Source: Octopus vulgaris (taxonomy: Eukaryota). Taken from it: a stretch of DNA of 64,000 bases. The notes below the pieces were generated by a model. That model had not been told where the DNA came from. It worked only from the letters and a program-made list of their open reading frames with translations, and did no database searches. Both the position numbers and the translations under genes were made by a program. The stretch is from contig OX597826.1 of NCBI GenBank assembly GCA_951406725.2, positions 42,532,001-42,596,000 of the forward strand. The letters are read 5' to 3'. The first letter of the stretch is position 1; each line of letters opens with the position of its first letter. Positions 1 to 64,000 of this stretch are shown in pieces.

Positions 1-632
1 CGGTAAGCTATAAAACCAGAAAAGAAAGCTACAGATCCAATCAATCACTGGAACTGTAAAAATCTGTAACACTTTCCAGAAGTTTATCATTTTAATATAT
101 ATGGGATACGGTAAGCTTTTATAAAAAAAAAACCTGAAGCGCAGTTTGCTTCTGGTCGTCTCAACTTCTGTTGTGCCACTGGCATCATTGCTATTTTCGC
201 TGAAAAGTGAGTTCAGTGCTGTGCAACACTTTACCCACCGAAAACAAATTCAGGCACAGGAACTTCGATTCTTAATTCTAAGAAGTAGTCTTGCTCAGTC
301 GAGAGTCGACTTTCACCATGTATGTCATTATTCGGTTTATTTCAAGATTTCTTGCCAATAGAAAAAGAACCAATTTCTAACCTAAATCCAAGGCTCCTTC
401 ACTGGAATTTCAACATCAACAACAAGGTATTTTTGTATGTATGTATGTATGCATGTATGTGTGTGTGTGTGTGTGTGTGCAGATTTGTATGTTTTATGTA
501 TATGTTCTCATGCATATAGTTGCATATCTAGGCATGCTCATATATAGGATCTTTCAAAATTTGTGACTGAGATTGAAAAGACCCACCGTATCTTAGAAGG
601 AAGTTCTATCGAGAATTAGGTGCCCTTCACTT

Positions 633-848
633 GGCGGACGTAAAGAATGTGAGCCGCACCCTCTTTGGTTTTTTTGGGGTTTTTTTTTACAGAATCTCCC
701 ATTTCCGAGTAGGGAGATTCTAATTCTGCAAAAAAACGGCATTTTAAAAAGCCATTTTTTGGCAGAATCAAGATCTCTGTACTCGATAATGGGGGATTCT
801 GTAAAAAAAAAACCAAAGGGGGTGCGGTCCACATTTTTTATGTCCGCC
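633..848. mobile_element. Foldback/MITE-like element with long imperfect inverted arms
   Basis: Starts ggcggacgtaaagaatgtgagccgcaccc and ends ggggtgcggtccacatttttttatgtccgcc; the internal halves are also complementary (ttacagaatctccc / gggggattctgtaa). Confidence 0.65.
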
Positions 849-992
849 CTTAACTCGCAGTTTTCAATACGCAGTAGCTGGGATCCTGACAGATTCTACT
901 CTGGGTCAGAGTAAACCTGGGAACAAATAGTGGTTAAGTAGTGGTTTCATATTCTTCTAAACATTGGATCACTAACTGATGCAGTTTAAAGT

Positions 993-1272
993 CATACTCC
1001 AACACGTTGGAGTAAGCAATGCTTGGCTGATGAGATCTAATAATATCAAAACATGTTCGGAACATGGGAGTTAAGAATACTGAAAACTTGCCAGTTAAGA
1101 AATGTTACATTTCACGCGCCCGTGGGCACACATACTCCAACACGTTGGAGTAAACAATGCTTGGCTGATGAGATCTAATAATATCAAAACATGTTCGGAA
1201 CATGAGAATTAAGAATACTGAAAACTTGCCAGTTAAGAAATGTTGCATTTCACGCGCCCGTGGGCACACATA
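993..1272 (+). repeat. 138-bp tandem duplication, each unit with a degenerate hammerhead-like motif
   Basis: catactccaacacgttggagta...cccgtgggcaca starts at 993 and again at 1131; each unit contains CTGATGA-gat..atc-AAAACATGTT. Confidence 0.85.
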
Positions 1273-1286
1273 AACACATACGCACG

Positions 1287-1324
<38 letters not shown>

Positions 1325-1502
1325 AACACAATACACACACGCACGTACGCACGCACACATATACATACACACACACGTACATACATACATACATACATTC
1401 ATACATACACATACATACATACATACATGCATGCATGAATGCACGCATACATACATACATACATACATACGTACATACATACACATACATACATACGTAC
1501 AT

Positions 1503-1542
<40 letters not shown>

Positions 1543-1631
1543 ACATACATACATACATACATACATACACACACACATACATACATACATACATACATAC
1601 ATACATACATACATACATACATACATACATA
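1270..1631. repeat. Compound (CA)n/(CATA)n microsatellite
   Basis: Directly visible; explains the overlapping HTYI/MYVC ORFs. Confidence 0.95.
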
Positions 1632-2377
1632 CTAAGAACCAAAATTAAATCTTCGCTGAAATTTTCTAATTTCTTGAAATTGTATCCTCTTCTTGCTCGA
1701 GAGTTGCTCACAATTCCATTAAGTCTTATTTTGCTTTCTTTATCTTTCTTTATCTTTCCCAAATGAGAAGGAATTTTCTTTCTTTTGGTGGGTGGGGTGA
1801 AGTACATCGTTTAGGACATTATTATGTACCTGAGTTTTTGTTTTAATTCATGCCTTTGGCTCACTTGAATTGTTCCCTTTTGCTCAGCTTTTTGCAATAA
1901 AAACAAGTAATGTAATATGGCTTGTCAGGTGTCAACTCACTCCAGTAAACTCCTATACATATATACATACAAGCCTCAAGATTTTATTTGTTTGTGTTGT
2001 TGTTCTATCAGTGGGTAAACAAAACATTATTTCCTTCAATACGTTTGGGAATGGCTTTAGTTTCTTTGATACGCATAATGGATACAGTCAACTTGTTTAA
2101 TAATATTATTTGACTAGTCTGTAATGGGAAAATGGAAAGCAAGCCGATTTGGGTTGACTATGAGCTAAGTATATAAATACTGCAAGACAATAAATATGTT
2201 GCTGGTTCTTCTAACGCCATGATAAAAGCATTGAATGGTACAATTTTCACCTCTTGCCTACATCAATAACACATATATACTGACACTTATGATCAATTCA
2301 AACAAAATATTCGTAAAATTATGCACCCCTGTTCTCGTTATTAACAGTATCATTACATGGTATCTATTTACTGACAG

Positions 2378-2603
2378 GCGAGCTGGCAGAAACGTTAGCA
2401 CGCCGGGCAAAATGCTTAGCGGTATTTCGTCTGCGTTACGTTGTGAGTTCGAATTCCGCCGAGGTCGACTTTGCCTTTCATCCTTTCGGGATCGATAAAT
2501 TAAGTACCAGTTACGCACTGGGGTCGATGTAATCGACTTAATACCAATGTCTGTCCTTGTTTGTCCCCTCTGTGTTTAGCCCCTTGTGGGTAATAAAGAA
2601 ATA
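2378..2603 (+). mobile_element. tRNA-derived SINE (family B, Meta-like core) with Tx1-like 3' tail and 19-bp TSD
   Basis: gcgagctggcagaaacgttagc...gagttcgaattcc (B box)...gcctttcatcctttcgggatcgataaattaagtaccag...tgtcccctctgtgtttagccccttgtgggtaataaagaaata; TSD ggtatctatttactgacag at 2359-2377 and 2604-2622. Confidence 0.9.
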
Positions 2604-2751
2604 GGTATCTATTTACTGACAGATATACTGAGTCATATATTTTTTCAGAGTCAGAGCAAAGCTGATGACTGAATACAAACCTTTGAATTCTCTCCCTCAT
2701 AACACCGTCGACTGCAAACCTCATTTTTATATACAGTTATCATTCCATCTA

Positions 2752-3165
2752 AGGCAGCGAGCTCGCAGAATCGTTAGTGCCTTCGGACAAAAAGCTTAGC
2801 AATATTTCTTTCCACTAATGGCCGTCGCTAAGGGGGTACACTAGACGGCACTGCCTCCTCATTATTCAATGGTGCACCCTCAGATTTACAGTGATAGATT
2901 TATTTCGAAACTTTCATTTTAGCATTATTATAAAATAGTACCCACCAAGAATATTTTGGAGTACCCCCAGGCACCAAAGTCTGGCAATGGGCCTGTTTCC
3001 ACTCTTTACGTTCTGAGTTCTAATCCCGCTGGGGTCAACTTTGCCTTTCATCCTTTCGGTGTCGATTTAATAAAGAACCAGGTAATTACTGCTGGTCAAT
3101 GATATCGATTGTCTCATGCTCTCAAAATTTCTGACCTTTACTCAAATTTAGAAAGAATAATTGTT
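2752..3165 (+). mobile_element. Family B SINE with a different tail, interrupted by a MITE
   Basis: Head ggcagcgagctcgcagaatcgttag; core ttgcctttcatcctttcggtgtcgat resumes after 3003; ends ttagaaagaataattgttat. Confidence 0.8.
2817..2995. mobile_element. MITE with 8-bp TSD (hAT-like)
   Basis: TSD tttccact at 2809-2816 and 2996-3003; imperfect TIRs (aatggccgtcgc / gcaatgggcctg); splits the SINE cleanly. Confidence 0.75.
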
Positions 3166-3528
3166 ATGCCATCCCAATTAAATCAGTCGGTTAATCCTGC
3201 CCCACAGACTGTATATTCTTATAAATATACAAGATCTAGTTTCTTGAAAAGATTGTCTAGGTTGTAGCATTTGATCAGTTACGTCCTAGTTTAATGGCAA
3301 ATCCTTAAATAAGTTTATAAGTGCATGATACAGAAAATTACTAAAGAGGTGGATAAAATACCGTTATGGAATTTGCTTTTAACCTCAGTCTATTATTTCA
3401 TTCGAAGTAATAGATGATATTCACCCAACAAAATGCAACTTTGTACTAACAGAATAAAGCATATTTTTTCACAATTACCTTGTAAAAAGTCACCAATGTG
3501 GAAAGTCTACAATGTAAAATGTAAGCCG

Positions 3529-4427
3529 TGTAGTGAGTCACCAATTTAGTGTGAGCGGTCACTAATTCAAAGTATGAAAGTACTCGTGAAAAAGTTCATT
3601 AAATGCGCTTTTGAGAAGCGGATAACTGCTTCGGTATTAATATGCGCCCAGTCCTGATTGGCTGAAGTAAAATAAAGAAATATAGCTTTCTTGACTCCTA
3701 CAACCTTTTCAGGTGACTGGGTGACGTTCACTGGGATAAAGCAGGGCAAATAAGAAGAGTTGGGGAAAGAATGAAAGTTGTAATGCAGAGGTAAGCTTTC
3801 CCTTCTCTCTATTTCGGACCAATTCCTTCTTTCTCTCTCAGCACATACACACAAGGGACACACACCCTCACACACACACAGTGTTTCTCACTCATCTCTG
3901 GGCAAACCTATACAATTTTTGACATCTGAATGGTTGCACGTATCTAGATGCTCTCATTAGCGATAGGGTGAAATATCAACTTCTCTCGAACATGTCTGTC
4001 TGTCAGGTGAGGGTGCGTGCGCGCGCGTATTTATGTGTTGAAACACTGTCAATAAACGCTGCTATGGCTCAGTGGTTAGAGCGTTGAGCTTACGATCGTG
4101 AAGTTGTGAGTTCGAATCCCGGACCGGGCTGCGTGCTGTGTTCTTGAGCAAGACATTTTATTTCATGTTGCTCCAGTTCACTCAGATGTAGAAATGAGTT
4201 GCGACGTTACTAATGCCAAGCTGTATCGGCGTTTGTCTTTCCCTTGGATAACATCGGTGGCATGGAAAGGAGGGGCCGGTATGCATGGGCGACTGCTGGT
4301 CTTCCATAAACCACCTTGCCCAGACTTATGCCTGGGAGGGTAACTTTCTATGTGCAATCCCACGGTCACTCATGACCGAAGCGGGTCTCAATATCCGTGT
4401 GTGTGCAATGACAATGGGCTCACTACG
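3529..4427 (+). mobile_element. Probable solo LTR containing a SINE insertion
   Basis: Inverted termini tgtagtgag ... ctcactacg (terminal CA appears mutated to CG); internal reverse CCAAT (gattgg) and AATAAA at 4051; no matching TSD found. Confidence 0.45.
4061..4390 (+). mobile_element. tRNA-derived SINE (family C)
   Basis: A box tggctcagtgg and B box gttcgaatcc, then tgtgttcttgagcaagacattttatttc..gctccagttcactcag, shared with 57331-57570. Confidence 0.85.
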
Positions 4428-4660
4428 TAACGCAAAGAATATACTGCACCGTTCTTGAAGTACATCGAGGAAAAGAAGTACACTTGACATAAGCTTTAAA
4501 TCCAAACAGACGACATTTTAGATTTTACTTTATTTACGGAATCCTATTTAACTAGATAATATATAATAAATAGCCAACTTGTGTATGCCATATTTTATGC
4601 GTTTTTTTTTTTTCTTTTTTATATTTCTGGAAACACATTGGGTACAGGAGAATATATAAA

Positions 4661-5057
4661 TCTTTATATATAAAAGTGAGGTTGTGTGCTGTCTGTCTCC
4701 TACAATTTAGATTCCTAACTACTCCCACATTTTGCGGTGCAGTTTAACCAAAACCGGGTATCTTATAGTCGTGATTCATATCGAGCCCTTCTGGGTATTA
4801 GCGCGCGTCTACGATGAGTCTACGATTTTTTAAAAAATTACCATCAATTTTTCCCATTTTTAATGCATTTTGGGCATATATAAGGGAAGTAACTCTCTAA
4901 AAATTTATTATTAAATCTCAGAACGTAAAAAGCTACAGTAACACCCCACCCCTTTGTGGTTAGCCATATTGAGATGGCTATTATACTTTACATCTCTAAA
5001 AATGCTTATATAATTATTTCCCTTACAAACCCGTGCAACGCCGGGCGATACTGCTAG
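4661..5057 (+). mobile_element. Non-autonomous Helitron
   Basis: 5' TC after A; 3' hairpin cccgtgcaacgccggg followed by CTAG|T; same family as 38587-39099 (minus). Confidence 0.85.
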
Positions 5058-5089
5058 TAAATAATATATCTATTGTGATATGTGTATTT

Positions 5090-5357
5090 ATGTGCGTGTG
5101 AGTGTGTGTGTGTGCGTACGTGCGAGGGGGGGCGCATACGTGAGAATGTGTATGTGTGTGTGTGTGTGCGTGCGTGTGTACGCGTGCGTGTGTACGCGTG
5201 CGTGCGTGTGTACGCGTGCTTGCGTGTGTACGCGTGCGTGCGTGTGTATTCGTGCGTGCGTGCGTGTGTACGCGTGCGTGTGTACGCGTGCGTGTGTACG
5301 CGTGCGTGTGTACGCGTGCGTGTGTACGCGTGCGTGTGTACGCGTGCCTGCGTGCAT

Positions 5358-5397
<40 letters not shown>
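5090..5397. repeat. (TG)n and (GTGTACGCGTGCGT)n compound micro/minisatellite
   Basis: Directly visible. Confidence 0.95.
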
Positions 5398-5400
<3 letters not shown>

Positions 5401-5714
5401 TTGTTTTATTTCCATGTCTCTCATCGTTCACACTACTTTATATATTTATTATCTAATAACTTTAACCAGCACTTTATTAAATTGAATAGAAATTAGTGAA
5501 CCTAACATAAAAATATACTCGCTGTATTTCAGACACATTTATTTCCATCGATATTGCACGCACACACATGCACACGCACCATACTTACACAGAACACAGA
5601 CATACAGCCACAGACACACACACACACACATACACACACGCACACACACTCACGTTATATGTATGTGCGTGTGTTTATGTATGTGTGTGTGTGTGTATTC
5701 ATATTTATATAGTT

Positions 5715-5935
5715 CAAATGTGCAGAAAACAAAAGACAAAGACAGGTGAAGGAACATGTAAGTGGATTAGTTGGACACTCGAGAAAAATGGAAAAGTCAT
5801 TGACGTTTCGAGTCTACGCTCTTCAACAGAAGGGATGAGAGGGAAATAGATGAAGAGATGAGAGAAGAAAAAGATGAGCGAGAGAGAGAGAAAAAACCGA
5901 AAAGAGAAAAATGTGTCAGAATTAACGGCTTAACA
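5715..5935 (-). mobile_element. Penelope-like terminal fragment with degenerate hammerhead motif
   Basis: Minus strand ctt-CTGTTGA-agagcgtagactc-GAAACGTC at about 5798-5833; flanks resemble 13612-13825. Confidence 0.6.
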
Positions 5936-6364
5936 TGATGAAATTACCGGAAGAAAGAGGCTGAGAGAAGGGAAGAAAATAGCGGTGACCCGGCTGAAGT
6001 GAGGTACGTAAGCGTGGGTGTATATGTAAGAATGGTGTGTGTGTGTATGTGTGGAAGGGGACGAGTGTGTATGTATGTGTGGGCGAGCTTAAAATCATGT
6101 GAGCCTGTGTGTGCGTATGGAGCGTGTGTATATGTGTATAAATAAACCGGTGCGTGTGTTGTGTGGATTAATGCGGCGGAGCGTGTATATATGTGTGGGA
6201 GTGAGAGAGGCTGTGTATAGAATGTGTGTGTATGTGCAAACGCTTGTGTGCAGCAGTTAATGTGTGCTTGTGCGAATAGTATTTATGCATATGTGTGTGT
6301 GCATGAAGCGTGTGCTTGTTCCTTAAGTGCACACGTGTGTGACCCTGTATGTATGCATATATAT

Positions 6365-6663
6365 TGTTGTTGTTCTTTCTCGAGCCACGCCTGGCTCATA
6401 AGGGCCGGTTTCCCGGTTTCCTTGGCGTATAGGTTCCCTACCTGGACGGGACGCCGGTCCGTCGCAGGTGAGCTGCAAGATGCTGGAGGAAAGAGTGAAA
6501 GAAAGTTGTGGTGAAAGAGTCAGCAGAAGTTCGCCATACCTTCTGCCGGAGCCGCGTGGGGCTTAGGTGCTTCGCTCATAAACACACACATAGCCCGGTC
6601 TGAGATTCGAACCCGCGATCCCTCGACCGCGAGTCCGCTGCTCTAACCACAAGGCCATGTGCC
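6365..6663 (-). mobile_element. tRNA-derived SINE with (CAA)n tail
   Basis: Minus: ggcacatggccttgtggttagagc...ggttcgaatct (B box)...gaaaccgggaaaccggcccttatgagcc...aacaacaacaa; the 3' part is shared with 57480-57560. Confidence 0.85.
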
Positions 6664-6704
6664 TACACACACACACACACATGCATATATATATATATTC
6701 AAAA

Positions 6705-6896
6705 TGTGACCGTGTGTGTACTGTTGGCGATTTTTTCCACTGTCTTCCCTTCTCTGGATCTTTCCTTCTCCTATGTTTCCGACGAAGAGCTCCGCTCGAA
6801 ACGTTAAACCCTCCTTCTTTCCTGAGCGTCCAATAATACTATATTTGTTCCACGTCCTCGCGTTGTTGTGTTTTATTTGTGCTTTCATGTTTGGAT

Positions 6897-6900
<4 letters not shown>
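6705..6900 (+). mobile_element. Short Penelope-like terminal unit with minimal hammerhead; inverted copy at 7662-7864
   Basis: Both copies have the same boundaries (gtgaccg...ggattaac) and abut (TA)n. Confidence 0.75.
6775..6809 (+). ncRNA. Minimal type-I hammerhead motif (U4C variant)
   Basis: gttt-CCGACGA-a-gagc-tcc-gctc-GAAA-CG-TT-aaac; stems I and II pair. Confidence 0.65.
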
Positions 6901-6981
<81 letters not shown>

Positions 6982-7149
6982 CTGTATGAGTTAGAGGTTA
7001 ATAAACCATCTAAGGAATATTAAATATCCAATATACCACTAGATGTGTACCTACATATTTTTAAACAAGTGTTTATTATTGCATGGCAATATTGCAATTG
7101 AATACTAGCTATGGGTGGGTGTAAATTTCCAATTTACCCAGGATTTATA

Positions 7150-7473
7150 AGGCAAGTAAGAAAATGGAGAGGATATAAAATCGACAAACATCAGCCAGTA
7201 AACATTCCATTATATCTATCTATTAAATGATAACAAACATGTGTTTAAGTGGTACAAGTAAATGGATGAGATCAGCCAATAAATACGTACACAGATACAT
7301 ATAGAGAGATGAAGGAATAATAATAGATGAGTGTACAGATATTTATTGGCTGATCTCATTCACTTACTTGTACTCCTTAAACACATGTTTGTTATCATTT
7401 AATAGATAGATATAATGGAATGTTTACTGGCTCATGTTTATCGATTTTATATCCTCTCCATGTTCTTATTTGC

Positions 7474-7477
<4 letters not shown>
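7150..7477. repeat. Inverted repeat, ~150-bp arms and ~30-bp spacer
   Basis: aaggcaagtaagaaaatggagaggatataaaatcg... is mirrored by ...cgattttatatcctctccatgttcttatttgcctt. Confidence 0.85.
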
Positions 7478-7535
<58 letters not shown>

Positions 7536-7760
7536 GGGTATAAAAGGTTTTGGCATTTAGAAGACTCAAAGAGTGGCAGGTAATGCTAAGTAAGTGCTAA
7601 GGACAGACCATAGTTAAACTTGGTGAGAAGTTTAATGTGGATCTTGCATATATACATATATAGTTAATCCAAACATGAAAGCACAAAAAAACACAACAAC
7701 GCGAGGATGTGGAACAAACATAGTATTATTGGACGCTCAGGAAAGAAGGAAAGAAGGAGG

Positions 7761-7795
7761 GTTTAACGTTTCGAGCGGAGCTCTTCGTCGGAAAC
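7761..7795 (-). ncRNA. Minimal hammerhead motif (copy of 6775-6809)
   Basis: Reverse complement is identical in core and stems. Confidence 0.65.
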
Positions 7796-7941
7796 ATAGA
7801 AGGAAAGATCCAGAGAAGGGAAGACAGAGGGAAAAAAATCGCCAATGGTACACACGCGGTCACAATATATACTAGACAAAAACAGATAACAAAGCCAAGG
7901 CTTTGAGGAGTTTTCGGAATATTTATAAGGAAAGAGATATA

Positions 7942-7989
7942 GTCTTACGGCTGTTTCTGTGATATTATAGATATCCCTTCATCAGAGAC
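7942..7989 (-). ncRNA. Type-I hammerhead motif
   Basis: Minus: gtct-CTGATGA-agggatatctataatatcaca-GAAA-CAGCCG-TA-agac. Confidence 0.75.
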
Positions 7990-8774
7990 GATGTGAGATG
8001 GTTAAATAGAGGTAAATGTTTGAGGAATTATTGTGGAAAAGAAGGAGATGGGGAAAATAGAGGGAAATAAGAGAATGAAAGTAGAAATAGCATATAAGAT
8101 ATTGCAGTTTCAGTTCCATTATTCGAGTAAAGTGGTGTATTGAAGTGCTAAAAAGTTTCCTGTACATGGTATGTAAGTTCCGATAGTAGTTCGAGTTTAG
8201 TCATTTCAAAATATGGAACCGTGGATTCTGTGTTGCCCTTCTCTCTCTTTTTATTATCATTACCCTTTTATCTTTTTTCTTTTTTTTTTCTTTGTTCTTC
8301 ACTCTTTACATTTTTCCTTCTCTCCCCCTCTTTTTTCTCTCTCTTTTTATTATCATTACTCTTTTATCCTTTTCTTTTTTTCTCTCTTTCTTCTCATTTC
8401 CTTTCCTCTCTTCATTTTGACCTATCTCCTCATTCTAATCATACACATCTCCTTCGTCCCCCATCTATCCACAAATACTACCAATACATTCCCAAATTTT
8501 CTTTCACACCACAAAACCCCTTCGGATGGGCAACATAGAATCTACGGCTCCATATTTTGAAAGGACTAAACACGAACTACTATCGGAATTTACATACCAT
8601 GTGCAGGAAACTTTTTACCCCTTCTACACACCACTTTACTCGAATAATGTAACTGAAAATACAATATTTTATGTTATTTCTACTTTCATTCTCTCATTTC
8701 CCTCTATTTCCCTTATCTCCTCCTTTTCCATAATAATTCCTCAAACATTTACCTCTATTTAACCATCTCACATC

Positions 8775-8822
8775 GTCTCTGATGAAGGGCTATCCATAAT
8801 ATCTCAGAAACAGCTGTAAGAC
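8775..8822 (+). ncRNA. Type-I hammerhead motif with palindromic stem III
   Basis: gtct-CTGATGA-agggctatccataatatctca-GAAA-CAGCTG-TA-agac. Confidence 0.8.
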
Positions 8823-8883
8823 TATATCTTTTTCCTTATGTCCTGAAAACTCCTCACAGCCTTGGCTTTATTATCTATTTTTG

Positions 8884-8945
<62 letters not shown>

Positions 8946-10516
8946 TTAGATACATACATGCACATATTTGTGTGAGTGGTTTCACAAACAAAAGCAAGTG
9001 GTGTATTCATACTCTGTTCAGAGTAAATATAGTTATTATGTTATATTAGACAAATATAAAGACTTTTTTTACCTTTAAGTTTCATGCAGTTTGAACAACT
9101 CTGACTTTAAGTATAGAAAGATTTTAAACTGCATGCAAGAATCCGATGTCTGAGAACAGTTATTTAGAAGTATATTAATGCACTTAGTGGAGGGTTGAGA
9201 AAGATTTATGGACTGCAGACCAGTGGCACATTACCTACCAGGATACCTGATGGTACGAAAGTGCAGGCTAAAACAAAAATATAATTTACAAATATGGAAG
9301 GAGTACTTTCAAACAGTTCTGAGTACTGATCAATCAGTTAGCGAAGATATTTTGTTGTCTATTTTACAAAGACCAGAAGCAGTACAACTCGCATCTGTGC
9401 AACTTGCATCTTCTTATCAATAAAGCTGTAATTTCAGAAAAGATACAACGTCATAAGAGGAATTTTGTAACGATCTGGCTGGAACGCAAAATCGCATCCG
9501 ATTTTGTTCCCTAGTAGTGAATGCAAGAGGCTCTTCAGTTTATAAAAATTGTAGAGACCATAATCAGAAGTACAGGTAACCTGGCTCCATTCTGGAAGAC
9601 CTTACAGTATGGAAAGTGGTTACATTGTCTCAGTTTATATAAAATACTGCTTGGTGTATTTCAACGAAGCACTCAATTGTAATACTATTTATACAAGCAG
9701 TGAACATTTGTTTTTGAGAAAAATCTGAAGTGCATTATGAAGTACATAAACCAAACCGTATCAATTCACACGTGTGATGGAATGAATACATGCAAGCATT
9801 TTCTGTAAACAATACGTATGAGTGCAAACACGTAACCACTTACCCATCTACTAACTAACATACATAAATACATATATACATTACTTTCAACTGCAGACGT
9901 GTAAAGATAGAAGACAGTCTAAATGTTTTTGAACGTTTTCCTCTACCATTATGCAGATCAAAACAAGCCTAGACCATTGACTCTTTTCTTGTTTTAGATA
10001 AGAGAAATGATTTTAAATAAATGCTCTTTGCTCACCAACGTAAAGCTGGATTTTTTTTTTTAAATCTTTTCAGCCAGTGAGATTTTGCTTTCATGATCAT
10101 TGTTGATATTGGATATCACACCAATAAATACCGATACTGAAATAGCACCACCAACAGTAACACTAAACCAGTGGGTTATCTAAGACGACTCTGAATTTTT
10201 TATTTCTTTTTTCATTCCGTTTGGTTTTTGTATTTAAACCAAACTCTGCCCTGGTGCTCTGAGACACAGCCCTTGAAAATCCTTCTATTGGTTTTATGAA
10301 ATAGTTAAAAAATTACTGAGACGAAGCTCACTGTTTAGCCACTCCATGGCTAAAGCAGCCTCAATAAGAGACAAACATCCTTCTTTATTCGAAAAATGGC
10401 TGTCATAAATAGTAATTGTTATTCCCACTCCTATGAGGTTAATCGATTTTCTGAAGACGTTTAAAAGCAGCCAAAACTGTCATAGAAATGGACGATAAAA
10501 ATATAAACAAACCGCT

Positions 10517-10553
<37 letters not shown>

Positions 10554-10607
10554 CTCAATCCATATAATTCAGTATAAAACTGATCTGAACGAGGCAACTA
10601 TATATAC

Positions 10608-10925
10608 AGGCGTAGGAGTTAGCCCCGGGCCGACCAATGCCTTGTGAGTGGATTTGGTAGACGGAAACTGAAAGAAGCCTGTCGTATATATGTATATATA
10701 TATATATGTATGTATGTGTGTGTTTGTGTGTCTGCTGTGTTTGTCCCCCTAGCATTGCTTGACAACCGATGCTGGTGTATTTACGTCCCCGTAACTTAGC
10801 GGTTCGGCAAAAAGAGACCGATAGATTATAGTACTGGGCTTACAAAAGAATAAGTCCCGGGTCGAGTTGCTCGACTAAAGGCAGTGCTCATATATAGTCA
10901 AAATGACTGAAACAAGTAAAGAAAG
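10608..10925 (+). mobile_element. SINE family A, internally deleted
   Basis: ggcgtaggagt..gccgaccaatgccttgtgagtggatttggtagacggaaactgaaagaagc...aaatgactgaaacaagtaaa. Confidence 0.85.
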
Positions 10926-10935
10926 AAAGAAAGAA

Positions 10936-10996
<61 letters not shown>

Positions 10997-11041
10997 TATA
11001 CATACATATATATATATATACATATATATACATATATATAC

Positions 11042-11072
<31 letters not shown>

Positions 11073-11139
11073 CATATGTATATATACATATATATATATG
11101 TATATATATATATGTATATATATATGTATATATATATAT

Positions 11140-11173
<34 letters not shown>

Positions 11174-13433
11174 CATATATGGGTACAGGACGTCACCAAC
11201 TGTAAACAACATGAAATACGCAAACGAGAGAAAAAATTGAAAAGAGGACAAGTAACACAAAGAACGACCCTTCATCAGTTGTCGGCTGTCTATATGTGTG
11301 TGGGGGTGTGGGGGTGTGGGGGTGTATGTATATACATCATTGTTAAATTATTTTAAAATAATTTTTCTCAATTTCTTTAAGTTGTTACTAAACAAATAGC
11401 ATTCTTGACAAGAGCAAAGGAAAAACAATCTCTGTCACGCGAAAAGTTACTATTGATGTTGTACAGCATATGAAACTTTGTGATAACAGATAGCACACAC
11501 TGAACTGTCAATATCTGCTAGTAATATAACTGCCATCAGTTCGGGGCATCTGGGAGATGTCTGCAGTGCTCACAGTAATGAAATGAGTCAACGTAAACAA
11601 GCTAGGTTGATAACAAAACTAGAAAGAAATGTTGGCAACCTACGCCACGGAATCTACGTCAACACGAAACATAAAATGAATAACAAGTTCATAGCACACC
11701 AACGATATTTTATGAAGATTCTGCTCGCTAATCCCTTGAGAGAAAATTAGTAACGTTAAAAACACCAATTTAAAAAGCTAAGTGAAAATTTTCGTTATAT
11801 AATTTTATATAATTTTCACTATCAATGAGGCTAATATTTTTAAAAAATACAAATTTGTTTCTAATCTACAAACTGTTTACCGTATAAATGGAAAATGCAT
11901 CTTTGTAAAAATATTTTCTCCTCTGGAAGATTGTAAATAATTTTGGTCTAAAATCTAATCAGAAAGCATCTCGGCTACATACAACCAAGAACGAATAGTC
12001 TACCAATATCAGCGGTAAAACTTACATAATCAAATTTAAAACCTCCACCAAAAACTGTGGTTATGTGCTAAGGTTAAAAACAACAAAAGACACCGATGTA
12101 ATACATAATTTCTGAGTAGATAATCCAAAAATCTATGTTCAAAATATTTATAATATTGAGAAACATTGATTTAGTTACAACATTTTCAGTTAAGACAGAA
12201 ACTGAAATTACCCAAAATTAATTTTCTTTTGATGTCTTAACGCAGAAAAAAACCTTCCAAACCTTAAACCTTCACATCAATGATTTCTTCGTCTCCTTTC
12301 ACACAACGAGAATTACAAATATCTAGGTGCAGAGTAAAATGCATCGTACAAAAATGACCAATGAATATATCAGATTTAAAGCATGGTTGTCGGAGCTTTA
12401 CTCATATAACAATGTCCTACAATGCATGTTTGACGAGTCTCCAGAGAAACTCCACTCCATTAATATTAAAACTTGTAAGCTCCAGATATCTACTGCAAGC
12501 TCCCACAGAAACTGTGATGTTCCTGAGACAAAAAAAGGGAGGTGGGAGAAGCTTAAGATGAGTCAGATAGCCTTTAAGTGCCATGTGGTATCCATCACTC
12601 AAACAGCAACAGCCACATTACAGTATCAAAAGTAAATGCATTAACCATATGCTCAAAAGTAAAGAAAACAACATCCTACAGGACGATAATATGCTCCTCA
12701 AGAAGAACTCACATCTCTGATGGCCTTCCATATAACCCCAGAATTTTTGGACTAGTATTCCTGAACAATTGCCTGGAAAAGAAATGCTTTGCATGCCAAA
12801 AGAAAAGGCATGCATGGGTGAGTCTCCCGTAAACTTAAGAATGATACTGACAAGAGGAAATGTAGCCTCTTATGCCCTCGTGACCGTTTGGATTCGGCTT
12901 TTGCAATCCAAGAGTAGAAGATAACTACAAAATACCGAATGGACAAAAAAGTTAGCAAATCCCTTAAAGTCTTTAGATGCACTGAAATACCGATTACGTC
13001 GCATTCCTCAATAAAATATTATACAAGGGATTAGCAATTTCCCAATAACTACCTTCCAAGCGACATTATATGTTACTAAAACAATATACAATGTCATCCC
13101 TAAGACAGACGAACCAGATACAAATGCAGAGTGTGTTTCTGTTATTTATTACATACAAACTTATCAACGCAAGAAATGTTGTTTGACGTTCCCATTAAAA
13201 CTTCTACCATGTGCGGCTGATAGAGTGGTTTGAGAGAGAAAAAGATAATTATGTACTGCCAGCGAGACCAGTTACCTCACCTGTGTGAATATTTGTTTCA
13301 AAATCAGTGAGAAAGTGAATATTTACAGGAAGCTGCTTCGAATCTTACGGCATCTCAAATTCATATTTGTACCAATAAATCACATTTATCCCAGAAATTA
13401 TTGGTGCATCTTTCGGGATTATGTTACTAAATA

Positions 13434-13821
13434 GGCAGAGGAGTGGCTGTGTGGTAAGTAGCTTGCTTACCAACCACATGGATCCGGGTTCAGCCCACTG
13501 CGTGGCACCTTGGGCAAATGTATTCTACTCTAGCCGCCTCGGGCCGACCAAAGCCTTGTGAGTGGATTTGGTAGAGGGAAACTGAAAGAAGCTTGTCGTA
13601 TATATGTATATACGCCATGTTGAATCGCTAGCTTCTGCATGCATTTTTTTCTCTCCTTGTTTCTCTCCGTGTTTCTTTTCTGAGTATCTTTCTGTCGAAG
13701 AGCGTAGGCTCGAAACGTAAAAGACTTGTTTTATTTATATTCCTGAGCACCATACTAATACAATTGTTTGTTTGTACTCCACCTGCCTTCGTCTTTTGTT
13801 TATTTTCATAAAGCTTCCCGT

Positions 13822-13907
<86 letters not shown>

Positions 13908-14110
13908 TGTGTTTGTCCCCCCAACATCGCTTGACAACCGATGCTGGTATATTTACGTCCCCGTAACTTAACGGTTCGGCAAATGAGACCGACAGAATAA
14001 GTACTGGGCTTACAGAGAATAAGTCCCGGGGTCGATTTACTCGACTAAAAGGCGGTGCTCCAGCATGGCCACATTCAAATGGCTGAAACAAGTAAAAGAG
14101 TAAAAGAGTA
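13434..14110 (+). mobile_element. SINE family A (CORE-like) with a Penelope-like unit inserted in its internal TA/TG tract
   Basis: ggagtggctgtgtggtaagtagc...ggttcagcc...ccttgggcaa...; tail aagtaaaagagtaaaagag. Confidence 0.9.
13687..13724 (+). ncRNA. Minimal hammerhead-like motif (A6U variant)
   Basis: tcttt-CTGTCGA-a-gagc-gtag-gctc-GAAA-CG-TA-aaaga. Confidence 0.55.
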
Positions 14111-14344
14111 AATACATAAATAGCAATTTCTTGGGTTTTCAAACAAGGTGACCAACTAGCACACACTTTATAAATACAGTCTGTAAACACAAACTGGTTT
14201 GTATCCTCCGAATTCGATCGATTAATGTAAAAATTCAAAACATTGTACGTTTCCTGGAATAAATATATGCGCTCGATCCCGAGTGCGAACGACATGCATA
14301 TATGCGTACATACATACAAGAGAATACCTACAAAGTTGACCATA

Positions 14345-14835
14345 TTGAGACTGATGGGTCAAAAGAACACTGGTGGAACTTGAAAAATTAAAACAGTCAT
14401 CAAATTAAAACATAACCGGCCAGATATCGATGTATGGGACTACAGAGAAATGCTATGTTCTGTTGTGGAAATCAGCTGCCCCTAGACACAAATGTGGTTA
14501 GAAAATACGAGAGAAAGAGTCTATGGACCATTCATATGGAGTTTTCAAATCCATTACTCAAGATACACATTCAGTTTCGTAACCATTATCATTGGAACAA
14601 CAGGATACAAACCAACCCATCTGGAGCAAAGTATGGCTGAACTTGGAATCTCAGGGATTTAATGCAAATCCTTGATTCATATGCAACAAATGATCACGAT
14701 ACGTGGGACTATAAAAATCTGCAAGACCTTAAGATTTAAAGGATGACGATTAAATCAAGATACTTTCCTTCACAACCTCGCTACCAAGTCGGTGGCTGGT
14801 CAAAATTAATTCTAAATTAAAGAGAGAAAGAGAAG
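14345..14835 (+). pseudogene. 3' fragment of an RLE-type non-LTR retrotransposon with (GA)-rich tail
   Basis: Broken frames give KEHWWN..LKHNRPDIDVWD..VVEISCPLDTN..FSFVTIIIGTTGY..RGTIKICK, the PD-(D/E)xK restriction-like endonuclease pattern. Confidence 0.75.
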
Positions 14836-15044
14836 AAATATATGCATGATATTGATTCACACATGTGTTTCGATACAGGAGATATTGGTAATACATTCCC
14901 ATTAAAACTTGTGAGAAATGCGAATATAACAGGCCTTTAGTGATTTTTGCAGCATAAAATAATTTTTTTAGTTTTAAGGGTTATATCCAGTTTTTGCTGG
15001 TTTACAAATCCGGACTTCATTTGCTGGTTTACAAATCCGGACTT

Positions 15045-15203
15045 CCCCAAGACACCTGATGAAGGCTGGAGGGTATATCAGCCGAAGCGTTGTGTTAACA
15101 ACAAACGAGATGAGAATAAATATCCGTCAAATGTAAATAATGTAAATAATGTAAATAATGTAAATAATGTACATAATTCCTCATCTCTTAAATATAGAAC
15201 TGT
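15045..15203 (+). mobile_element. 159-bp hammerhead-containing insertion with 12-bp TSD
   Basis: TSD aaatccggactt at 15033-15044 and 15204-15215; acac-CTGATGA-aggctg..cagcc-GAAGCGTT-gtgt at 15052-15095; internal (aatgtaaat)n. Confidence 0.8.
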
Positions 15204-15584
15204 AAATCCGGACTTTTCTTTCGAAATCAGATAAAAAAAAATGAATCTTTACGGATAGCTACTTGACAAACTGAAGTAACACAACACATATAAATGTCAT
15301 CTACACCTAAAATTATTGGTTTACTCCGTGACGTTAGTAAATTTCGAAGTGGTAATTTCAAAATTCTGGTGTCTTCAAGCAAATAAAATGACTAGCTAAC
15401 CTGCACTTTTCAAATACAGTCTGTAAACAGAACGGGTAGAGATAGACAAGAATGTTCTACGGCTCAAAATTTAAGTGACTACCTTTGTTGTCATCTAAAT
15501 TATAGCGAATGAACTTCATTAGATACTATCTCCTTCTTTATAAGAATTGAAAATAAGTCAAAATGATACAACGATATAAATGCA

Positions 15585-16465
<881 letters not shown>

Positions 16466-16469
16466 ACAG

Positions 16470-16815
16470 TTTCCGCCGAGGTTCACTTCACTTTTCAACC
16501 TTTCGGAGGTCGATAAAATAAGTACCAGTTGACTACTAAGGTCGATGTAATCGACTTACCTCTCCCCGAAATTGCTGCGCCTGTGCCAAAATTTGAACCA
16601 ATAAATTCTTTTCTAGACTAGAAACAAGGCCCGAAATTTGGGAGGAGCCGGCCAGTCGATTAGATCGACCCCAGTGCGCAACCGGCACTTAATTTATTGA
16701 CCCCGAAAGGATGAAAGGCAAAGTCGACCTCGGCGGAATGTGAACTCAGAACGTAAAGACAGACAAAATATCGCTAAGCGCTTCACCTGGCGTGCAAATG
16801 ATTCAGCCAGCTCGC
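16470..16815. mobile_element. Two family B SINEs tail-to-tail (+ 16470-16602; - 16605-16815)
   Basis: Meta-like core is present on both strands. Confidence 0.8.
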
Positions 16816-16956
16816 TCTGAATACGTTGATTTGGGACTTGAGTTACATTATGCAACTATTTACACCAATTGTTGCTAACAGTTGCAAACTGAGCTTGAAT
16901 CAGTAAACAATTTTTCATTGAACTATAATATATTTGTGCATGTATGTATATGTGTG

Positions 16957-17018
<62 letters not shown>

Positions 17019-17299
17019 TGTTTTGTATGTATGTATGTATGTATGTATGTATATATGTATGTATATATGTATGTATGTATGTATTGATATATATGTCTGT
17101 GTGTGTGTATATAAATACTAGCTGGTGTACCCGGTAGTTACCGGGAGTAAATATGTTCTATTGAAACGCCTTATTAGTCTGATATAAGAAAGCAATTTCG
17201 TTATAACTGCCACAAAAGGTGTAGTCACGAAAACGTACAAAAACTGTCAGCTGGAGGAGGGAAAGGTGTAGGACGTTGGCAGGAAAGATTTTCGTAGGT

Positions 17300-17790
17300 T
17301 GGTGAAAAAGATTGTCGGAGGTTGGTGAGAGAGGTTGTCAGAGGTTGGCGAGAAAGGTTGTCGGAGGTTGGTAAGAGAGGTCGTCGGAAGTTGTCTAGAG
17401 AGGTTGTCGGAGGTTGTCGAGAGAGGTTTTCGGAGGTTGGTGAGAAAGGTTGTCGAAGGTTGGCGAGAAAGGTTGTCGGAGGTTGGTAAGAGAGGTCGTC
17501 GGAAGTTGTCTAGAGAGGTTGTCGGAGGTTGTCGAGAGAGGTTTTCGGAGGTTGGCGAGAAAGGTTGTCGAAGGTTGGCGAGAAAGGTTGTCGGAGGTTG
17601 GTAAGAGAGGTCGTCGGAAGTTGTCTAGAGAGGTTGTCGGAGGTTGTCGAGAGAGGTTTTCGGAGGTTGGCGAGAAAGGTTGTCGAAGGTTGGCGAGAAA
17701 GGTTGTCGAAGGTTGGCGAAAAAGGTTGTCGGAGGTTGGTAAGAGAGGTCGTCGGAAGTTGTCTAGAGAGGTTGTCGAAGGTTGGCGAGT
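17300..17790. repeat. 23-bp minisatellite (gttgtcggaggttggcgagaaag) with higher-order periodicity
   Basis: About 21 variant units; the variants recur in a fixed order. Confidence 0.9.
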
Positions 17791-18490
17791 TAGTTATTTG
17801 GAAATATTGAAAAAAATGTGTATTAATGCAATGCGTAAATTAATTACAGCAATATGTATATATTGAACTAGAATAGACGTTCTTCAAGATGTTGTATGAA
17901 GTGTAAATAAGCAATTATGATTTGTAAAATAATTATAACTGATACAGGGTGTCGCGGGTCAGTGTGGTGTGGAAGTTTGGTTTCATTTTTTAATAATTTT
18001 AAGCATTCAAAGTATGAGCTCATTGTACTGGGACAAACTTATGAATTACGTTGTGGAAGGTAAAATTTATGTACTATCCATCGTAAAATTTGAACTTGAA
18101 AAATGCAGAATTATCGGTGTTATGGGCATTCATAGTGTAATGAAATTTAATTGAAAACCCTGCATGCATTGGCAGAAATTAGTTATTTGGAGATGTTGAA
18201 AAAATTTCTATTAATGCAATGTGTAAATTAATTACAGCAATATGTATATAACTGTTTAGATATTGAATTAGCTTAGACGAAGAATAATTGATTTATTTTG
18301 TAAATATGAAACAATGAATCTGAGACTTACTTGAGATCGCCGTTGTCGCATTAGAACAGCTTCTGAAGTAGAAGCACCCATTCCTACTCGTCGTGGCATT
18401 TTAAAGTTGAACTTTATGAAGGCTAATTTATTAAAGGTAATATATGAATGTAGTATATATGTATAGAAATATGTATATATGTATATGAAT

Positions 18491-18641
18491 AGGCGCAGGA
18501 GTGGCTGTGTGGTAAGTAGCTTGCTAACCAACGACATGGTTCTGGGTTCAGATGCCACTCAGTCCCACTGAGTGGCATCTTGGGCCGACCAAAGCCTTGT
18601 GAGTGGATTTGGTAGACGGAAACTGAAAGAAGCCTGTCGTA

Positions 18642-18728
<87 letters not shown>

Positions 18729-18945
18729 GTGTGTATATGTTTGTGTGTTTGTGTTTGTCCCTCTAGCATTGCTTGACAACCGATGCTGGTGTATTTACAT
18801 CTCCGTCACTTAGCGGTTCGGCAAAAGAGACCGATAGAATAAGTACTGGGCTTACAAAGAATAAGTCCCGGGGTCGATTTGCTCGACTAAAGGCGGTGCT
18901 CCAGCATGGCCGCAGTCAAATGACTGAAACAAGTAAGAGTAAAGA
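18491..18945 (+). mobile_element. SINE family A, full length
   Basis: Same head, core and tail as the other copies. Confidence 0.9.
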
Positions 18946-19803
18946 AGAAAGTGCAATAATAACGTTCACACTCATTTGTGCTCGCTGTTAGTAACTGCGT
19001 TTAGCTTACGGAATTCTTGTTTTCATAACTATCGAAAAGCAGCCAGAAGGATAGACATATTGTTGAGAACAAATGATTTCGTTGGAGGTCTGTTGTATCC
19101 ATTCCAGCCCCTGGTGGCCTAGAAGTGGTTAGAAGGGTCAAGTGGCAATGACATTATTCTGCTTAACGGAGGCATCTGGGAAATGTATAACTGCTGTCAT
19201 TCATAGGAAAACTATTGTTTTACCCTGAGAAAAGCGCTGTTGAAGTGTTAAGTGAAATTTGGCAATCGAGGATCAAATCCACGCTATGCCTGCATGAAGC
19301 TACTACAAATACGTTGTGGGAAAAAATTATCTACTGTCATGGAAAAGTGTAACTGTAAAAAGGCAAAATTATCGGATTAATGGGTATTCAAAAAAGTATG
19401 TATGTATAGAAATGTATGAATGAAGAGATTCAAATTAAGGAAGTGCAATAATAATGTTTAGCAGTTCAAAACTGTGAGTAGTGAAATACAGAATTAGGTC
19501 GGCTGATCGTTGGTTCAAAGTAACAATGAAACGGGTTATTTCCCTTGAGTGTTTAAAAAAAGATATTGTGTAGGTGGTGTGAGTTATTTCCCTTGGGTGT
19601 TTAAAAAAATTAGTTATATAAGGTATATATAAAGGTCCCTTCCAGGGGCCGTATTATCGATTTTTTTCAGCAATCTAAGTATGTCACGAGGTTTCCATAC
19701 ATGAGTTCTACTCAGGTGTTAAGTTTCATGAAAATCAATAAAACAGTGTAGGAGTTAGCCAAAAACGCCACAAACAAGCACACACCGATTTCCCACATAT
19801 CTA

Positions 19804-19859
<56 letters not shown>

Positions 19860-20987
19860 ATATGCAGAGAGACACAGAGACAGAAATCATGTTTTTTGAA
19901 GCCCAATGCTAATGCTTTACTTACAGTATAATTAGATTTGACATTCAAAATAGTTCCATTCACTGCAGATGCACCGTTTCCCAACATTTTCTTCTGGTTT
20001 TGGAACGTTCCATAGAACGCATTTTCAGGAGTAATGTGCAGTTTTTGTGACGAAATTACTCAATATTTTCTATCATCTGATATTAGTGACATTCCAGGGC
20101 AGTTTTCAATATTAAAAGCAAAAATAGTTTTAAAAATCTAGCTGGGGCCAAAGCTGGAGTATATAGCTGGAAGTGAGACGCGAGAGTCACTTCGATAATA
20201 TGGCCCCTGGAAGGGATCTTTATATATACCTCATATAACTAATTGCTTTTTAAACAACCAAGGGAAATAACTCATACCACCTACACAATATTTTTTAAAC
20301 ACTCAAGGGAAATAACCCATTTCAACCGATAAAATGTGGTGCAACAGCCAGATTTTGTATGTCCATGCCTTTTGTCTCTTCTTCAACACTGCCTCTTTCA
20401 AACGTCTAAGGACAGCCAAGTAAAACTTTTTTATCGATCACCTGAATATATCGAACAAACTCTTCACCATTGGCGCCCTTTTCTATATGAGAAAAAAAAA
20501 TTTCCCTTCGCTTTCATATTTGAGCGATTCTGATGTACTTTTTATTTGTTTACTTATTTATTCATTTATTTATCTGGTTTTGCGCACGAGGATCAATAAT
20601 TCAACCCACCACCACCGATTTTCGTTTTGACATCTATAACAATTTCATCTACTTTCACTAGTCCCAAATCAAAAATTTTGATCTAAATTTTGTTGATCTT
20701 TTATCAATGCAATTATCTCTACTTCAAATTTCCTTTTCAACTCCAAGTTGGCTAAATGAGTTTTAGCATCACAATTACTTTTCTTTCATTCTGATTATTA
20801 TTTTCTGATTCAAAGGCTGCGAGTTTTCAAAATGGTTAGAACGTCAGCCAAGTTACCTTGCGGTATTTGTTTCGGTTCTTTTTATGTTCTCAGATCAAAC
20901 CCCGCTGGGATCAACGGCACCGATAAAAACAAGTAGCAGTACTGGAATCGATATAACCCACTTTTTTCTTTCCAGAAAATTCTTTAA

Positions 20988-21027
<40 letters not shown>

Positions 21028-21583
21028 GACTGAGAGAGCAGTGCATGCCATCAAAGTGACACTGGGGTAAAATATACGAAGCCCAGTATACCCATCATGA
21101 CTACCCGTCTGATAAGGGTACACCAGGCACATGCATCACAACCATATGTGCGCGACATGGTGATGTCATATCAAGATAAACAGCACATGACCTTGCAAGT
21201 GGGGCCCAGTTAGAATTTTCTTCTGGTCGAGTAACCCATCCCGCTCAAAAGGTCCTCGAATAAGGGTTGTTTAAGGATGTTGAACGAAACACCCATGCTT
21301 CCAGAGGTGAATTATTCAAACCCCAAACAATCACTTTCAACACATGGCTATGATGCTCCCCCACTACTTCTGCTCGTGATCAGAGATGCACATATCGTCA
21401 ACCACTAAGGGACATGCTCAACTGGTTGAGGTCAAACAACTGACAAACAAATCTGTGGTATTGAGCAGAATATTTGCTGTAGCCCATCTTTTATACCAAG
21501 ACAAAACAATGTACATGATAACACTTCCAATCAGTTAAAATCAGAAGCCATGACGGCCACTGCCTGGTACTGCATCAGGGCAC

Positions 21584-21584
<1 letters not shown>
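21028..21584 (-). mobile_element. Non-coding ~555-bp dispersed element flanked on both sides by (TAA)n
   Basis: Sharp borders with ATT tracts; partial second copy at ~32603-32687. Confidence 0.65.
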
Positions 21585-21656
<72 letters not shown>

Positions 21657-21657
21657 C

Positions 21658-21719
<62 letters not shown>

Positions 21720-21736
21720 CATTATTATTATTATTA

Positions 21737-21786
<50 letters not shown>

Positions 21787-21788
<2 letters not shown>

Positions 21789-22488
21789 AGATGTCGCACA
21801 GTATACAATATCGTGAGGTTGTTGATTGAAGATATTGTGTCAACCTAGAGTTTGTACTGTTTGTCAAGTCACAACAAGGACCTCAGACAGGCAGTACTTT
21901 ACGCAACATGCGGGCAGTTCCAAGTAATGCCAACTTTTGCAATACATTCTAGATTGTAGGGTATCTCTAAGGTTTTCAGATGGTGTTTTTTTTTTTCAGA
22001 TTTGGTGATATTGAACCCAATACTCCGATGACAATAGGGATAACCTTTATGTTCGACTCTCTTAGCTGCCACATCTTAGCGATCTCAATTCTCAGGTTTC
22101 CATATTTATCAACTTTTTTCTTTCTTTCATGATGATATGTTGATCTGGCACTACTACGTCGATTATTAGGCACTCCTGTTTCTCCCTCGTAGCGGTTACT
22201 ATATCCGGCCTTCGGTGCTCTAACACTTTGTCTGTCTGGAAATCAAAGTCCCAGAGGATTTTTGCCGTCCTCTTTTCGTCCATTACCTTTTCCGGTGTAT
22301 GTTGGTACCAAGCACTCGTAACCTCATATCCATACTTATGGCATAGTGGCCAGTGGATGTTTTGGGCTACTTTGTCGTGTCTACGCTTGTACTCTTTCTG
22401 CGAAAGACTTTCACAAGCACTAACAATGTGAGTCACACTTTCGACCCTCATCCCACAACATTCCGCAGAGGTACGATGCACCTGTGTG
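21787..22488 (-). pseudogene. 5'-truncated RLE non-LTR retrotransposon (R4/Dong-like) in (TAA)n
   Basis: C..C...ESVTHIVSAC...YKRRHDKVA...ILWDFDFQTD..HRRPDIV..IIDV..VDKY..VIPIVIGVLG..LQKLALLGTARMLRKVL*: CCHC finger plus RLE domain; (TAA)n on both sides. Confidence 0.9.
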
Positions 22489-22535
<47 letters not shown>

Positions 22536-22536
22536 T

Positions 22537-22740
22537 AGGCGGTGAGCTGGAAAAAATCGTTAGCACGCTGGACGAAATGCTTAGCGGTATTTCGCTCGTC
22601 GCTATATTCTGAGTTCAAATTCTGTTGAAGTCGACTTGCCTTTTATCCTTTCGGGGTCGATAAAATAAGTACCGGCTGAGTACTTGCGTCGATGTAATCG
22701 ACTATCCCCCTTTCAAGCCTTATGACTATAGTAGAAAGGA

Positions 22741-22742
<2 letters not shown>
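22537..22742 (+). mobile_element. Family B SINE with (ATT)n tail
   Basis: Head and core as at 2378 but tail gccttatgactatagtagaaaggatcattattatt. Confidence 0.85.
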
Positions 22743-22787
<45 letters not shown>

Positions 22788-22800
22788 ATCATCATCATCA

Positions 22801-22837
<37 letters not shown>

Positions 22838-23047
22838 GAAGTATCTATGTATGTATTTTATTGTATTCTTTTTTCTGAATTCATATTTATCGACTATCAA
22901 AGCTTCCTTAATAAATTCCATATAGGTAACTCTAAAATTTGTGGAAAGTGTAATCTGTTAATCAATTTATTGCCTGTGATAAAATAATGAAACTATTTGC
23001 TATTTGTTGCAGAGTCTGTTCGTTATGCTACAGCACAACTATATTTA

Positions 23048-23232
23048 CTAGCAGGACCCGTGAATATTTGATGGAATTAATGGTAAATTTATTGGGCTAT
23101 TTCTGAAAACTTTATCCAAAGCCCCTGAAAGTGTAGCTTGTGTTATATCAAAAGAGAGTTTCCCATCTACAAATCATTGAAAAGTGAAGAAAATTGGAAT
23201 ACGATGATTGATTAATGCACTTTATATATACA
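23048..23232 (-). mobile_element. Small Helitron-like remnant
   Basis: Minus 3' end ccatcaaatattcacgggtcctgCTAG|T. Confidence 0.45.
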
Positions 23233-23529
23233 CTTCATATAGTTTATGTTCAATTTTATAGACTTAATAAACAACACTCTTCCTCTGCCTTTCTCACTCT
23301 TCGCCTTGCCCTCTTTCTTTCACTCCTTTTTCTTTCGTTTTTCGCCTTTCCCTTTAACTAATCATGCGAGAGCGTTGCAGACGGGGCTGATTAACGGAGG
23401 AAAATACGTAGTTCAAAAAGAAATTACACATTTCACTCACTACCACCTCTCCTTCCACGTCCCCTCCTACATCCACATCTCCTCGCCACGTCCCACCCAC
23501 CCCTTAAACTAATATCTGTTTACTCTACC

Positions 23530-23890
23530 TTTTTTCTACCTTAAATATTAAATATTTAACATAATAAATGTGTTGTAGGAAATAATCCTGTTGTAAGTTT
23601 CAAATTTAGTTAATGGAGTTTCTTCTATAAGAAAAATTATTATTTTATTTATTTTTAAATAAATATTGTTTAACTCTATTTGCTTATTTATTTTACCATT
23701 TTTGTTAACCTGAAGATTGACTATAATTTTAAATTTTTTACTTATTATATATTGATTATTCATTTTTATACTTTTTGAGATCTAGATATATGTTTTATAA
23801 AAATATTTTTTATTTGTTATTTATGTTTTGATTTATGTCTATCACTGTTTGAGTTGCATAATAGTGGTTTTATCTCTAATTTATATTATA
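23530..23890 (+). mobile_element. AT-rich Penelope-like terminal repeat (inverted homologue of 40560-41030, hammerhead partly deleted)
   Basis: Long reverse-complement match, e.g. taaatatttaacataataaatgtgttgtagga; CTGAAGA is retained but the GAAAC half is missing. Confidence 0.65.
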
Positions 23891-23933
23891 TATATATCTA
23901 TGTGTGTGTGTGTGTGCGTGCGTGTGTGTGTGC

Positions 23934-23992
<59 letters not shown>

Positions 23993-24111
23993 TGTATGTG
24001 TCTGTGTTTGTCCCTTACAAAGAATAAGTCCTGGGGTCGATTTGCTCGACTAAAAGCGGTGCTCCAGCATGGCCGCAGTCAAATGACTGAAACAAATAAA
24101 AGAATAAATAT

Positions 24112-24575
24112 AGAGTGGTTGTATACTGTCAACATAACGTGACAGTCCCGTAAGGGAATTACACCACCGATATTTAGCCCTAGGAAGCATCGACGCTTCC
24201 TGTCAGCATTGACACATTTCCTGTGTCCTTATATATTTACGAAGGGGAGACAAACACCCCCAACAGATAGGCCTGCATCTAGATACATGCATGTTTCTGG
24301 GTCTTGTCCATCATCAGTCTAGAGTAGCAAGGCCTGCAAGCTGAAAATATTTGTCTAGACTTCGTATATTTTCAGTGAAGTTTATTCACTGATCACCACT
24401 AATCTAGATGCAGGCCTATCTGTTGGGTGTGTTTGTCTCCCCTTCGTAAATATATAAGGACACAGGAAATGTGTCAAGGCCGACAGGAAGCGTCGATGCT
24501 TCCTAGGGCTAAATAGCGGTGGTATAATTCCCTTACGGGACTGTCACGTTAAGTTGACAGTATACAACCACTCTA
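24112..24575. mobile_element. Penelope-like inverted insertion (arms 24112-24284 and 24402-24575)
   Basis: ~170-bp arms with high identity; a hammerhead lies at the inner end of the left arm. Confidence 0.85.
24278..24323 (-). ncRNA. Canonical type-I hammerhead ribozyme
   Basis: tctaga-CTGATGA-tgg acaagac cca-GAAA-CATGCATG-TA^tctaga: all core positions are intact and there is a GUA cleavage triplet. Confidence 0.85.
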
Positions 24576-24951
24576 TCGCTCCACCACCGCATATATCTCT
24601 ATGAGATATTTAGAAATTTAATATTTCTGAGAATATATATATAAATATATGTGTGTGTGTGCGTGTGTGTTTCTTGTTTTTGTTGCTGTATACATTCGCT
24701 AGCTTTCTTACAAAAAGGTCTAATGCTCTTAGCTTAGACTTTTGGGGGAGCAACCAAATCGAACTGTCTCAAGTGTAACTACCCAAAACTGTAAGGACTT
24801 CTGGTACACTTCTGGTATAATTGACTGGGGAAAGAAGGCCACGAATGAGCCTTCTTTTTTGCCTGTTCTTCTAATTGTTGTTTCTCCTGTCCGCCTTTGG
24901 ATCGTCTATCTGTCCGAATGTTTTATTTCTTCTATTGCGTTTTTGTTCCAT

Positions 24952-24985
<34 letters not shown>

Positions 24986-25062
24986 TGTATGTATGTATGT
25001 ATGTATATATATATATATATATATATATAAGTCTTCGTATATACATACAAACACACACACAC

Positions 25063-25098
<36 letters not shown>

Positions 25099-25492
25099 GT
25101 GTGTGTGTGTTTGTATGTATATACGAAGACTTTTGAAAGATAACCCCAAATGTAATTGGTAGAACTGTATACATGTTCAGTCTCATGCCGAAGTCTCGCG
25201 TATAGTTCTTCAAATTACATTTTGCCATGATGATCGCACTGATGAGTTGCGGACAATTAAATAAGTAATTACGTAAGTGGTAACAACGAAACCGGGTTTG
25301 TGATTAATCTGTATGTTTTGTATCTTTTCATTTGTTTTGCTCGCTTACGTTCTGGCGTTTGCTGAATTTTATTGATAACAATCCTTTCTTAGTGGTAAGA
25401 CCATAAGGGGTCTACTTCTAGCATAATGGATGTCCACTTAGTGGTCATCCCACTTGTATGTATGTATGTATGTATGTATGTATGTATGTATG

Positions 25493-25568
<76 letters not shown>

Positions 25569-25971
25569 TTCAACATTTGGTACTGGTAGGGATGTCTGGT
25601 TAAGTAACTCCACGTAGTTTTGGGTTCAGTCTCACTCTGCGGCACCTTAGGTAAATGTTTTTCTCTGATATCCCTGGACTGACAAATGCTTTGTAAGCGA
25701 ATTTGGTTAGAAACTATGAAAGTCTGTTTTGTATACATGTTTGTATGTATGTGCGTGAATCTCTATGTCTGTGTATGTGTTGGTATGTTTACGTCCTCGT
25801 AACTTAGTGGCAAAAGACAGAAAAGCACCAGGCTTTAAAAAATAAGTGTAGGGGTCGATCTGTTCGACAAAACTCTTCAAAGCGGTACTCCAACATAGCC
25901 GCAGTTATATGACACAAACAAGTAAAAGATACAAAATAAAAGAATGTGTGTGTGTGTATGTTCCAAAAATT

Positions 25972-26130
25972 TAACTAGAAACACAAGAAACGGATAATTC
26001 ACACATAGAATGTTGCTAATTCCTTGTTATCGTCCAAGCTATGATCTTTTGGATGATAACTAACAAGGGATTAGCAACGCCCTATGTGTGAATTTTCAGT
26101 TTGCTATGTTTCTATTAAAATTTTTGGAAT
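25972..26130. repeat. Imperfect inverted repeat
   Basis: ttccaaaaatttaactagaaacac...cacacatagaatgttgctaat is mirrored by attagcaacgccctatgtgtg...tttctattaaaatttttggaa. Confidence 0.7.
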
Positions 26131-26527
26131 ATATTATTTAATGTAACGCTACACACATTCTTATTCTTTGTTCTTTTATATATATACAGAAAGGGCTGCT
26201 AAGCCTGAACGAGTTGAGTTGGTGAACGCGGAGGAACAAGCTCTGACAGAAGACAGACAAGAATGCGTTTTATCCCTGCGGCTGATCAGAGAGAAAAAAA
26301 GAAATTCAAGTTAAGAAAAGAAAGATAGCCGATGGTCACGTGCAAGCAACGATAGAGAAAAGGCGGAAGAGTGAGAGAGAGAGAGGTACAGACAGAGAAC
26401 GGCTAAGGGGAGAGGAAAAGAATTATAGAAAGGATGAGAGAGAAAAACGAAAGGGGGAGAAGGGGAGATATAAAGAATTAGAGAAAGGAGGAGAAAGGAA
26501 ATGAAAGAGGAGAAACAGAAAGAGATA

Positions 26528-26636
<109 letters not shown>

Positions 26637-26702
26637 GAAATGACTGACGAAGTATCATTAATTTTCTAAGCTGTTCAATTTTTCCCAACCAATCAATGGA
26701 CT

Positions 26703-26927
26703 TGTAGGGAACTCGCTTGGCCTTACCTGAGATTTGAAACCAAATCTACCCGCTTGTTGCTTGTCAAAACAAGCGGGAAATCCTCTCCACAGCAGATGAT
26801 TGATGGGGAAACACTTGACCCATAAGAACCCGTGCTGGTCAAGGAAGGGTCAGTCCTTTGTTTAGGGTTTGACCTACAACACTGATCGTAGTCGATATAG
26901 CAGAGAACGTTTCCTCTCTATCTATCT

Positions 26928-26970
<43 letters not shown>

Positions 26971-27409
26971 GTCAGCCACACCCTCTTTTGCGTCAGCCAT
27001 GACCAAGAGCAACACTTTCCCTTCGTTCGACATACGAAGGGAACCTTTCGGCCGCAAGAAAGACGATGCTACATTTATCCTTTCTTCCTTTCTCGTCAGT
27101 ACCATGGATTCCTTATTCTTTCCATCTCAACTGGCAGACAGAAACTTGTACACTATCAACTACTACTAACCAGTGAGCCAACCTTTTCGTCACTATCGCT
27201 ACAATTACTACTGTCTCTCTAACTACCTGTCGGGCAAACGAATAAATATATGTAATTAATATTTATATATGTAATTAATATTTCTTCCTTCTTGGTGTTG
27301 ATTCTTCCATGTACACTGGTGGCTCTCCGACGCGAGAACCTTCAAGCCACATTTGGTAGTGGGCTACATCATATCGACTTCATATGGCATGTCATTTCAC
27401 CCCGCTACA
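26703..27409 (+). mobile_element. Solo LTR (Gypsy-like), 707 bp
   Basis: TGTAG...CTACA termini, 4-bp TSD gact/gacc, AATAAA at 27241; a related fragment lies at 42650-42790 (minus). Confidence 0.75.
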
Positions 27410-27523
27410 GACCGATTAAGTAAACTTCTCAATGACGAACCTATTGTAATTACTGGAAACAGCTGTAAGCCAAATTTTCAATAATAAAGAAAAATATGTA
27501 ATGACCATTATTTATGCTTTGAC

Positions 27524-27570
<47 letters not shown>

Positions 27571-27753
27571 TACATACGTATGTATGTGTATACATACATG
27601 TATATACGTACGTATGTATGTATAGGCAACCTAGCGCGTGTGCACGCACACACACACACGCTTGTATGTATGTATGTATATGTATGTGTATGCATATGTG
27701 TGTAAAGCCGTATATATATAAATATATGTATGTGTGTGAAAAGTTGTAGATGA

Positions 27754-28145
<392 letters not shown>

Positions 28146-28452
28146 TTACGTTCAGATAAACAGATACATATGCATACGCATATCCATATACATTCATAAG
28201 TCCATTTGCATGTACATATACATACATACCTGCATGCATACATGCATGTAATAAAGACCTTAAATGAAAGGAAAATAGAACAATTTACTGCAATAGCCGA
28301 GCCATTTAACGTCGTCGTAAGCGCGATCGCAATACGCTTGCCGGGCGATCGTGCTACCAATTACACCCTAATGCCTTCAGTATATTTAAATCTGTCAAAG
28401 CGCTTATTACAAACGTTTCAGTATGTAATAATGCATGTATGTATATATGTAT

Positions 28453-28498
<46 letters not shown>

Positions 28499-28794
28499 CA
28501 TATATACATACATGTATACAGAGAGAAAGGATGAAAGAGGGATAATGATGGAGATAAACAATATCAGGCTTGACTCATACATACATGCATACACACACAC
28601 ACATACAGACGCAGAGACACACAAACATATGTACACACAAATATCTAGTCCTGGATTTCTGCTATAACCATTCTTGAGCATTACTCATTTGATAAGTAGG
28701 TAGGTAGGTAGGTAGGTAGGTAGGTAGGTAGGTAGGTTTGGGTGGGTATGTAGGTAGGTAGTTAGATAGATAGATATCTACCTCTCACCTATCA

Positions 28795-29210
28795 TCTCTA
28801 TATATATAAACGGCAGTTTGTCTGTCTGTGTGTCTGTGTGTCTGTGTGGCTGTCAAGTTGTACCCTCACCCTGACCACGGCTTTCAACCGATTCTGATGA
28901 AACTTGACACACACATAGCCCAATGTCATAATTCAAAACTAACCCAGCAAAAATTTTGAAAAGTCCCCCCAGTTCTGAAAAAAATCGATAAATTCGACAT
29001 GGGGTCGAGAATCTAAGCTTTTTATATGCAACACATTTTCTGTCGGGAGACAGCTAGGAACATCGTATACATAGAAGTATTCGAGTGAAGAGAAGACATT
29101 GCAACCTACACATGCGCCTTCGTTCCCTGGAGGGAAAGAACTAGATTGGGATTAGTCGTTGCCTACTAGGGGCTCTTACATACCCGGGCAACGCCAAGCT
29201 ATGCTGCTAG
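28795..29210 (+). mobile_element. Non-autonomous Helitron
   Basis: A|TCtctatatatataaa... with 3' cccgggcaacgcc..gctgCTAG|T. Confidence 0.8.
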
Positions 29211-29234
29211 TTGTCTATATAATTATATATATAT

Positions 29235-29612
29235 TCTTTTATTCTTTTACTTGTTTCAGTCATTTGACTGCGACCATGCTGGAGCAATGCCTTTAGTCGA
29301 ACAAATCGACCCCAGGACATTTTCTTAGTAAACCTAGTACTTATTTTATCGTTCTTATTTTGTCGAACCGCTAAGTTACGGGGACGTAAACAAACCAACA
29401 CCGGTTGTCAAGCTATGGGGGAGAAACATACACACGCACACATATAAATATGTATATGACGGGCTTCTTTCAGTTTCCGGCTACCAAATCCACTCACAAG
29501 GCTTTGGTCGGCCCGAGGCTATGGTAGAAGACACTTGCCCAAGGTGTCACGCTGTTGGACTGAATCCGGAACCATGTGGTTGGGAAGCAAGCTTCTTACC
29601 ACACAGCCACAT
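29235..29612 (-). mobile_element. SINE family A
   Basis: Reverse complement of the family A tail and head; the middle segment at ~29455-29520 also matches. Confidence 0.85.
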
Positions 29613-29626
29613 CGATGCCCTGTACA

Positions 29627-29706
<80 letters not shown>

Positions 29707-30090
29707 TATATATATGGAACAAAAACGCAGTAGGGAGCATTAAAACGTTCAGACAGATAGACGACACAAAGGCGGACAAGCGAAACAACCATTAGAAGGA
29801 CAGGCAAAAAAAGATGGGTCCTTCTTGGCTTTCTTTCATCAGTCAAGTACCAGAAGTCACGACCATTTCGTACAGTTACACTTGAGACGGTTCGATCTGG
29901 TTGTCCCAAAAAAAGTATGTGTATATATATATATATACACACACTTGGTGATTACAGTCCCTGTCAGTATATATGTATACAATTATTTGCTCTAACTACA
30001 GCATTAGTGTATCTTAGCTCTTATTTCTAGCAATGTAGGTGTTCTAACACAGTCATATTTCGTGACTATTATAGTTTTCATAGCTGTCTA

Positions 30091-30538
30091 TCAGGTCATC
30101 CCATAAGTTCTGTCCGAATTTTGAATAAAGAAAATATGTGATCAAACGTTATATTTAATTGAAATTTAATCATCAATGTACTTTCTCTGATTATCTATGG
30201 CTTCCTTCTATCTGTTTACAAGCTTTTTAATCCCATCAATGTAAAACTCTTTTGGTTTCAAAGCGAAGAGCTCTGAAATGTCAGTTTCGACCTCCTCCAA
30301 AGTTATGTCCCCCAAATAATTCTGTAAACTACGAAACAAATGGTAGTCTGAAGGAGCAAGGTCGGGAAAAAAAGATGGATGAGGAAATTTTTCCCAACCA
30401 AGCTCTTCGATCTTCTGTGATGTGATCTTTGCAGTGTGGGGTCGCGCATTGTCCTGATGAAACATCACTCCTTTTCAATTCACTAAAACGGTTCTTTTTT
30501 CTTCAAAGCTTAGTTCAAATGCTCTAATTGCTGACAGT
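30091..30538 (-). mobile_element. Mariner 3' fragment (same family as 46122-47394)
   Basis: TIR tcaggtcatcccataagttctgtccgaa after TA; FHQDNARPH..PDLAPSDYHLF; truncated at (TATG)n. Confidence 0.9.
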
Positions 30539-30560
30539 ATACATATGTATGTATGTATGA

Positions 30561-30591
<31 letters not shown>

Positions 30592-30942
30592 TGTATGTAT
30601 GTATGTATGTATGTATGTATGTATGTATGTATGTATGTATGTATGTATGTATGCATGCATGTGTGCGTATGCATGTATGCATATATGTAATATTGTGCTT
30701 GTGTCTGTGATTGTCCTCCCACCATCGCTTGACAACCGATGTTGGTGTGTTTATGTCTCCCGTAACTTAGCGGTTTGTCAAAAGAGACCGATAGAATATG
30801 TACTAGGCTTACAAAGAATAAGTGTTGGAGTCGATTTGTTCGACTAAAACTCCTGAAGGTGGTGCTCCAGCATAGCCGCAGTCAAATGACTGAAACAAAT
30901 AAAAGAATAAAAGAATATATCTATATATATATATATATATAT

Positions 30943-31528
30943 AGGAAACTGTGTTGCTGAAAATGCACTTAAATTTCAAAACCTCGTAAATGTTTAAAAT
31001 ACATTTATTTACATATATACCAAACTAGTTTCAACAATATTTTTTGTTTAGCAATGGTAAAGGTGTAAAATTAGAAAAACATCGTTATAAGTTTCAATAT
31101 TGACAAATCAAAATTAAATTAAAATGTTTCAATGTTGATAAATTATCATGTTCAAAACAGAAGGTGTAAGTTTGAAATTAAAACTGTATATTAATTTGAT
31201 AGAATGTACAAGGTTCGTTAATTTCAGTGGTGGTCGACAAGTCATACTGGAAAAAAAACTGTGAGAATTGAAATAGTAAAAAAGTGGAAATTACGGTTTC
31301 TCAGATCTTCTGTTTTGAACATGATAATTTATCAACATTGAAACATTTTAATTTAATTTTGATTTGTCAACATTGAAACTTATAACGATGTTTTTCTAAT
31401 TTTACACTTTTACTATTGCTAAACAAAAAATATTGTTGAAACTAGTTTGGTATATATGTAAATAAATGTATTTTAAACATTTACGAGTATTTTGAAATTT
31501 AAGTGCATTTTCAGCAACACATTTTCCT
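30943..31528. mobile_element. Penelope-like inverted insertion (arms ~30943-31165 and ~31305-31528) with decayed hammerheads
   Basis: ~220-bp inverted arms; tacca-TTGCTAA-..aacaa/ttgtt-GAAA-CTAG-TT-tggta. Confidence 0.75.
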
Positions 31529-32017
31529 ATATATTTTTTACTTCGTGGAAACACCACTCCCTCTTTTGATATATATATATATAAGAATATAAAAAAAACG
31601 GGACAAGAACGCAAAACATCCAGACTTTTAGATGATACAAAAAGAGACAACAAAACATCCATACAAATGATACAAAAAAAGGGGATAAGAAAAACCAAGG
31701 ACGGGTCATTCGGAGTTTTCTTTTGTCAGTCGAGTTCTAGATTATATTGCAGTTTCGGCTGGTTATACTCGAGACTGCTCCAATCTGGCCAGCCCCAAGG
31801 AAAATCTAAGCTAAGAGCACTTGGAAGAAAGCAGCGAATGTATACGAAAGCAAGGACAAAAAAAAACGGAGAAATGGTACGCAAATACAAATGCAAACAA
31901 CAGGACATTAACAACAGGTATCTTTCGACTAAGGACGAATTAAATTGAGCTGGCGTGAGTGGAAGTGACATAAGAGACATAAGAGATGATATGCATGGCA
32001 AATAATATAGATGCTGC

Positions 32018-32101
<84 letters not shown>

Positions 32102-32744
32102 GGCGGTGCATATGCGTGCGTATATGTGTTTTTATACGTAAGTATGCATGTATATATGTATATATGCGTGCATGTTCGCAAGTTTATATGTACGTGTATA
32201 TAAGTATACGTGTGCATATATGTGTGTGTATATGTGTGTATGTATATATGTATTTGTATATGTACGCACGCTTGCGACACCTTGATTAAGTGATTTTTAC
32301 CTCATCCTCGGCTTGAATCAATGTTTTGTGAGTGAATTAGGTAAACAGAAACTTTGCAGGATTTTAATCTATTTGTTCTCGGGATGTTACACTTAATATG
32401 TCCCGCGGTTTAACAATACTATCTGGCTATCCTTCGCTGCCTTTAGCTGAGTCCACTCTTTTACAAACAATCTTGCCAAACTCTCTTGGTTAAGTATTAC
32501 CCAGAAACGTGGAGGTTGCTCCCTCTCTTTTACTTTACAGTTTAAAGAAATTGCAGAAAATTTGGGGTACCCGGCTTAGGACGACCAAGTCTTCCTCAAA
32601 TTACACTGGGGTAAAATATTCGAAGCCCAGTATACCCGTCATGACTACATGTCTGATAAGGGTACATAAGGGTACACCAGGCACATGTATGTATGTATGT
32701 ATGTATGTATGTATGTATGTATGTATGTATTATATGGGTTCTCA

Positions 32745-33168
32745 TGGCGGAGATGTAAACGGAACCCTTCCCCCACCTTTAATTTTTTTTTTTTTACGGA
32801 ATCCCACGTCTAGGCTATGGCGATAACGATTCTGAAGAAAAATTTTCAAAAATCGCAACTTCAAAATTTCAGTCCCCACCCTTCCCTCATTTCACTTTTC
32901 ACTTTTTCCGGAAATTTTGTTTTTGCGAAATACGTACAAAAATACGGAGATTATGATTCTGAAAAAAAGTTATTCAGAATCATTATCTCCGTATTTTTGT
33001 ACGTATTTCGCAAAAACGAACAAAAAAAAATCCGAAAAACGTGAAAAATGAAGAAATGGGAGTGGGGGATTGAAATTTTGAAGTTGCGATTTTTGAAATT
33101 TTTTTTTCAGAATCGGAATCTCCATAGCCTAAAACGTGGGATTTCGTAAAAAAAAATTTTAATGAGGA
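32745..33168. mobile_element. Foldback MITE-like element
   Basis: ttacggaatcccacgtctaggctatgg / ccatagcctaaaacgtgggatttcgtaa; central gattctgaa..ttcagaatc. Confidence 0.7.
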
Positions 33169-33169
33169 A

Positions 33170-33581
33170 GGCGCAGGAGTGGCTGTGTGGTAAGTAGCTT
33201 GCTTACCAACCACATGGTTCTGGGTTCAGTCCCACTGCCTGGCACCTTGGGCAAGTGTCTTCTACTATAGCCTTGGCCCGACCAAAGCCTTGTGAGTAGA
33301 TTTGGTAGACGAAACTGAAAGAAGCCCGTCGTATATATGTATATATATGTATGTATGTGTGTGTATATGTTTGTGTGTCTGTGTTTGCCCCCCTCCCAAC
33401 ATCGCTTGACAACCGATGCTGGTGTGTTTACGTCCTCGTAACTTAACGGTTCAGCAAAAGAGACCGATAGAATAAGTACTAGGCTTACAAAGAATAAGTC
33501 CTGGGGTCGATTTGCTCGACTAAAGGCGTTGCTCCAGCATGGCCGCAATCAAATGACTGAAACAAGTAAAAGAGTAAAAGA
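33170..33581 (+). mobile_element. SINE family A, full length
   Basis: Complete head, core and (GTAAAAGA)n tail. Confidence 0.92.
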
Positions 33582-33637
33582 GCAAGGTTTCCGTTTGCAT
33601 CCCCGCCATGTGAGTCATATATATATATATATATGTG

Positions 33638-33678
<41 letters not shown>

Positions 33679-33700
33679 CAATGATAAATCTCGGAGCGAG

Positions 33701-33754
<54 letters not shown>

Positions 33755-33849
33755 TAATGTCTCGATGTTTGCATTGATGGATGAATGTATGTATGCATGT
33801 ATTTATGGTTTCGCATACGCATACACCTAAGCATGAATACATATGCTCA

Positions 33850-34573
33850 TACGTGTGCATACATATGTGTACACACATGTATACAATCACACATACATAC
33901 ATTCTTCCATGCAACAATACAAACATAAATCATACATGCATACACACACATACATACATACATACACACTCCCATCTATCCATGCATTCATACATACATA
34001 CAAACACACACTCACACATACTCCCATCCATCTATACATACCTTCATACATACAGACAGACACACATACATACATACATTTATACATACATGCACACTTC
34101 TATCCATCCATACATACATACATGCATCCATCCATCCATACATACATACATACATTGATACATACATGTATGCATGCATGCATCCATCCATCCATACATA
34201 CATACATGCACACACACACACACACACACACAAACATACATCCATCCAAACATACATACAAGCACATACACACAGACATATATATACATACATGCATACA
34301 TGCATGCATGCATACATACATACATACATACATACATACATACGTACGTACACGTACACACACATACATACATACATACATACATACATACATACATACG
34401 TACACGTACACACACATACATACATACATACATACGTACACGTACACACACATACATACATACATACATACATACATACATACATACACACATACATACA
34501 TACATACATACATACATACATACATACATACAAATATATATGCATACATACATATATACACACATACATACAT

Positions 34574-34604
<31 letters not shown>

Positions 34605-34659
34605 TACATACATACATACATACATACATACACACACACACATACATACATACATACAT

Positions 34660-34690
<31 letters not shown>

Positions 34691-34803
34691 TACATACATA
34701 CATACATACATACATACATACATACATACATACATACATACATACATACATACATACATACATACATACATACATACATACATACATACATACATACATA
34801 CAT

Positions 34804-34834
<31 letters not shown>

Positions 34835-34843
34835 TACATACAT

Positions 34844-34874
<31 letters not shown>

Positions 34875-34927
34875 TACATACATACATACATACATACATA
34901 CACACACACATACATACATACATACAT

Positions 34928-34962
<35 letters not shown>

Positions 34963-34979
34963 TACATACATACATACAT

Positions 34980-35012
<33 letters not shown>

Positions 35013-35040
35013 TACATACATACATACATACATACATACA

Positions 35041-35070
<30 letters not shown>
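33850..35070. repeat. ~1.2-kb (CATA)n/(CA)n microsatellite
   Basis: Directly visible; source of the 300-500 aa spurious ORFs. Confidence 0.95.
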
Positions 35071-35071
<1 letters not shown>

Positions 35072-35448
35072 GCACCCCTACGTGCTTTCATACATGTCCG
35101 AATATATATATCATTCCATAGTAGACAGCGAAAAAAAGTTCTTTTGTTTTTTTTTCAAAAAAAATAATCTGTTAGTCACGGTAGTGAAAAGCCGGAACAG
35201 GACAAGTCCTGGGATTAAATTACAACAACAACAACAAAAACAACAACTAAAACAACAACTAAAACTGAAAATCCAGTTTACCTTAATACATTTCCAAATA
35301 GTTGGGCTGTTTTTTGTTTGGTTTTTTTGTATGTTGTTTATATCCTTGTCATTGAAATTATTGTAGTTATTCTTGTAATTATAGTTTTTTTATGTTGCTG
35401 TTGTTGTTCTAATCGGTGGTGGTGGTGGCGCGGTATTTTGAATTTGAA

Positions 35449-35869
35449 AGGTGGCGAGCTGGCAGAAACGTTAGCACGCCGGGTGAAATGCTTAGCGGTA
35501 TTTCGTCTGCCGCTACGTCGTGAGTTCAAATTCCGCCGAGGTCGACATTGCCTTTCATCCTTTCGGGGTCGATAAATTAAGTACCAGTTACGCACTGGGG
35601 GGTCGATGTAATCGACTTAATACCTATGTGTGTCCTTGTTTTGTCCCCTCTGTGTTTAGACCCTTGTGGGTAATAAAGAAATAGGTATTTCGTCTGCCGT
35701 TACGTTCTGAGTTCAAATTCCGCCGAGGTCGACTTTGCCTTTCATCCTTTCGGGGTCGATAAATTAAGTACCAGTTACGTACTGGGGTCGATGTAATCGA
35801 CTTAATACCTATGTCTGTCCTTGTTTGTCCCCTCTGTGTTTAGCCCCTTGTGGGTAGTAAAGAAATATA
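35449..35869 (+). mobile_element. Family B SINE containing a second copy (nested or tandem 3' portion)
   Basis: Outer TSD ggtattttgaattt at 35432 and 35870; inner repeat begins ggtatttcgtctgccg at 35497 and 35684. Confidence 0.85.
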
Positions 35870-36034
35870 GGTATTTTGAATTTAAGCTCCTTTTTTTTCA
35901 GCTGTGGGTTATAATTGTTTTTTGTACTTTTGGGGGTTTTTTTTTTGGCGTGTTTTTTTTTTCTCGCTTTGTTATTGTTTTTTTTTTCTCTCTCTGTCTA
36001 GGTTGTATGGAGCTAAACTCAATGAATAGAATCT

Positions 36035-36284
36035 CGACTACGACGACTACTGCTACCGTTGCCGCTGCTGCTGCTGCTATTGCTACTGTTGCTGCTGCTA
36101 CTACAGCTGTTGTAATAAGTGTTATCCTTTGCTGCTGCTGTTGTTGTTGTTGCTGTTGGTGGTGGTGGTGGTGGTGGTGGTGGTGGTGGTTGTGGTGGTG
36201 GTGGTGGTGGTGGTGGTGGTGGTGGTGGTGGTGATGGTGGTGGTGGTGCTGGTGCTGGTGGTGCTGGTGGTGCTGCTGCTGCTG

Positions 36285-36318
<34 letters not shown>

Positions 36319-36507
36319 TGCTGATGATGATGATGATGATGATGATGGTGCTACTGGTGGTGCTGGTAGTGGTGATGATGATGGTGGTACTGGTGGTGGT
36401 GGTGGTGGTGGAGGAGGAGAAGGAGACGGCGGCAGCGGCAGTCGTTATCGTGGTTGTGGTTGTGGTTGTAGTTGACAGTGGTTGTGGTTGTGGCGGTGGT
36501 AGTGTTC

Positions 36508-36569
<62 letters not shown>

Positions 36570-37022
36570 GGTGGTGGTGGTGGTGGTGGTGGTGATGGCG
36601 CTGATTTTGATATTTTCTGCAGTGTTGGCAAAAAGAAGGTGGTGCCGATGACAACGATGACAACGATGATGATGATGATGATGATAATAATAATGATGAT
36701 GATGACGACGACGACGATGATGATAAATGTGTTTATAAATGGTTACACTTATGGCTGCTGCGCCTAGTGATTGTTATGAATGTTTCGTACTGGCAACAAT
36801 TAATGTTACTGAGGTTGGATTATTATCGCTGCTGTTGCTGCTGTGGTTGCTGCTGCTGCTGCTGCTGCTGCTGTTGCTGTTGCTGCTGTTGGTTGACATC
36901 GTCGTCGTCGTCGTCGCGGCGACGGCGGCGGCGGTGGTGGTGGTGACTGAAGAGGTGGTGGCCCTGGTTTTTAGTAATGTGGACAAAGAATGAAATGAGT
37001 AAATACAATAATAATAAATACC

Positions 37023-37067
<45 letters not shown>

Positions 37068-37070
37068 TGC
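36035..37070. repeat. Compound trinucleotide field (GCT/GGT/GAT/AGT/GTC)
   Basis: Directly visible. Confidence 0.95.
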
Positions 37071-37669
37071 TTTTCATCCAAAGAAGGATTCAGAGTACCA
37101 TTGTTTTTGTACCTGTCTGCTGTGCAGGGGCCAGAATTTCATGTCAATGCACTTTATAAACTTTGATAGGTATATTAGCACAAGACTCTGTCTTGAGTAA
37201 CAGTTGTTCTTTGGCTAATATTTATATATATACTACCTTAAAAGCCGCCCTATCGGCCCTATCGGGCGGCTTTTAAGCTAGCCCCGGTGGAGGGCTCTTA
37301 ATTAGGCCTTGGGCCCAACAATGACACTTCATGCATTGAGTATGTGGTGTTATGAGCCAGGCTGTGTTGTAGGGAAGGATCGGAATTCAGAGAGTAGGTA
37401 TGTCCTGTCGGAAGTGGGACCTGTGGGTTCCACCGGAAGGGCCGCGGTGGGCATGCGGAGTCAGTGGAGCGTGAGGAGGTAGTCGGTGGCAAACAGCGCA
37501 CCAGAGCGGACGTGTTAGATTGTACGGCGTCGGATTGCGCACGTGGACATTGAGTGAACCTTGTAGATCGAGACAAAGCTCGTGGACGTTGAAAGTTACC
37601 CCTTTTTCCGGACCGACTGGTAAGACTACAACAATTCTCTCTTCGCTTCCGTTTTCTTTTTCTTCCTTT

Positions 37670-37900
37670 ACATCACATGTCAACCTACGAATAAAACAAT
37701 AAACTAATAGCAAACTCTTTTGAAGAGACAAATTGCTATGTCTAAACCAAGTTCTTTTATGAAGTGGCATTTGGTTTTTCGCCTTCTCTTTACAAGTTTT
37801 CTTATTACACTGAAAACTGCGCTCTGCGTGAGATCTTCCGGCACGCTTCACCTTGTAGATTTTATTCAGCTTAGTTTTACAAGATGGGCAACGCATTTGT
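37670..37900 (-). pseudogene. Merlin/IS1595-like transposase N-terminal fragment
   Basis: RCPSC...FQCNKKTC...KRTWFRHSNLSLQKSLLLVYCF fits the Zn-ribbon plus 'TWF..S.LSL..L.L.Y.F' pattern; no DDE domain follows. Confidence 0.65.
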
Positions 37901-38586
37901 TTGACTATGAGTCCAAGTTCCTGGCAATAATTAACCGTTGACTCTTTGTCAGATATTTTGAGGAAAGTCTATACAGGTTTACGGCATGCTTTTTTCCCTT
38001 GTCTCTGCAATGTTGCCGAAGCAGTAGACGTAGAGGATTTCTCATAATCCGACATCTTGGAGCGAACTGAGAACGCGCGTGTCGGTAGCATGCGTATTTA
38101 TATTTTATGAGAGAAGTAGTCTGCTGCCATCTACATCCTGTGCTGTGCATAATAGAATTCTAACGTATTTCAATCGTTAAAAACGCACTTTTATGATGTA
38201 TGAGGTGGGGATAGGTACAAAAAGAAGTCTTTCCAAGATAGAAAATAAATCATTAGACTGGTGAATAAATAAAGAGCTCACCTAAAGAAGTAAAAGAAGT
38301 AAATTTCAGAGGTAAATGAAAAAACTCTCTAAACTGTTTATTTATTCCATAAATGTTATTGACCTCTTAATTTTCTTGTATTTTGGTTATACTCAACGGT
38401 TTTGTTTGTTATTTTCAACTCTCCTGACTTTTCTGACTAATACTTCTGCTCTAAGCAAGTTGGTTTCTTGAGCTCACCTGCGCGGTCTTCTGAGCTATCG
38501 GACACAGACTGTTGTGTTGTAGGTAGTTTCGAGAGGCCGCATGCAGCGTAATAATATATGTATGTGTATATATATATATATATGTA

Positions 38587-39098
38587 CTAGCAGTATCGCC
38601 CGGCGTTGCTCGGGTTTGTAAGGGAAATAACTATATAAGCATTTTTAGAGAGTTGCTTCCTTTATAGATGCCAATTCGGGCTTTCTTAGCCATTTCTGTT
38701 TTGGTGTCTTCAAGCCATGAAGTCGTTGTTCTAAAAGAACGCTGGTCTCCTTGACAACGCATTACGACGTTGATTTCCTTAAACTCCCTTCCCCACAGCT
38801 TCACGAGGGAGGGAAGAAGGGGGAGAAGCAAACAGGTGCAGGTGTGACCATGGACGCCAACTCCGCCACCATCGACACACGAAAAATTATGCATTAAAAT
38901 GGAATAAAAAATGATACTAAATTATTTTTAAAATCGTAGACTCATCGTAGACGCGCGCTAATACTCAGACGGGCTCGATATTAATCACGACTATAAGATA
39001 CCCGAATTTGGTTAAACTGCACCGCAAAATGTGGGAGGAGTTAGGAATCTAAATCGTAGGAGACAGACACTCACACAACTACAGTTTTATATATATAG

Positions 39099-39099
<1 letters not shown>
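38587..39099 (-). mobile_element. Non-autonomous Helitron (family of 4661-5057, different interior)
   Basis: ctagcagtatcgcccggcgttgctcggg at the 3' end; shared 5' ~200 bp. Confidence 0.85.
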
Positions 39100-39164
<65 letters not shown>

Positions 39165-39383
39165 ATGTATATATAGTAATATAGGTGTGTTTCAAAAAAA
39201 GACTTCGAATGTTAATTCTTCGTATTTTGCAGGTAGTTTACAGGCGTAAATTTGCGAAGATATGAAAGTAATACTTGTATATGATGTGTGGTGAATTTAT
39301 GGAAAGAAGTTCAATAAAGCTGATCAATTAAGTTAAAAATGGAGAAGACAAGTTGTTAAAATATGTAAGAGAATTTTAATTCA

Positions 39384-39501
39384 TGCAAACGATCGTTTCG
39401 TGCAGAGATATAAAAATAATGTAAATACACGATTGAATTGAATTAGGTTAAATTAATTTAATTAATTTAATTATATATATATAAATGTACTCTTCAGTGC
39501 A
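39384..39501 (-). ncRNA. Hammerhead motif with ~80-nt AT-rich loop II
   Basis: tgca-CTGAAGA-gtac...gcac-GAAA-CGATCG-TT-tgca. Confidence 0.65.
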
Positions 39502-39673
39502 GGAAGTGTAAACAAAATGTACAATGAACTTGAGAAAGGATATAGCAGAACAGAATCTAGGACATTCATCTTTTATCCTTGTGACAAGGAGATGTGAGTC
39601 AAGTTAGATATTAACTATAACAATTTGTTTACCTTTTATGGGTTTTTTAAATAATTGTTTATGGTATTGTTTA

Positions 39674-40083
39674 GGCGTAGGAGTGGCTGTGTGGTAAGTA
39701 GCTTGTTTACCAACTACATGGTTCCGGGTTCAGTCCCAATGCGTGGCACCTTGGGCAAGTGTCTTCTACTATAGCCTCGGGCCGACCAAAGCCTTGTGAG
39801 TGGATTTGGTAGACGGAAACTGAAAGAAGCCCGTCGTATATATGTATATATATATATATGCGTGTGTGTGTTTGTGTGTCTGTGTTTGTCCCCCTAGCAT
39901 TGCTTGACAACTGATGCTGGTGTGTTTATATCCCCGTTACTTAGCGGTTCGGCAAAAAAAGACCGATAGAATAAGTACTGGGCTTACAAAAGAATAAGTC
40001 CCGGGGTCGATTTGCTCGATTAAAGGCGGTGCTCCAGCATGGCCGCAGTCAAATGACTGAAACAAGTAAAAGAGTAAAAGAGT
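39674..40083 (+). mobile_element. SINE family A, full length
   Basis: As 33170-33581. Confidence 0.92.
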
Positions 40084-40284
40084 ATATAATATTGTTATAT
40101 TATATTCATAGTATATCATGTAATATTATAATATAAATGAATTATTGGATTGTCAATAGTATCTCTCTATTTAATTTATCTTTGTAATTTGCATTATACC
40201 CATACTTATATGGTATTCAAATGACGTACCAGTGAATTGGATATTTAACACACCCCTTTGAAGGATCCTTTTCCTCAGTTCGTT

Positions 40285-40352
<68 letters not shown>

Positions 40353-40451
40353 TATATATTTGAACTCAGAACGTAGCGACGGGCGAAATACTGCTCAGTA
40401 TTTAGTCTAGCGCGCTAATGATTCTGTCAGCTCGCTGCCTTAATAATTATC

Positions 40452-40508
<57 letters not shown>

Positions 40509-40735
40509 GGGAGTATAACTCCAAACTTACAGGGAAAAATTCAATTTAGTATTAAATCAAATTTCACAATATAAATATATAAAATATAAATTAGAGATAA
40601 AACCACTATTATACAACTCAAACAGTGATAGACATAAACCAAAACATAAATAACAAATAAAATATATTTTTAAAAACATATAACTAGATCTCAAAAAGTA
40701 TAAAAATGAATAATCAATATATAATAAGTAAAAAA

Positions 40736-40838
40736 AACTACTTACGTTTCGTGGCTACAATTAAATTCGAATTACAATTAAATCTAAATTTAATTGAAAT
40801 GAATTCAATTTAAAATTATAGTCAATCTTCAGGTAAAC
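40736..40838 (-). ncRNA. Hammerhead-like motif with long stem-loop II
   Basis: CTGAAGA-ttgactataatt...aattgtagccac-GAAACGTA; stem I is imperfect. Confidence 0.5.
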
Positions 40839-41104
40839 AATAATAGTTAAATAAATAAACAAATAGAGTTAAACAATATTTATTTAAAAAATAAATAAAA
40901 TAATAATTTTTCTTATAGAAAAAACTCTATTCACTAAATTTGAAACTTAAAACATTAGGATTATCTCCTACAACACATTTATTATGTTAAATATTTAATA
41001 TTTAAGGTAAAAAAAAAAAGAGTAAATAGATAGAAATATGTATTTATCTGTGAAGATATAATTTAGCTTTAAAAACATTAATAAACTTACTGGTAATAGA
41101 AGAA

Positions 41105-42282
41105 TTGGTGACGCGCATCCTCGATGATAGTGATGCTGTTGACATCGTTTTATTGGACTTTGCCAAAACTTTTGACTCGGTAAACCACCGCCTATTACTT
41201 CAAGCATATAGTTTCCATCCGGATATTGTACGATGGGTTGCTGCCTTCCTCTCAGATCGCTCCTTCCAAGTCCAAGTTAATGGTTCGCGGTCCGACGTCT
41301 CCAGTGCGAGCAGTGGCGTGCCTCAAGGTTCAGTGCTTGGGCCTTTATTGTTCTTAGTCTTCATAAATGACTTGCCCGACGACCTCACGCAACACACCCT
41401 TCTATTTGCCGACGATGTCAAATTGGTCGCTCCTCGCGGTGATATAGAGGATTTTCGTCGATGCCTCCACCAAATTTGGAGGTGGTCTAACGAATGGGAC
41501 CTGTGTCTGAACGTGTCAAAGTGCTGTCATCTGCCTGTTGGCTCTCCTCCTGCAACTCAACTTGATTTCGAGCCGGGTCGTCTGCTGCTGGAGAGGACCG
41601 ATCAGGTAAAGGACCTGGGTATCTTGGTGGATTCCTCCATTTCGCCTTCGGCCCAGTGCGTCCATGCTGCCAACAAAGCACGCGGAATTCTGTTCTTGAT
41701 TCGACGGTCATTCGGAATGCTCACAGAAGCTATATTCCTACCGCTCTATGTCACGCTGGTGAGACCCATATTGGAGTACGGGATTCAAGCCTCTTCTCCT
41801 TATCTCCTCAAAGACATACAGCATCTCGAAAGAGTCCAGAAGCTGGCTACCCGCACGGTTCATGGTCTCAAGAATTTGTCTTTTGAAGAAAGGCTGAAGA
41901 CGCTCGACCTTTATTCTCTAGAAAAACGCCGCCGCCGTGGTGATCTCATTCTCGCTCACAACATCATAAGCGGAAAGTGTAACCCTCGAAAGAGCTGTTC
42001 TTCACTCCTGCTCCAGAGCGTCGGCTGCGGGGTCATTCCGAAAAGCTCTATCTGCGACGATTTCATCTCAATCGAAGGAGAGGGGCTTTCTCCGTCCGGG
42101 TTGCGGATCTGTGGAACCAGACGAGATGGTGAAGATGCCGACGACCGCTTTGTTCAAAGTCTCCCTTGACCACAAGTGGCCTGAACTCTTTACATGAACA
42201 CCACCCTGTACATAACTCCATGTCCCCCTACATGGCCTTGCTTTTTGCTTTTTGAGCCAAAAAATTAACTAAGTAACTAACA
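41105..42282 (+). pseudogene. 5'-truncated CR1-group LINE (reverse transcriptase and C-terminus)
   Basis: LDFAKTFDSVNH, SGVPQGSVLGPLLFLVFINDL, LFADDVKL, KDLGILVD, LERVQKLATR, LEKRRRRGDLI; frameshift near 41985; (TAAC)-like tail. Confidence 0.92.
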
Positions 42283-42649
42283 TAAATATTATAGATATCT
42301 ATAGAAAATATTTATGAAATACAATTTAAGAATTGAAAAATTCAAATTAAAAATGCATAACCTATCTTTATAAAATACTTATTATTAGTATTATCATCAC
42401 TATTATCAAAATCATTTTTACGATCTATATGTTATATGTTTATACGTTTATATGTTTATACGTTTATTGATAAAAAAATTTAGATATTTAATTACTATAT
42501 TTGTTGATTATAATTTAGACACTTATTTTTATGTATTTATTATTTTATAATTATTATATGCGAACTAAAATCTAAAAATATTAATAGTGATTATTTTGTT
42601 AAATAATTTGGCAATTAAATATTGGAGTATAACTGAGTTAGAGATATTC

Positions 42650-42945
42650 GATCAACACTAAGAAGGAAGAAATTTTATTTACATATATTTATTCCTTTTT
42701 GCCTGACAGGTAGTTAGAGACAGTAGTATTTGTAATGATAGTGAAATTTTTTCGATAGTGACCAAAAGGTTGCTGTCTACCAGTAGAGAGAGAAAGAGTA
42801 AGGAATGCATGGTGCTAACTAGAAAGGAAGAAAGGATAAAGGTGGCTCTGCTCTGATTGGCTGTATGCAAATGAGTTCATTACTGGGGTCCGGAAATCTG
42901 GTGGGAAAAAAATTTTGCAAGCCGTTCAAGCTGCTCGCAGTAAAT
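42650..42945 (-). mobile_element. LTR fragment related to 26703-27409
   Basis: Minus tactactgtctctaactacctgtcaggcaaa..aataaatatatgtaa..tttcttccttcttagtgttgat matches 27205-27302. Confidence 0.65.
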
Positions 42946-43485
42946 CTACTTTGTTACCGTATGTTTTAAGTCTGAAAGTTCAAAGTGGACTAAACCTTTG
43001 ATATCCAACCAAACAGACAACAACACCCTACGTGGGTAAATACCTTCTTTAGCCTGGGGTGCCGGTGTTTCTGCTTTCCCTACCCACTGTCTTCGGTGCT
43101 TGGCATTTTTAGAGAGAACCGACTTCTCGTCACCAGTTGCTATTCGGTCCAAAAATGTTCATTCGTGAGACGTGACAGCAAAGAAGAGCACACATTCACT
43201 CTCTGTGCGAGATTAAACTCGGAAAGTTTGTGAGGAACCCATTGACCCAATTTGCTGATTTTTCCGATTATACGGAAGTGTCAATGAGTGGTTGAAAGAC
43301 CAAATCTAAGATTTTCTGCTGGTTCCTCAACAGTTACGATAGAATTCTGTTCTATCAGGGTTTGCAGGACGTCTTCGTCGAGCTCTACAGATCTTCCGGA
43401 ACGAGGCTCGTCTACTAGGATGTAGCTTCTGGCTCGGATTTTCTGGAACCACCGTTGACACTGGCATATGCTTATTGCCCGATCC
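42946..43485 (-). pseudogene. Mariner transposase internal fragment (second family)
   Basis: QCQRWFQK..DEPRSGR..WVPH..DRIATGDEKSV..RVLLSVWLDIKGLVHFEL. Confidence 0.88.
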
Positions 43486-46400
43486 CAAGGATTTCTGGTA
43501 ACTATCCAGATACCCCGTCCAAAGGTTCGCCTAAACAGGTTGGTCAACTGACTTCCATCGACGCCCAGAGTCTCTCCCAAGACGTCGTCTGACATAAACT
43601 CTACCAGCCCGCTAAAGAAATCCGCTGTGGGACTCCTGTTGCCAGTATTGCCCACCAGAGGGAGCAGCTTGAGTGCCTGTCGACACTCTAACTGCCACTC
43701 GCCCTACCTAGGTCTACGCTTGATCCATGGACCAATATTCCGTAGGGATATCAATTGAGGAAAGAAAAACCTCACGTACGGTGACCACACCTGCTCACCA
43801 CCCAAGTAAAGCCAGAGGTGCCTAAGTCTTAGCGCGAATTTGCGCATCCTCAGCCACGGTATCCCTAGCCCACACTTTATCGGTTTTTGGCAGCAGACAG
43901 AGCGCCTTACCAGAGGTCCTCTTCCCTTCCACAAAAAGTGGAATAGGAGTCGTTCCAGCTTCTTCTTCCACAAATCGGGGCAAGGTACGACAGTCAGGCG
44001 GTAGGTGATAAAGGATACTATAAACACCCGTGCCACCTCCGCCCTTCTTGTCAGGGATAACGCCCTTCCAGACCAGATCCGGGTTAGGGCAATCACTCAA
44101 CCTGTAACCTCGCTCCAATTCTCTATCTGGAGGTCTGGACCGAACCCGACCCCTAGCATCTTAATCGGACCTTCCTTTCAACGTCCCACGACGTTATTGG
44201 GCGGCATCGATTTGTCCCTCCAGGTGCCGAGTTGCAAACCGACTGACTTGTCCTGATTAATTACTGCTCCTACCACCGCTTCGTATCCTTTGATGGCGTT
44301 TTCTACACTAGATAGCTGCCCTTCATCGGATACGATGATGGTGATGTCATCCGCGTACGCAGTAGCTGTTCTTCCGCCCTATAGATCATGCGAAACACCC
44401 CCTACCGCTTCCACCCTTCGCAGTAATGGCTCATGAGCCAGTACATACAAAAGTGGAGACAGGGGACATTCCTGGCGAACTGAGCTCTCAATATTGAACG
44501 GTTTCTTCTCGAAACCGTTCACCCGGACGACAGATGGTATGTTGCTGTACAAAGCAGCGATCCAGCCACGGAAAGTCGGGCCTAGCCCGGCCGCCTCGAG
44601 AACCGCCGCCAGATACCATGGTCGACCCTATCAAATGCTTTAGACTGGTCTAAATGCACCAGTGCCCCACCTTTGTCACAGATTTTACCCACCCTCTCTA
44701 AGGAGTAGCGTATGAGGTGGAGATTGTCGTGTATCGACCTACCTGGGATAGCGCAAGCTTGCACTTCACCAACAAGGTTTGCGCTTTTCCGACCCGCGCT
44801 AACCTCTTTGCTAGCTCATTGGCCAAAATCTTTAACTCTGTATTTAGCAGCGTTATGGGCCTAAAGTTATTTATGATAACCTCCTTGCTTGGGTCCTTTC
44901 TTATCAGCGTCACCCACCCCCGACTTGCAGCTTTAACTAATTCTCCTATTCTGCTGCCAGTTGGCATAGATGCTGACCAGTAGGTGCCCGAACAAGTCTG
45001 GCATGCTTTTATAAAACTCATAGGGAAAACATCAAGTCCCGGCAATTTGTCCCCGAGAGCAACTCGACAACCTCCGCAGCCGTGATCGGTCCTTCACAGC
45101 TCTCAGCCTCTCGTGCCAAGAGTCGCGGCCCACCAGCCAGGAAGTCTCGAAGGGCCTTACCATGTTCCAGCGCATCACCCCTCCCGAACAACTCATCAAA
45201 GTGCTTGTAAAAAACCTGACACATCCATTCTTGTCCTTCAGTCGAACGCCCATCTTCCTCAACCAAAGACCTAATCGTAGTATCATTTCCACGCAAGGTT
45301 TCTACCGAGCGTGCCCATCCGGCAACATTGATTTCTTCGCGGCCCAATGCATGAACTTTAGCCTAAACTCTGCACCCTTCATGTCTGGCATTGAGTTCTA
45401 AGGCCAAAATTTGGGAAGCAGAGCCCAATCTCAACGCCTCTTCTAATGCCTTAACTAAGTTCCCTTCTACTCTGGCCCTATCTAAACTTAGCTCCTGACT
45501 AAATCTGATAGTCTCAAATCAGATGGCTCTTTTAAGGGCAAACCACCACCTGTTATTTAACACGGCGCCAGTTAATGCCCTCATCACTAACTCCTTAATC
45601 CGGCTACGGTATGTCGCGCAAGCCAAAATAGATTTGTTAAGCTTCCAATTGCCGGATCCCTTTCTATATGCTTTATCTATGTGCATCCTATATGTCACTA
45701 ATTTGTGATCCGTGTAGGAGACCTGAAGAAATTATGGACAACTAAAACTAGCCTTATCTTTAATTCGCACCACTATCCTATCTATGTAAGACTTGAACGC
45801 CCCGTCGCCACTCATCCAGGTCCACACTGGAACGCTCGGGTGATCGAGTCTATGACGATCTGCCAGCTGAAAGCTCTAAAGCAGATCGGTGAAGCGTGAG
45901 TTAACACTCCTACCAGTCGAGCCACCGTTATCCAGACGTGCATCCCGGATAGCGTTGTAGTCTCCTAACACAACTAATCTTGGACGTCACGAGAAAACCC
46001 TCGAGGCACCGATAGAAATCAACCTGTTTACTTTCTACACCAGGTGCATAAAATCCGACCAACCTGAAAGCTTTATTGTTGTATGTTAAGTCAAGGACGA
46101 CCAGCACACCTTCAGGATCTATCAGGTCATCCCATAAATTCTGTCCGAATTTTTAATAAAGAAAACAAGTGATCAAATGTTATATTTAATTGAAATTTAA
46201 TCATCAATGTACTTTCCCTGATTATCTATGACTTCCTTCTATCTATTTACTAGCTTTTTAATCCCTTCAATGTAAAACTCTTTTGGTTTCAAAGCGAAGA
46301 ACTCTGAAATATCAATTTCAACCTCCTCCTGACTTGCGAAAGTTATGGCCCCCAAAGGATTCTGTAAACTACGAAACAAATGGTAGTCTGATGGAGTAAG

Positions 46401-47654
46401 GTAGGAGAATAAAGTGGATGATGAATTTTTTCCCAACCAAGCTCTTCGATCTTCTGTGATGTGATCTTTGCAGTGTGGGGTCGCGCATTGTCCTGATGAA
46501 ACATCACTCGATTCAGTAAAGCGGGTCTTTTTTCTTCAAAGCTTGGTTCAAACGCTCTAATTTCTGACAGTAGACTTGAGCATTGATTGTTGCATTAGGA
46601 AGTAACAATTCAAAGTGAATTACTCCTTTTCAATCCCACCAGATAGAGAGAAGAACCTTTTTCCCATAAAGTTTCCTTCTCGGTTGTGGTTGAGCTTTTT
46701 CCCTTTTACCAAGCCACTATTTACGACGTTTAACATTTCGATAGAAGATCCATTTTTCGTCATCAGTCACAAGTCTATCCAAAATGGTTGAAATGAGTTC
46801 GCGAGAAAGGAGAGAAGAGCAGATGTCAACTCGGGATTTGTAGTTGCTTTCGGACAATTCATGAGGCACCCATTTTACAAATTTAGAAACCTTTCCAAGT
46901 TGTTGAAGATGACGTTGTATGGTTTGAACTAAGCTTTATTGCCAATTCTTCAACTGATAATGCAGAATTTTCTTCAAGTAATGCCTCAAGGAGCTTCACA
47001 TCAAACTCAACTGGACGTCCTATTCGATCTTCATCTTCAAGGCTGAAATCTCCACTTCTGAATTGTGAAAACCATCTTCTGCAAGTTCTTTCATTTAAAC
47101 ATTCTTTCCCATAATCTGAGTGTATGTTCAGAGTCGCTTCGGTTGCAGAGTTTCCTTTTTTGTACCCATAAAGCATTATGTGCCTCAAATGCTCTTTGGT
47201 TACTTCCATGTTAGAAGGGGTTTTAATGAAAGAAATTTTAATTCTATTATTCTGTAAAATAATATTTAATTAGTTTAAAAGTACACTAATGCATAAAAAT
47301 AATTTTTAATTCCGTTAGACATTCTAAAATACTATTAAATTTCATTCAGTTTTAAAAAAAGGTAAAATTGGACCGAACTTATGGGATGACCTGATATAAA
47401 GACTGTACTTGTCTGCAGAGACAAGAATTTTCGAAGCAGAACAACTATTCTCCTCGACCTCCGGTCTGTCTAGGGGACATGATTTTCTCATAGCCATTCA
47501 AGAGAGTCGGAAAAGCTTGTAGCCTGTCCAGCTTGGTCTCTGTAGCAACCATCACATCTATATCTTGTGACTTGAGGTTGTCGAGAAAGCAAGATTGCTT
47601 CCACTTCGAGCTCAGGCCACGTACATTCAAACAACAAAGTTTAAGTGAAGCCAT
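43485..47654 (-). pseudogene. LINE ORF2: AP endonuclease and reverse transcriptase, frameshifted and interrupted by a mariner
   Basis: CLNVRGL..DVMVATETKL (APE); PGLD; NFRPITLLNTELKILA; GRSIHDNLHLIR; LDQSKAFDRVDH; YADD at 44346-44357. Confidence 0.92.
46122..47394 (-). mobile_element. Complete mariner element (1273 bp) with degenerate transposase
   Basis: TIRs tcaggtcatcccataa..tccgaa / gaccgaacttatgggatgacctga; TA duplicated; ORF from 47209 MEVTKEHLRHIMLY..WVPHEL..TDDEKW..HQDNARPH..PSDYHLF. Removing it restores LINE peptide STVFI|DPEG. Confidence 0.95.
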
Positions 47655-49088
47655 TGAAAAATAAAAAGGTTCCTACCTTTTTGTCGGGGAGGTAGGGGTC
47701 GACCTTGGTCTTTCTGAGGACCCCTCTCCCGTTGGTTTTTTTTTTTTTTTTTTTTGGTGTCTTTAGTTGTTTTGGCACCCTTGCTATCCGTCGGATGTCG
47801 ATCGGATGCCTTTCTTTTAGTTGTCTAAACATAGTCTCGGCTGTTTTAGTGAATCTCATAGATAAGTCCTTATGTTCTGGGTACATCTTTGTCGTATGGT
47901 GTAATGAGATCGTGGTATGTATCTATTGATTTTTAGGATTGTATTCCACCGTTATTTTTTTGTCTTCTTCATTAGTTTTTGGGGTTGAGGAGCGGGTTTT
48001 TTTCCTTTCTGTGTATGTAGTGGATGTGAGTTTTTTGGCGAGTGAGTTGTGAGTTGGGTAGTCAGAATGCATCTTTTTGCCCTTTTTTGGGCACTCACTT
48101 CGGATTTTCTCTCCTGGTCGTCTATTTCCATGTTGTCGCCAGGAAGGAGAATTTTACCTTTGGGCGATGATGTAGGCGTCGGTGTGGGTGTCGATGCGGG
48201 GGTGGGTAACTTCTTTTTTATCCTTTTTCTCTTCCTCATTTTCTGTGGTACTGGTTTCCAAGTGGGGTTCCTCTGTGGTAGAATGGCCACATTTGGCCCT
48301 TATGTGACCCTTCTGGCCGCATTTAAGACATCGAGGTTTCTTCCCTCGACCTGTATTTAAGACATCGAGGTTTCTTCCCTCGACCTGTATCCGTAGGGCG
48401 ACGTCTTCACCTACGAGCACTCTTTCCGGCATTTCCTCTAGGTCACATTGGGTTGCTTGTATTAACACCTCCACGCTCTTCCCAAGCCAATTTTGGGGAG
48501 CAGAGCGTGTGATCTGTAAATTATTCACTTTGTCTTCCCGGTTATAACAAAGGGAAGCTATTACCCAGGCGACATCAATTTCTGGTGGCACTTCTGTAAT
48601 TTTAATCCGGGACGTCCTTCGTCCTAGATAGGTTGCCAAAAGTGTCACCTCATCTGTTTTTAACGTTAACAATGAGTGCTCGCGGGCTTTCTCTATGCTG
48701 TGAAGCCTTACCTCTAAAGAGGCGTATTTTTTTCCTCGAGTCACGTAGGAGACATATCTCCAAATGGGTCCGAGGCATTTTTCTATTTTCTCCCGTGACA
48801 TATTTTCCATTTTGCGGTTTTCTACGTCGTAACTTTTATATATAATGGTTTTGCTCATAGTTTGTTTGGTTATATCGCCTGGCGAGGGAAGATTTGGATG
48901 TCGCTCCCACTTACTTTTAACATGCCGAAGTATGACTGTAGTTCTGTGCGTGGTATTTCTAGTATTTCTGTTTTGATTTTCGTAGCTACCGCGAATCCTT
49001 TTGTTATATTTGATACTTCCATCTCTTCCTGTGGTGTAACTTTGCTCTCAAAGAGCGAAATTTTTTCCTTAATAATTTCTACCGACAT
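47641..49088 (-). pseudogene. LINE ORF1 (gag-like, CCHC zinc knuckle), frameshifted
   Basis: PRCLKCGQKGHIRAKC; basic low-complexity C-terminal region; ends overlapping the ORF2 ATG. Confidence 0.88.
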
Positions 49089-49946
49089 GATAGAAAATAA
49101 TAAAAAATTTTGTCTTTCAGAGAGAAAAGAACAATGTTTTTTTGTTTGTTTTTCTTTTTGTAGGTAATACTCCAAAATAGTTTCAAATCCTTGCCCCCTG
49201 TCGGGGGAGGAACACAGTTTTAAATTAAAACAGTTCACAAATGTATAATTCAGTGAAAAAAAATTTGCAAAAGAAAATTTTCTCTCTTCGAAGAGGCACA
49301 CGAATAAACATTTCGAATCCTTCCCCTGTCGGGGCGGAACACAGTTTAATAAAAGCAGTTCACAAGTGTATAATTCAAAAGAAAAATTTTGTCTCGTCAG
49401 AGAAACACAACAATAAACTGTTCAAATCCATTCCCCGTCAGGGGAACGAACACAATTCAATAAAAATTGTCCAAAACAAACCATAGTTCATAACTGTAGT
49501 AAATATTCCAATCTTCCACACCCCCGTAGGGAGAAGGAACACAAGTTCAAAACCAACTGTAGCCTGCTTGGCAGGCTACAGTTTAACAAGGTAAACAATT
49601 CAACAATACCTTTGAAAAGGAAAATCAACAAAACACTTCTCGTTCAAATGAAGTTGCCGCTCGTACGACACAATTTGCGTACCTTGCCGACTGTTTTTCT
49701 TTATTTGGCACACAGGCCATGACACCTCAACCGGAATCAAAAATGATTTAACACTAACAAAATTACCTCGCTGATTGTATTTCCTTTATTCAGCCCGTAG
49801 GCCATAACATAGAGGGGACAGCACAAGGACAGACGAAACACTACTGTGGGGACAAGAAACACAGAACGAACGAATGAAGGATGGATAATAACAATGAGGA
49901 TGAAATGGTTCGCCTGCTCCTCATTCGCAGGCGGTATCATTTTAAA

Positions 49947-50175
49947 GGCGGCGAGCTGGCAGAAACGTTAGCATGCCGGGCGAAATGCTTAGCCGTATTT
50001 CGTCTGCCGTTACGTTGTGAGTTCAAATTCCGCCGAGGTCGACTTTGCCTTTCATCCTTTCGGGGTCGATAAATTAAGTACCAGTTACGCACTGGGTTCG
50101 ATGTAATCGACTTAATCCGTCTGTCTGTCCTTGTTTGTCTTCTGTGTTTAGCCCCTTGTGGGTAGTAAAGAAATA
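49947..50175 (+). mobile_element. Family B SINE (Tx1-like tail)
   Basis: TSD ggtatcattttaa (49933) / agtatcatttaa (50176). Confidence 0.9.
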
Positions 50176-50576
50176 AGTATCATTTAACTGTTTTTCGTTT
50201 AACGCTTATAAATCAGTTCTTTTTTCCTTTTTGCATCTGTTTTTACAGTTATTTAAAATTTTTAACTATTTACTTACTGTTTTTTTTTTACTATTTCATG
50301 TACGACAACAGGTCGACGTACTCTACTACTGGCGGCAAGTCGTCGAACTCGACGCGTACTCCCGTTGGGTCCATCGTCTTTCCGAACTGTTCTCGTAGTT
50401 TTTCACATCTCTCGTCGTCAATAACTATTGCTTTGATACTCTCTTGATAGTATTCCGTCGTTAGTCTCTCTCTTATTACTGATTTCATTTTTGTGATTTT
50501 CTTCTCTATCTCTGTACTTTTCGAATATGTTACTATACGCCATTTATGTTTTGGCTCTTTTTATTTATTTGTTTCT

Positions 50577-50807
50577 TATTTCTTTATTGCCCACAAGGGG
50601 CTAAACATAGAGGGGACAAACAAGGTCAGACAAACAGATTAAGTCAATTATATCGACCCCAGTGCGTAACTGGTACTTATTTAATCGACCCCGAAAGGAT
50701 GAAAGGCAAAGTCGCCCTCGGCGGAATTTGAACTCAGAATGTAGCGGCAGACGAAATACTGCTAAGCATTTCGCCCGGCGTGCTAACGTTTCTGCCAGCT
50801 CGCCGCC
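50577..50807 (-). mobile_element. Family B SINE (Tx1-like tail)
   Basis: TSD ttatttatttgtttct at 50561 and 50808. Confidence 0.9.
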
Positions 50808-51170
50808 TTATTTATTTGTTTCTGTAGTCCCACTTGTTTTTCCACGTTGGCTTCCTTTGATGTTGTTGGTGTCTCATGTTGTGCTTCCTATTTACTCTCC
50901 TTTCTTTTCTTTAGTGGACTCTTTGGCGGTGAGTTCACGTCTTCTTTCCTGGACACTTCTCACATACTAGGTTCTTGCTTCGGCATTTTGCTTCTGCTCG
51001 TCGCCCTGCTGCTGTTGTTCCTTTTCACTTTTATCGTCGTTCTGGGGACACCTTGCTCTCATGTGTCCCCTTACGCCACACTCTGGTAACATGTTGGAGG
51101 TCTTCCCTCCACTACTACTCTCAATTTCACCTCCTCCGCTATCTTATGCAAGATTGTAAACTGACTTGAA

Positions 51171-51583
51171 GGATCTTTTCAGTTTGAACGGCAGTTTTTT
51201 CTAGCGGTGTCATATGAAATTGTCACCCATAATTATGACCCTAGAATCGATCTATTGCATTTCAATCTGTTTTAAGGTTAGGGTTAGGGGTGAGGGAAGG
51301 GTATCTTTTTTTCTTCACAAATGTAAATAAACCCAATCTGTTTCTTAAACGAGGAACATATTCATACAGCACAGAATGCTTTTTAACTCAATAGACGTCA
51401 CTGATTGGTTGAAATTGCAGAAATGGAAGAAAAAAACAACAAATATCTTACAAACTATAGAATTTTCTCAATAAAGCCAAGAGAAAAAGATGTTTTATAA
51501 ATACATTCTACCAGTATACGAAGTTTAAAATTTTTTAATTACCTAGAAATTGTTAAAAACTGCCGTTCCAACCGAAAAGATCC
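51171..51583. mobile_element. MITE with ~28-bp TIRs, GG termini and ~8-bp TSD (Merlin-like)
   Basis: ggatcttttcagtttgaacggcagttttt / aaaaactgccgttccaaccgaaaagatcc; flanks gacttgaa / aacttgga; internal (TTAGGG)2. Confidence 0.8.
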
Positions 51584-52450
51584 AACTTGGATGACCACTT
51601 CGAGGTCTTAGCCCCATCAGTTTACCTCTTTCTCCTTCGTCACTTTCAACACCTTCACATCCTCCTCCATATTATACAGGATGGCTGCCACCAGCCATGC
51701 CTCCTCAATCTCTGGGGGTACTCTGCCAATCCTTACTTTGGCCACTCGTTTGCAACAGTAAGTCGGCAGAAGTACCCACTCTGGTATCCTTAGCGCCACA
51801 GTGGAGTGGTTTATTGCTTCTTGCTCACTAGCGTATTTCCATCCTCTCGTGTAAAATGTTGTAAGGCTTTTTACCTCCTTTAAACATTCCTCTATAGCCT
51901 CTACCCTGGCTATTTCTACGTTTTTTTCGATGTCGTGGACAGCGTTCTATACACCACTGTCCGCTTCATCACTCTCGCTGTTAAATTTTCTAGCGGTGTC
52001 AACCTCAAACTGGTTCCATCTTTCTCTATGAGTCTGTTGAATTCCTTCAACTTCCTCTGCTCCATCTTTATCTCTCGTACCAACAACACATCAGCTGTCA
52101 AACTTCTTCCAGTGGCTGAAGCATAGCTGCCGGCTGGAACTGGCTTGCACTCCATCCTCTGCTTCTTGTCTGCTTCACCCATGAATGGGGAAGAAAACAA
52201 TTGTAATTTCATAGACAAAAATAGCAACAACAATTCAACAGTTTAATAATGATACTCAACAAGTAAGTTCACCCTTACGAAAGACCTTCAACAAGTATAT
52301 AACAATTTAACTCACAGGGATCAAAAATGATTAAAAAAAACACCAAAAATAGCTCGCATGAAGCATAATGGAATGATGTAAACACAAGTTAAGACAATAA
52401 CATATGAAAAATATTATTTATTTCAAATATTTATATACATTATATATTAC

Positions 52451-52495
<45 letters not shown>

Positions 52496-52877
52496 CCATT
52501 TAACATCCATTTTCCATACTAGTATGTGTTCAACCATATATCATATATATATATTATATATATTTACAGATATAAACAAGAAATAGGAAACAAATGCAGA
52601 AAAATAAAAAAATAAAATATATAAAACTGCTCTATATTTCTTCTTTCTTTCCTTCCCTACATTCAATCAGGCAAATTATCTTTTCTGATATATTCTATGT
52701 CCATTTTCAGTAAATGAATCCTTTTGAATAAAAAAAAAAAAATGAAGGTTATAGTTTTTTTCATCTTTCTTACAATACAACATACCAAAATTTATCTCCA
52801 GCTGACTTATCTTCAGTTCAGTGCATAATTAATGAAAAAAAAAAGAGAGATTTTCTTTTTATATCATATTTATCTTT

Positions 52878-53570
52878 TTTCTTGTTTCAGTCATTGGACT
52901 GCAGCCATGCTGGAGCATTGCCTTACAGGGTTTAGTCAAACAAATTGACCCCAGTACACTTTTAAGTGTAGTACTTTTTCTATAGGTTTCTTCTGATAAT
53001 CTACTAAATTTCTAGGATGTAAACAAACCAAAACTGGTTGTCAAGCCATGGGAGAACAAACACAAAGACACAAACATAATTATATATATATATATTGGCA
53101 CGTAAAAAGCACCATCCTTTCGTGGCTGTTGCCAGCCTCGCCTGGCCCCCGTGCCGGTGGCACGTAAAAAGCACCATCCGATCGTGGCCGTTAGCCAGAC
53201 TCGTCTGGCACCTGTGCCGGTGGCACGTAAAAAGTACCCACTACACTCACGGAGTGGTTGGCGTTAGGAAGGGCATACAGCCATAGAAACATTGCCAGAT
53301 CAGACTGGGCCTGGTGCAGCCTTCTGGCTTCCCAGACCCCAGTTGAACCATCCAACCCATGCTAGCATGGAAAGCGGACGCTAAATGATGATGATGATAT
53401 ATATATATATACACTATGGGCTTCCACACAATTTCTGTCTACCAAATTCACTTACAATACATTTGTTGGCCCAAGGCTGTAGTAGACACTTGCCTAAGGT
53501 GCTATCTAATGGGAATGAACCTGAAACCATGTGGTCACAAAGCAAGTTTCTTAACTACACAGCTATGTTT
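52878..53570 (-). mobile_element. Diverged family A SINE split by an RTE-like 3' end
   Basis: Tail part at 52878-53075 and head part at 53415-53570. Confidence 0.7.
53096..53397 (+). mobile_element. RTE-like LINE 3' end with (GAT)n tail and ~60-bp internal repeats
   Basis: tggcacgtaaaaagcacc x3; gagtggttggcgttaggaagggcat...ccaacccatgctagcatggaaagcggacg..gatgatgat; further copies at 56200-56363 and 60420-60646. Confidence 0.7.
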
Positions 53571-54218
53571 AATATATTTGTATGAAAAGATATGAAGTGA
53601 ATTTACGCATGGAAAAAAAAAAAAAAAAGATGTATAATTTCAAACAATTTCTCTATGATATTCTTGGTAATTCATTGGCAAAAAATATATTTTGGAAATT
53701 GTCAATTCCCACAGCTATATCATTCCAAATTATTTCCTGGGATAAAAGAAATAAATAAAAAAATATTGATATAAAATAATTAAAAAATCAAAAGTGTTCA
53801 ATTAGAATTGGTATTTTGTGAATATTTAAGGTCCCCAGTTTACAAGAAATAAAATCACTTCAGACATAAATAAAAAGAAAAAAAAACAAGACCCTTTCGT
53901 ATAGAGAATTTCAATTAATTTCTAGGACTGCACTTGTAATTTAAAACTTGAATGGTTGACCAGAACATCAGTTTTGTAAAGTAGTAGAAAATCTAAAGCA
54001 GAAGTGTATATTCTAAATTCAATATATAGGATTGGTAAACTCAGAGTATTGCATAAAATATGTTGCACTTTTACATTCAGTTCTCTTCCCAACCATGGGA
54101 TTTGGGATTCAGTCTCACTGCATGGCACCTTGAATGGGTGTCTTCTACAGTCGACCTGGTCTAAGGTCTTGTGAGAGTGCTTCATAAATGGAAACTGAAA
54201 GAAGCCCATTTATGGTAT

Positions 54219-54422
54219 AGGAGGGGTGCTGAAAAGTTCCTGGCTTTGGATAAAAGAAACTACAGGAGGATAAAATTATGATATTATACAACATATTCAC
54301 TTCTGAGATTCACACACTTAATACAGCAGCCCTTCAGTTTTTCTAAGCCTTGAAAATGAACTCAGAAGGGTGGGCCTCCAACCAAGCTTTTCATAATACT
54401 CAAAGCCATGAGCTTTTCAGCA

Positions 54423-54427
<5 letters not shown>
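54219..54427. mobile_element. Mariner-type MITE
   Basis: ggtgctgaaaagttcctggcttt / aaagccatgagcttttcagcacc, TA-flanked. Confidence 0.75.
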
Positions 54428-54470
<43 letters not shown>

Positions 54471-54472
54471 TA

Positions 54473-54860
54473 TGTGGCTGTGTGGTAAGTAGCTTGTTTA
54501 CCAACCACATGGTTCTGGGTTCAGTCCCACTGCATGGCACCTTGGGCAAGTGTCTTCTACTATAGCCTAGGGCCGACCAATGCCTTGTGAGTGGATTTGG
54601 TAGACGGAAACTGAAAGAAGGTCGTCGTATATATGTATATATATATGCATGTGTGTGTTTGTGTGTCTGTGATTGTCCCCCTAGCATTGCTTGACAACCG
54701 ATGCTGGTGTGTTTATGTCCCCGTTACTTAGCGGTTCAGCAAAACAGACCGATAGAATAAATACTGGACTTACAAAAGAATAAGTCCCGGGGTCAAGTTG
54801 CTCGATTAAAGGCGGTGCTCCAGCATGGCCGCAGTCAAATGACTGAAACAAGTAAAAGAG
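54473..54860 (+). mobile_element. SINE family A
   Basis: As the other copies. Confidence 0.9.
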
Positions 54861-55171
54861 ATACACATATATACTTCTTCATTCTTGGTCACAGTATATA
54901 TAGCAAGTCAGAATCTTTTGAGCCTAATATAGCACTAAACAATATCGATGAGCCTTCTGATATGTTGACTGGAAGCACATAGCCACTTTTATAATATGGG
55001 TGAATATGCAGTACTGCTTAACTTCTTGGTGATAACAAGTGGAATGAAGGAAAAGAAGAGTTGCCTCCCATGATACGTCATAAGATCAAATTTCTGTCAT
55101 GTAAATGTATATGTGATTTTTTTTTCAGTAATGAGATAAGAAACCAAGGCAGTGTAGATTTTAGAACATTT

Positions 55172-55211
<40 letters not shown>

Positions 55212-55585
55212 TATATATACTTCTTTGTTCTTGACAGTATATTCCATGTCACAGTATATATAGCCAATCAGAAAGTTTCGAGCCTACGATTGCACTGAGG
55301 GAAGGGAGAGTTGCCTCCCATGATACAACGTCAGAAGAGCAGCCCTCTCTTTCTCTGTCGTATATAAATGTATCCCAGCGGGGTGGCGTCATTCAAAGGC
55401 TAAAACAATGCGAACGCATTGTGACCAGCGATGTGTAACAACATCTGATGGTCTGGTCGGTCATGTGATTGTGTGATGTGATATATACACACCACACACA
55501 CATATAAATACATATATATACATATACATTACACATATACATATATATTATACGCATATACATATAAACAGATACATATACATAC

Positions 55586-55643
<58 letters not shown>

Positions 55644-56169
55644 AGATACATATACATACATGTTTATATACACATATATACATATATACTCATACACACA
55701 CATATATATATATATATATATTATATATACACACACATATTCAAACATATATACATACATATATATATATATACACAAACACATATTCAAATATATATAC
55801 ATACACACATATTCAAATATATATACATACATATATATATACATATTTATACACACACACACACATATGTATAAACTTATACATATAGTGACAATTTACA
55901 AAAAAAAAAGAAAAAAATATGATTCAGTCATTTGACTGCAGTCATGGGGGAGCACCACCTTTAGTGGAGCAACTCAACCCAAGGACTTATTCTTTGTAAG
56001 CCTAGTAATTATTCTATTAGTCTCTTTCGCTGAACTGCTAAGTTATGGGGAAGTAAACACACCAACATCAATTGTCAAATATTGTGTGTGTATATATATA
56101 TACATACATGTGTGTGTGTATATATATATATATACACACACACATACATATCTATATATACACATATAA

Positions 56170-56200
<31 letters not shown>

Positions 56201-56362
56201 AAAAGCACCCACTATAGTGGTTGGCATTAGGAAGGGCATCCAACTTTAGAAATACTGCCAGATCAGACTGGGCCTGGTGCAGCCTCCTGGCTTCCCAGAC
56301 CCCAGTCGAACTGATCAACCCATGCTAGCATGGAAAGCGGACGTTAAACGATGATGATGATG

Positions 56363-56424
<62 letters not shown>

Positions 56425-57330
56425 GTATATATAGACACATATACATACATATATATATACACATATACATACATATATATATACACACACATACATATAT
56501 ATACACACAAATACATACATATATATACACACACACATACACACCACATATATACACACATAAGCTCCAGCCTTATGTATGGCAGGAGCATGTGAGAGAA
56601 AACCATAGCTAAGAGCAAAGAATGAATACTCAGAGAGTAGTTTAAATAAAATAACAATTGTATGACAAGAACGGTTACTGCTGTACCAAGTTTGGTGTAA
56701 TGGCTTAAAAAATAACAGGAGGTAAAAACCAAAGAGAACAAGCTATAGCATTCTAATGTTCCTTAGTAGTATGAATGTTGTTTGGTACAGCTGGACAAAG
56801 AAACATTGTCAGAAGGTAATCCTAAAGAGTAATGACTGGTCAGTGACTAGTGATGAGGACAATGTTCTGAAGTGCACACTATACGTAAAATAGTATGTTT
56901 TCTCATATGTAGGGAAACTGGGGTTATATAGCAGAACAAAACTTTCTGGATCAAATTTTTGGCTGGCAATACACATACACTGAAAAGAGCAATTGACTTC
57001 GCCCTTTGAGTCGTAACACCAGTTTTCCAGTGAATGGCTTATTTTTCTCTATACCATAGTAGCGCTGTACCGGTGGAGTGCATCTGCACTAAAGTACAAT
57101 TTATTTTTATTTAATCAGAATGCTCATTCACCCCAGCATGCCCACTGCCTTTCTGAGTTGAATATGGCTTATTTTGATGTTGGTTCAGGTCAGGGCACAA
57201 AGGGTTAATGACTAACTAAATAAAGCCTTGGTTTAGTTATGTAATTCCATTTTCTCTACATATAACAAAAATATCAGTCTCCACACTTTTAAGACATTAT
57301 GTGCACACATCATCTATGTGTGTGTGTGTG

Positions 57331-57572
57331 GATGTGCGTGGCGTAGTGGTTAGGGTGTCAGCACCATGACCGTAAGATTGAGGTTTTGATTCCTGGAGCG
57401 GGCGAGGCATTGTGTTCTTGAGCAAAACACTTTATTTCACGTTGCTCCAGTCCACTCAGCTGGCAAAAATGAGTAACGCTGCGATGGACTTCACCCCGTC
57501 CAGCCGGGGAACACATACGCCATTGAAACCGGGAAACCAGGCCCATGAGCCTGGCTAGGCTTTAAAAGGGTG
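57331..57572 (+). mobile_element. tRNA-derived SINE (family C core; tail shared with 6365-6663)
   Basis: tggcgtagtggttagg...tgtgttcttgagcaaaacactttatttcacgttgctccagtccactcagc..tgcgatggact..gaaaccgggaaacc. Confidence 0.85.
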
Positions 57573-57729
57573 AGAAAAAAAAAATTATATACACACACAC
57601 ACACATTCATGGTAGTATATATTTGTATGATATATTCTGTAGAATTGCAACATGGACCTTGTTTTTGATATTGCAATCTCCAAATGAAGGACAGCAAAAA
57701 CCAGGATTTGGACATCATAATCCTCAAAC

Positions 57730-59703
57730 CTATTGCCTCCGAAAATAATGCCTCAAGATTGCCCCACGAATCTGGATATTCCTTATAAAACGTACTTCAT
57801 TAATGGCTTCCCTAAATCCATCCAAAATTTTATCAGTTTCAACGCGGGTGGAATGGAACTTTTTCAAAGATGCATAGGTAGGAGGCTTTTGATCATCGCT
57901 GTACTTCTTAGCATGTTTGTGCTGCTTTGTACCACCATCACCCCCACCACTATCATTCGTTTTTGATGTTGAATGAGTGATGGAGGTACTGTTGTGAGTG
58001 TTAATACTGTCTTCGTTGCTAATTTTGCTACAACTGCTGTTGCTATTGCTATAATCAATGCTGTTTCTGTCATTGGTATCGTTACTGATGTTGTTGTTGT
58101 TGTTGTTGAGGGCAGTGGTGCTATTTTTACTGCAATTGGTGTTATTAATATCTTTGTTCTTAGAGTCTGGATTTGGATTTTTACTTTCATGGCAGTTGTT
58201 GCTATTTCCAAAGCTATTAGTGTTGTTGTTACTGTTGCTATTTTCATTGATTTTCTTATTATCATTACCTTTCTTGTTGCTGCTGTTGTCATTACCCTTC
58301 TTGCTGCTGCTGCTGTCATTACCCTCCTTGCCGCTGCTGTTATCATTACCCTTCTTGCCGCTGTTATTGTTATTATTCTTTTTGCTGCTGTCGTCATTAC
58401 CCTTCTTGTTGCTGCTGTTGTCATTACCCTTGTTGTTGCTGCTGTTGTCATTACCCTTGTTGTTGCTGCTGTTGTCATTACCCTTCTTGTTGCTGCTGTT
58501 GTCATTACCCTTCTTGTTGCTGCTGTTGTCATTACCCTTGTTGTTGCTGCTGTTGTCATTACCCTTGTTGTTGCTGCTGTTGTCATTACCCTTCTTGTTG
58601 CTGCTGTTATCATTACTCTTCTTGCCGCTGCTGTTGTCATTACCCTTCTTGTTGCTGCTGTTATCATTACCCTCCTTGCCGCTGCTGTTGTCATTACCCT
58701 TCTTGTTGCTGCTGTTGTCATTACCCTTCTTGTTGCTGCTGTTGTCATTACCCTTCTTGTTGCTGCTGTTGTCATTACCCTTCTTGTTGCTGCTGTTGTC
58801 ATTACTCTTCTTGTTGCTGTCGTTGTCATTACTCTTCTTGCCGCTGCTGTTGTCATTACCCTTCTTGCTGCTGTCGTTGTCATTACTCTTCTTGCTGCTG
58901 CTGTTATCATTATCCTTCTTGCTGCTGTTGTTGTCATTACCCTTCTTGCTGCTGTTATTGTTATTATTCTTTTTGCTGCTGCTGTTATCATTATCCGTCT
59001 TGCTGCTGTCGTTGTCATTACTCTTCTTGCTGCTGCTGTTGTTATTACCCTTCTTGCTGCTGTTATTGTTATTATTCTTTTTGCTGCTGTTGTTGTCATT
59101 ACCCTTCTTGCTGCTGTTATTGTTATTATTCTTTTTGCTGCTGCTGTTATCATTATCCGTCTTGCTGCTGTCGTTGTCATTACTCTTCTTGCTGCTGCTG
59201 TTGTTATTACCCTTCTTGCTGCTGCTGTTGTTATTATTCTTTTTGCTGTTGCTGCTGCTACCATTCTTACTGCTACAGCTGGTGTTGTTGTTACTGTTCT
59301 TACTGCTGGCACTGTTATTCTTACTGTTCTTACTGCTGGTGCTGTTATTATTGTTACTGTTCTTACTGCTGCTGTTGTTATTGTTACTGTTCTTACTGCT
59401 GGTGCTGTTGTTATTGTTACTGTTCTTACTGCTGTTGTTGTTATTGTTACTGTTCTTACTTCTGCTGTTATTATTGTCACTGTTCTTACTGCTGCTGTTG
59501 TTATTATTACTGTTCTTACTGCTGGTGCTGTTGTGGTTATTATTATTATTATTATTATGATTATTATTAGTGGCAGTACTATTAACTCCAACTGTTACAG
59601 TTGTTGCTACTGATTTACTGATTGCTGTTGTTGCACTTGATATCATCTTTTTTGCAGCTGCTGCACTCAGTGTCGTAGCTCGTTTTTTGTTATTTTTTGT
59701 CAT
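57730..59703 (-). CDS. Possible Asn/Ser/Lys-rich repeat protein (657 aa) built on a 27/30-bp minisatellite; coding status uncertain
   Basis: Open frame of (SSNKKGNDN)n plus ~60 aa of non-repetitive C-terminus. Other frames are also open across the repeat, so ORF length alone is weak evidence. Confidence 0.4.
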   Translation of the reverse strand: MTKNNKKRATTLSAAAAKKMISSATTAISKSVATTVTVGVNSTATNNNHNNNNNNNHNSTSSKNSNNNNSSSKNSDNNNSRSKNSNNNNNSSKNSNNNNSTSSKNSNNNNSSSKNSNNNNSTSSKNSKNNSASSKNSNNNTSCSSKNGSSSNSKKNNNNSSSKKGNNNSSSKKSNDNDSSKTDNDNSSSKKNNNNNSSKKGNDNNSSKKNNNNNSSKKGNNNSSSKKSNDNDSSKTDNDNSSSKKNNNNNSSKKGNDNNSSKKDNDNSSSKKSNDNDSSKKGNDNSSGKKSNDNDSNKKSNDNSSNKKGNDNSSNKKGNDNSSNKKGNDNSSNKKGNDNSSGKEGNDNSSNKKGNDNSSGKKSNDNSSNKKGNDNSSNNKGNDNSSNNKGNDNSSNKKGNDNSSNKKGNDNSSNNKGNDNSSNNKGNDNSSNKKGNDDSSKKNNNNNSGKKGNDNSSGKEGNDSSSSKKGNDNSSNKKGNDNKKINENSNSNNNTNSFGNSNNCHESKNPNPDSKNKDINNTNCSKNSTTALNNNNNNISNDTNDRNSIDYSNSNSSCSKISNEDSINTHNSTSITHSTSKTNDSGGGDGGTKQHKHAKKYSDDQKPPTYASLKKFHSTRVETDKILDGFREAINEVRFIRNIQIRGAILRHYFRRQ

Positions 59704-60715
59704 TATTCTTGCTGTTGTTGTTGCTAATATTTATTGTGTTGTTGCTACAGTTGTCGTCATGAACAAATACTGATGCAGAGCACTCTTTGTTGTTGTCAAT
59801 GAAAACCCTGTTGCTTTCGTAGCACCAACATAGCTGCAAAATTAAACAAAACTCCAATTTTAAAAAAATTACTCTATTGTAAACATATACAATAACAACA
59901 AAAAGCCTCTATGAGAAAACTTAACCTGCTAGAATTAGCAGCCAAATCTCAAACCCTACTCCTTCATCATCAAAAACAAAAGATGCTTAAGATACTTCTA
60001 GATACATTATGTCTGAATAAAAGATATGACAATTATGGATTCTCATGGATTCTCTCCATCTTCTAGCTCTTGGATGTCTTTAATGGGGTTAACCTTGATG
60101 AAGGCATTCGTGCCAGGTCTCCCCCCCTTCTTCCCAATTGATATCCCTTGAAAACTGGTCATAGGTATTGTTCTTCCTCAGTACCCACATCACTACCATC
60201 TTATCATCATGCCGGCCACTTTCACCCACCCTTATATAAGGCAGGGTATCTGTGTATCTTCATTATAGCAAGACACCTATTCTTGTCCCTCTGTCATACT
60301 ATCACTCTCCTAACACCTGACATAAAGCCAACTTTCCCCCTTCTCAAAAACTAACCCAGTCACCTACCTATAAAGTTGAAGGGACTTTTTCCATTTCTTG
60401 TTCTTTTTTTTTTTTCCTCTCTTGCAAGTTATTTGGCAACTTCACAAGTGTCAGCAGCATGAATAAAGCATCCAGTACCCTCTGAGAAACGGCTGACATT
60501 AGGAAGGACATCTAAACTCAGAAACTATGCCATAGCTAATGGTGGAGTATGGATGCAGTCCTGCGACTCGTCAGATCCTATCAATCCATCCAACACGAGC
60601 CAGCATCGAAAATAGATGTTGTATGATGATGATGATGATGATGATGAAATATAAAGGAAATACTTCATTTTGCATGAAAAAGCGAATTTTTTTGTATTTC
60701 CTCAGTGGTAAGCAA

Positions 60716-60968
60716 AAGAATGTTTGCTTCTGAACCATATGGCTTCAGGTTCAATCCAAGGAAGTTTGCTTCTGAACCATATGGCTTCAGGTTCAATCCA
60801 AAGAAGTTTGCTTCTGAACCATATGGCTTCAGGTTCAATCCAAGGAAGTTTGCTTCTGAACCATATGGCTTCAGGTTCAATCCAAAGAAGTTTGCTTCTG
60901 AACCATATGGCTTCAGGTTCAATCCAAAGAAGTTTGCTTCTGAACCATATGGCTTCAGGTTCAATCCA
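60716..60968 (+). repeat. Six tandem 42-bp copies of the tRNA-like head segment of a family A SINE
   Basis: aagtttgcttctgaaccatatggcttcaggttcaatcca x6, continuing into tgccttgggcaaatgtattctactata (SINE core). Confidence 0.9.
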
Positions 60969-62289
60969 ATGCATAGTGCCTTGGGCAAATGTATTCTACT
61001 ATAAACACAAACTAACCCATGCCATGTGAGTGAATCTTACAAATGGAAACTGTACATTTCCATAAATAGAAATTCTGAGAGAGAGGTGGGGGGGATATGT
61101 GCTGTGTTGGTCCCCATAATTTAGCAGTACAGCAAAAAATCTGATCAACAGAATCAGTACCAAACTTACATTAGTTTGATCATCTAAACCAGGGAGGATC
61201 AGAAAAGTAGTCAATATCGATGCATGGGGGGAGGTCGATGTGCCCACCTAAGATGTTGACAAACACTTGAAATTTTGAGCATTAAGAATTAGCAATTTGA
61301 ATCTTGTTTAAACTGGCTGTATCGAGCCCAAATATTCTACTTGTTTTATATTCAAGCTGGCCAGATCGGGCCTCTCAAACATACCCTACAATGTCATTCT
61401 AAAAATGAACAATCACATCATTGAAACCACCAAGCTGCAAGATAATGCATGATTAATTGAAAATAATATGAATAAAAAAAGCATTACATTTGGCAGAAAG
61501 AGTAAAAAAAGATGAGGTAGCAAAGAAGTATATCAGGTAGATAAAAGGGAAGCTAGACGATAGGTTTATCTAGTTAGGGCAAAAGCAGAAAGGAAGAGGT
61601 TTGTTAATGTCAATAGTGAAAAGATACTATCTATAATAACCACATAGAAATTAATTAAATATCTTATAATTATTATTCTAAAAATCTCATAATAAATCAA
61701 ACATTAAATTGACTACATGCGTTTCATGACTAAATATATAAATCGATAATATTAAAATTTAATTTTTTAAAATTTTAAATTCAATTGTTGATTCAATTTA
61801 AAAATATTTAGCCACACTTTAATGTAAAGCAAAAAACATGACTTATTGATGAAAACCAGTTAAAACAAATTTTAAACTTTAAACTTACTATCTAGCGTTG
61901 TAAAAAAACCTATCTCATAAAACGAGATATATACAATAAATAAATAGATACATGTATTTAACGATAAGAATAAAAATGTTAAAAAAAACGTGACATAATA
62001 TGCTATTTATATAGGGTGGATTATATCGGGATGACCTTTTATTAATAACTAAGAATTGCACCAATAGAACACTAGAAATATATAAGAAGAAAATATATAG
62101 TTTTTTTAAAAGATATGGATTAGGTATTAGTATAGATAAAGTGAACTATAATGTTAATTATTTAGATGCTAATTTTAATTTAATAACAGGTAAAACCCAA
62201 CCATTCCATAAAATTAATGAAGACCTTAGATATCCCTCTCTCTCTCTCTTTCGGAGAGGCACTGAGCAGCTATACGCACACATACACAC

Positions 62290-62793
62290 ACGGCAGTAAC
62301 TTCCACCTACCGAATTCAATCACAAAGCTCCGGTCGGCTCGGGGCTATAGTGGAAGACACCTACCCAAAGTGCCACGCAGTGGGACTGAACCCGAAACAA
62401 TGTAGCTAGGAAGCAAGCTCCCTAACCACACAGCCATACCCACGCATATATAAACGCTAATAGTAATCACCCGCCCTGGGCAAGTGTCTTCTACTATAGC
62501 CTCGGGCTGACCAAAGCCTTGTGAGTGGATTTGGTAGACGGAAACTGAAAGAAGTCAGTCATATATATGTATATGTATGTGTGTGCGTGTGTGTTTGTGT
62601 GTCTGTTTGTCCCTCCAACATCGCTTGACAACCGTTGCTGGTGTGTTTACGTCCCCGTAACTTAGCGGTTCAGCAAAAGAGACCGATAGAATAAGTACTA
62701 GGCTTACAAAGAATAAGTCCTCGAGTCAATTTGATCGACTAAAGGTAGTGCTCCAGCATGACTGCAGTCAAATGACTGAATCAAGTAAAAGAG
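62290..62793. mobile_element. Two family A SINE pieces (- 62290-62445; + 62475-62793)
   Basis: Match to the family A consensus. Confidence 0.85.
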
Positions 62794-63422
62794 TATTTCT
62801 GGATAATTTCGTTTCTTCCCTCTATTGTGGTAAAAGTCTCGTATAAACTCAAAAGCATTCATAAATTTCTATCCTTTTGTTATAATATTCTTCTTAATAA
62901 TCCTCTGAATAACCCTAAACTTTAACAGTATACAATATAGCAACATTGTTTTAAATATTTAACTATAGTACTACATAAGACTTCCCCTGTTTCATTATCA
63001 ATGGTCTGCTAGTGGGCAACCCCTTAATTGTCAGCAAACATCTTGTTTCAAGTTTTCCTTTACCAAATCTCATGATATTGCTTCTAATAAATCTTGATTT
63101 TTATGATTATACCAACTATGATGTCTGTCTGCTCCCTCAGATACTGCCCCCCCCACCACCACCACCACCATTCTCTCAGCCTTAGATATACAAGGGTTTT
63201 GATAAACTAATCAATAAATTAAAACTGACCCATAAAAACAAAAAAAAAAAATCAGTGACAGGCAGAGTCTGTAACAATGTATATATTCTTGAAAAGCTTA
63301 GTAACTTCTATGCTGGAGTAAGAACAGCATGTTCTTTGTCTATCTCTTTAACTTCTTGGAGATTTTAGGTATAATTATACTAATGTGTCCATCTGTTCTA
63401 ATTTAATTAAATTCTATGTCTG

Positions 63423-63509
63423 TGCAGCCAAAGATTGCTCTGCATTTTAAATTGATGTAATTGTTGCATTGTTCAACTAAATGGAGTTGCATGAAACGAT
63501 CGTACTGCA
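63423..63509 (+). ncRNA. Decayed hammerhead motif
   Basis: tgcag-CCAAAGA-ttgc...gcat-GAAA-CGATCG-TA-ctgca; the core is mutated from CTGAAGA. Confidence 0.5.
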
Positions 63510-64000
63510 TTACCTCTGGATATCCTTGTTACTTATTTTGATTTTAATCACTTTACATTGAAATTGTATGGATAATACCGTACTAAATTCTGGTGCTTCA
63601 ACTTAAGTACCATATTCATCTGAATCTAAATTTTTGCTGAACTCATATACATATATATAGATAGATATATGTATGCACGTATATATGTAATTTGAGATAA
63701 TAGTTTCACTATGTATATATTATATACATAGTGAAACTATTACCTCACATTAGAGATGTTTCTGTTTCAGTTTTGACATGTAATTCTGAAACAGTGTAAG
63801 AGATTGATCTGGGCTTGCATTAGGCAAGAAGTCAAAAATTTCTTTGGCCTATGACACTCCATGTACTCTAAGTAGTATATGAGTAAAACTTGAATGAAAT
63901 CAGTTGGGTAAATCTCAAGTTTAAGTGATGCACACATAGACAGACACACATTCTCAGTTTTATATATAGAGCGATATAAGAAGTTGAAAATGCACTGGGA

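What the first reader, a model, noticed from the sequence alone, without database searches (positions are those of the whole stretch)
2545..50640. Shared 3' tail links a SINE subfamily, the ORF1-only element and a Tx1 LINE
Seen: SINE tail gtctgtccttgtttgtcccctctgtgtttagccccttgtgggtAATAAAgaaata (2549-2603, 35.6k, 35.8k, 50.1k, 50.6k). ORF1-only tail gtctgtccttgtgctgtcccctctatgttatggcctacgggctgAATAAAggaaata (49834->49778). Tx1 tail ttgtattgtcccctctgtatttggccctgcatggctAATAAA (15865->15823). All have TGTCCCCTCT followed by a short gcc/ggc hairpin before AATAAA. Established: SINEs copy the 3' end of their partner LINE, though L1-group partners are usually relaxed (poly-A-dependent). Inference: a stringent Tx1 recognition signal exploited by two parasite types, i.e. 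a three-member system.
Basis: partly seen in the sequence, partly recalled or inferred. Interest (0 to 1): 0.72.

Follow-up and report, generated by a model that had tools for sequence, protein, structure and literature searches.

The report
Octopus Tx1 tail shared by parasites
In what is likely an octopus genome, a very common short jumping sequence (SINE), a multi-copy element with only one of the two usual genes, and a Tx1 retrotransposon all end in the same 40-57 letters with no poly(A) tail, which likely lets the first two borrow the Tx1 copying enzyme and would be a rare animal case of sequence-specific tail recognition in the L1 group.

Summary
The SINE tail matches the 3' end of a Tx1 ORF2 fragment (E1; 34/42) and of an ORF1-only element (E2; 43/57), each beyond 1000 shuffles, and nothing else in the window matches. 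E2 is truly ORF1-only: no ORF2 remnant, and paralogous contigs in four organisms run from the ORF1 stop straight into the 3'UTR. Its tail type is multi-copy, so it is not a private SINE remnant. The four SINE loci have 9-18 bp target duplications and no poly(A). A 4-bp stem with a 6-nt loop abuts AATAAA with compensatory changes among the LINE-type ends, but it is weak and the SINE breaks one pair. E1's tail could not be checked in other copies, and the SINE is closer to E2 than to E1, so the exact donor Tx1 family is unseen. Best reading (0.6): a Tx1-derived 3' signal used by two non-autonomous riders. Stringent recognition is inferred, not shown; a 3'-processing module (0.2) or SINE-to-LINE capture (0.12) remain. 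No Tx1/SINE shared tail turned up in the papers searched; Repbase and Dfam could not be searched.

The parts
2378..2603 (+). SINE, tail type A; tail 2549-2603; 18-bp TSD beginning GGTAT; no poly(A)
35449..35869 (+). SINE type A plus a second, 5'-truncated copy starting at the internal GGTATTT; tails 35628-35683 and 35813-35867; one 14-bp TSD around both
49945..50175 (+). SINE type A inserted antisense in the E2 3'UTR; tail 50122-50175 has a 2-nt deletion in the motif; 9-bp TSD
50577..50809 (-). SINE type A inserted in E2 ORF1; tail 50632->50577; 16-bp TSD
15823..16479 (-). E1: 3' fragment of a Tx1-type LINE; ORF2 C-terminus 16479->16082 with a frameshift near 16240, stop 16081-16079, 256-nt 3'UTR; 5' side cut by other SINE copies
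   Evidence: 71% and 59% identity to P0101 aa 980-1111
15823..15864 (-). E1 shared tail (motif, hairpin, AATAAA), followed by (TCTA)n from 15822 downwards
49778..52361 (-). E2: ORF1-only, Tx1-derived non-autonomous element; 5' end approximate
50291..52182 (-). E2 ORF1, decayed; CCHC knuckle at 51083->51048; interrupted by a MITE-like insert and a SINE; stop TAG 50293-50291
   Evidence: 36% over 114 aa to E3 ORF1, E=3e-21; 57% to an O. bimaculoides protein
51171..51583 (.). 413-bp insert with terminal inverted repeats (MITE-like) inside E2 ORF1
49778..49834 (-). E2 shared tail, ending AATAAAGGAAATA; no poly(A)
   Evidence: multi-copy in four runs
49695..49777 (-). U: 83-bp unit between E2 and E3; front resembles E2's 5' end, back is the same stem/loop plus AATAAA, without TGTCCCCTCT
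   Evidence: (3 of 1000 shuffles)
43512..49694 (-). E3: near full-length Tx1 LINE (5'UTR, ORF1 from 49088, ORF2 from 47654 with endonuclease and RT), split by a mariner-like insert at about 47395-46123; 3' end missing, so its tail cannot be read
   Evidence: 'mariner' is my reading of the translation, not a search result

Best explanation
The SINE subfamily, the multi-copy ORF1-only element and the Tx1 fragment share a homologous 40-57 nt 3' end without poly(A), which was likely copied from a Tx1-lineage RNA and likely lets Tx1 ORF2 protein reverse-transcribe the SINE and the ORF1-only element in trans. Shown: homology, terminal position, absence of ORF2 in E2, several E2 paralogues, TSDs, no poly(A), and other tail types joined to the same SINE body near the same point. 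Inferred, step 1: E2 arose by internal deletion of ORF2 from a Tx1 LINE, keeping ORF1 and the 3'UTR. Step 2: the SINE gained this tail by a template switch onto a Tx1-type or E2-type RNA. Step 3: ORF2p binds the pyrimidine-rich motif plus the 4-bp stem/6-nt loop before AAUAAA and starts copying 6-8 nt past it, at an endonuclease nick that tends to fall at RGTAT, possibly helped by pairing with a GUAUUU RNA end. The donor is probably a sister Tx1 family, not E1 itself.
For: Homology beyond chance and within the 35-61 bp, 72-95% range used to call SINE-LINE pairs in bivalves (PMC11481361, passages). E1's tail lies 256 nt after a true ORF2 C-terminus of an APE+RT+zf-RVT protein whose best PDB hit is L1 ORF2 (E=1e-50 against 4e-22 for R2) and whose top Atlas cluster is 'TX1 149 kDa', 0.97. 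E2 has no ORF2 trace (best coding-strand tblastn E=1.6). Of 32 contig pieces shown, 10 non-self pieces cross its ORF1 stop into the UTR with 31+ letters each side (3, 3, 3, 1 in X1, X5, X7, X15; about 85-90% identical; at least 3 distinct loci). In each run 8-14 contigs carry E2-type tail letters at 49792/49795 that give a full U-G, G-C, G-C, C-G stem in E1's register. Pair count in that register: covariation 0.42, 0 of 500 shuffles, slid controls at most 0.20, two pairs changed on both sides. Only 3 of 147 AATAAA sites in the window have this stem, and they are E1, E2 and U (0.49 expected; post hoc rule). 4 of 4 SINE loci have 9-18 bp TSDs starting 6-8 nt after the signal with no poly(A); 3 of 4 begin RGTAT (p about 1e-4 at fixed register, post hoc). 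Tail-to-internal-GTATTT joints recur in 9-33 contigs per listed row in X1 and X5, 4-22 in X7, 0-1 in X15.
Against: E1's tail is seen in one copy only; no other E1-family 3' end could be fetched. No listed contig bridges E2's ORF1 to its tail across the SINE site (only the longest 32 of about 711,600 pieces were shown); the link rests on the window copy and on similar depth on both sides. Hairpins are no more stable than shuffles (z -0.52 to -0.67; the SINE's 61-nt centroid is unfolded). All 5 SINE copies break pair 6-17 in the LINE register, and the shifted register that pairs the SINE is not significant (56 of 500). The structure was drawn from these same sequences and only three LINE-type rows are independent. 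Tail divergence SINE-to-LINE (19-25%) far exceeds SINE-to-SINE divergence (4-9%), which strict recognition by E1's own family would not easily tolerate. E1 ends in (TCTA)n, the SINE and E2 in GAAATA. RGTAT is not seen at the E2 or E1 junctions, and no TSD was found for E2. No activity, age profile or RT tree was obtained.
Confidence: 0.6

Rival explanations
1. The shared tail is Tx1-derived but works as a 3'-end processing module (pyrimidine-rich upstream element plus AAUAAA) that fixes where the RNA ends; ORF2p recognition is relaxed and the tail is not an RT binding site.
For: AATAAA is the most conserved block; the hairpin is weak and partly broken in the SINE. Mammalian T+ SINEs use AATAAA plus a Pol III terminator such as TATTT (PMC8466645, abstract only), and the SINE junction often reads GGTATTT. 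Upstream polypyrimidine signals in such SINEs are recalled, not read.
Against: No poly(A) at 4 of 4 SINE loci or at E2. AGTAAA stands in 2 of 5 window tails and in a 498-contig loose-end consensus in X7. Compensatory stem changes among LINE-type ends are not expected of a plain poly(A) signal.
Confidence: 0.2
2. The direction was reversed: an old SINE 3' piece was fixed in the 3'UTR of an ancestral Tx1 master and inherited by E1 and E2; the SINE need not depend on Tx1.
For: Other tail types of the same SINE also hold a GGCCTTGT-like hairpin start (loose ends at 50112 and 50114; window copies), so a hairpin with this loop may be native to the SINE. E1's tail is unverified in other copies.
Against: Homology stops at the tail boundary, with no SINE body in E1 or E2. 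The other tail types do not align significantly to E1, E2 or U (38 or more of 300 shuffles). The SINE body carries several alternative tails from about the same point, the usual pattern of LINE-donated tails (PMC4824008, passages).
Confidence: 0.12
3. The real partner is another LINE clade (CR1, RTE or R4/Dong) with a similar 3' end, and the Tx1 likeness is secondary.
For: The CR1-like RT fragment at 41054-42270 ends with TGTCCCCT and GGCCTTG nearby. RTE, Dong-R4 and CR1 are all active in O. vulgaris (PMC13282606, part 1 of the text).
Against: That 3' end does not align significantly to the SINE tail, E2 or E1 (31, 196 and 390 of 1000 shuffles; the SINE hit is to the body). The Dong-like end at 21.8k is different. 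Long TSDs are unusual for CR1/L2 (recalled).
Confidence: 0.05
4. Chance likeness of GT/CT-rich sequence, or private decayed SINE remnants in these two copies.
For: A GT-rich internal stretch of another SINE gives a weak hit (18/21, E=0.42).
Against: 0 of 1000 shuffles for both; both hits fall exactly at element 3' termini in sense orientation; E2's tail type is multi-copy in four organisms.
Confidence: 0.03

Closest known systems
Maize/sorghum ZmSINE2, ZmSINE3 with LINE1-1_ZM; Chlamydomonas SINEX-3_CR with L1-1_CR (PMC3472496 passages; PMC3747384 passages and Table 1)
   Same: L1-group LINE and tRNA-type SINE share a short 3' end with a predicted hairpin and compensatory stem changes; read as stringent recognition.
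   Different: Those are the only three L1-clade pairs among 58 listed, all in plants or algae; the LINEs end in poly(A). Here the host is an animal, the LINE is Tx1-type, there is no poly(A), and an ORF1-only element shares the tail.
SINEU and Tx1-Mar of crocodilians (PMC4494074, passages)
   Same: A SINE inferred to be moved by a Tx1 LINE, with target preference and tandem insertions.
   Different: SINEU has an snRNA head and a poly(A) tail, and no LINE sharing the SINEU-1 3' terminus was found; the link rested on shared targets. Here the link is a shared tail.
HAL1, HeT-A and Ag-Sponge, ORF1-present non-autonomous LINEs (PMC5786205, passages)
   Same: E2 keeps ORF1 and a 3'UTR, lacks ORF2 and is multi-copy.
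   Different: HAL1 derives from the L1 clade, HeT-A from Jockey and Ag-Sponge from CR1; E2 has a Tx1-type CCHC ORF1, no poly(A), and shares its tail with a SINE.
Stringent L2 pairs: ZfL2-1/ZfL2-2, UnaL2/UnaSINE (PMC4176376 passages; Table 1 of PMC3747384)
   Same: Short 3' stem-loop with exchangeable stem and specific loop as the ORF2p binding site; the working model here.
   Different: Shown by assay for the L2 clade; nothing comparable was found for Tx1, and the loops here vary (CUGCAU, CUACGU, CUUGU).
Mollusc HCD SINEs with swapped LINE tails; octopus OK/OR1/OR2 (PMC11481361, PMC4824008, PMC4758252, PMC5804259; passages)
   Same: One SINE body carrying several LINE-type tails.
   Different: Partners named in the passages seen are CR1, CR1-Zenon, L2, Nimb and I; the word Tx1 does not occur in PMC11481361 or PMC4824008. 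Which named octopus SINE this is could not be tested.

Membership tests
Tx1 clade (E1, E3) | ORF2 with APE endonuclease, RT and C-terminal zinc finger, L1-group | tested here: met
   E3 aligns to P0101/P0105 over APE and RT, E1 over the C-terminus; Pfam PF03372, PF00078, PF13966; best PDB hit L1 ORF2
Tx1 clade (E1, E3) | ORF1 with CCHC zinc knuckle | tested here: met
   Motif in E3 and E2 ORF1; Atlas zf-CCHC and ZCCHC3-like clusters 0.90-0.93; Pfam itself gave no zf-CCHC hit on the decayed ORF1
Tx1 clade (E1, E3) | RT phylogeny places it in Tx1 rather than L1 | not tested
   No named reference Tx1 sequences in hand; only the Atlas name 'TX1 149 kDa', 0.97, for proxy P0101
Tx1 clade (E1, E3) | Target-sequence preference (common, not universal) | tested here: inconclusive
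   E1 abuts (TCTA)n, 5' junction lost; E2-U-E3 lie head to tail; SINE TSDs start RGTAT in 3 of 4
HAL1-like ORF1-only non-autonomous LINE (E2) | ORF1 present, ORF2 absent, 3'UTR retained | tested here: met
   271-nt UTR once the SINE is subtracted
HAL1-like ORF1-only non-autonomous LINE (E2) | Amplified as a family in that form | tested here: met
   10 non-self pieces of 32 shown cross the ORF1 stop into the UTR, at least 3 loci, four organisms; linkage to the tail on one contig not shown
HAL1 proper | Derived from the L1 clade, with poly(A) tail and TSD (the last two recalled) | tested here: not met
   Tx1-type ORF1, no poly(A), no TSD found: works like HAL1, not filed as HAL1
Stringent-type SINE/LINE pair | Homology between the SINE 3' tail and the LINE 3'UTR end | tested here: met
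   34/42 and 43/57, 0 of 1000 shuffles
Stringent-type SINE/LINE pair | Tail present in the consensus of the autonomous LINE | not testable with these tools
Stringent-type SINE/LINE pair | Conserved stem-loop with compensatory changes | tested here: inconclusive
   Covariation among E1, E2, U and in E2 paralogues, but weak folding and one broken pair in the SINE
Stringent-type SINE/LINE pair | Concurrent activity, and tail needed for transposition | not testable with these tools
   Needs a genome-wide age profile and a cell assay
tRNA-derived SINE | Short, high copy, TSD-flanked, non-coding | tested here: met
   About 230 bp; 165,304-515,193 contigs laid per run, depth concentrated on the SINE; TSDs
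tRNA-derived SINE | tRNA head with A and B boxes; named superfamily (CORE, Meta/MESC; OR1/OR2) | tested here: inconclusive
   Box-like sequences by eye only; ARAGORN 0, Rfam 0; motif searches in three papers' supplements found nothing and one file each of two papers was not searchable; SINEBase supplements not available
SINEU | U1/U2 head and poly(A) tail | tested here: not met
   No Rfam hit, no poly(A)

The most novel reading that the evidence does not exclude
Octopod Tx1 LINEs are a stringent, poly(A)-independent branch of the L1 group: ORF2p reads a pyrimidine motif plus a 4-bp/6-nt hairpin, and this one signal is exploited by a major SINE subfamily, an ORF1-only family and perhaps an 83-bp head-plus-tail mini-element (U), with the elements stacking head to tail at each other's 5' start. 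This would be the animal case needed to test whether stringent recognition is ancestral in the L1 group.
Probability: 0.35. Interest if true: 0.78.

Novelty: new variant of a known kind. Interest (0 to 1): 0.57.

Why it matters
Whether L1-group LINEs began with strict tail recognition and relaxed to poly(A) recognition is an open question argued so far from three plant and algal pairs (PMC3472496). A Tx1 lineage in an animal with a conserved, poly(A)-free tail shared by a SINE and an ORF1-only element would give a directly testable animal example next to the structurally solved human L1 ORF2p. It would also name a likely driver for part of the octopus SINE expansion (SINEs 11.6% of the O. vulgaris assembly, 13 recently active L1-Tx1 families; PMC13282606), for which the papers seen name no partner.

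Tried and rejected
Own genome: not held. Tail or SINE patterns in viral contigs and metagenome contigs: 0 hits; in GTDB genomes one bacterial hit, L001, taken as chance and not examined. Tx1 C-terminal alignment A4 in metagenome and viral contigs: no confirmed relative. Protein search with E1's last 99 aa: nothing; the HMMER search found the relatives (2 of the 9 proteins scanned, P0039 and P0056, were unrelated bacterial surface proteins and were dropped). Sequencing runs: no RNA holder listed. In one search the SINE swamped the joint and loose-end tables (15 of 1348 joints and 24 of 2128 loose ends shown), so no statement on E2 termini or on the SINE-free join could be drawn; summed depths are not copy numbers. 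Rejected: my first reading that the 49.8k tail lies upstream of its ORF1 and that the element has ORF2 (that is E3). Rejected: CR1-like 3' end at 42.2k as donor; other SINE tail types as homologues of E1/E2; a TSD for E2. Literature searches without a report of a Tx1/SINE shared tail or an octopus ORF1-only element. PMC4795812 (octopus genome paper) is not held; Ohshima and Okada 1994 and Bao and Jurka 2010 were seen only as citations. PMC8967140 and PMC11203168 (passages) added nothing. Unseen supplements of PMC4824008, PMC4758252 and PMC3531059, and Repbase/Dfam, may already name this SINE and its partner.

Full report
Setting. The window is repeat-rich animal DNA. Protein relatives with names come from Octopus bimaculoides and Argonauta hians, so the host is inferred to be an octopod. 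No genome was available, so evidence from outside the window comes from protein searches and one laying of public contigs from four coded organisms.

Observation. TGTCCCCTCT occurs exactly six times, all in these tails; the 50.1k SINE copy has lost two bases of it, and two of five SINE tails read AGTAAA. From the motif to AATAAA the three types align without gaps over 36 nt: 29/36 for E1 and 25/36 for E2 against the SINE, while the best match in 300 shuffled windows was 24/36. Whole-SINE versus 3'UTR local alignments gave 34/42 and 43/57, neither reached in 1000 shuffles. BLASTN finds no other non-family match better than E=0.42 in the window.

What the three elements are. E1 (16479->15823) is the last 130 codons of an ORF2, 71% and 59% identical on either side of a frameshift to P0101, then a stop, a 256-nt 3'UTR, the tail and (TCTA)n. 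P0101 has APE, RT and zf-RVT domains, hits human L1 ORF2 best among solved structures and resembles the 'TX1 149 kDa' cluster at 0.97. Tx1 membership is therefore well supported by likeness but not by a tree. E2 (about 52361->49778) has a decayed Tx1-type ORF1 with a CCHC knuckle, 36% identical to E3's ORF1, broken by a MITE-like insert and a SINE; after the stop come 271 nt of UTR (once a second SINE is subtracted) and the tail. Permissive tblastn finds no ORF2 remnant on the coding strand. I first took the tail to precede the ORF1 at 49088; that ORF1 belongs to E3, a separate near full-length Tx1 (49694->43512) whose 3' end is lost. The SINE is about 230 bp, its type-A copies are 91-96% identical, and the same body carries at least two other tails in the window and in all four runs.

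Is the tail part of the families? For E2, yes as far as tested. Of the 32 longest pieces listed, ten non-self pieces cross the ORF1 stop into the UTR with 31 or more letters on each side (3 in X1, 3 in X5, 3 in X7, 1 in X15). I set aside record 5 (the locus itself), record 21 (a likely orthologue) and records 15 and 32 (under 31 letters on one side). Several are probably the same loci seen in different organisms, so the count is at least three paralogous loci at about 85-90% identity. Depth is similar on the two sides of the inserted SINE (498/605/76/91 against 745/590/80/86). Within the tail, 8-14 contigs per run carry other letters at 49792 and 49795, and 30-57 at 49835-49845, so more elements share the last 80 nt or so than share the rest. 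SINE tail contigs themselves fit on E2's tail with a one-base gap at 49821. No listed piece joins ORF1 to the tail across the SINE site, because the SINE swamped the tables. For E1 the test could not be run: scans of the three contig collections found no octopus DNA.

Hairpin. Anchored on AATAAA, E1, E2 and a fourth unit U all form a 4-bp stem with a 6-nt loop in one register, with G-U, U-G and U-A at the outer pair and C-G against G-C at the third (covariation 0.42, 0 of 500 shuffles, slid controls at most 0.20). The majority letters of E2 paralogues restore a G-C pair and give the loop CUACGU (by depth at least 71% of X1 must carry both letters). Only these 3 of 147 AATAAA sites fit the rule, 0.49 expected. 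Against this: I drew the rule from these sequences, only three rows are independent, folding energies are no better than shuffles, and all five SINE copies break the second pair; their alternative register with a 5-nt loop is not significant. The hairpin is a candidate, not a result.

Insertion signature. All four SINE loci have TSDs (18, 14, 9, 16 bp) starting 6-8 nt after the hexamer with no poly(A), and three begin RGTAT. Junctions from the SINE 3' end to its own internal GTATTT are frequent in X1, X5 and X7 and nearly absent in X15, as in the window's 35.4-35.9k dimer. This fits an APE-type LINE with a site preference or with 3' pairing between RNA end and target; it does not by itself name Tx1, and the motif is not seen at E1 or E2 junctions.

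Mechanism. Most likely (0.6) the tail is a Tx1 3' signal, kept by an internally deleted ORF1-only derivative and picked up by the SINE through a template switch, so that both are copied in trans by Tx1 ORF2p without poly(A). The model for recognition is the stem-general, loop-specific binding shown for ZfL2 (PMC4176376, passages). The SINE matches E2 over a longer stretch, including the terminal GAAATA, than it matches E1, and differs from both by 19-25%; the immediate donor is probably a Tx1 family not present in this window. Rivals: a 3'-processing module with relaxed RT (0.2), capture of a SINE end by an ancestral Tx1 (0.12), a partner from another clade (0.05), chance or private remnants (0.03).

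Known and new. Shared SINE/LINE tails are textbook, ORF1-only LINE derivatives are known (PMC5786205), and a Tx1-moved SINE is known from crocodilians, but with poly(A) and, for SINEU-1, no LINE found to share its 3' end (PMC4494074). In Ohshima's list of 58 pairs only three involve the L1 clade, all in plants or algae (PMC3472496, PMC3747384). Eight searches found no Tx1/SINE tail pair and no octopus ORF1-only element; I read passages, abstracts or tables, not whole papers, and part 1 of 3 of PMC13282606. Repbase, Dfam and several supplements could not be seen, so prior annotation is possible. Verdict: a real feature and a new variant of a known kind; interest 0.57, up to 0.78 if stringent recognition by Tx1 is confirmed.

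Noticed in passing
window 49695-49777 (-): 83-bp unit U between E2 and E3: front like E2's 5' end (3 of 1000 shuffles), back the same hairpin plus AATAAA. Both E2's tail and U's tail are followed by an ACAGTC-like start (variant at 49775 in 3-7 contigs per run). Could be a head-plus-tail mini-element, head-to-tail self-targeting, or part of E3's 5'UTR.
   Followed up: partly
window 43512-49694 (-): E3, a near full-length Tx1 LINE directly downstream of E2, split by one mariner-like insert and cut off by another; short internal duplication in ORF1 near 48380-48320.
   Followed up: partly
window 35449-35869 (+): SINE followed by a second copy starting exactly at the internal GGTATTT, inside one TSD; the same junction is common in public contigs.
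   Followed up: partly
window 16471-16620 (+), 16606-16815 (-), 22537-22770 (+), 3003-3165 (+): Same SINE body with two other tail types, one ending in (ATT)n; their LINE partners are unknown. The type-A share of depth is about 23% in X1, X5, X7 but about 6% in X15 (depth is not copy number).
   Followed up: partly
window 51171-51583: 413-bp insert with terminal inverted repeats (MITE-like) in E2 ORF1.
   Followed up: no
window 41054-42270 (+): CR1/L2-like RT fragment (Pfam RVT_1; clade from recall) whose 3' end has TGTCCCCT and a GGC...GCC pair before an A run; not significantly like the shared tail.
   Followed up: partly
window 21786-22510 (-): R4/Dong-like C-terminal fragment (clade from recall) ending in (TAA)n, back to back with a type-B SINE.
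   Followed up: no
window 10620-11076, 13419-14122, 18440-18961, 29216-29673, 33169-33756, 39659-40135, 54428-54873, 62301-62795: A second, about 410-bp abundant repeat with an internal (TA)/(TG) tract followed by TGTGTTTGTCCCC, weakly like the type-A tail (E=0.42).
   Followed up: partly
window 57730-59730 (-): Long AAC/AGC-rich tandem array open for 666 codons; probably a minisatellite.
   Followed up: no
proteins P0002, P0099-P0102: An intact-looking 1111-aa Tx1 ORF2 close to E1 comes from JGI/IMG contigs; its DNA was not in the searchable collection but would show a related family's 3' end.
   Followed up: partly

Follow-up and report, generated by a model that had tools for sequence, protein, structure and literature searches.

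A head-to-head pair of 5'-truncated copies of a likely Penelope-like repeat in Octopus vulgaris, with an inverted arm that starts at a predicted hammerhead cut site

Within the 64,000 nucleotides of Octopus vulgaris DNA analysed here (the window), a repeat-rich stretch of eukaryotic DNA with long microsatellites, two copies of one repeat lie head to head. The left copy (24110-24401, 292 nt, sense on the minus strand) carries no tail at its 3' end, includes a whole hammerhead motif and reaches 117-118 nt upstream of the predicted cut, the surviving upstream part having stops in all three frames. The right, inverted arm (24402-24576, sense on the plus strand) is devoid of the ribozyme core. Aligned with each other, the arms 24110-24284 and 24402-24576 are 175 nt each and 97% complementary, with 6 differences and a spacing of 117 nt. 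These limits place the start of the right arm either at the base corresponding to H17 of the ribozyme (24402) or, should the A at 24402 have been matched by chance, precisely at the first base past the cut (24403). Since both copies point outwards, the junction between them (24399-24403, 0-2 nt ambiguous) unites two 5' ends, both truncated. A preliminary description of this DNA had reported an inverted copy of about 170 bp on the plus strand, beginning at 24402-24403 without the ribozyme core and with homology starting within 1 nt of the cut, and all of this was confirmed. Its account of the arm's extent holds for 24402-24576 and falls short beyond, as the right arm continues into a 3' extension of the family (the tail) from 24577 to at least 24606 on the plus strand, which is found on this arm only and may run further, towards about 24630.

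Both flanks of the insertion are AT-rich, and a 9-nt repeat at 24104-24112 and 24641-24649 has too little complexity to be read as a target-site duplication. The left flank is the AT-rich 3' end of a dispersed short, SINE-like repeat (24014-24109, plus strand), which is the likely insertion target. Searches with blastn revealed 11 other copies of this repeat in the window (12 in all), and its 25-nt core motif gave 9 matches at up to 3 mismatches against 0 in 100 shuffles. We take it to resemble a cephalopod tRNA-derived SINE.

The motif on the minus strand of the left copy (24278-24323) is a type I hammerhead with a palindromic stem III, predicted to cut between 24284 and 24283. Its 5' arm of stem I (24323-24318) pairs with the 3' arm (24283-24278) over 6 bp and is followed by the core segment C3-A9 (CUGAUGA, 24317-24311), stem II (24310-24298, 3 bp in the locus copy), GAAA (24297-24294), the palindromic stem III and its loop (24293-24286), and U16.1 (24285) with H17 (an A, 24284), which form the UA step before the predicted cut. 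Descriptor analysis found everything expected of a type I core (CUGANGA, GAAA, UH and three helices) at 24323-24278, and the strict version, defined by a 6-bp stem I and a 3-bp stem II, matched once in the window against 0 in 300 block-shuffled windows. The minus-strand hammerhead claimed at 24323 to 24278 is thus real as a motif. Calling it "fully canonical" is an overstatement: no Rfam hammerhead model reached its gathering score over the whole window, and adopting the hammerhead fold is predicted to cost the 292-nt left copy 4.2 kcal/mol relative to its minimum-energy fold. Rfam searches of 24050-24680 at E up to 10 returned 7 weak matches, none of them a hammerhead and all rejected. Matches of a loose hammerhead descriptor elsewhere (+25239, +10451 and -47457) were set aside as likely due to chance. 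The palindromic stem III is predicted to form an intermolecular duplex of -15.3 kcal/mol, so that pairing as a dimer would be possible; stem III pairing between two molecules has been described for Penelope hammerheads, according to the available excerpt of PMC4209133.

The family to which both copies belong was surveyed in assembled contigs of four public runs (4 of the 24 runs listed), aligned to 24100-24402 at 80% likeness. Runs X1, X2 and X7 are presumed to be DNA and X13 RNA, and the runs contain at most 0.46 of the words, so that they may represent a related population or species. The alignments comprised 3089 (X1), 2292 (X2), 414 (X13) and 2807 (X7) contigs. Their summed depth, which adds overlapping contigs, dips where the locus copy differs from the family and is not a copy number, peaks in the 3' half and drops roughly hundredfold or more by about 24350, towards the 5' end. 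The commonest loose end falls just before 24110 (41, 51, 8 and 43 contigs in X1, X2, X13 and X7, respectively), and its X2 consensus, at least 30 letters long, matches 24577-24606 at 29 of 30 letters; the right arm therefore retains a 3' extension that is absent from the left copy. Upstream of 24398, the family is represented only by a low-agreement loose end (11 contigs of run X7, agreement 0.63). Thirteen joints were listed, comprising 8 inversions, 4 go-back joints and 1 internal skip. The ends of the inversion joints are scattered from 24151 to 24343, their head-to-head sense having been checked in the piece table for 3 of the 8, and one go-back joint leads from 24324 to 24112 with tail letters between, which corresponds to a partial tandem.

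This abundant repeat, present at the locus as a 5'-truncated head-to-head pair, probably represents a Penelope-like retrotransposon's 3' end module (pLTR), and we consider the Penelope-like assignment to be highly probable. The element type named in the preliminary description is supported by the hammerhead, the 5' truncation, the head-to-head pair and the one-sided tail. Available parts of the literature describe endonuclease-positive Penelope-like elements as having a pLTR with a hammerhead and a tail of 30-40 bp (PMC8557442; PMC4209133), and Penelope-like insertions as heavily truncated at the 5' end, where a further 5'-truncated copy lies in inverted orientation, and as having a tail that is often one-sided (PMC8557442). 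The octopus repeat resembles Penelope/Poseidon, Neptune, Nematis and Hydra in its type I hammerhead with a palindromic stem III near the 3' end (PMC8557442; PMC4209133, both in part), the short palindromic stem III lying in the terminal module and the core being covered by family contigs. Targets of such elements are AT-rich or microsatellite DNA, and the target-site duplication is often indistinct. Further resemblances to published Penelope-like elements include the likely AT-rich target, the tail of at least 30 nt on the right arm and none on the left, and frequent 5' truncation with partners that are inverted, as in the head-to-head pair and 8 of the 13 listed joints, or in partial tandem, as seen in a family contig among the 4 go-back joints. 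The anatomy of the insertion is that of the published Penelope-like architecture and hence of an already known kind. In contrast to these elements, which have a single ORF encoding a telomerase-like reverse transcriptase and a GIY-YIG endonuclease, the locus has no reverse transcriptase or GIY-YIG ORF, and Pfam searches of 12 window ORFs revealed no Penelope-type domain. Its stem I of 6 bp with a long predicted helix differs from the 4-5 bp of the minimal Schistosoma motifs, and its tail may exceed 40 nt as compared with the 30-40 bp reported for Penelope-like elements, as far as the available text of these sources goes. No true relative of the element was found in the collection scans: a 16-base motif gave 51 loci in the metagenome scan, 0 of 51 being related beyond the motif (longest alignment, 26 nt), and a 23-base motif gave 0 and 0 matches in the genome and viral collections. 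The same Pfam searches of 12 ORFs identified an RVT_1 reverse transcriptase remnant (41054-42166, plus strand, E 2e-19) and a Mos1-type transposase HTH remnant (46886-47269, minus strand, E 2.4e-21), neither of which is linked to the hammerhead repeat.

Family contigs carry C at H17 in 98.3-100% of the depth in the four runs, which makes GUC the family triplet, and their base at 24307 adds a fourth pair to stem II, of which the locus copy has 3 bp. The GUA site noted earlier is thus present in the locus copy but, because the family has C at H17, it is a trait of this copy or of a rare subfamily. Judged by these two differences, the locus ribozyme appears slightly decayed relative to the family.

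The coincidence between the start of the right arm and the predicted cut invites the reading that this arm is a run-off cDNA of hammerhead-cleaved RNA, joined to a cDNA made from uncut RNA, with cleavage supplying a minority of the templates. We regard this as possible though doubtful. In its favour are the start within 1 nt of the cut, a family ribozyme that looks better than the locus copy (GUC and a 4-bp stem II) with its predicted capacity for dimer pairing, and the precedent of R2, in which the ribozyme cut site correlates with types of genomic 5' junction (PMC3774820, available in part). Weighing against it, a homologous A at 24402 would mean that the arm contains H17, a base for which cut RNA offers no template, and metazoan Penelope hammerheads cut poorly in vitro according to the accessible part of PMC4209133. 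By chance, one of the two inner ends would lie no more than 1 nt from the cut in about 2-4% of pairs; this is a single-pair figure, taking no account of the many pairs scanned, and the window has six compact inverted pairs, the locus at 24110-24576 included.

The preliminary description had proposed that 5' truncation points across the family should peak at the cut. Depth at 24284 relative to 24267, two positions compared since the locus differs from the family at both, was 1.06, 0.84 and 0.88 in the three DNA-labelled runs, for which a simple overlap model gives 0, 0.26 and 0.20 of copies lost, ordinary truncation included. In the same runs, ten two-bin steps in depth were calculated, and the one across the cut (0.81, 0.68 and 0.79) was the mildest. 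The largest loss of depth occurs 3' of the cut, at about 24243 to 24267, where the enzyme would be within a predicted long helix, and this loss is confounded by the locus copy's own mismatches. Run X13 yielded a ratio across the cut of 0.60 and a model value of 0.40-0.55, with 8 contigs at 24267, 4 at 24284 and 1 at 24307; this ratio was given no weight, because few contigs cover the cut and contigs cannot show RNA ends. The contig-alignment output contained no sites where many molecules end, and position 24283 is absent from the 24 loose ends shown, of 471, whose ranking rule is unstated. In the two other hammerhead families of the window, 4 of 4 copies read through the cut.

Joint ends give a slightly different picture. 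Twenty ends were counted, 16 from the inversions and 4 from the go-back joints, the skip from 24305 to 24365 being excluded as an internal deletion. Two of the 20 lie within 1 nt of the cut, namely a clean inversion joint exactly at 24283, free of ambiguous or extra letters (one contig of run X13, depth 9.6), and a go-back joint at 24282 (run X7), with undefined letters between. They represent 2 of the 8 joint ends that reach 24276 or beyond. This excess, which speaks for cut templates, has an uncorrected p of 0.02-0.04 for a 3-nt target and uniform ends, but is not significant (p 0.16-0.24) when alignments clipped at the rare base 24284 are allowed for. Around the outer 5' edge of the hammerhead lie 3 of the 20 joint ends (24317, 24324 and 24330), at least as many as at the cut.

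A dominant peak of 5' ends at the cut is excluded by these data, and a minor excess of a few per cent is possible. The truncation-point test therefore returned no depth step and scattered breakpoints on the one hand, and a weak excess of 2 in 20 joint ends on the other, and with the former the earlier conclusion that self-cleaved RNA was the template for the right arm's cDNA, which would be evidence of cutting in vivo, is not established. As the data stand, the locus amounts to an ordinary insertion in which a suggestive coincidence occurs, and one copy does not show in vivo cleavage. If cleaved RNA did template the right arm, the locus and the 24283 joint of X13 would be genomic fossils of a metazoan Penelope hammerhead cutting in vivo, and cut RNA would be a real template in a measurable minority of events, with two cDNAs primed at once. 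Were 5' ends in the genome truly overrepresented at the cut, they would offer a simple read-out of cleavage in vivo, and the family is well suited to counting such ends, being abundant, with many inversion joints and 174 nt from the cut to the inner 3' end. We found no literature in which Penelope 5' ends were mapped against the hammerhead cut site, within an incomplete coverage.

A particular feature of the pair is a base common to both arms at 24267/24419 that is absent from 99.9-100% of the family depth, its residual depth amounting to about 3, 1 and 0 copies in X1, X2 and X7, respectively. The A at 24402 likewise matches the rare H17 of the left copy and may do so by chance. Both pairs of positions (24267/24419 and 24284/24402) are located within 18 nt of the junction, and all 6 differences between the arms lie further out. 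Such sharing hints at copying at the DNA level, in which the right arm, or its inner part, would derive from DNA by fold-back of the first cDNA on a 1-2 nt match or by hairpin conversion. With fold-back, the start of the arm would reflect re-annealing and not an RNA end. The near-private base, possibly the rare H17 A, the distribution of shared bases and differences, and the low-agreement upstream loose end, which loosely resembles the junction letters, are all consistent with this alternative, which we nonetheless consider unlikely. The tail is present on the right arm only, so that pure fold-back would require the left tail to have been lost subsequently, conversion after insertion would be uninformative on the original start, and one or two shared bases would also fit a rare source copy. 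A rare source copy, fold-back copying of the first cDNA or a later conversion of the arms could each explain the shared base; two independent cDNAs would account for it only through the first or the last of these.

The left copy has a strong predicted fold (-104.3 kcal/mol, z -5.9), with 0 of 200 shuffles equally stable. A long helix extending stem I is predicted at 24238-24366 on the minus strand, in which 24366-24327 would pair with 24276-24238. Family variants at 24255 and 24263 would convert G-U pairs of this helix into A-U and G-C, and the variant at 24254 (about 3%) would disrupt a pair; as read by hand, the family bases at 24338 and 24267 would, in a shifted register, permit perfect pairing over 7 bp. 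The 5' end of the left copy (24395-24400) is predicted to pair over 6 bp with 24116-24121, just inside its tail-less 3' end, with pair probabilities of 0.77-0.90. This end pairing, together with the 11 X7 contigs loose behind 24398, may point to a genuine 5' boundary belonging to a short non-autonomous form. A TATA-like heptamer lies at 24229-24235 on the minus strand, about 50 nt downstream of the cut, with a matching place in the right arm; the family has indels in this region, so that the heptamer may lack conservation.

Size and fold of the 292-nt copy are as in metazoan non-LTR retrozymes (PMC7229834, available in part), which are non-coding, of about 300 nt, with a type I hammerhead and strong self-pairing (PMC7229834; bioRxiv 10.64898/2026.07.22.740005, in excerpt). 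The left copy might accordingly stand for a circular retrozyme of 292 nt, copied as one permuted unit length, and the right arm might be copied from its linear cut form, a view to which the predicted folding (z -5.9 linear and -6.6 circular) and the 6-bp pairing of the ends would lend themselves. It is highly improbable. The go-back joint from 24401 to 24110 that a 292-nt unit would leave is absent among the joints listed, although contigs can drop rare forms, the tail follows on the family 3' end, and the unit is covered very unevenly. In contrast to non-LTR retrozymes, the contigs contain no tandem unit-length repeats or circular joint, and coverage decays like that of a truncated retroelement. 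A circular or tandem 292-nt retrozyme was thus largely refuted by the 3' end that leads into the tail and by the lack of a unit-length go-back joint among those listed.

The explanation we favour, at slightly better than even chances, is that the head-to-head pair arose from two joined cDNAs, the right one of which was ended by an ordinary premature stop. An ordinary stop is likelier because ends of family copies are found at many positions and the site is passed by most copies that get that far. Two nicked strands of the AT-rich target, the AT-rich end of the SINE, would each prime a cDNA, and the two cDNAs would grow towards each other. The left cDNA would begin at an inner start site, omitting the tail, and pass through an uncut hammerhead, while the right one would begin at an outer start site, include the tail and halt where the long stem I helix has its inner end, a position that coincides with the cut site. 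The two would then be joined at their unfinished ends. This scheme draws on the Poseidon element of Anolis carolinensis (PAc), for which the available text of PMC11167929 describes a purified Penelope-like protein that cleaves both strands of AT-rich DNA, extends them, and begins reverse transcription at two internal sites bounding the tail. The octopus repeat is similar to PAc in that its tail is delimited by two 3' end points lying downstream of the hammerhead, and priming on both strands as in PAc would explain the head-to-head pair. The same excerpt reports that hammerhead mutants left insertion unchanged, that uncut RNA was the dominant substrate, and that no RNA-seq reads started or ended at the hammerhead cut of the element studied. 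The PAc ORF starts inside the hammerhead, whereas the ATG in stem II of the locus copy is followed by a stop after 10 codons.

Other systems provide partial parallels. R2 elements with HDV-like ribozymes offer a precedent for a cut that defines the template's 5' end and can be traced in genomic junctions (PMC3774820, in part). In R2, the position of the cut is associated with the types of junction in full-length copies, whereas in the octopus family the cut represents no more than a minor end point, and the two differ in both ribozyme and element class. The role of the hammerhead in endonuclease-positive Penelope-like elements is termed unclear in the accessible section of PMC8557442, and the available portion of PMC13282606 makes no mention of hammerheads.

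Several other repeats of the window were recorded along the way. Two copies of a second hammerhead family, whose core is the variant CCGACGA, lie at 6705-6902 (plus strand) and 7661-7864 (minus strand), are 90% alike and share the same start base, about 74 nt upstream of the core, and the same end base before a TA run; the family looks like a short element with two defined ends. A third hammerhead family forms a head-to-head pair at 7865-8241 (minus) and 8525-8895 (plus), its arms extending about 295 nt past the cut sites and its left 3' end abutting the 5' end of the second-family copy at 7864. Four further inverted pairs, compact, separated by short spacers and lacking a recognisable hammerhead, occur at 7143-7482, 25957-26133, 30937-31534 and 32787-33156; that at 30937-31534 lies in the AT-rich end of a SINE and has an apparent one-sided, tail-like extension of about 35 nt. 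Finally, long minisatellites were identified at 17152-17887 (23-nt units) and at 57730-59730 (27-nt units), the latter with long open frames on both strands.

Follow-up and report, generated by a model that had tools for sequence, protein, structure and literature searches.

Structure of the element

The window analysed here comprises 64,000 nucleotides of Octopus vulgaris contig OX597826.1 and is animal DNA rich in microsatellites. Positions 49778-52360 hold a decayed LINE-like element on the minus strand, interrupted by two SINEs and one MITE. With these three insertions subtracted, about 1,677 nt remain, counted from 52360, in agreement with the 1.7 kb of the original prediction. Read along the minus strand, the element consists of a 5' region (52183-52360), a broken but complete ORF1, a TAG stop, an A-rich UTR and a tail with AATAAA. 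The N-terminal half of ORF1 (51584-52182) contains frameshifts, stops and a PPEI..W motif and is predicted to be tandem RRM-like. It is separated by the MITE (51171-51583) from the middle part, which holds a CCHC knuckle and a charged linker (50810-51170), and SINE A (50576-50809, minus strand) in turn separates this part from the C-terminal domain and stop (50291-50560). The first part of the 3' UTR (50177-50290; 60 of 103 nt are A) is followed by SINE B (49945-50176, plus strand) and the tail (49778-49944). The distance from the stop to the end of the element is 270 nt with the insertions excluded, as had been predicted. Beyond the tail lie an 84-nt remnant (49694-49777) and a neighbouring two-ORF LINE of the L1/Tx1 type (43490-49693), both on the minus strand.

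The 5' end had been placed at 52390 and has to be moved. Alignments of related sequences reach only ~52358; in run X1 of the public contigs described below, one variant-bearing piece extends to 52358 and depth drops from 403 to 48 over the final bin, placing the end nearer 52360. With its several stops, frameshifts and three insertions, the copy is defunct, and there is no indication of a host function for it.

The MITE (51583-51171) has 29-nt terminal inverted repeats that are 93% alike and is covered at very high depth. SINE A (50809-50576) and SINE B lie on opposite strands and are 91.5% alike. Within their target duplications, runs of 12 and 9 nt match exactly, the whole duplication of SINE B spanning 11-12 nt. 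Exact matches of at least 9 nt occurred in a fraction of 0.00015 of ~20,000 random pairs, so the SINE duplications are unlikely to have arisen by chance. One intact target duplication is common to the sequences left and right of SINE B. Members of the SINE family also lie at 2377-2603 and, as a tandem dimer, at 35448-35867, besides the copy at 49945-50176. GGTAT or GTAT starts the target duplication in three of four complete SINE insertions, which hints at a target preference.

ORF1 and its homologs

ORF1 starts with an ATG at 52182 and its frame is broken by stops and frameshifts. The motif PPEIEEAW lies inside a 109-residue open stretch (51946-51620), and the knuckle, of the form CX2CX4HX4C (51091-51048), is crossed by a 2-nt frameshift. 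The knuckle region gives a weak Pfam match to zf-CCHC (E = 0.026), and three public contig runs contain 7, 8 and 7 contigs that lack 2 nt at 51081. A C-terminal block (50557-50294) is followed directly by the TAG (50293-50291), confirming the stop that had been placed at 50291.

A full HMMER search with the 109-residue stretch as query retrieved 144 homologs at E ≤ 0.001. Three of these match the C-terminal block and one (P0013) matches ORF2. The block is 48% identical to P0128 over 83 residues (E = 2e-20), and two of its three matching proteins, P0128 and P0030, terminate at most two residues from the stop. The stop at 50291 is thus the natural end of ORF1 and no truncation. In the annotation, both proteins appear as gene models with long open frames, of 386 and 404 residues, respectively. 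Names could be attached to 13 of 20 homologs that were looked up, and all 13 come from Octopus species. In a word-index search, 0 of 65 candidates were related to the C-terminal block, and the P0128 query yielded 2 of 8,000.

The product of ORF1 is predicted to be an RNA-binding protein with an RRM-like plus CCHC layout. A structure model of P0030, built from a 34-sequence alignment with a mean pLDDT of 69.6, finds its best matches among tandem-RRM proteins, though these are modest (best E = 2.5e-4, low TM-scores). The P0030 profile also matches CCHC knuckles, and leads from the atlas point to zf-CCHC and ZCCHC3-type RNA-binding clusters.

The 21 listed differences within ORF1 fall on codon positions 1, 2 and 3 in the proportion 6/11/4, with at most three of them silent, a tally that is no test of selection; it is compatible with neutral decay of this one copy and uninformative about selection across the family.

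Several homologs have unusual architectures. P0013 joins the ORF1 core to an out-of-frame late piece of ORF2, occurs on 1.8-kb contigs and has three cluster members; it is an internally deleted two-ORF element, so such copies do occur. The gene models P0006 and P0079 fuse ORF1 to long non-ORF1 sequence, probably through annotation artefacts and possibly through exonisation. Gene model P0001 contains two copies of ORF1.

The neighbouring LINE and clade assignment

The ORF1 core of the element is 36.8% identical to that of the neighbouring LINE over 125 columns (E = 2e-26), consistent with the earlier description of a degenerate ORF1 with PPEI..W and CCHC motifs that is clearly diverged from the neighbour's. 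A quick tree of 98 rows, from which homologs with short matches were left out, places the element in a group of nine rows (SH-aLRT 93) and the neighbour in another of 36 rows (SH-aLRT 95). In this tree, 53 of 95 inner branches are open. Because the cores are only 37% identical and fall into different groups, the element is not a deletion product of its neighbour.

The two elements also differ downstream of ORF1. In segments of the neighbour, Pfam recognises RVT_1 (E = 9e-10) and, below the curated cut-off, Exo_endo_phos (E = 9e-4), whereas the three minus-strand frames of 50290-49778 have no Pfam match at all, which bears out the reported lack of any APE or RT trace. Among solved structures, the neighbour's RT is best matched by human L1 ORF2p (E = 1e-14), with R2 at 1e-6. 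Its ORF2 begins directly at the end of ORF1 (ATG at 47654). Within the window, no pieces of L1/Tx1 ORF2 were found besides those of the neighbour.

The element is predicted to belong to the Tx1 clade, on the basis of its ORF1 homology to the neighbour, the RRM plus CCHC layout and the L1-superfamily RT of the neighbour, and not of an RT tree. ORF1s with RRM and CCHC motifs are linked to Tx1 in the available part of PMC5203782.

The neighbouring LINE is itself damaged. Two decayed insertions (46130-47390 and 42950-43490) interrupt it, and beyond the second of these the 3' end is lacking; from the motifs of their transposases, we take both to be mariner-like. Its 5' UTR contains a tandem duplication of ~130 nt (49181-49465) whose units are 72% alike.

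The 3' end and the head-to-tail arrangement

Immediately after the ORF1 stop, 110 nt contain stops in all three frames. The tail had been described as an intact LINE-type tail with AATAAA. The signal is present at 49789-49784, and the description can be refined in that the tail lacks poly(A) and shares its last 60 nt with the tail of the local SINE (0 of 2,000 shuffles score as high). The fold of the whole tail is no better than that of shuffled sequences (z = -0.34), with one small hairpin at 49933-49911. A compensatory base pair in this hairpin was dropped from consideration, as the variants may be private to the locus.

The window contains a further LINE on the plus strand (41054-42260), truncated at its 5' end; it has an open RT frame of 371 residues, carries a short repeat at the 3' terminus and, from its RT motifs, is presumably of the CR1 type. 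The tail bears a weak likeness to the 3' end of this LINE at ~42220, reached by 59 of 2,000 shuffles and chosen after the fact, and this 3' end is not a convincing source or donor of the tail.

The 84-nt remnant beyond the tail consists of a 53-nt head-like piece and a 31-nt tail-like piece, after which the head of the full LINE begins. The head-like piece (49774-49726) matches the first ~52 nt of the element (52360-52310) in 40 of 52 columns; no other duplication was found in the flanks, and this one may represent the 5' end of the element itself. The tail-like piece is equalled by 1 of 2,000 shuffles. A 14-nt head motif, built from its two matching sites, does no better than chance (49 of 100 shuffles), and a tail motif was likewise constructed from the two sites that it matches. 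Rfam gave three weak matches, all far below gathering scores, and the idea that the head piece is the target of a known snRNA was rejected, there being no Rfam family for it.

The same tail-to-head joint is thus found two times in succession, first where the ORF1-only copy meets the remnant and then where the remnant meets the full LINE. Each of the three contig runs has a variant-bearing piece that extends 46-51 nt across the tail-to-head joint (pieces spanning 49727-49857), while a depth of one to two loci retains the letter of the window there. The joint probably exists at another locus, as judged from these contigs. Taken together with the double ORF1 of P0001, the array suggests tandem insertion next to kin. 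Tandem, target-preferring insertion has a precedent in SINEU elements, as described in the available part of PMC4494074.

Relatives in public contigs

Relatives of the element were sought in four public runs aligned to 49500-52420 at 80% likeness. The raw-read run X22 gave just 36 reads. In each of the contig runs X1, X4 and X7, all 30 bins were covered, so that relatives of every segment are present in three of the four runs; long related pieces are ~82-91% alike. Contigs with a letter other than that of the window numbered 6/10/10 (X1/X4/X7, here and below) at 52280 in the 5' UTR, 25/22/20 at 52144, 67/62/58 at 51754 in the conserved core, 9/14/12 at 50388, 9/9/9 at 50297 near the ORF1 end, 3/10/9 at 50250 in the UTR, and 5/8/6 and 5/7/5 at 49911 and 49924 in the inner tail, figures that come from 40 listed of 646 variant rows, depth being no measure of copy number. 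The outer tail at 49835-49845 is represented by 34-59 contigs (34/45/43 at 49845).

The inner tail lies 135-155 nt from the end and is seen in no more contigs than the ORF1 end (3-8 vs 7-14). Full-length LINEs that are truncated at their 5' ends leave far more 3' ends than ORF1s. The lack of over-representation of the inner tail therefore fits a short ORF1-only family and not a 5'-truncating LINE of 6 kb.

The extents of individual pieces, taken from the alignment-end column, follow the edges of the insertions, though some long pieces may stem from this locus in a different haplotype or species. A related contig present in both X1 and X4 covers 50220-50561 at 85% likeness, runs across the stop and ends at the edge of SINE A; another reaches 50191 (X7). 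Variant-bearing pieces stop at 49943-49944, the edge of SINE B, in X1 and X7 and at 50561-50563, the edge of SINE A, in all three runs, and a relative's piece stops at 51587-51588, the edge of the MITE, in X7. Because the pieces end at the insertion edges, there appear to be relatives without the insertions that cover both sides of SINE B. One piece of X4 runs into SINE B, which we read as the same locus from another species.

The original prediction had called for copies with the same ORF1-UTR-tail junction. Both sides of the junction are covered up to the edge of SINE B; the joint itself is absent among the 15 listed of 2,718 joints (24 of ~514,000 pieces), all of which concern the SINEs or the MITE. 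On balance, the contigs speak for a short family with ORF1 only, in which about ten copies are recognisable.

Elsewhere, none of 22 candidates in viral contigs and none of 33 in bacterial genomes was confirmed as a related locus. One of 16 metagenome candidates (L001) was an unrelated bacterial contig of high GC content with no match to the window and was rejected.

Origin of the ORF1-only structure

The element is probably a dead copy of an ORF1-only, non-autonomous, HAL-like LINE family. The independent family envisaged in the original prediction is backed by multi-copy, dispersed segments with a common 5' boundary, a natural ORF1 end, a separate lineage and the abundance of the tail, and lacks a second copy of the UTR-tail joint among the joints listed. 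An ancestral L1/Tx1-type element would have lost ORF2 once. The 1.7-kb RNA would still have been transcribed from the 5' region, and the element's own ORF1 protein would have been produced and have coated that RNA. The ORF2 protein of an autonomous relative would recognise the conserved last 60 nt in trans and use target-primed reverse transcription to copy the RNA, and it would also mobilise the SINE with the shared tail. Insertion beside kin, either at a preferred target or at the 5' end of related elements, would produce the head-to-tail array. Some observations count against such a family. The outer tail has many more relatives, so autonomous elements with the same tail may exist; P0013 shows that copies with internal deletions occur; and no link from the tail to an L1/Tx1 ORF2 was obtained, the 3' end of the neighbour being missing.

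The main alternative is a one-off internal deletion, in which the element would descend from autonomous Tx1-type LINEs whose ORF1 is followed by an A-rich spacer and would have lost its ORF2 at or after insertion. P0013 is an example of such a deletion, the adjoining 84-nt head-plus-tail remnant may itself be a local one, and the missing second copy of the UTR-tail joint among the listed joints agrees with this account. However, a private loss of ORF2 requires a breakpoint within ~15 of the 270 nt, coinciding with the site of SINE B, where the target duplication is intact. The inner tail is also not over-represented, and the neighbour's ORF2 starts at the end of ORF1, where this element has 110 nt with stops in three frames. 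We therefore regard a one-off deletion as unlikely.

Considerably less likely is a chance juxtaposition or a chimera, whether a LINE broken at its 3' end that lies beside a separately inserted, 5'-truncated tail or an element whose tail was taken from another LINE clade or a SINE. The abundance of the outer tail, its occurrence in the SINE and its weak resemblance to the CR1-type 3' end point in this direction. Against it, overlapping variant-bearing pieces span 49780-49910 and 49879-49943, and a single target duplication flanks SINE B on both sides; a borrowed tail, moreover, would change the donor alone and leave the ORF1-only reading standing.

Two further readings are very improbable: an ORF1 gene domesticated by the host, which would account for homologs whose gene models have long open frames, and copying by segmental duplication instead of retrotransposition. 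The present copy has stops, frameshifts and insertions, and related sequence ends at the 5' boundary of the element, where the drop in depth argues against duplication with flanks.

Relation to known ORF1-only elements

The element most closely recalls HAL1 of mammals, which encodes only ORF1p and has several independent origins, according to the part of PMC5753468 available. In both, a LINE 3' end follows a lone ORF1, and both are non-autonomous. HAL1 derives from mammalian L1, whereas the element described here has a molluscan host, an RRM-like ORF1 with a CCHC knuckle and a tail that lacks poly(A). An origin from the ORF1 of mammalian L1 finds no support, as no such Pfam match was obtained and the named homologs are all from Octopus.

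HeT-A and other telomeric elements of the Jockey clade in Drosophila are likewise ORF1-only, take ORF2 from relatives and form head-to-tail arrays, and repeated loss of ORF2 among telomeric elements is described in excerpts of PMC13534243. The octopus copy differs from these Jockey-clade elements in showing no sign of a telomere, and its array has three units. In the accessible text of PMC5786205, HeT-A, HAL1 and Ag-Sponge are classed as ORF1-present bipartite non-autonomous LINEs of the Jockey, L1 and CR1 clades, respectively. Ag-Sponge of mosquitoes is thus a similar non-autonomous element but of the CR1 clade, and that text names no Tx1-derived case.

In Octopus, 80 families of L1-Tx1 LINEs are listed in the supplementary table of PMC13282606, as far as that source was available. 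They have a homologous ORF1 and the neighbour is of their type, whereas the ORF1-only copy lacks ORF2. The terms 'ORF1' and 'non-autonomous' are absent from the main text of PMC13282606 and its one supplement. No Tx1-derived or molluscan ORF1-only family was found in the available portions of PMC13282606, PMC8967140, PMC10294476, PMC9115989, PMC4758252, PMC11203168 and PMC5203782, though one may already be catalogued in Repbase or Dfam. The ORF1-only strategy itself is already known from mammals and insects. If the proposed family is real, L1, Jockey and CR1 would be joined by a fourth LINE lineage with this strategy, which would also extend to a new phylum, and the case would support the repeated evolution of elements that keep an RNA-coating protein and borrow the enzyme. 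The 60-nt ending common to the element and the SINE would offer a handle on the LINE that drives a large octopus SINE family.

A broader scenario is possible but doubtful: octopods may have seen a radiation of Tx1-derived ORF1-only elements that share the 60-nt tail with tiny head-plus-tail elements, an abundant SINE and autonomous partners. These elements would insert beside one another in head-to-tail arrays, much as HeT-A does but away from telomeres, and many of the 144 ORF1 lineages would be without ORF2.

Elsewhere in the window, a 27-nt tandem repeat at 57730-59730, probably a minisatellite, contains long open frames of up to 666 residues on the minus strand.
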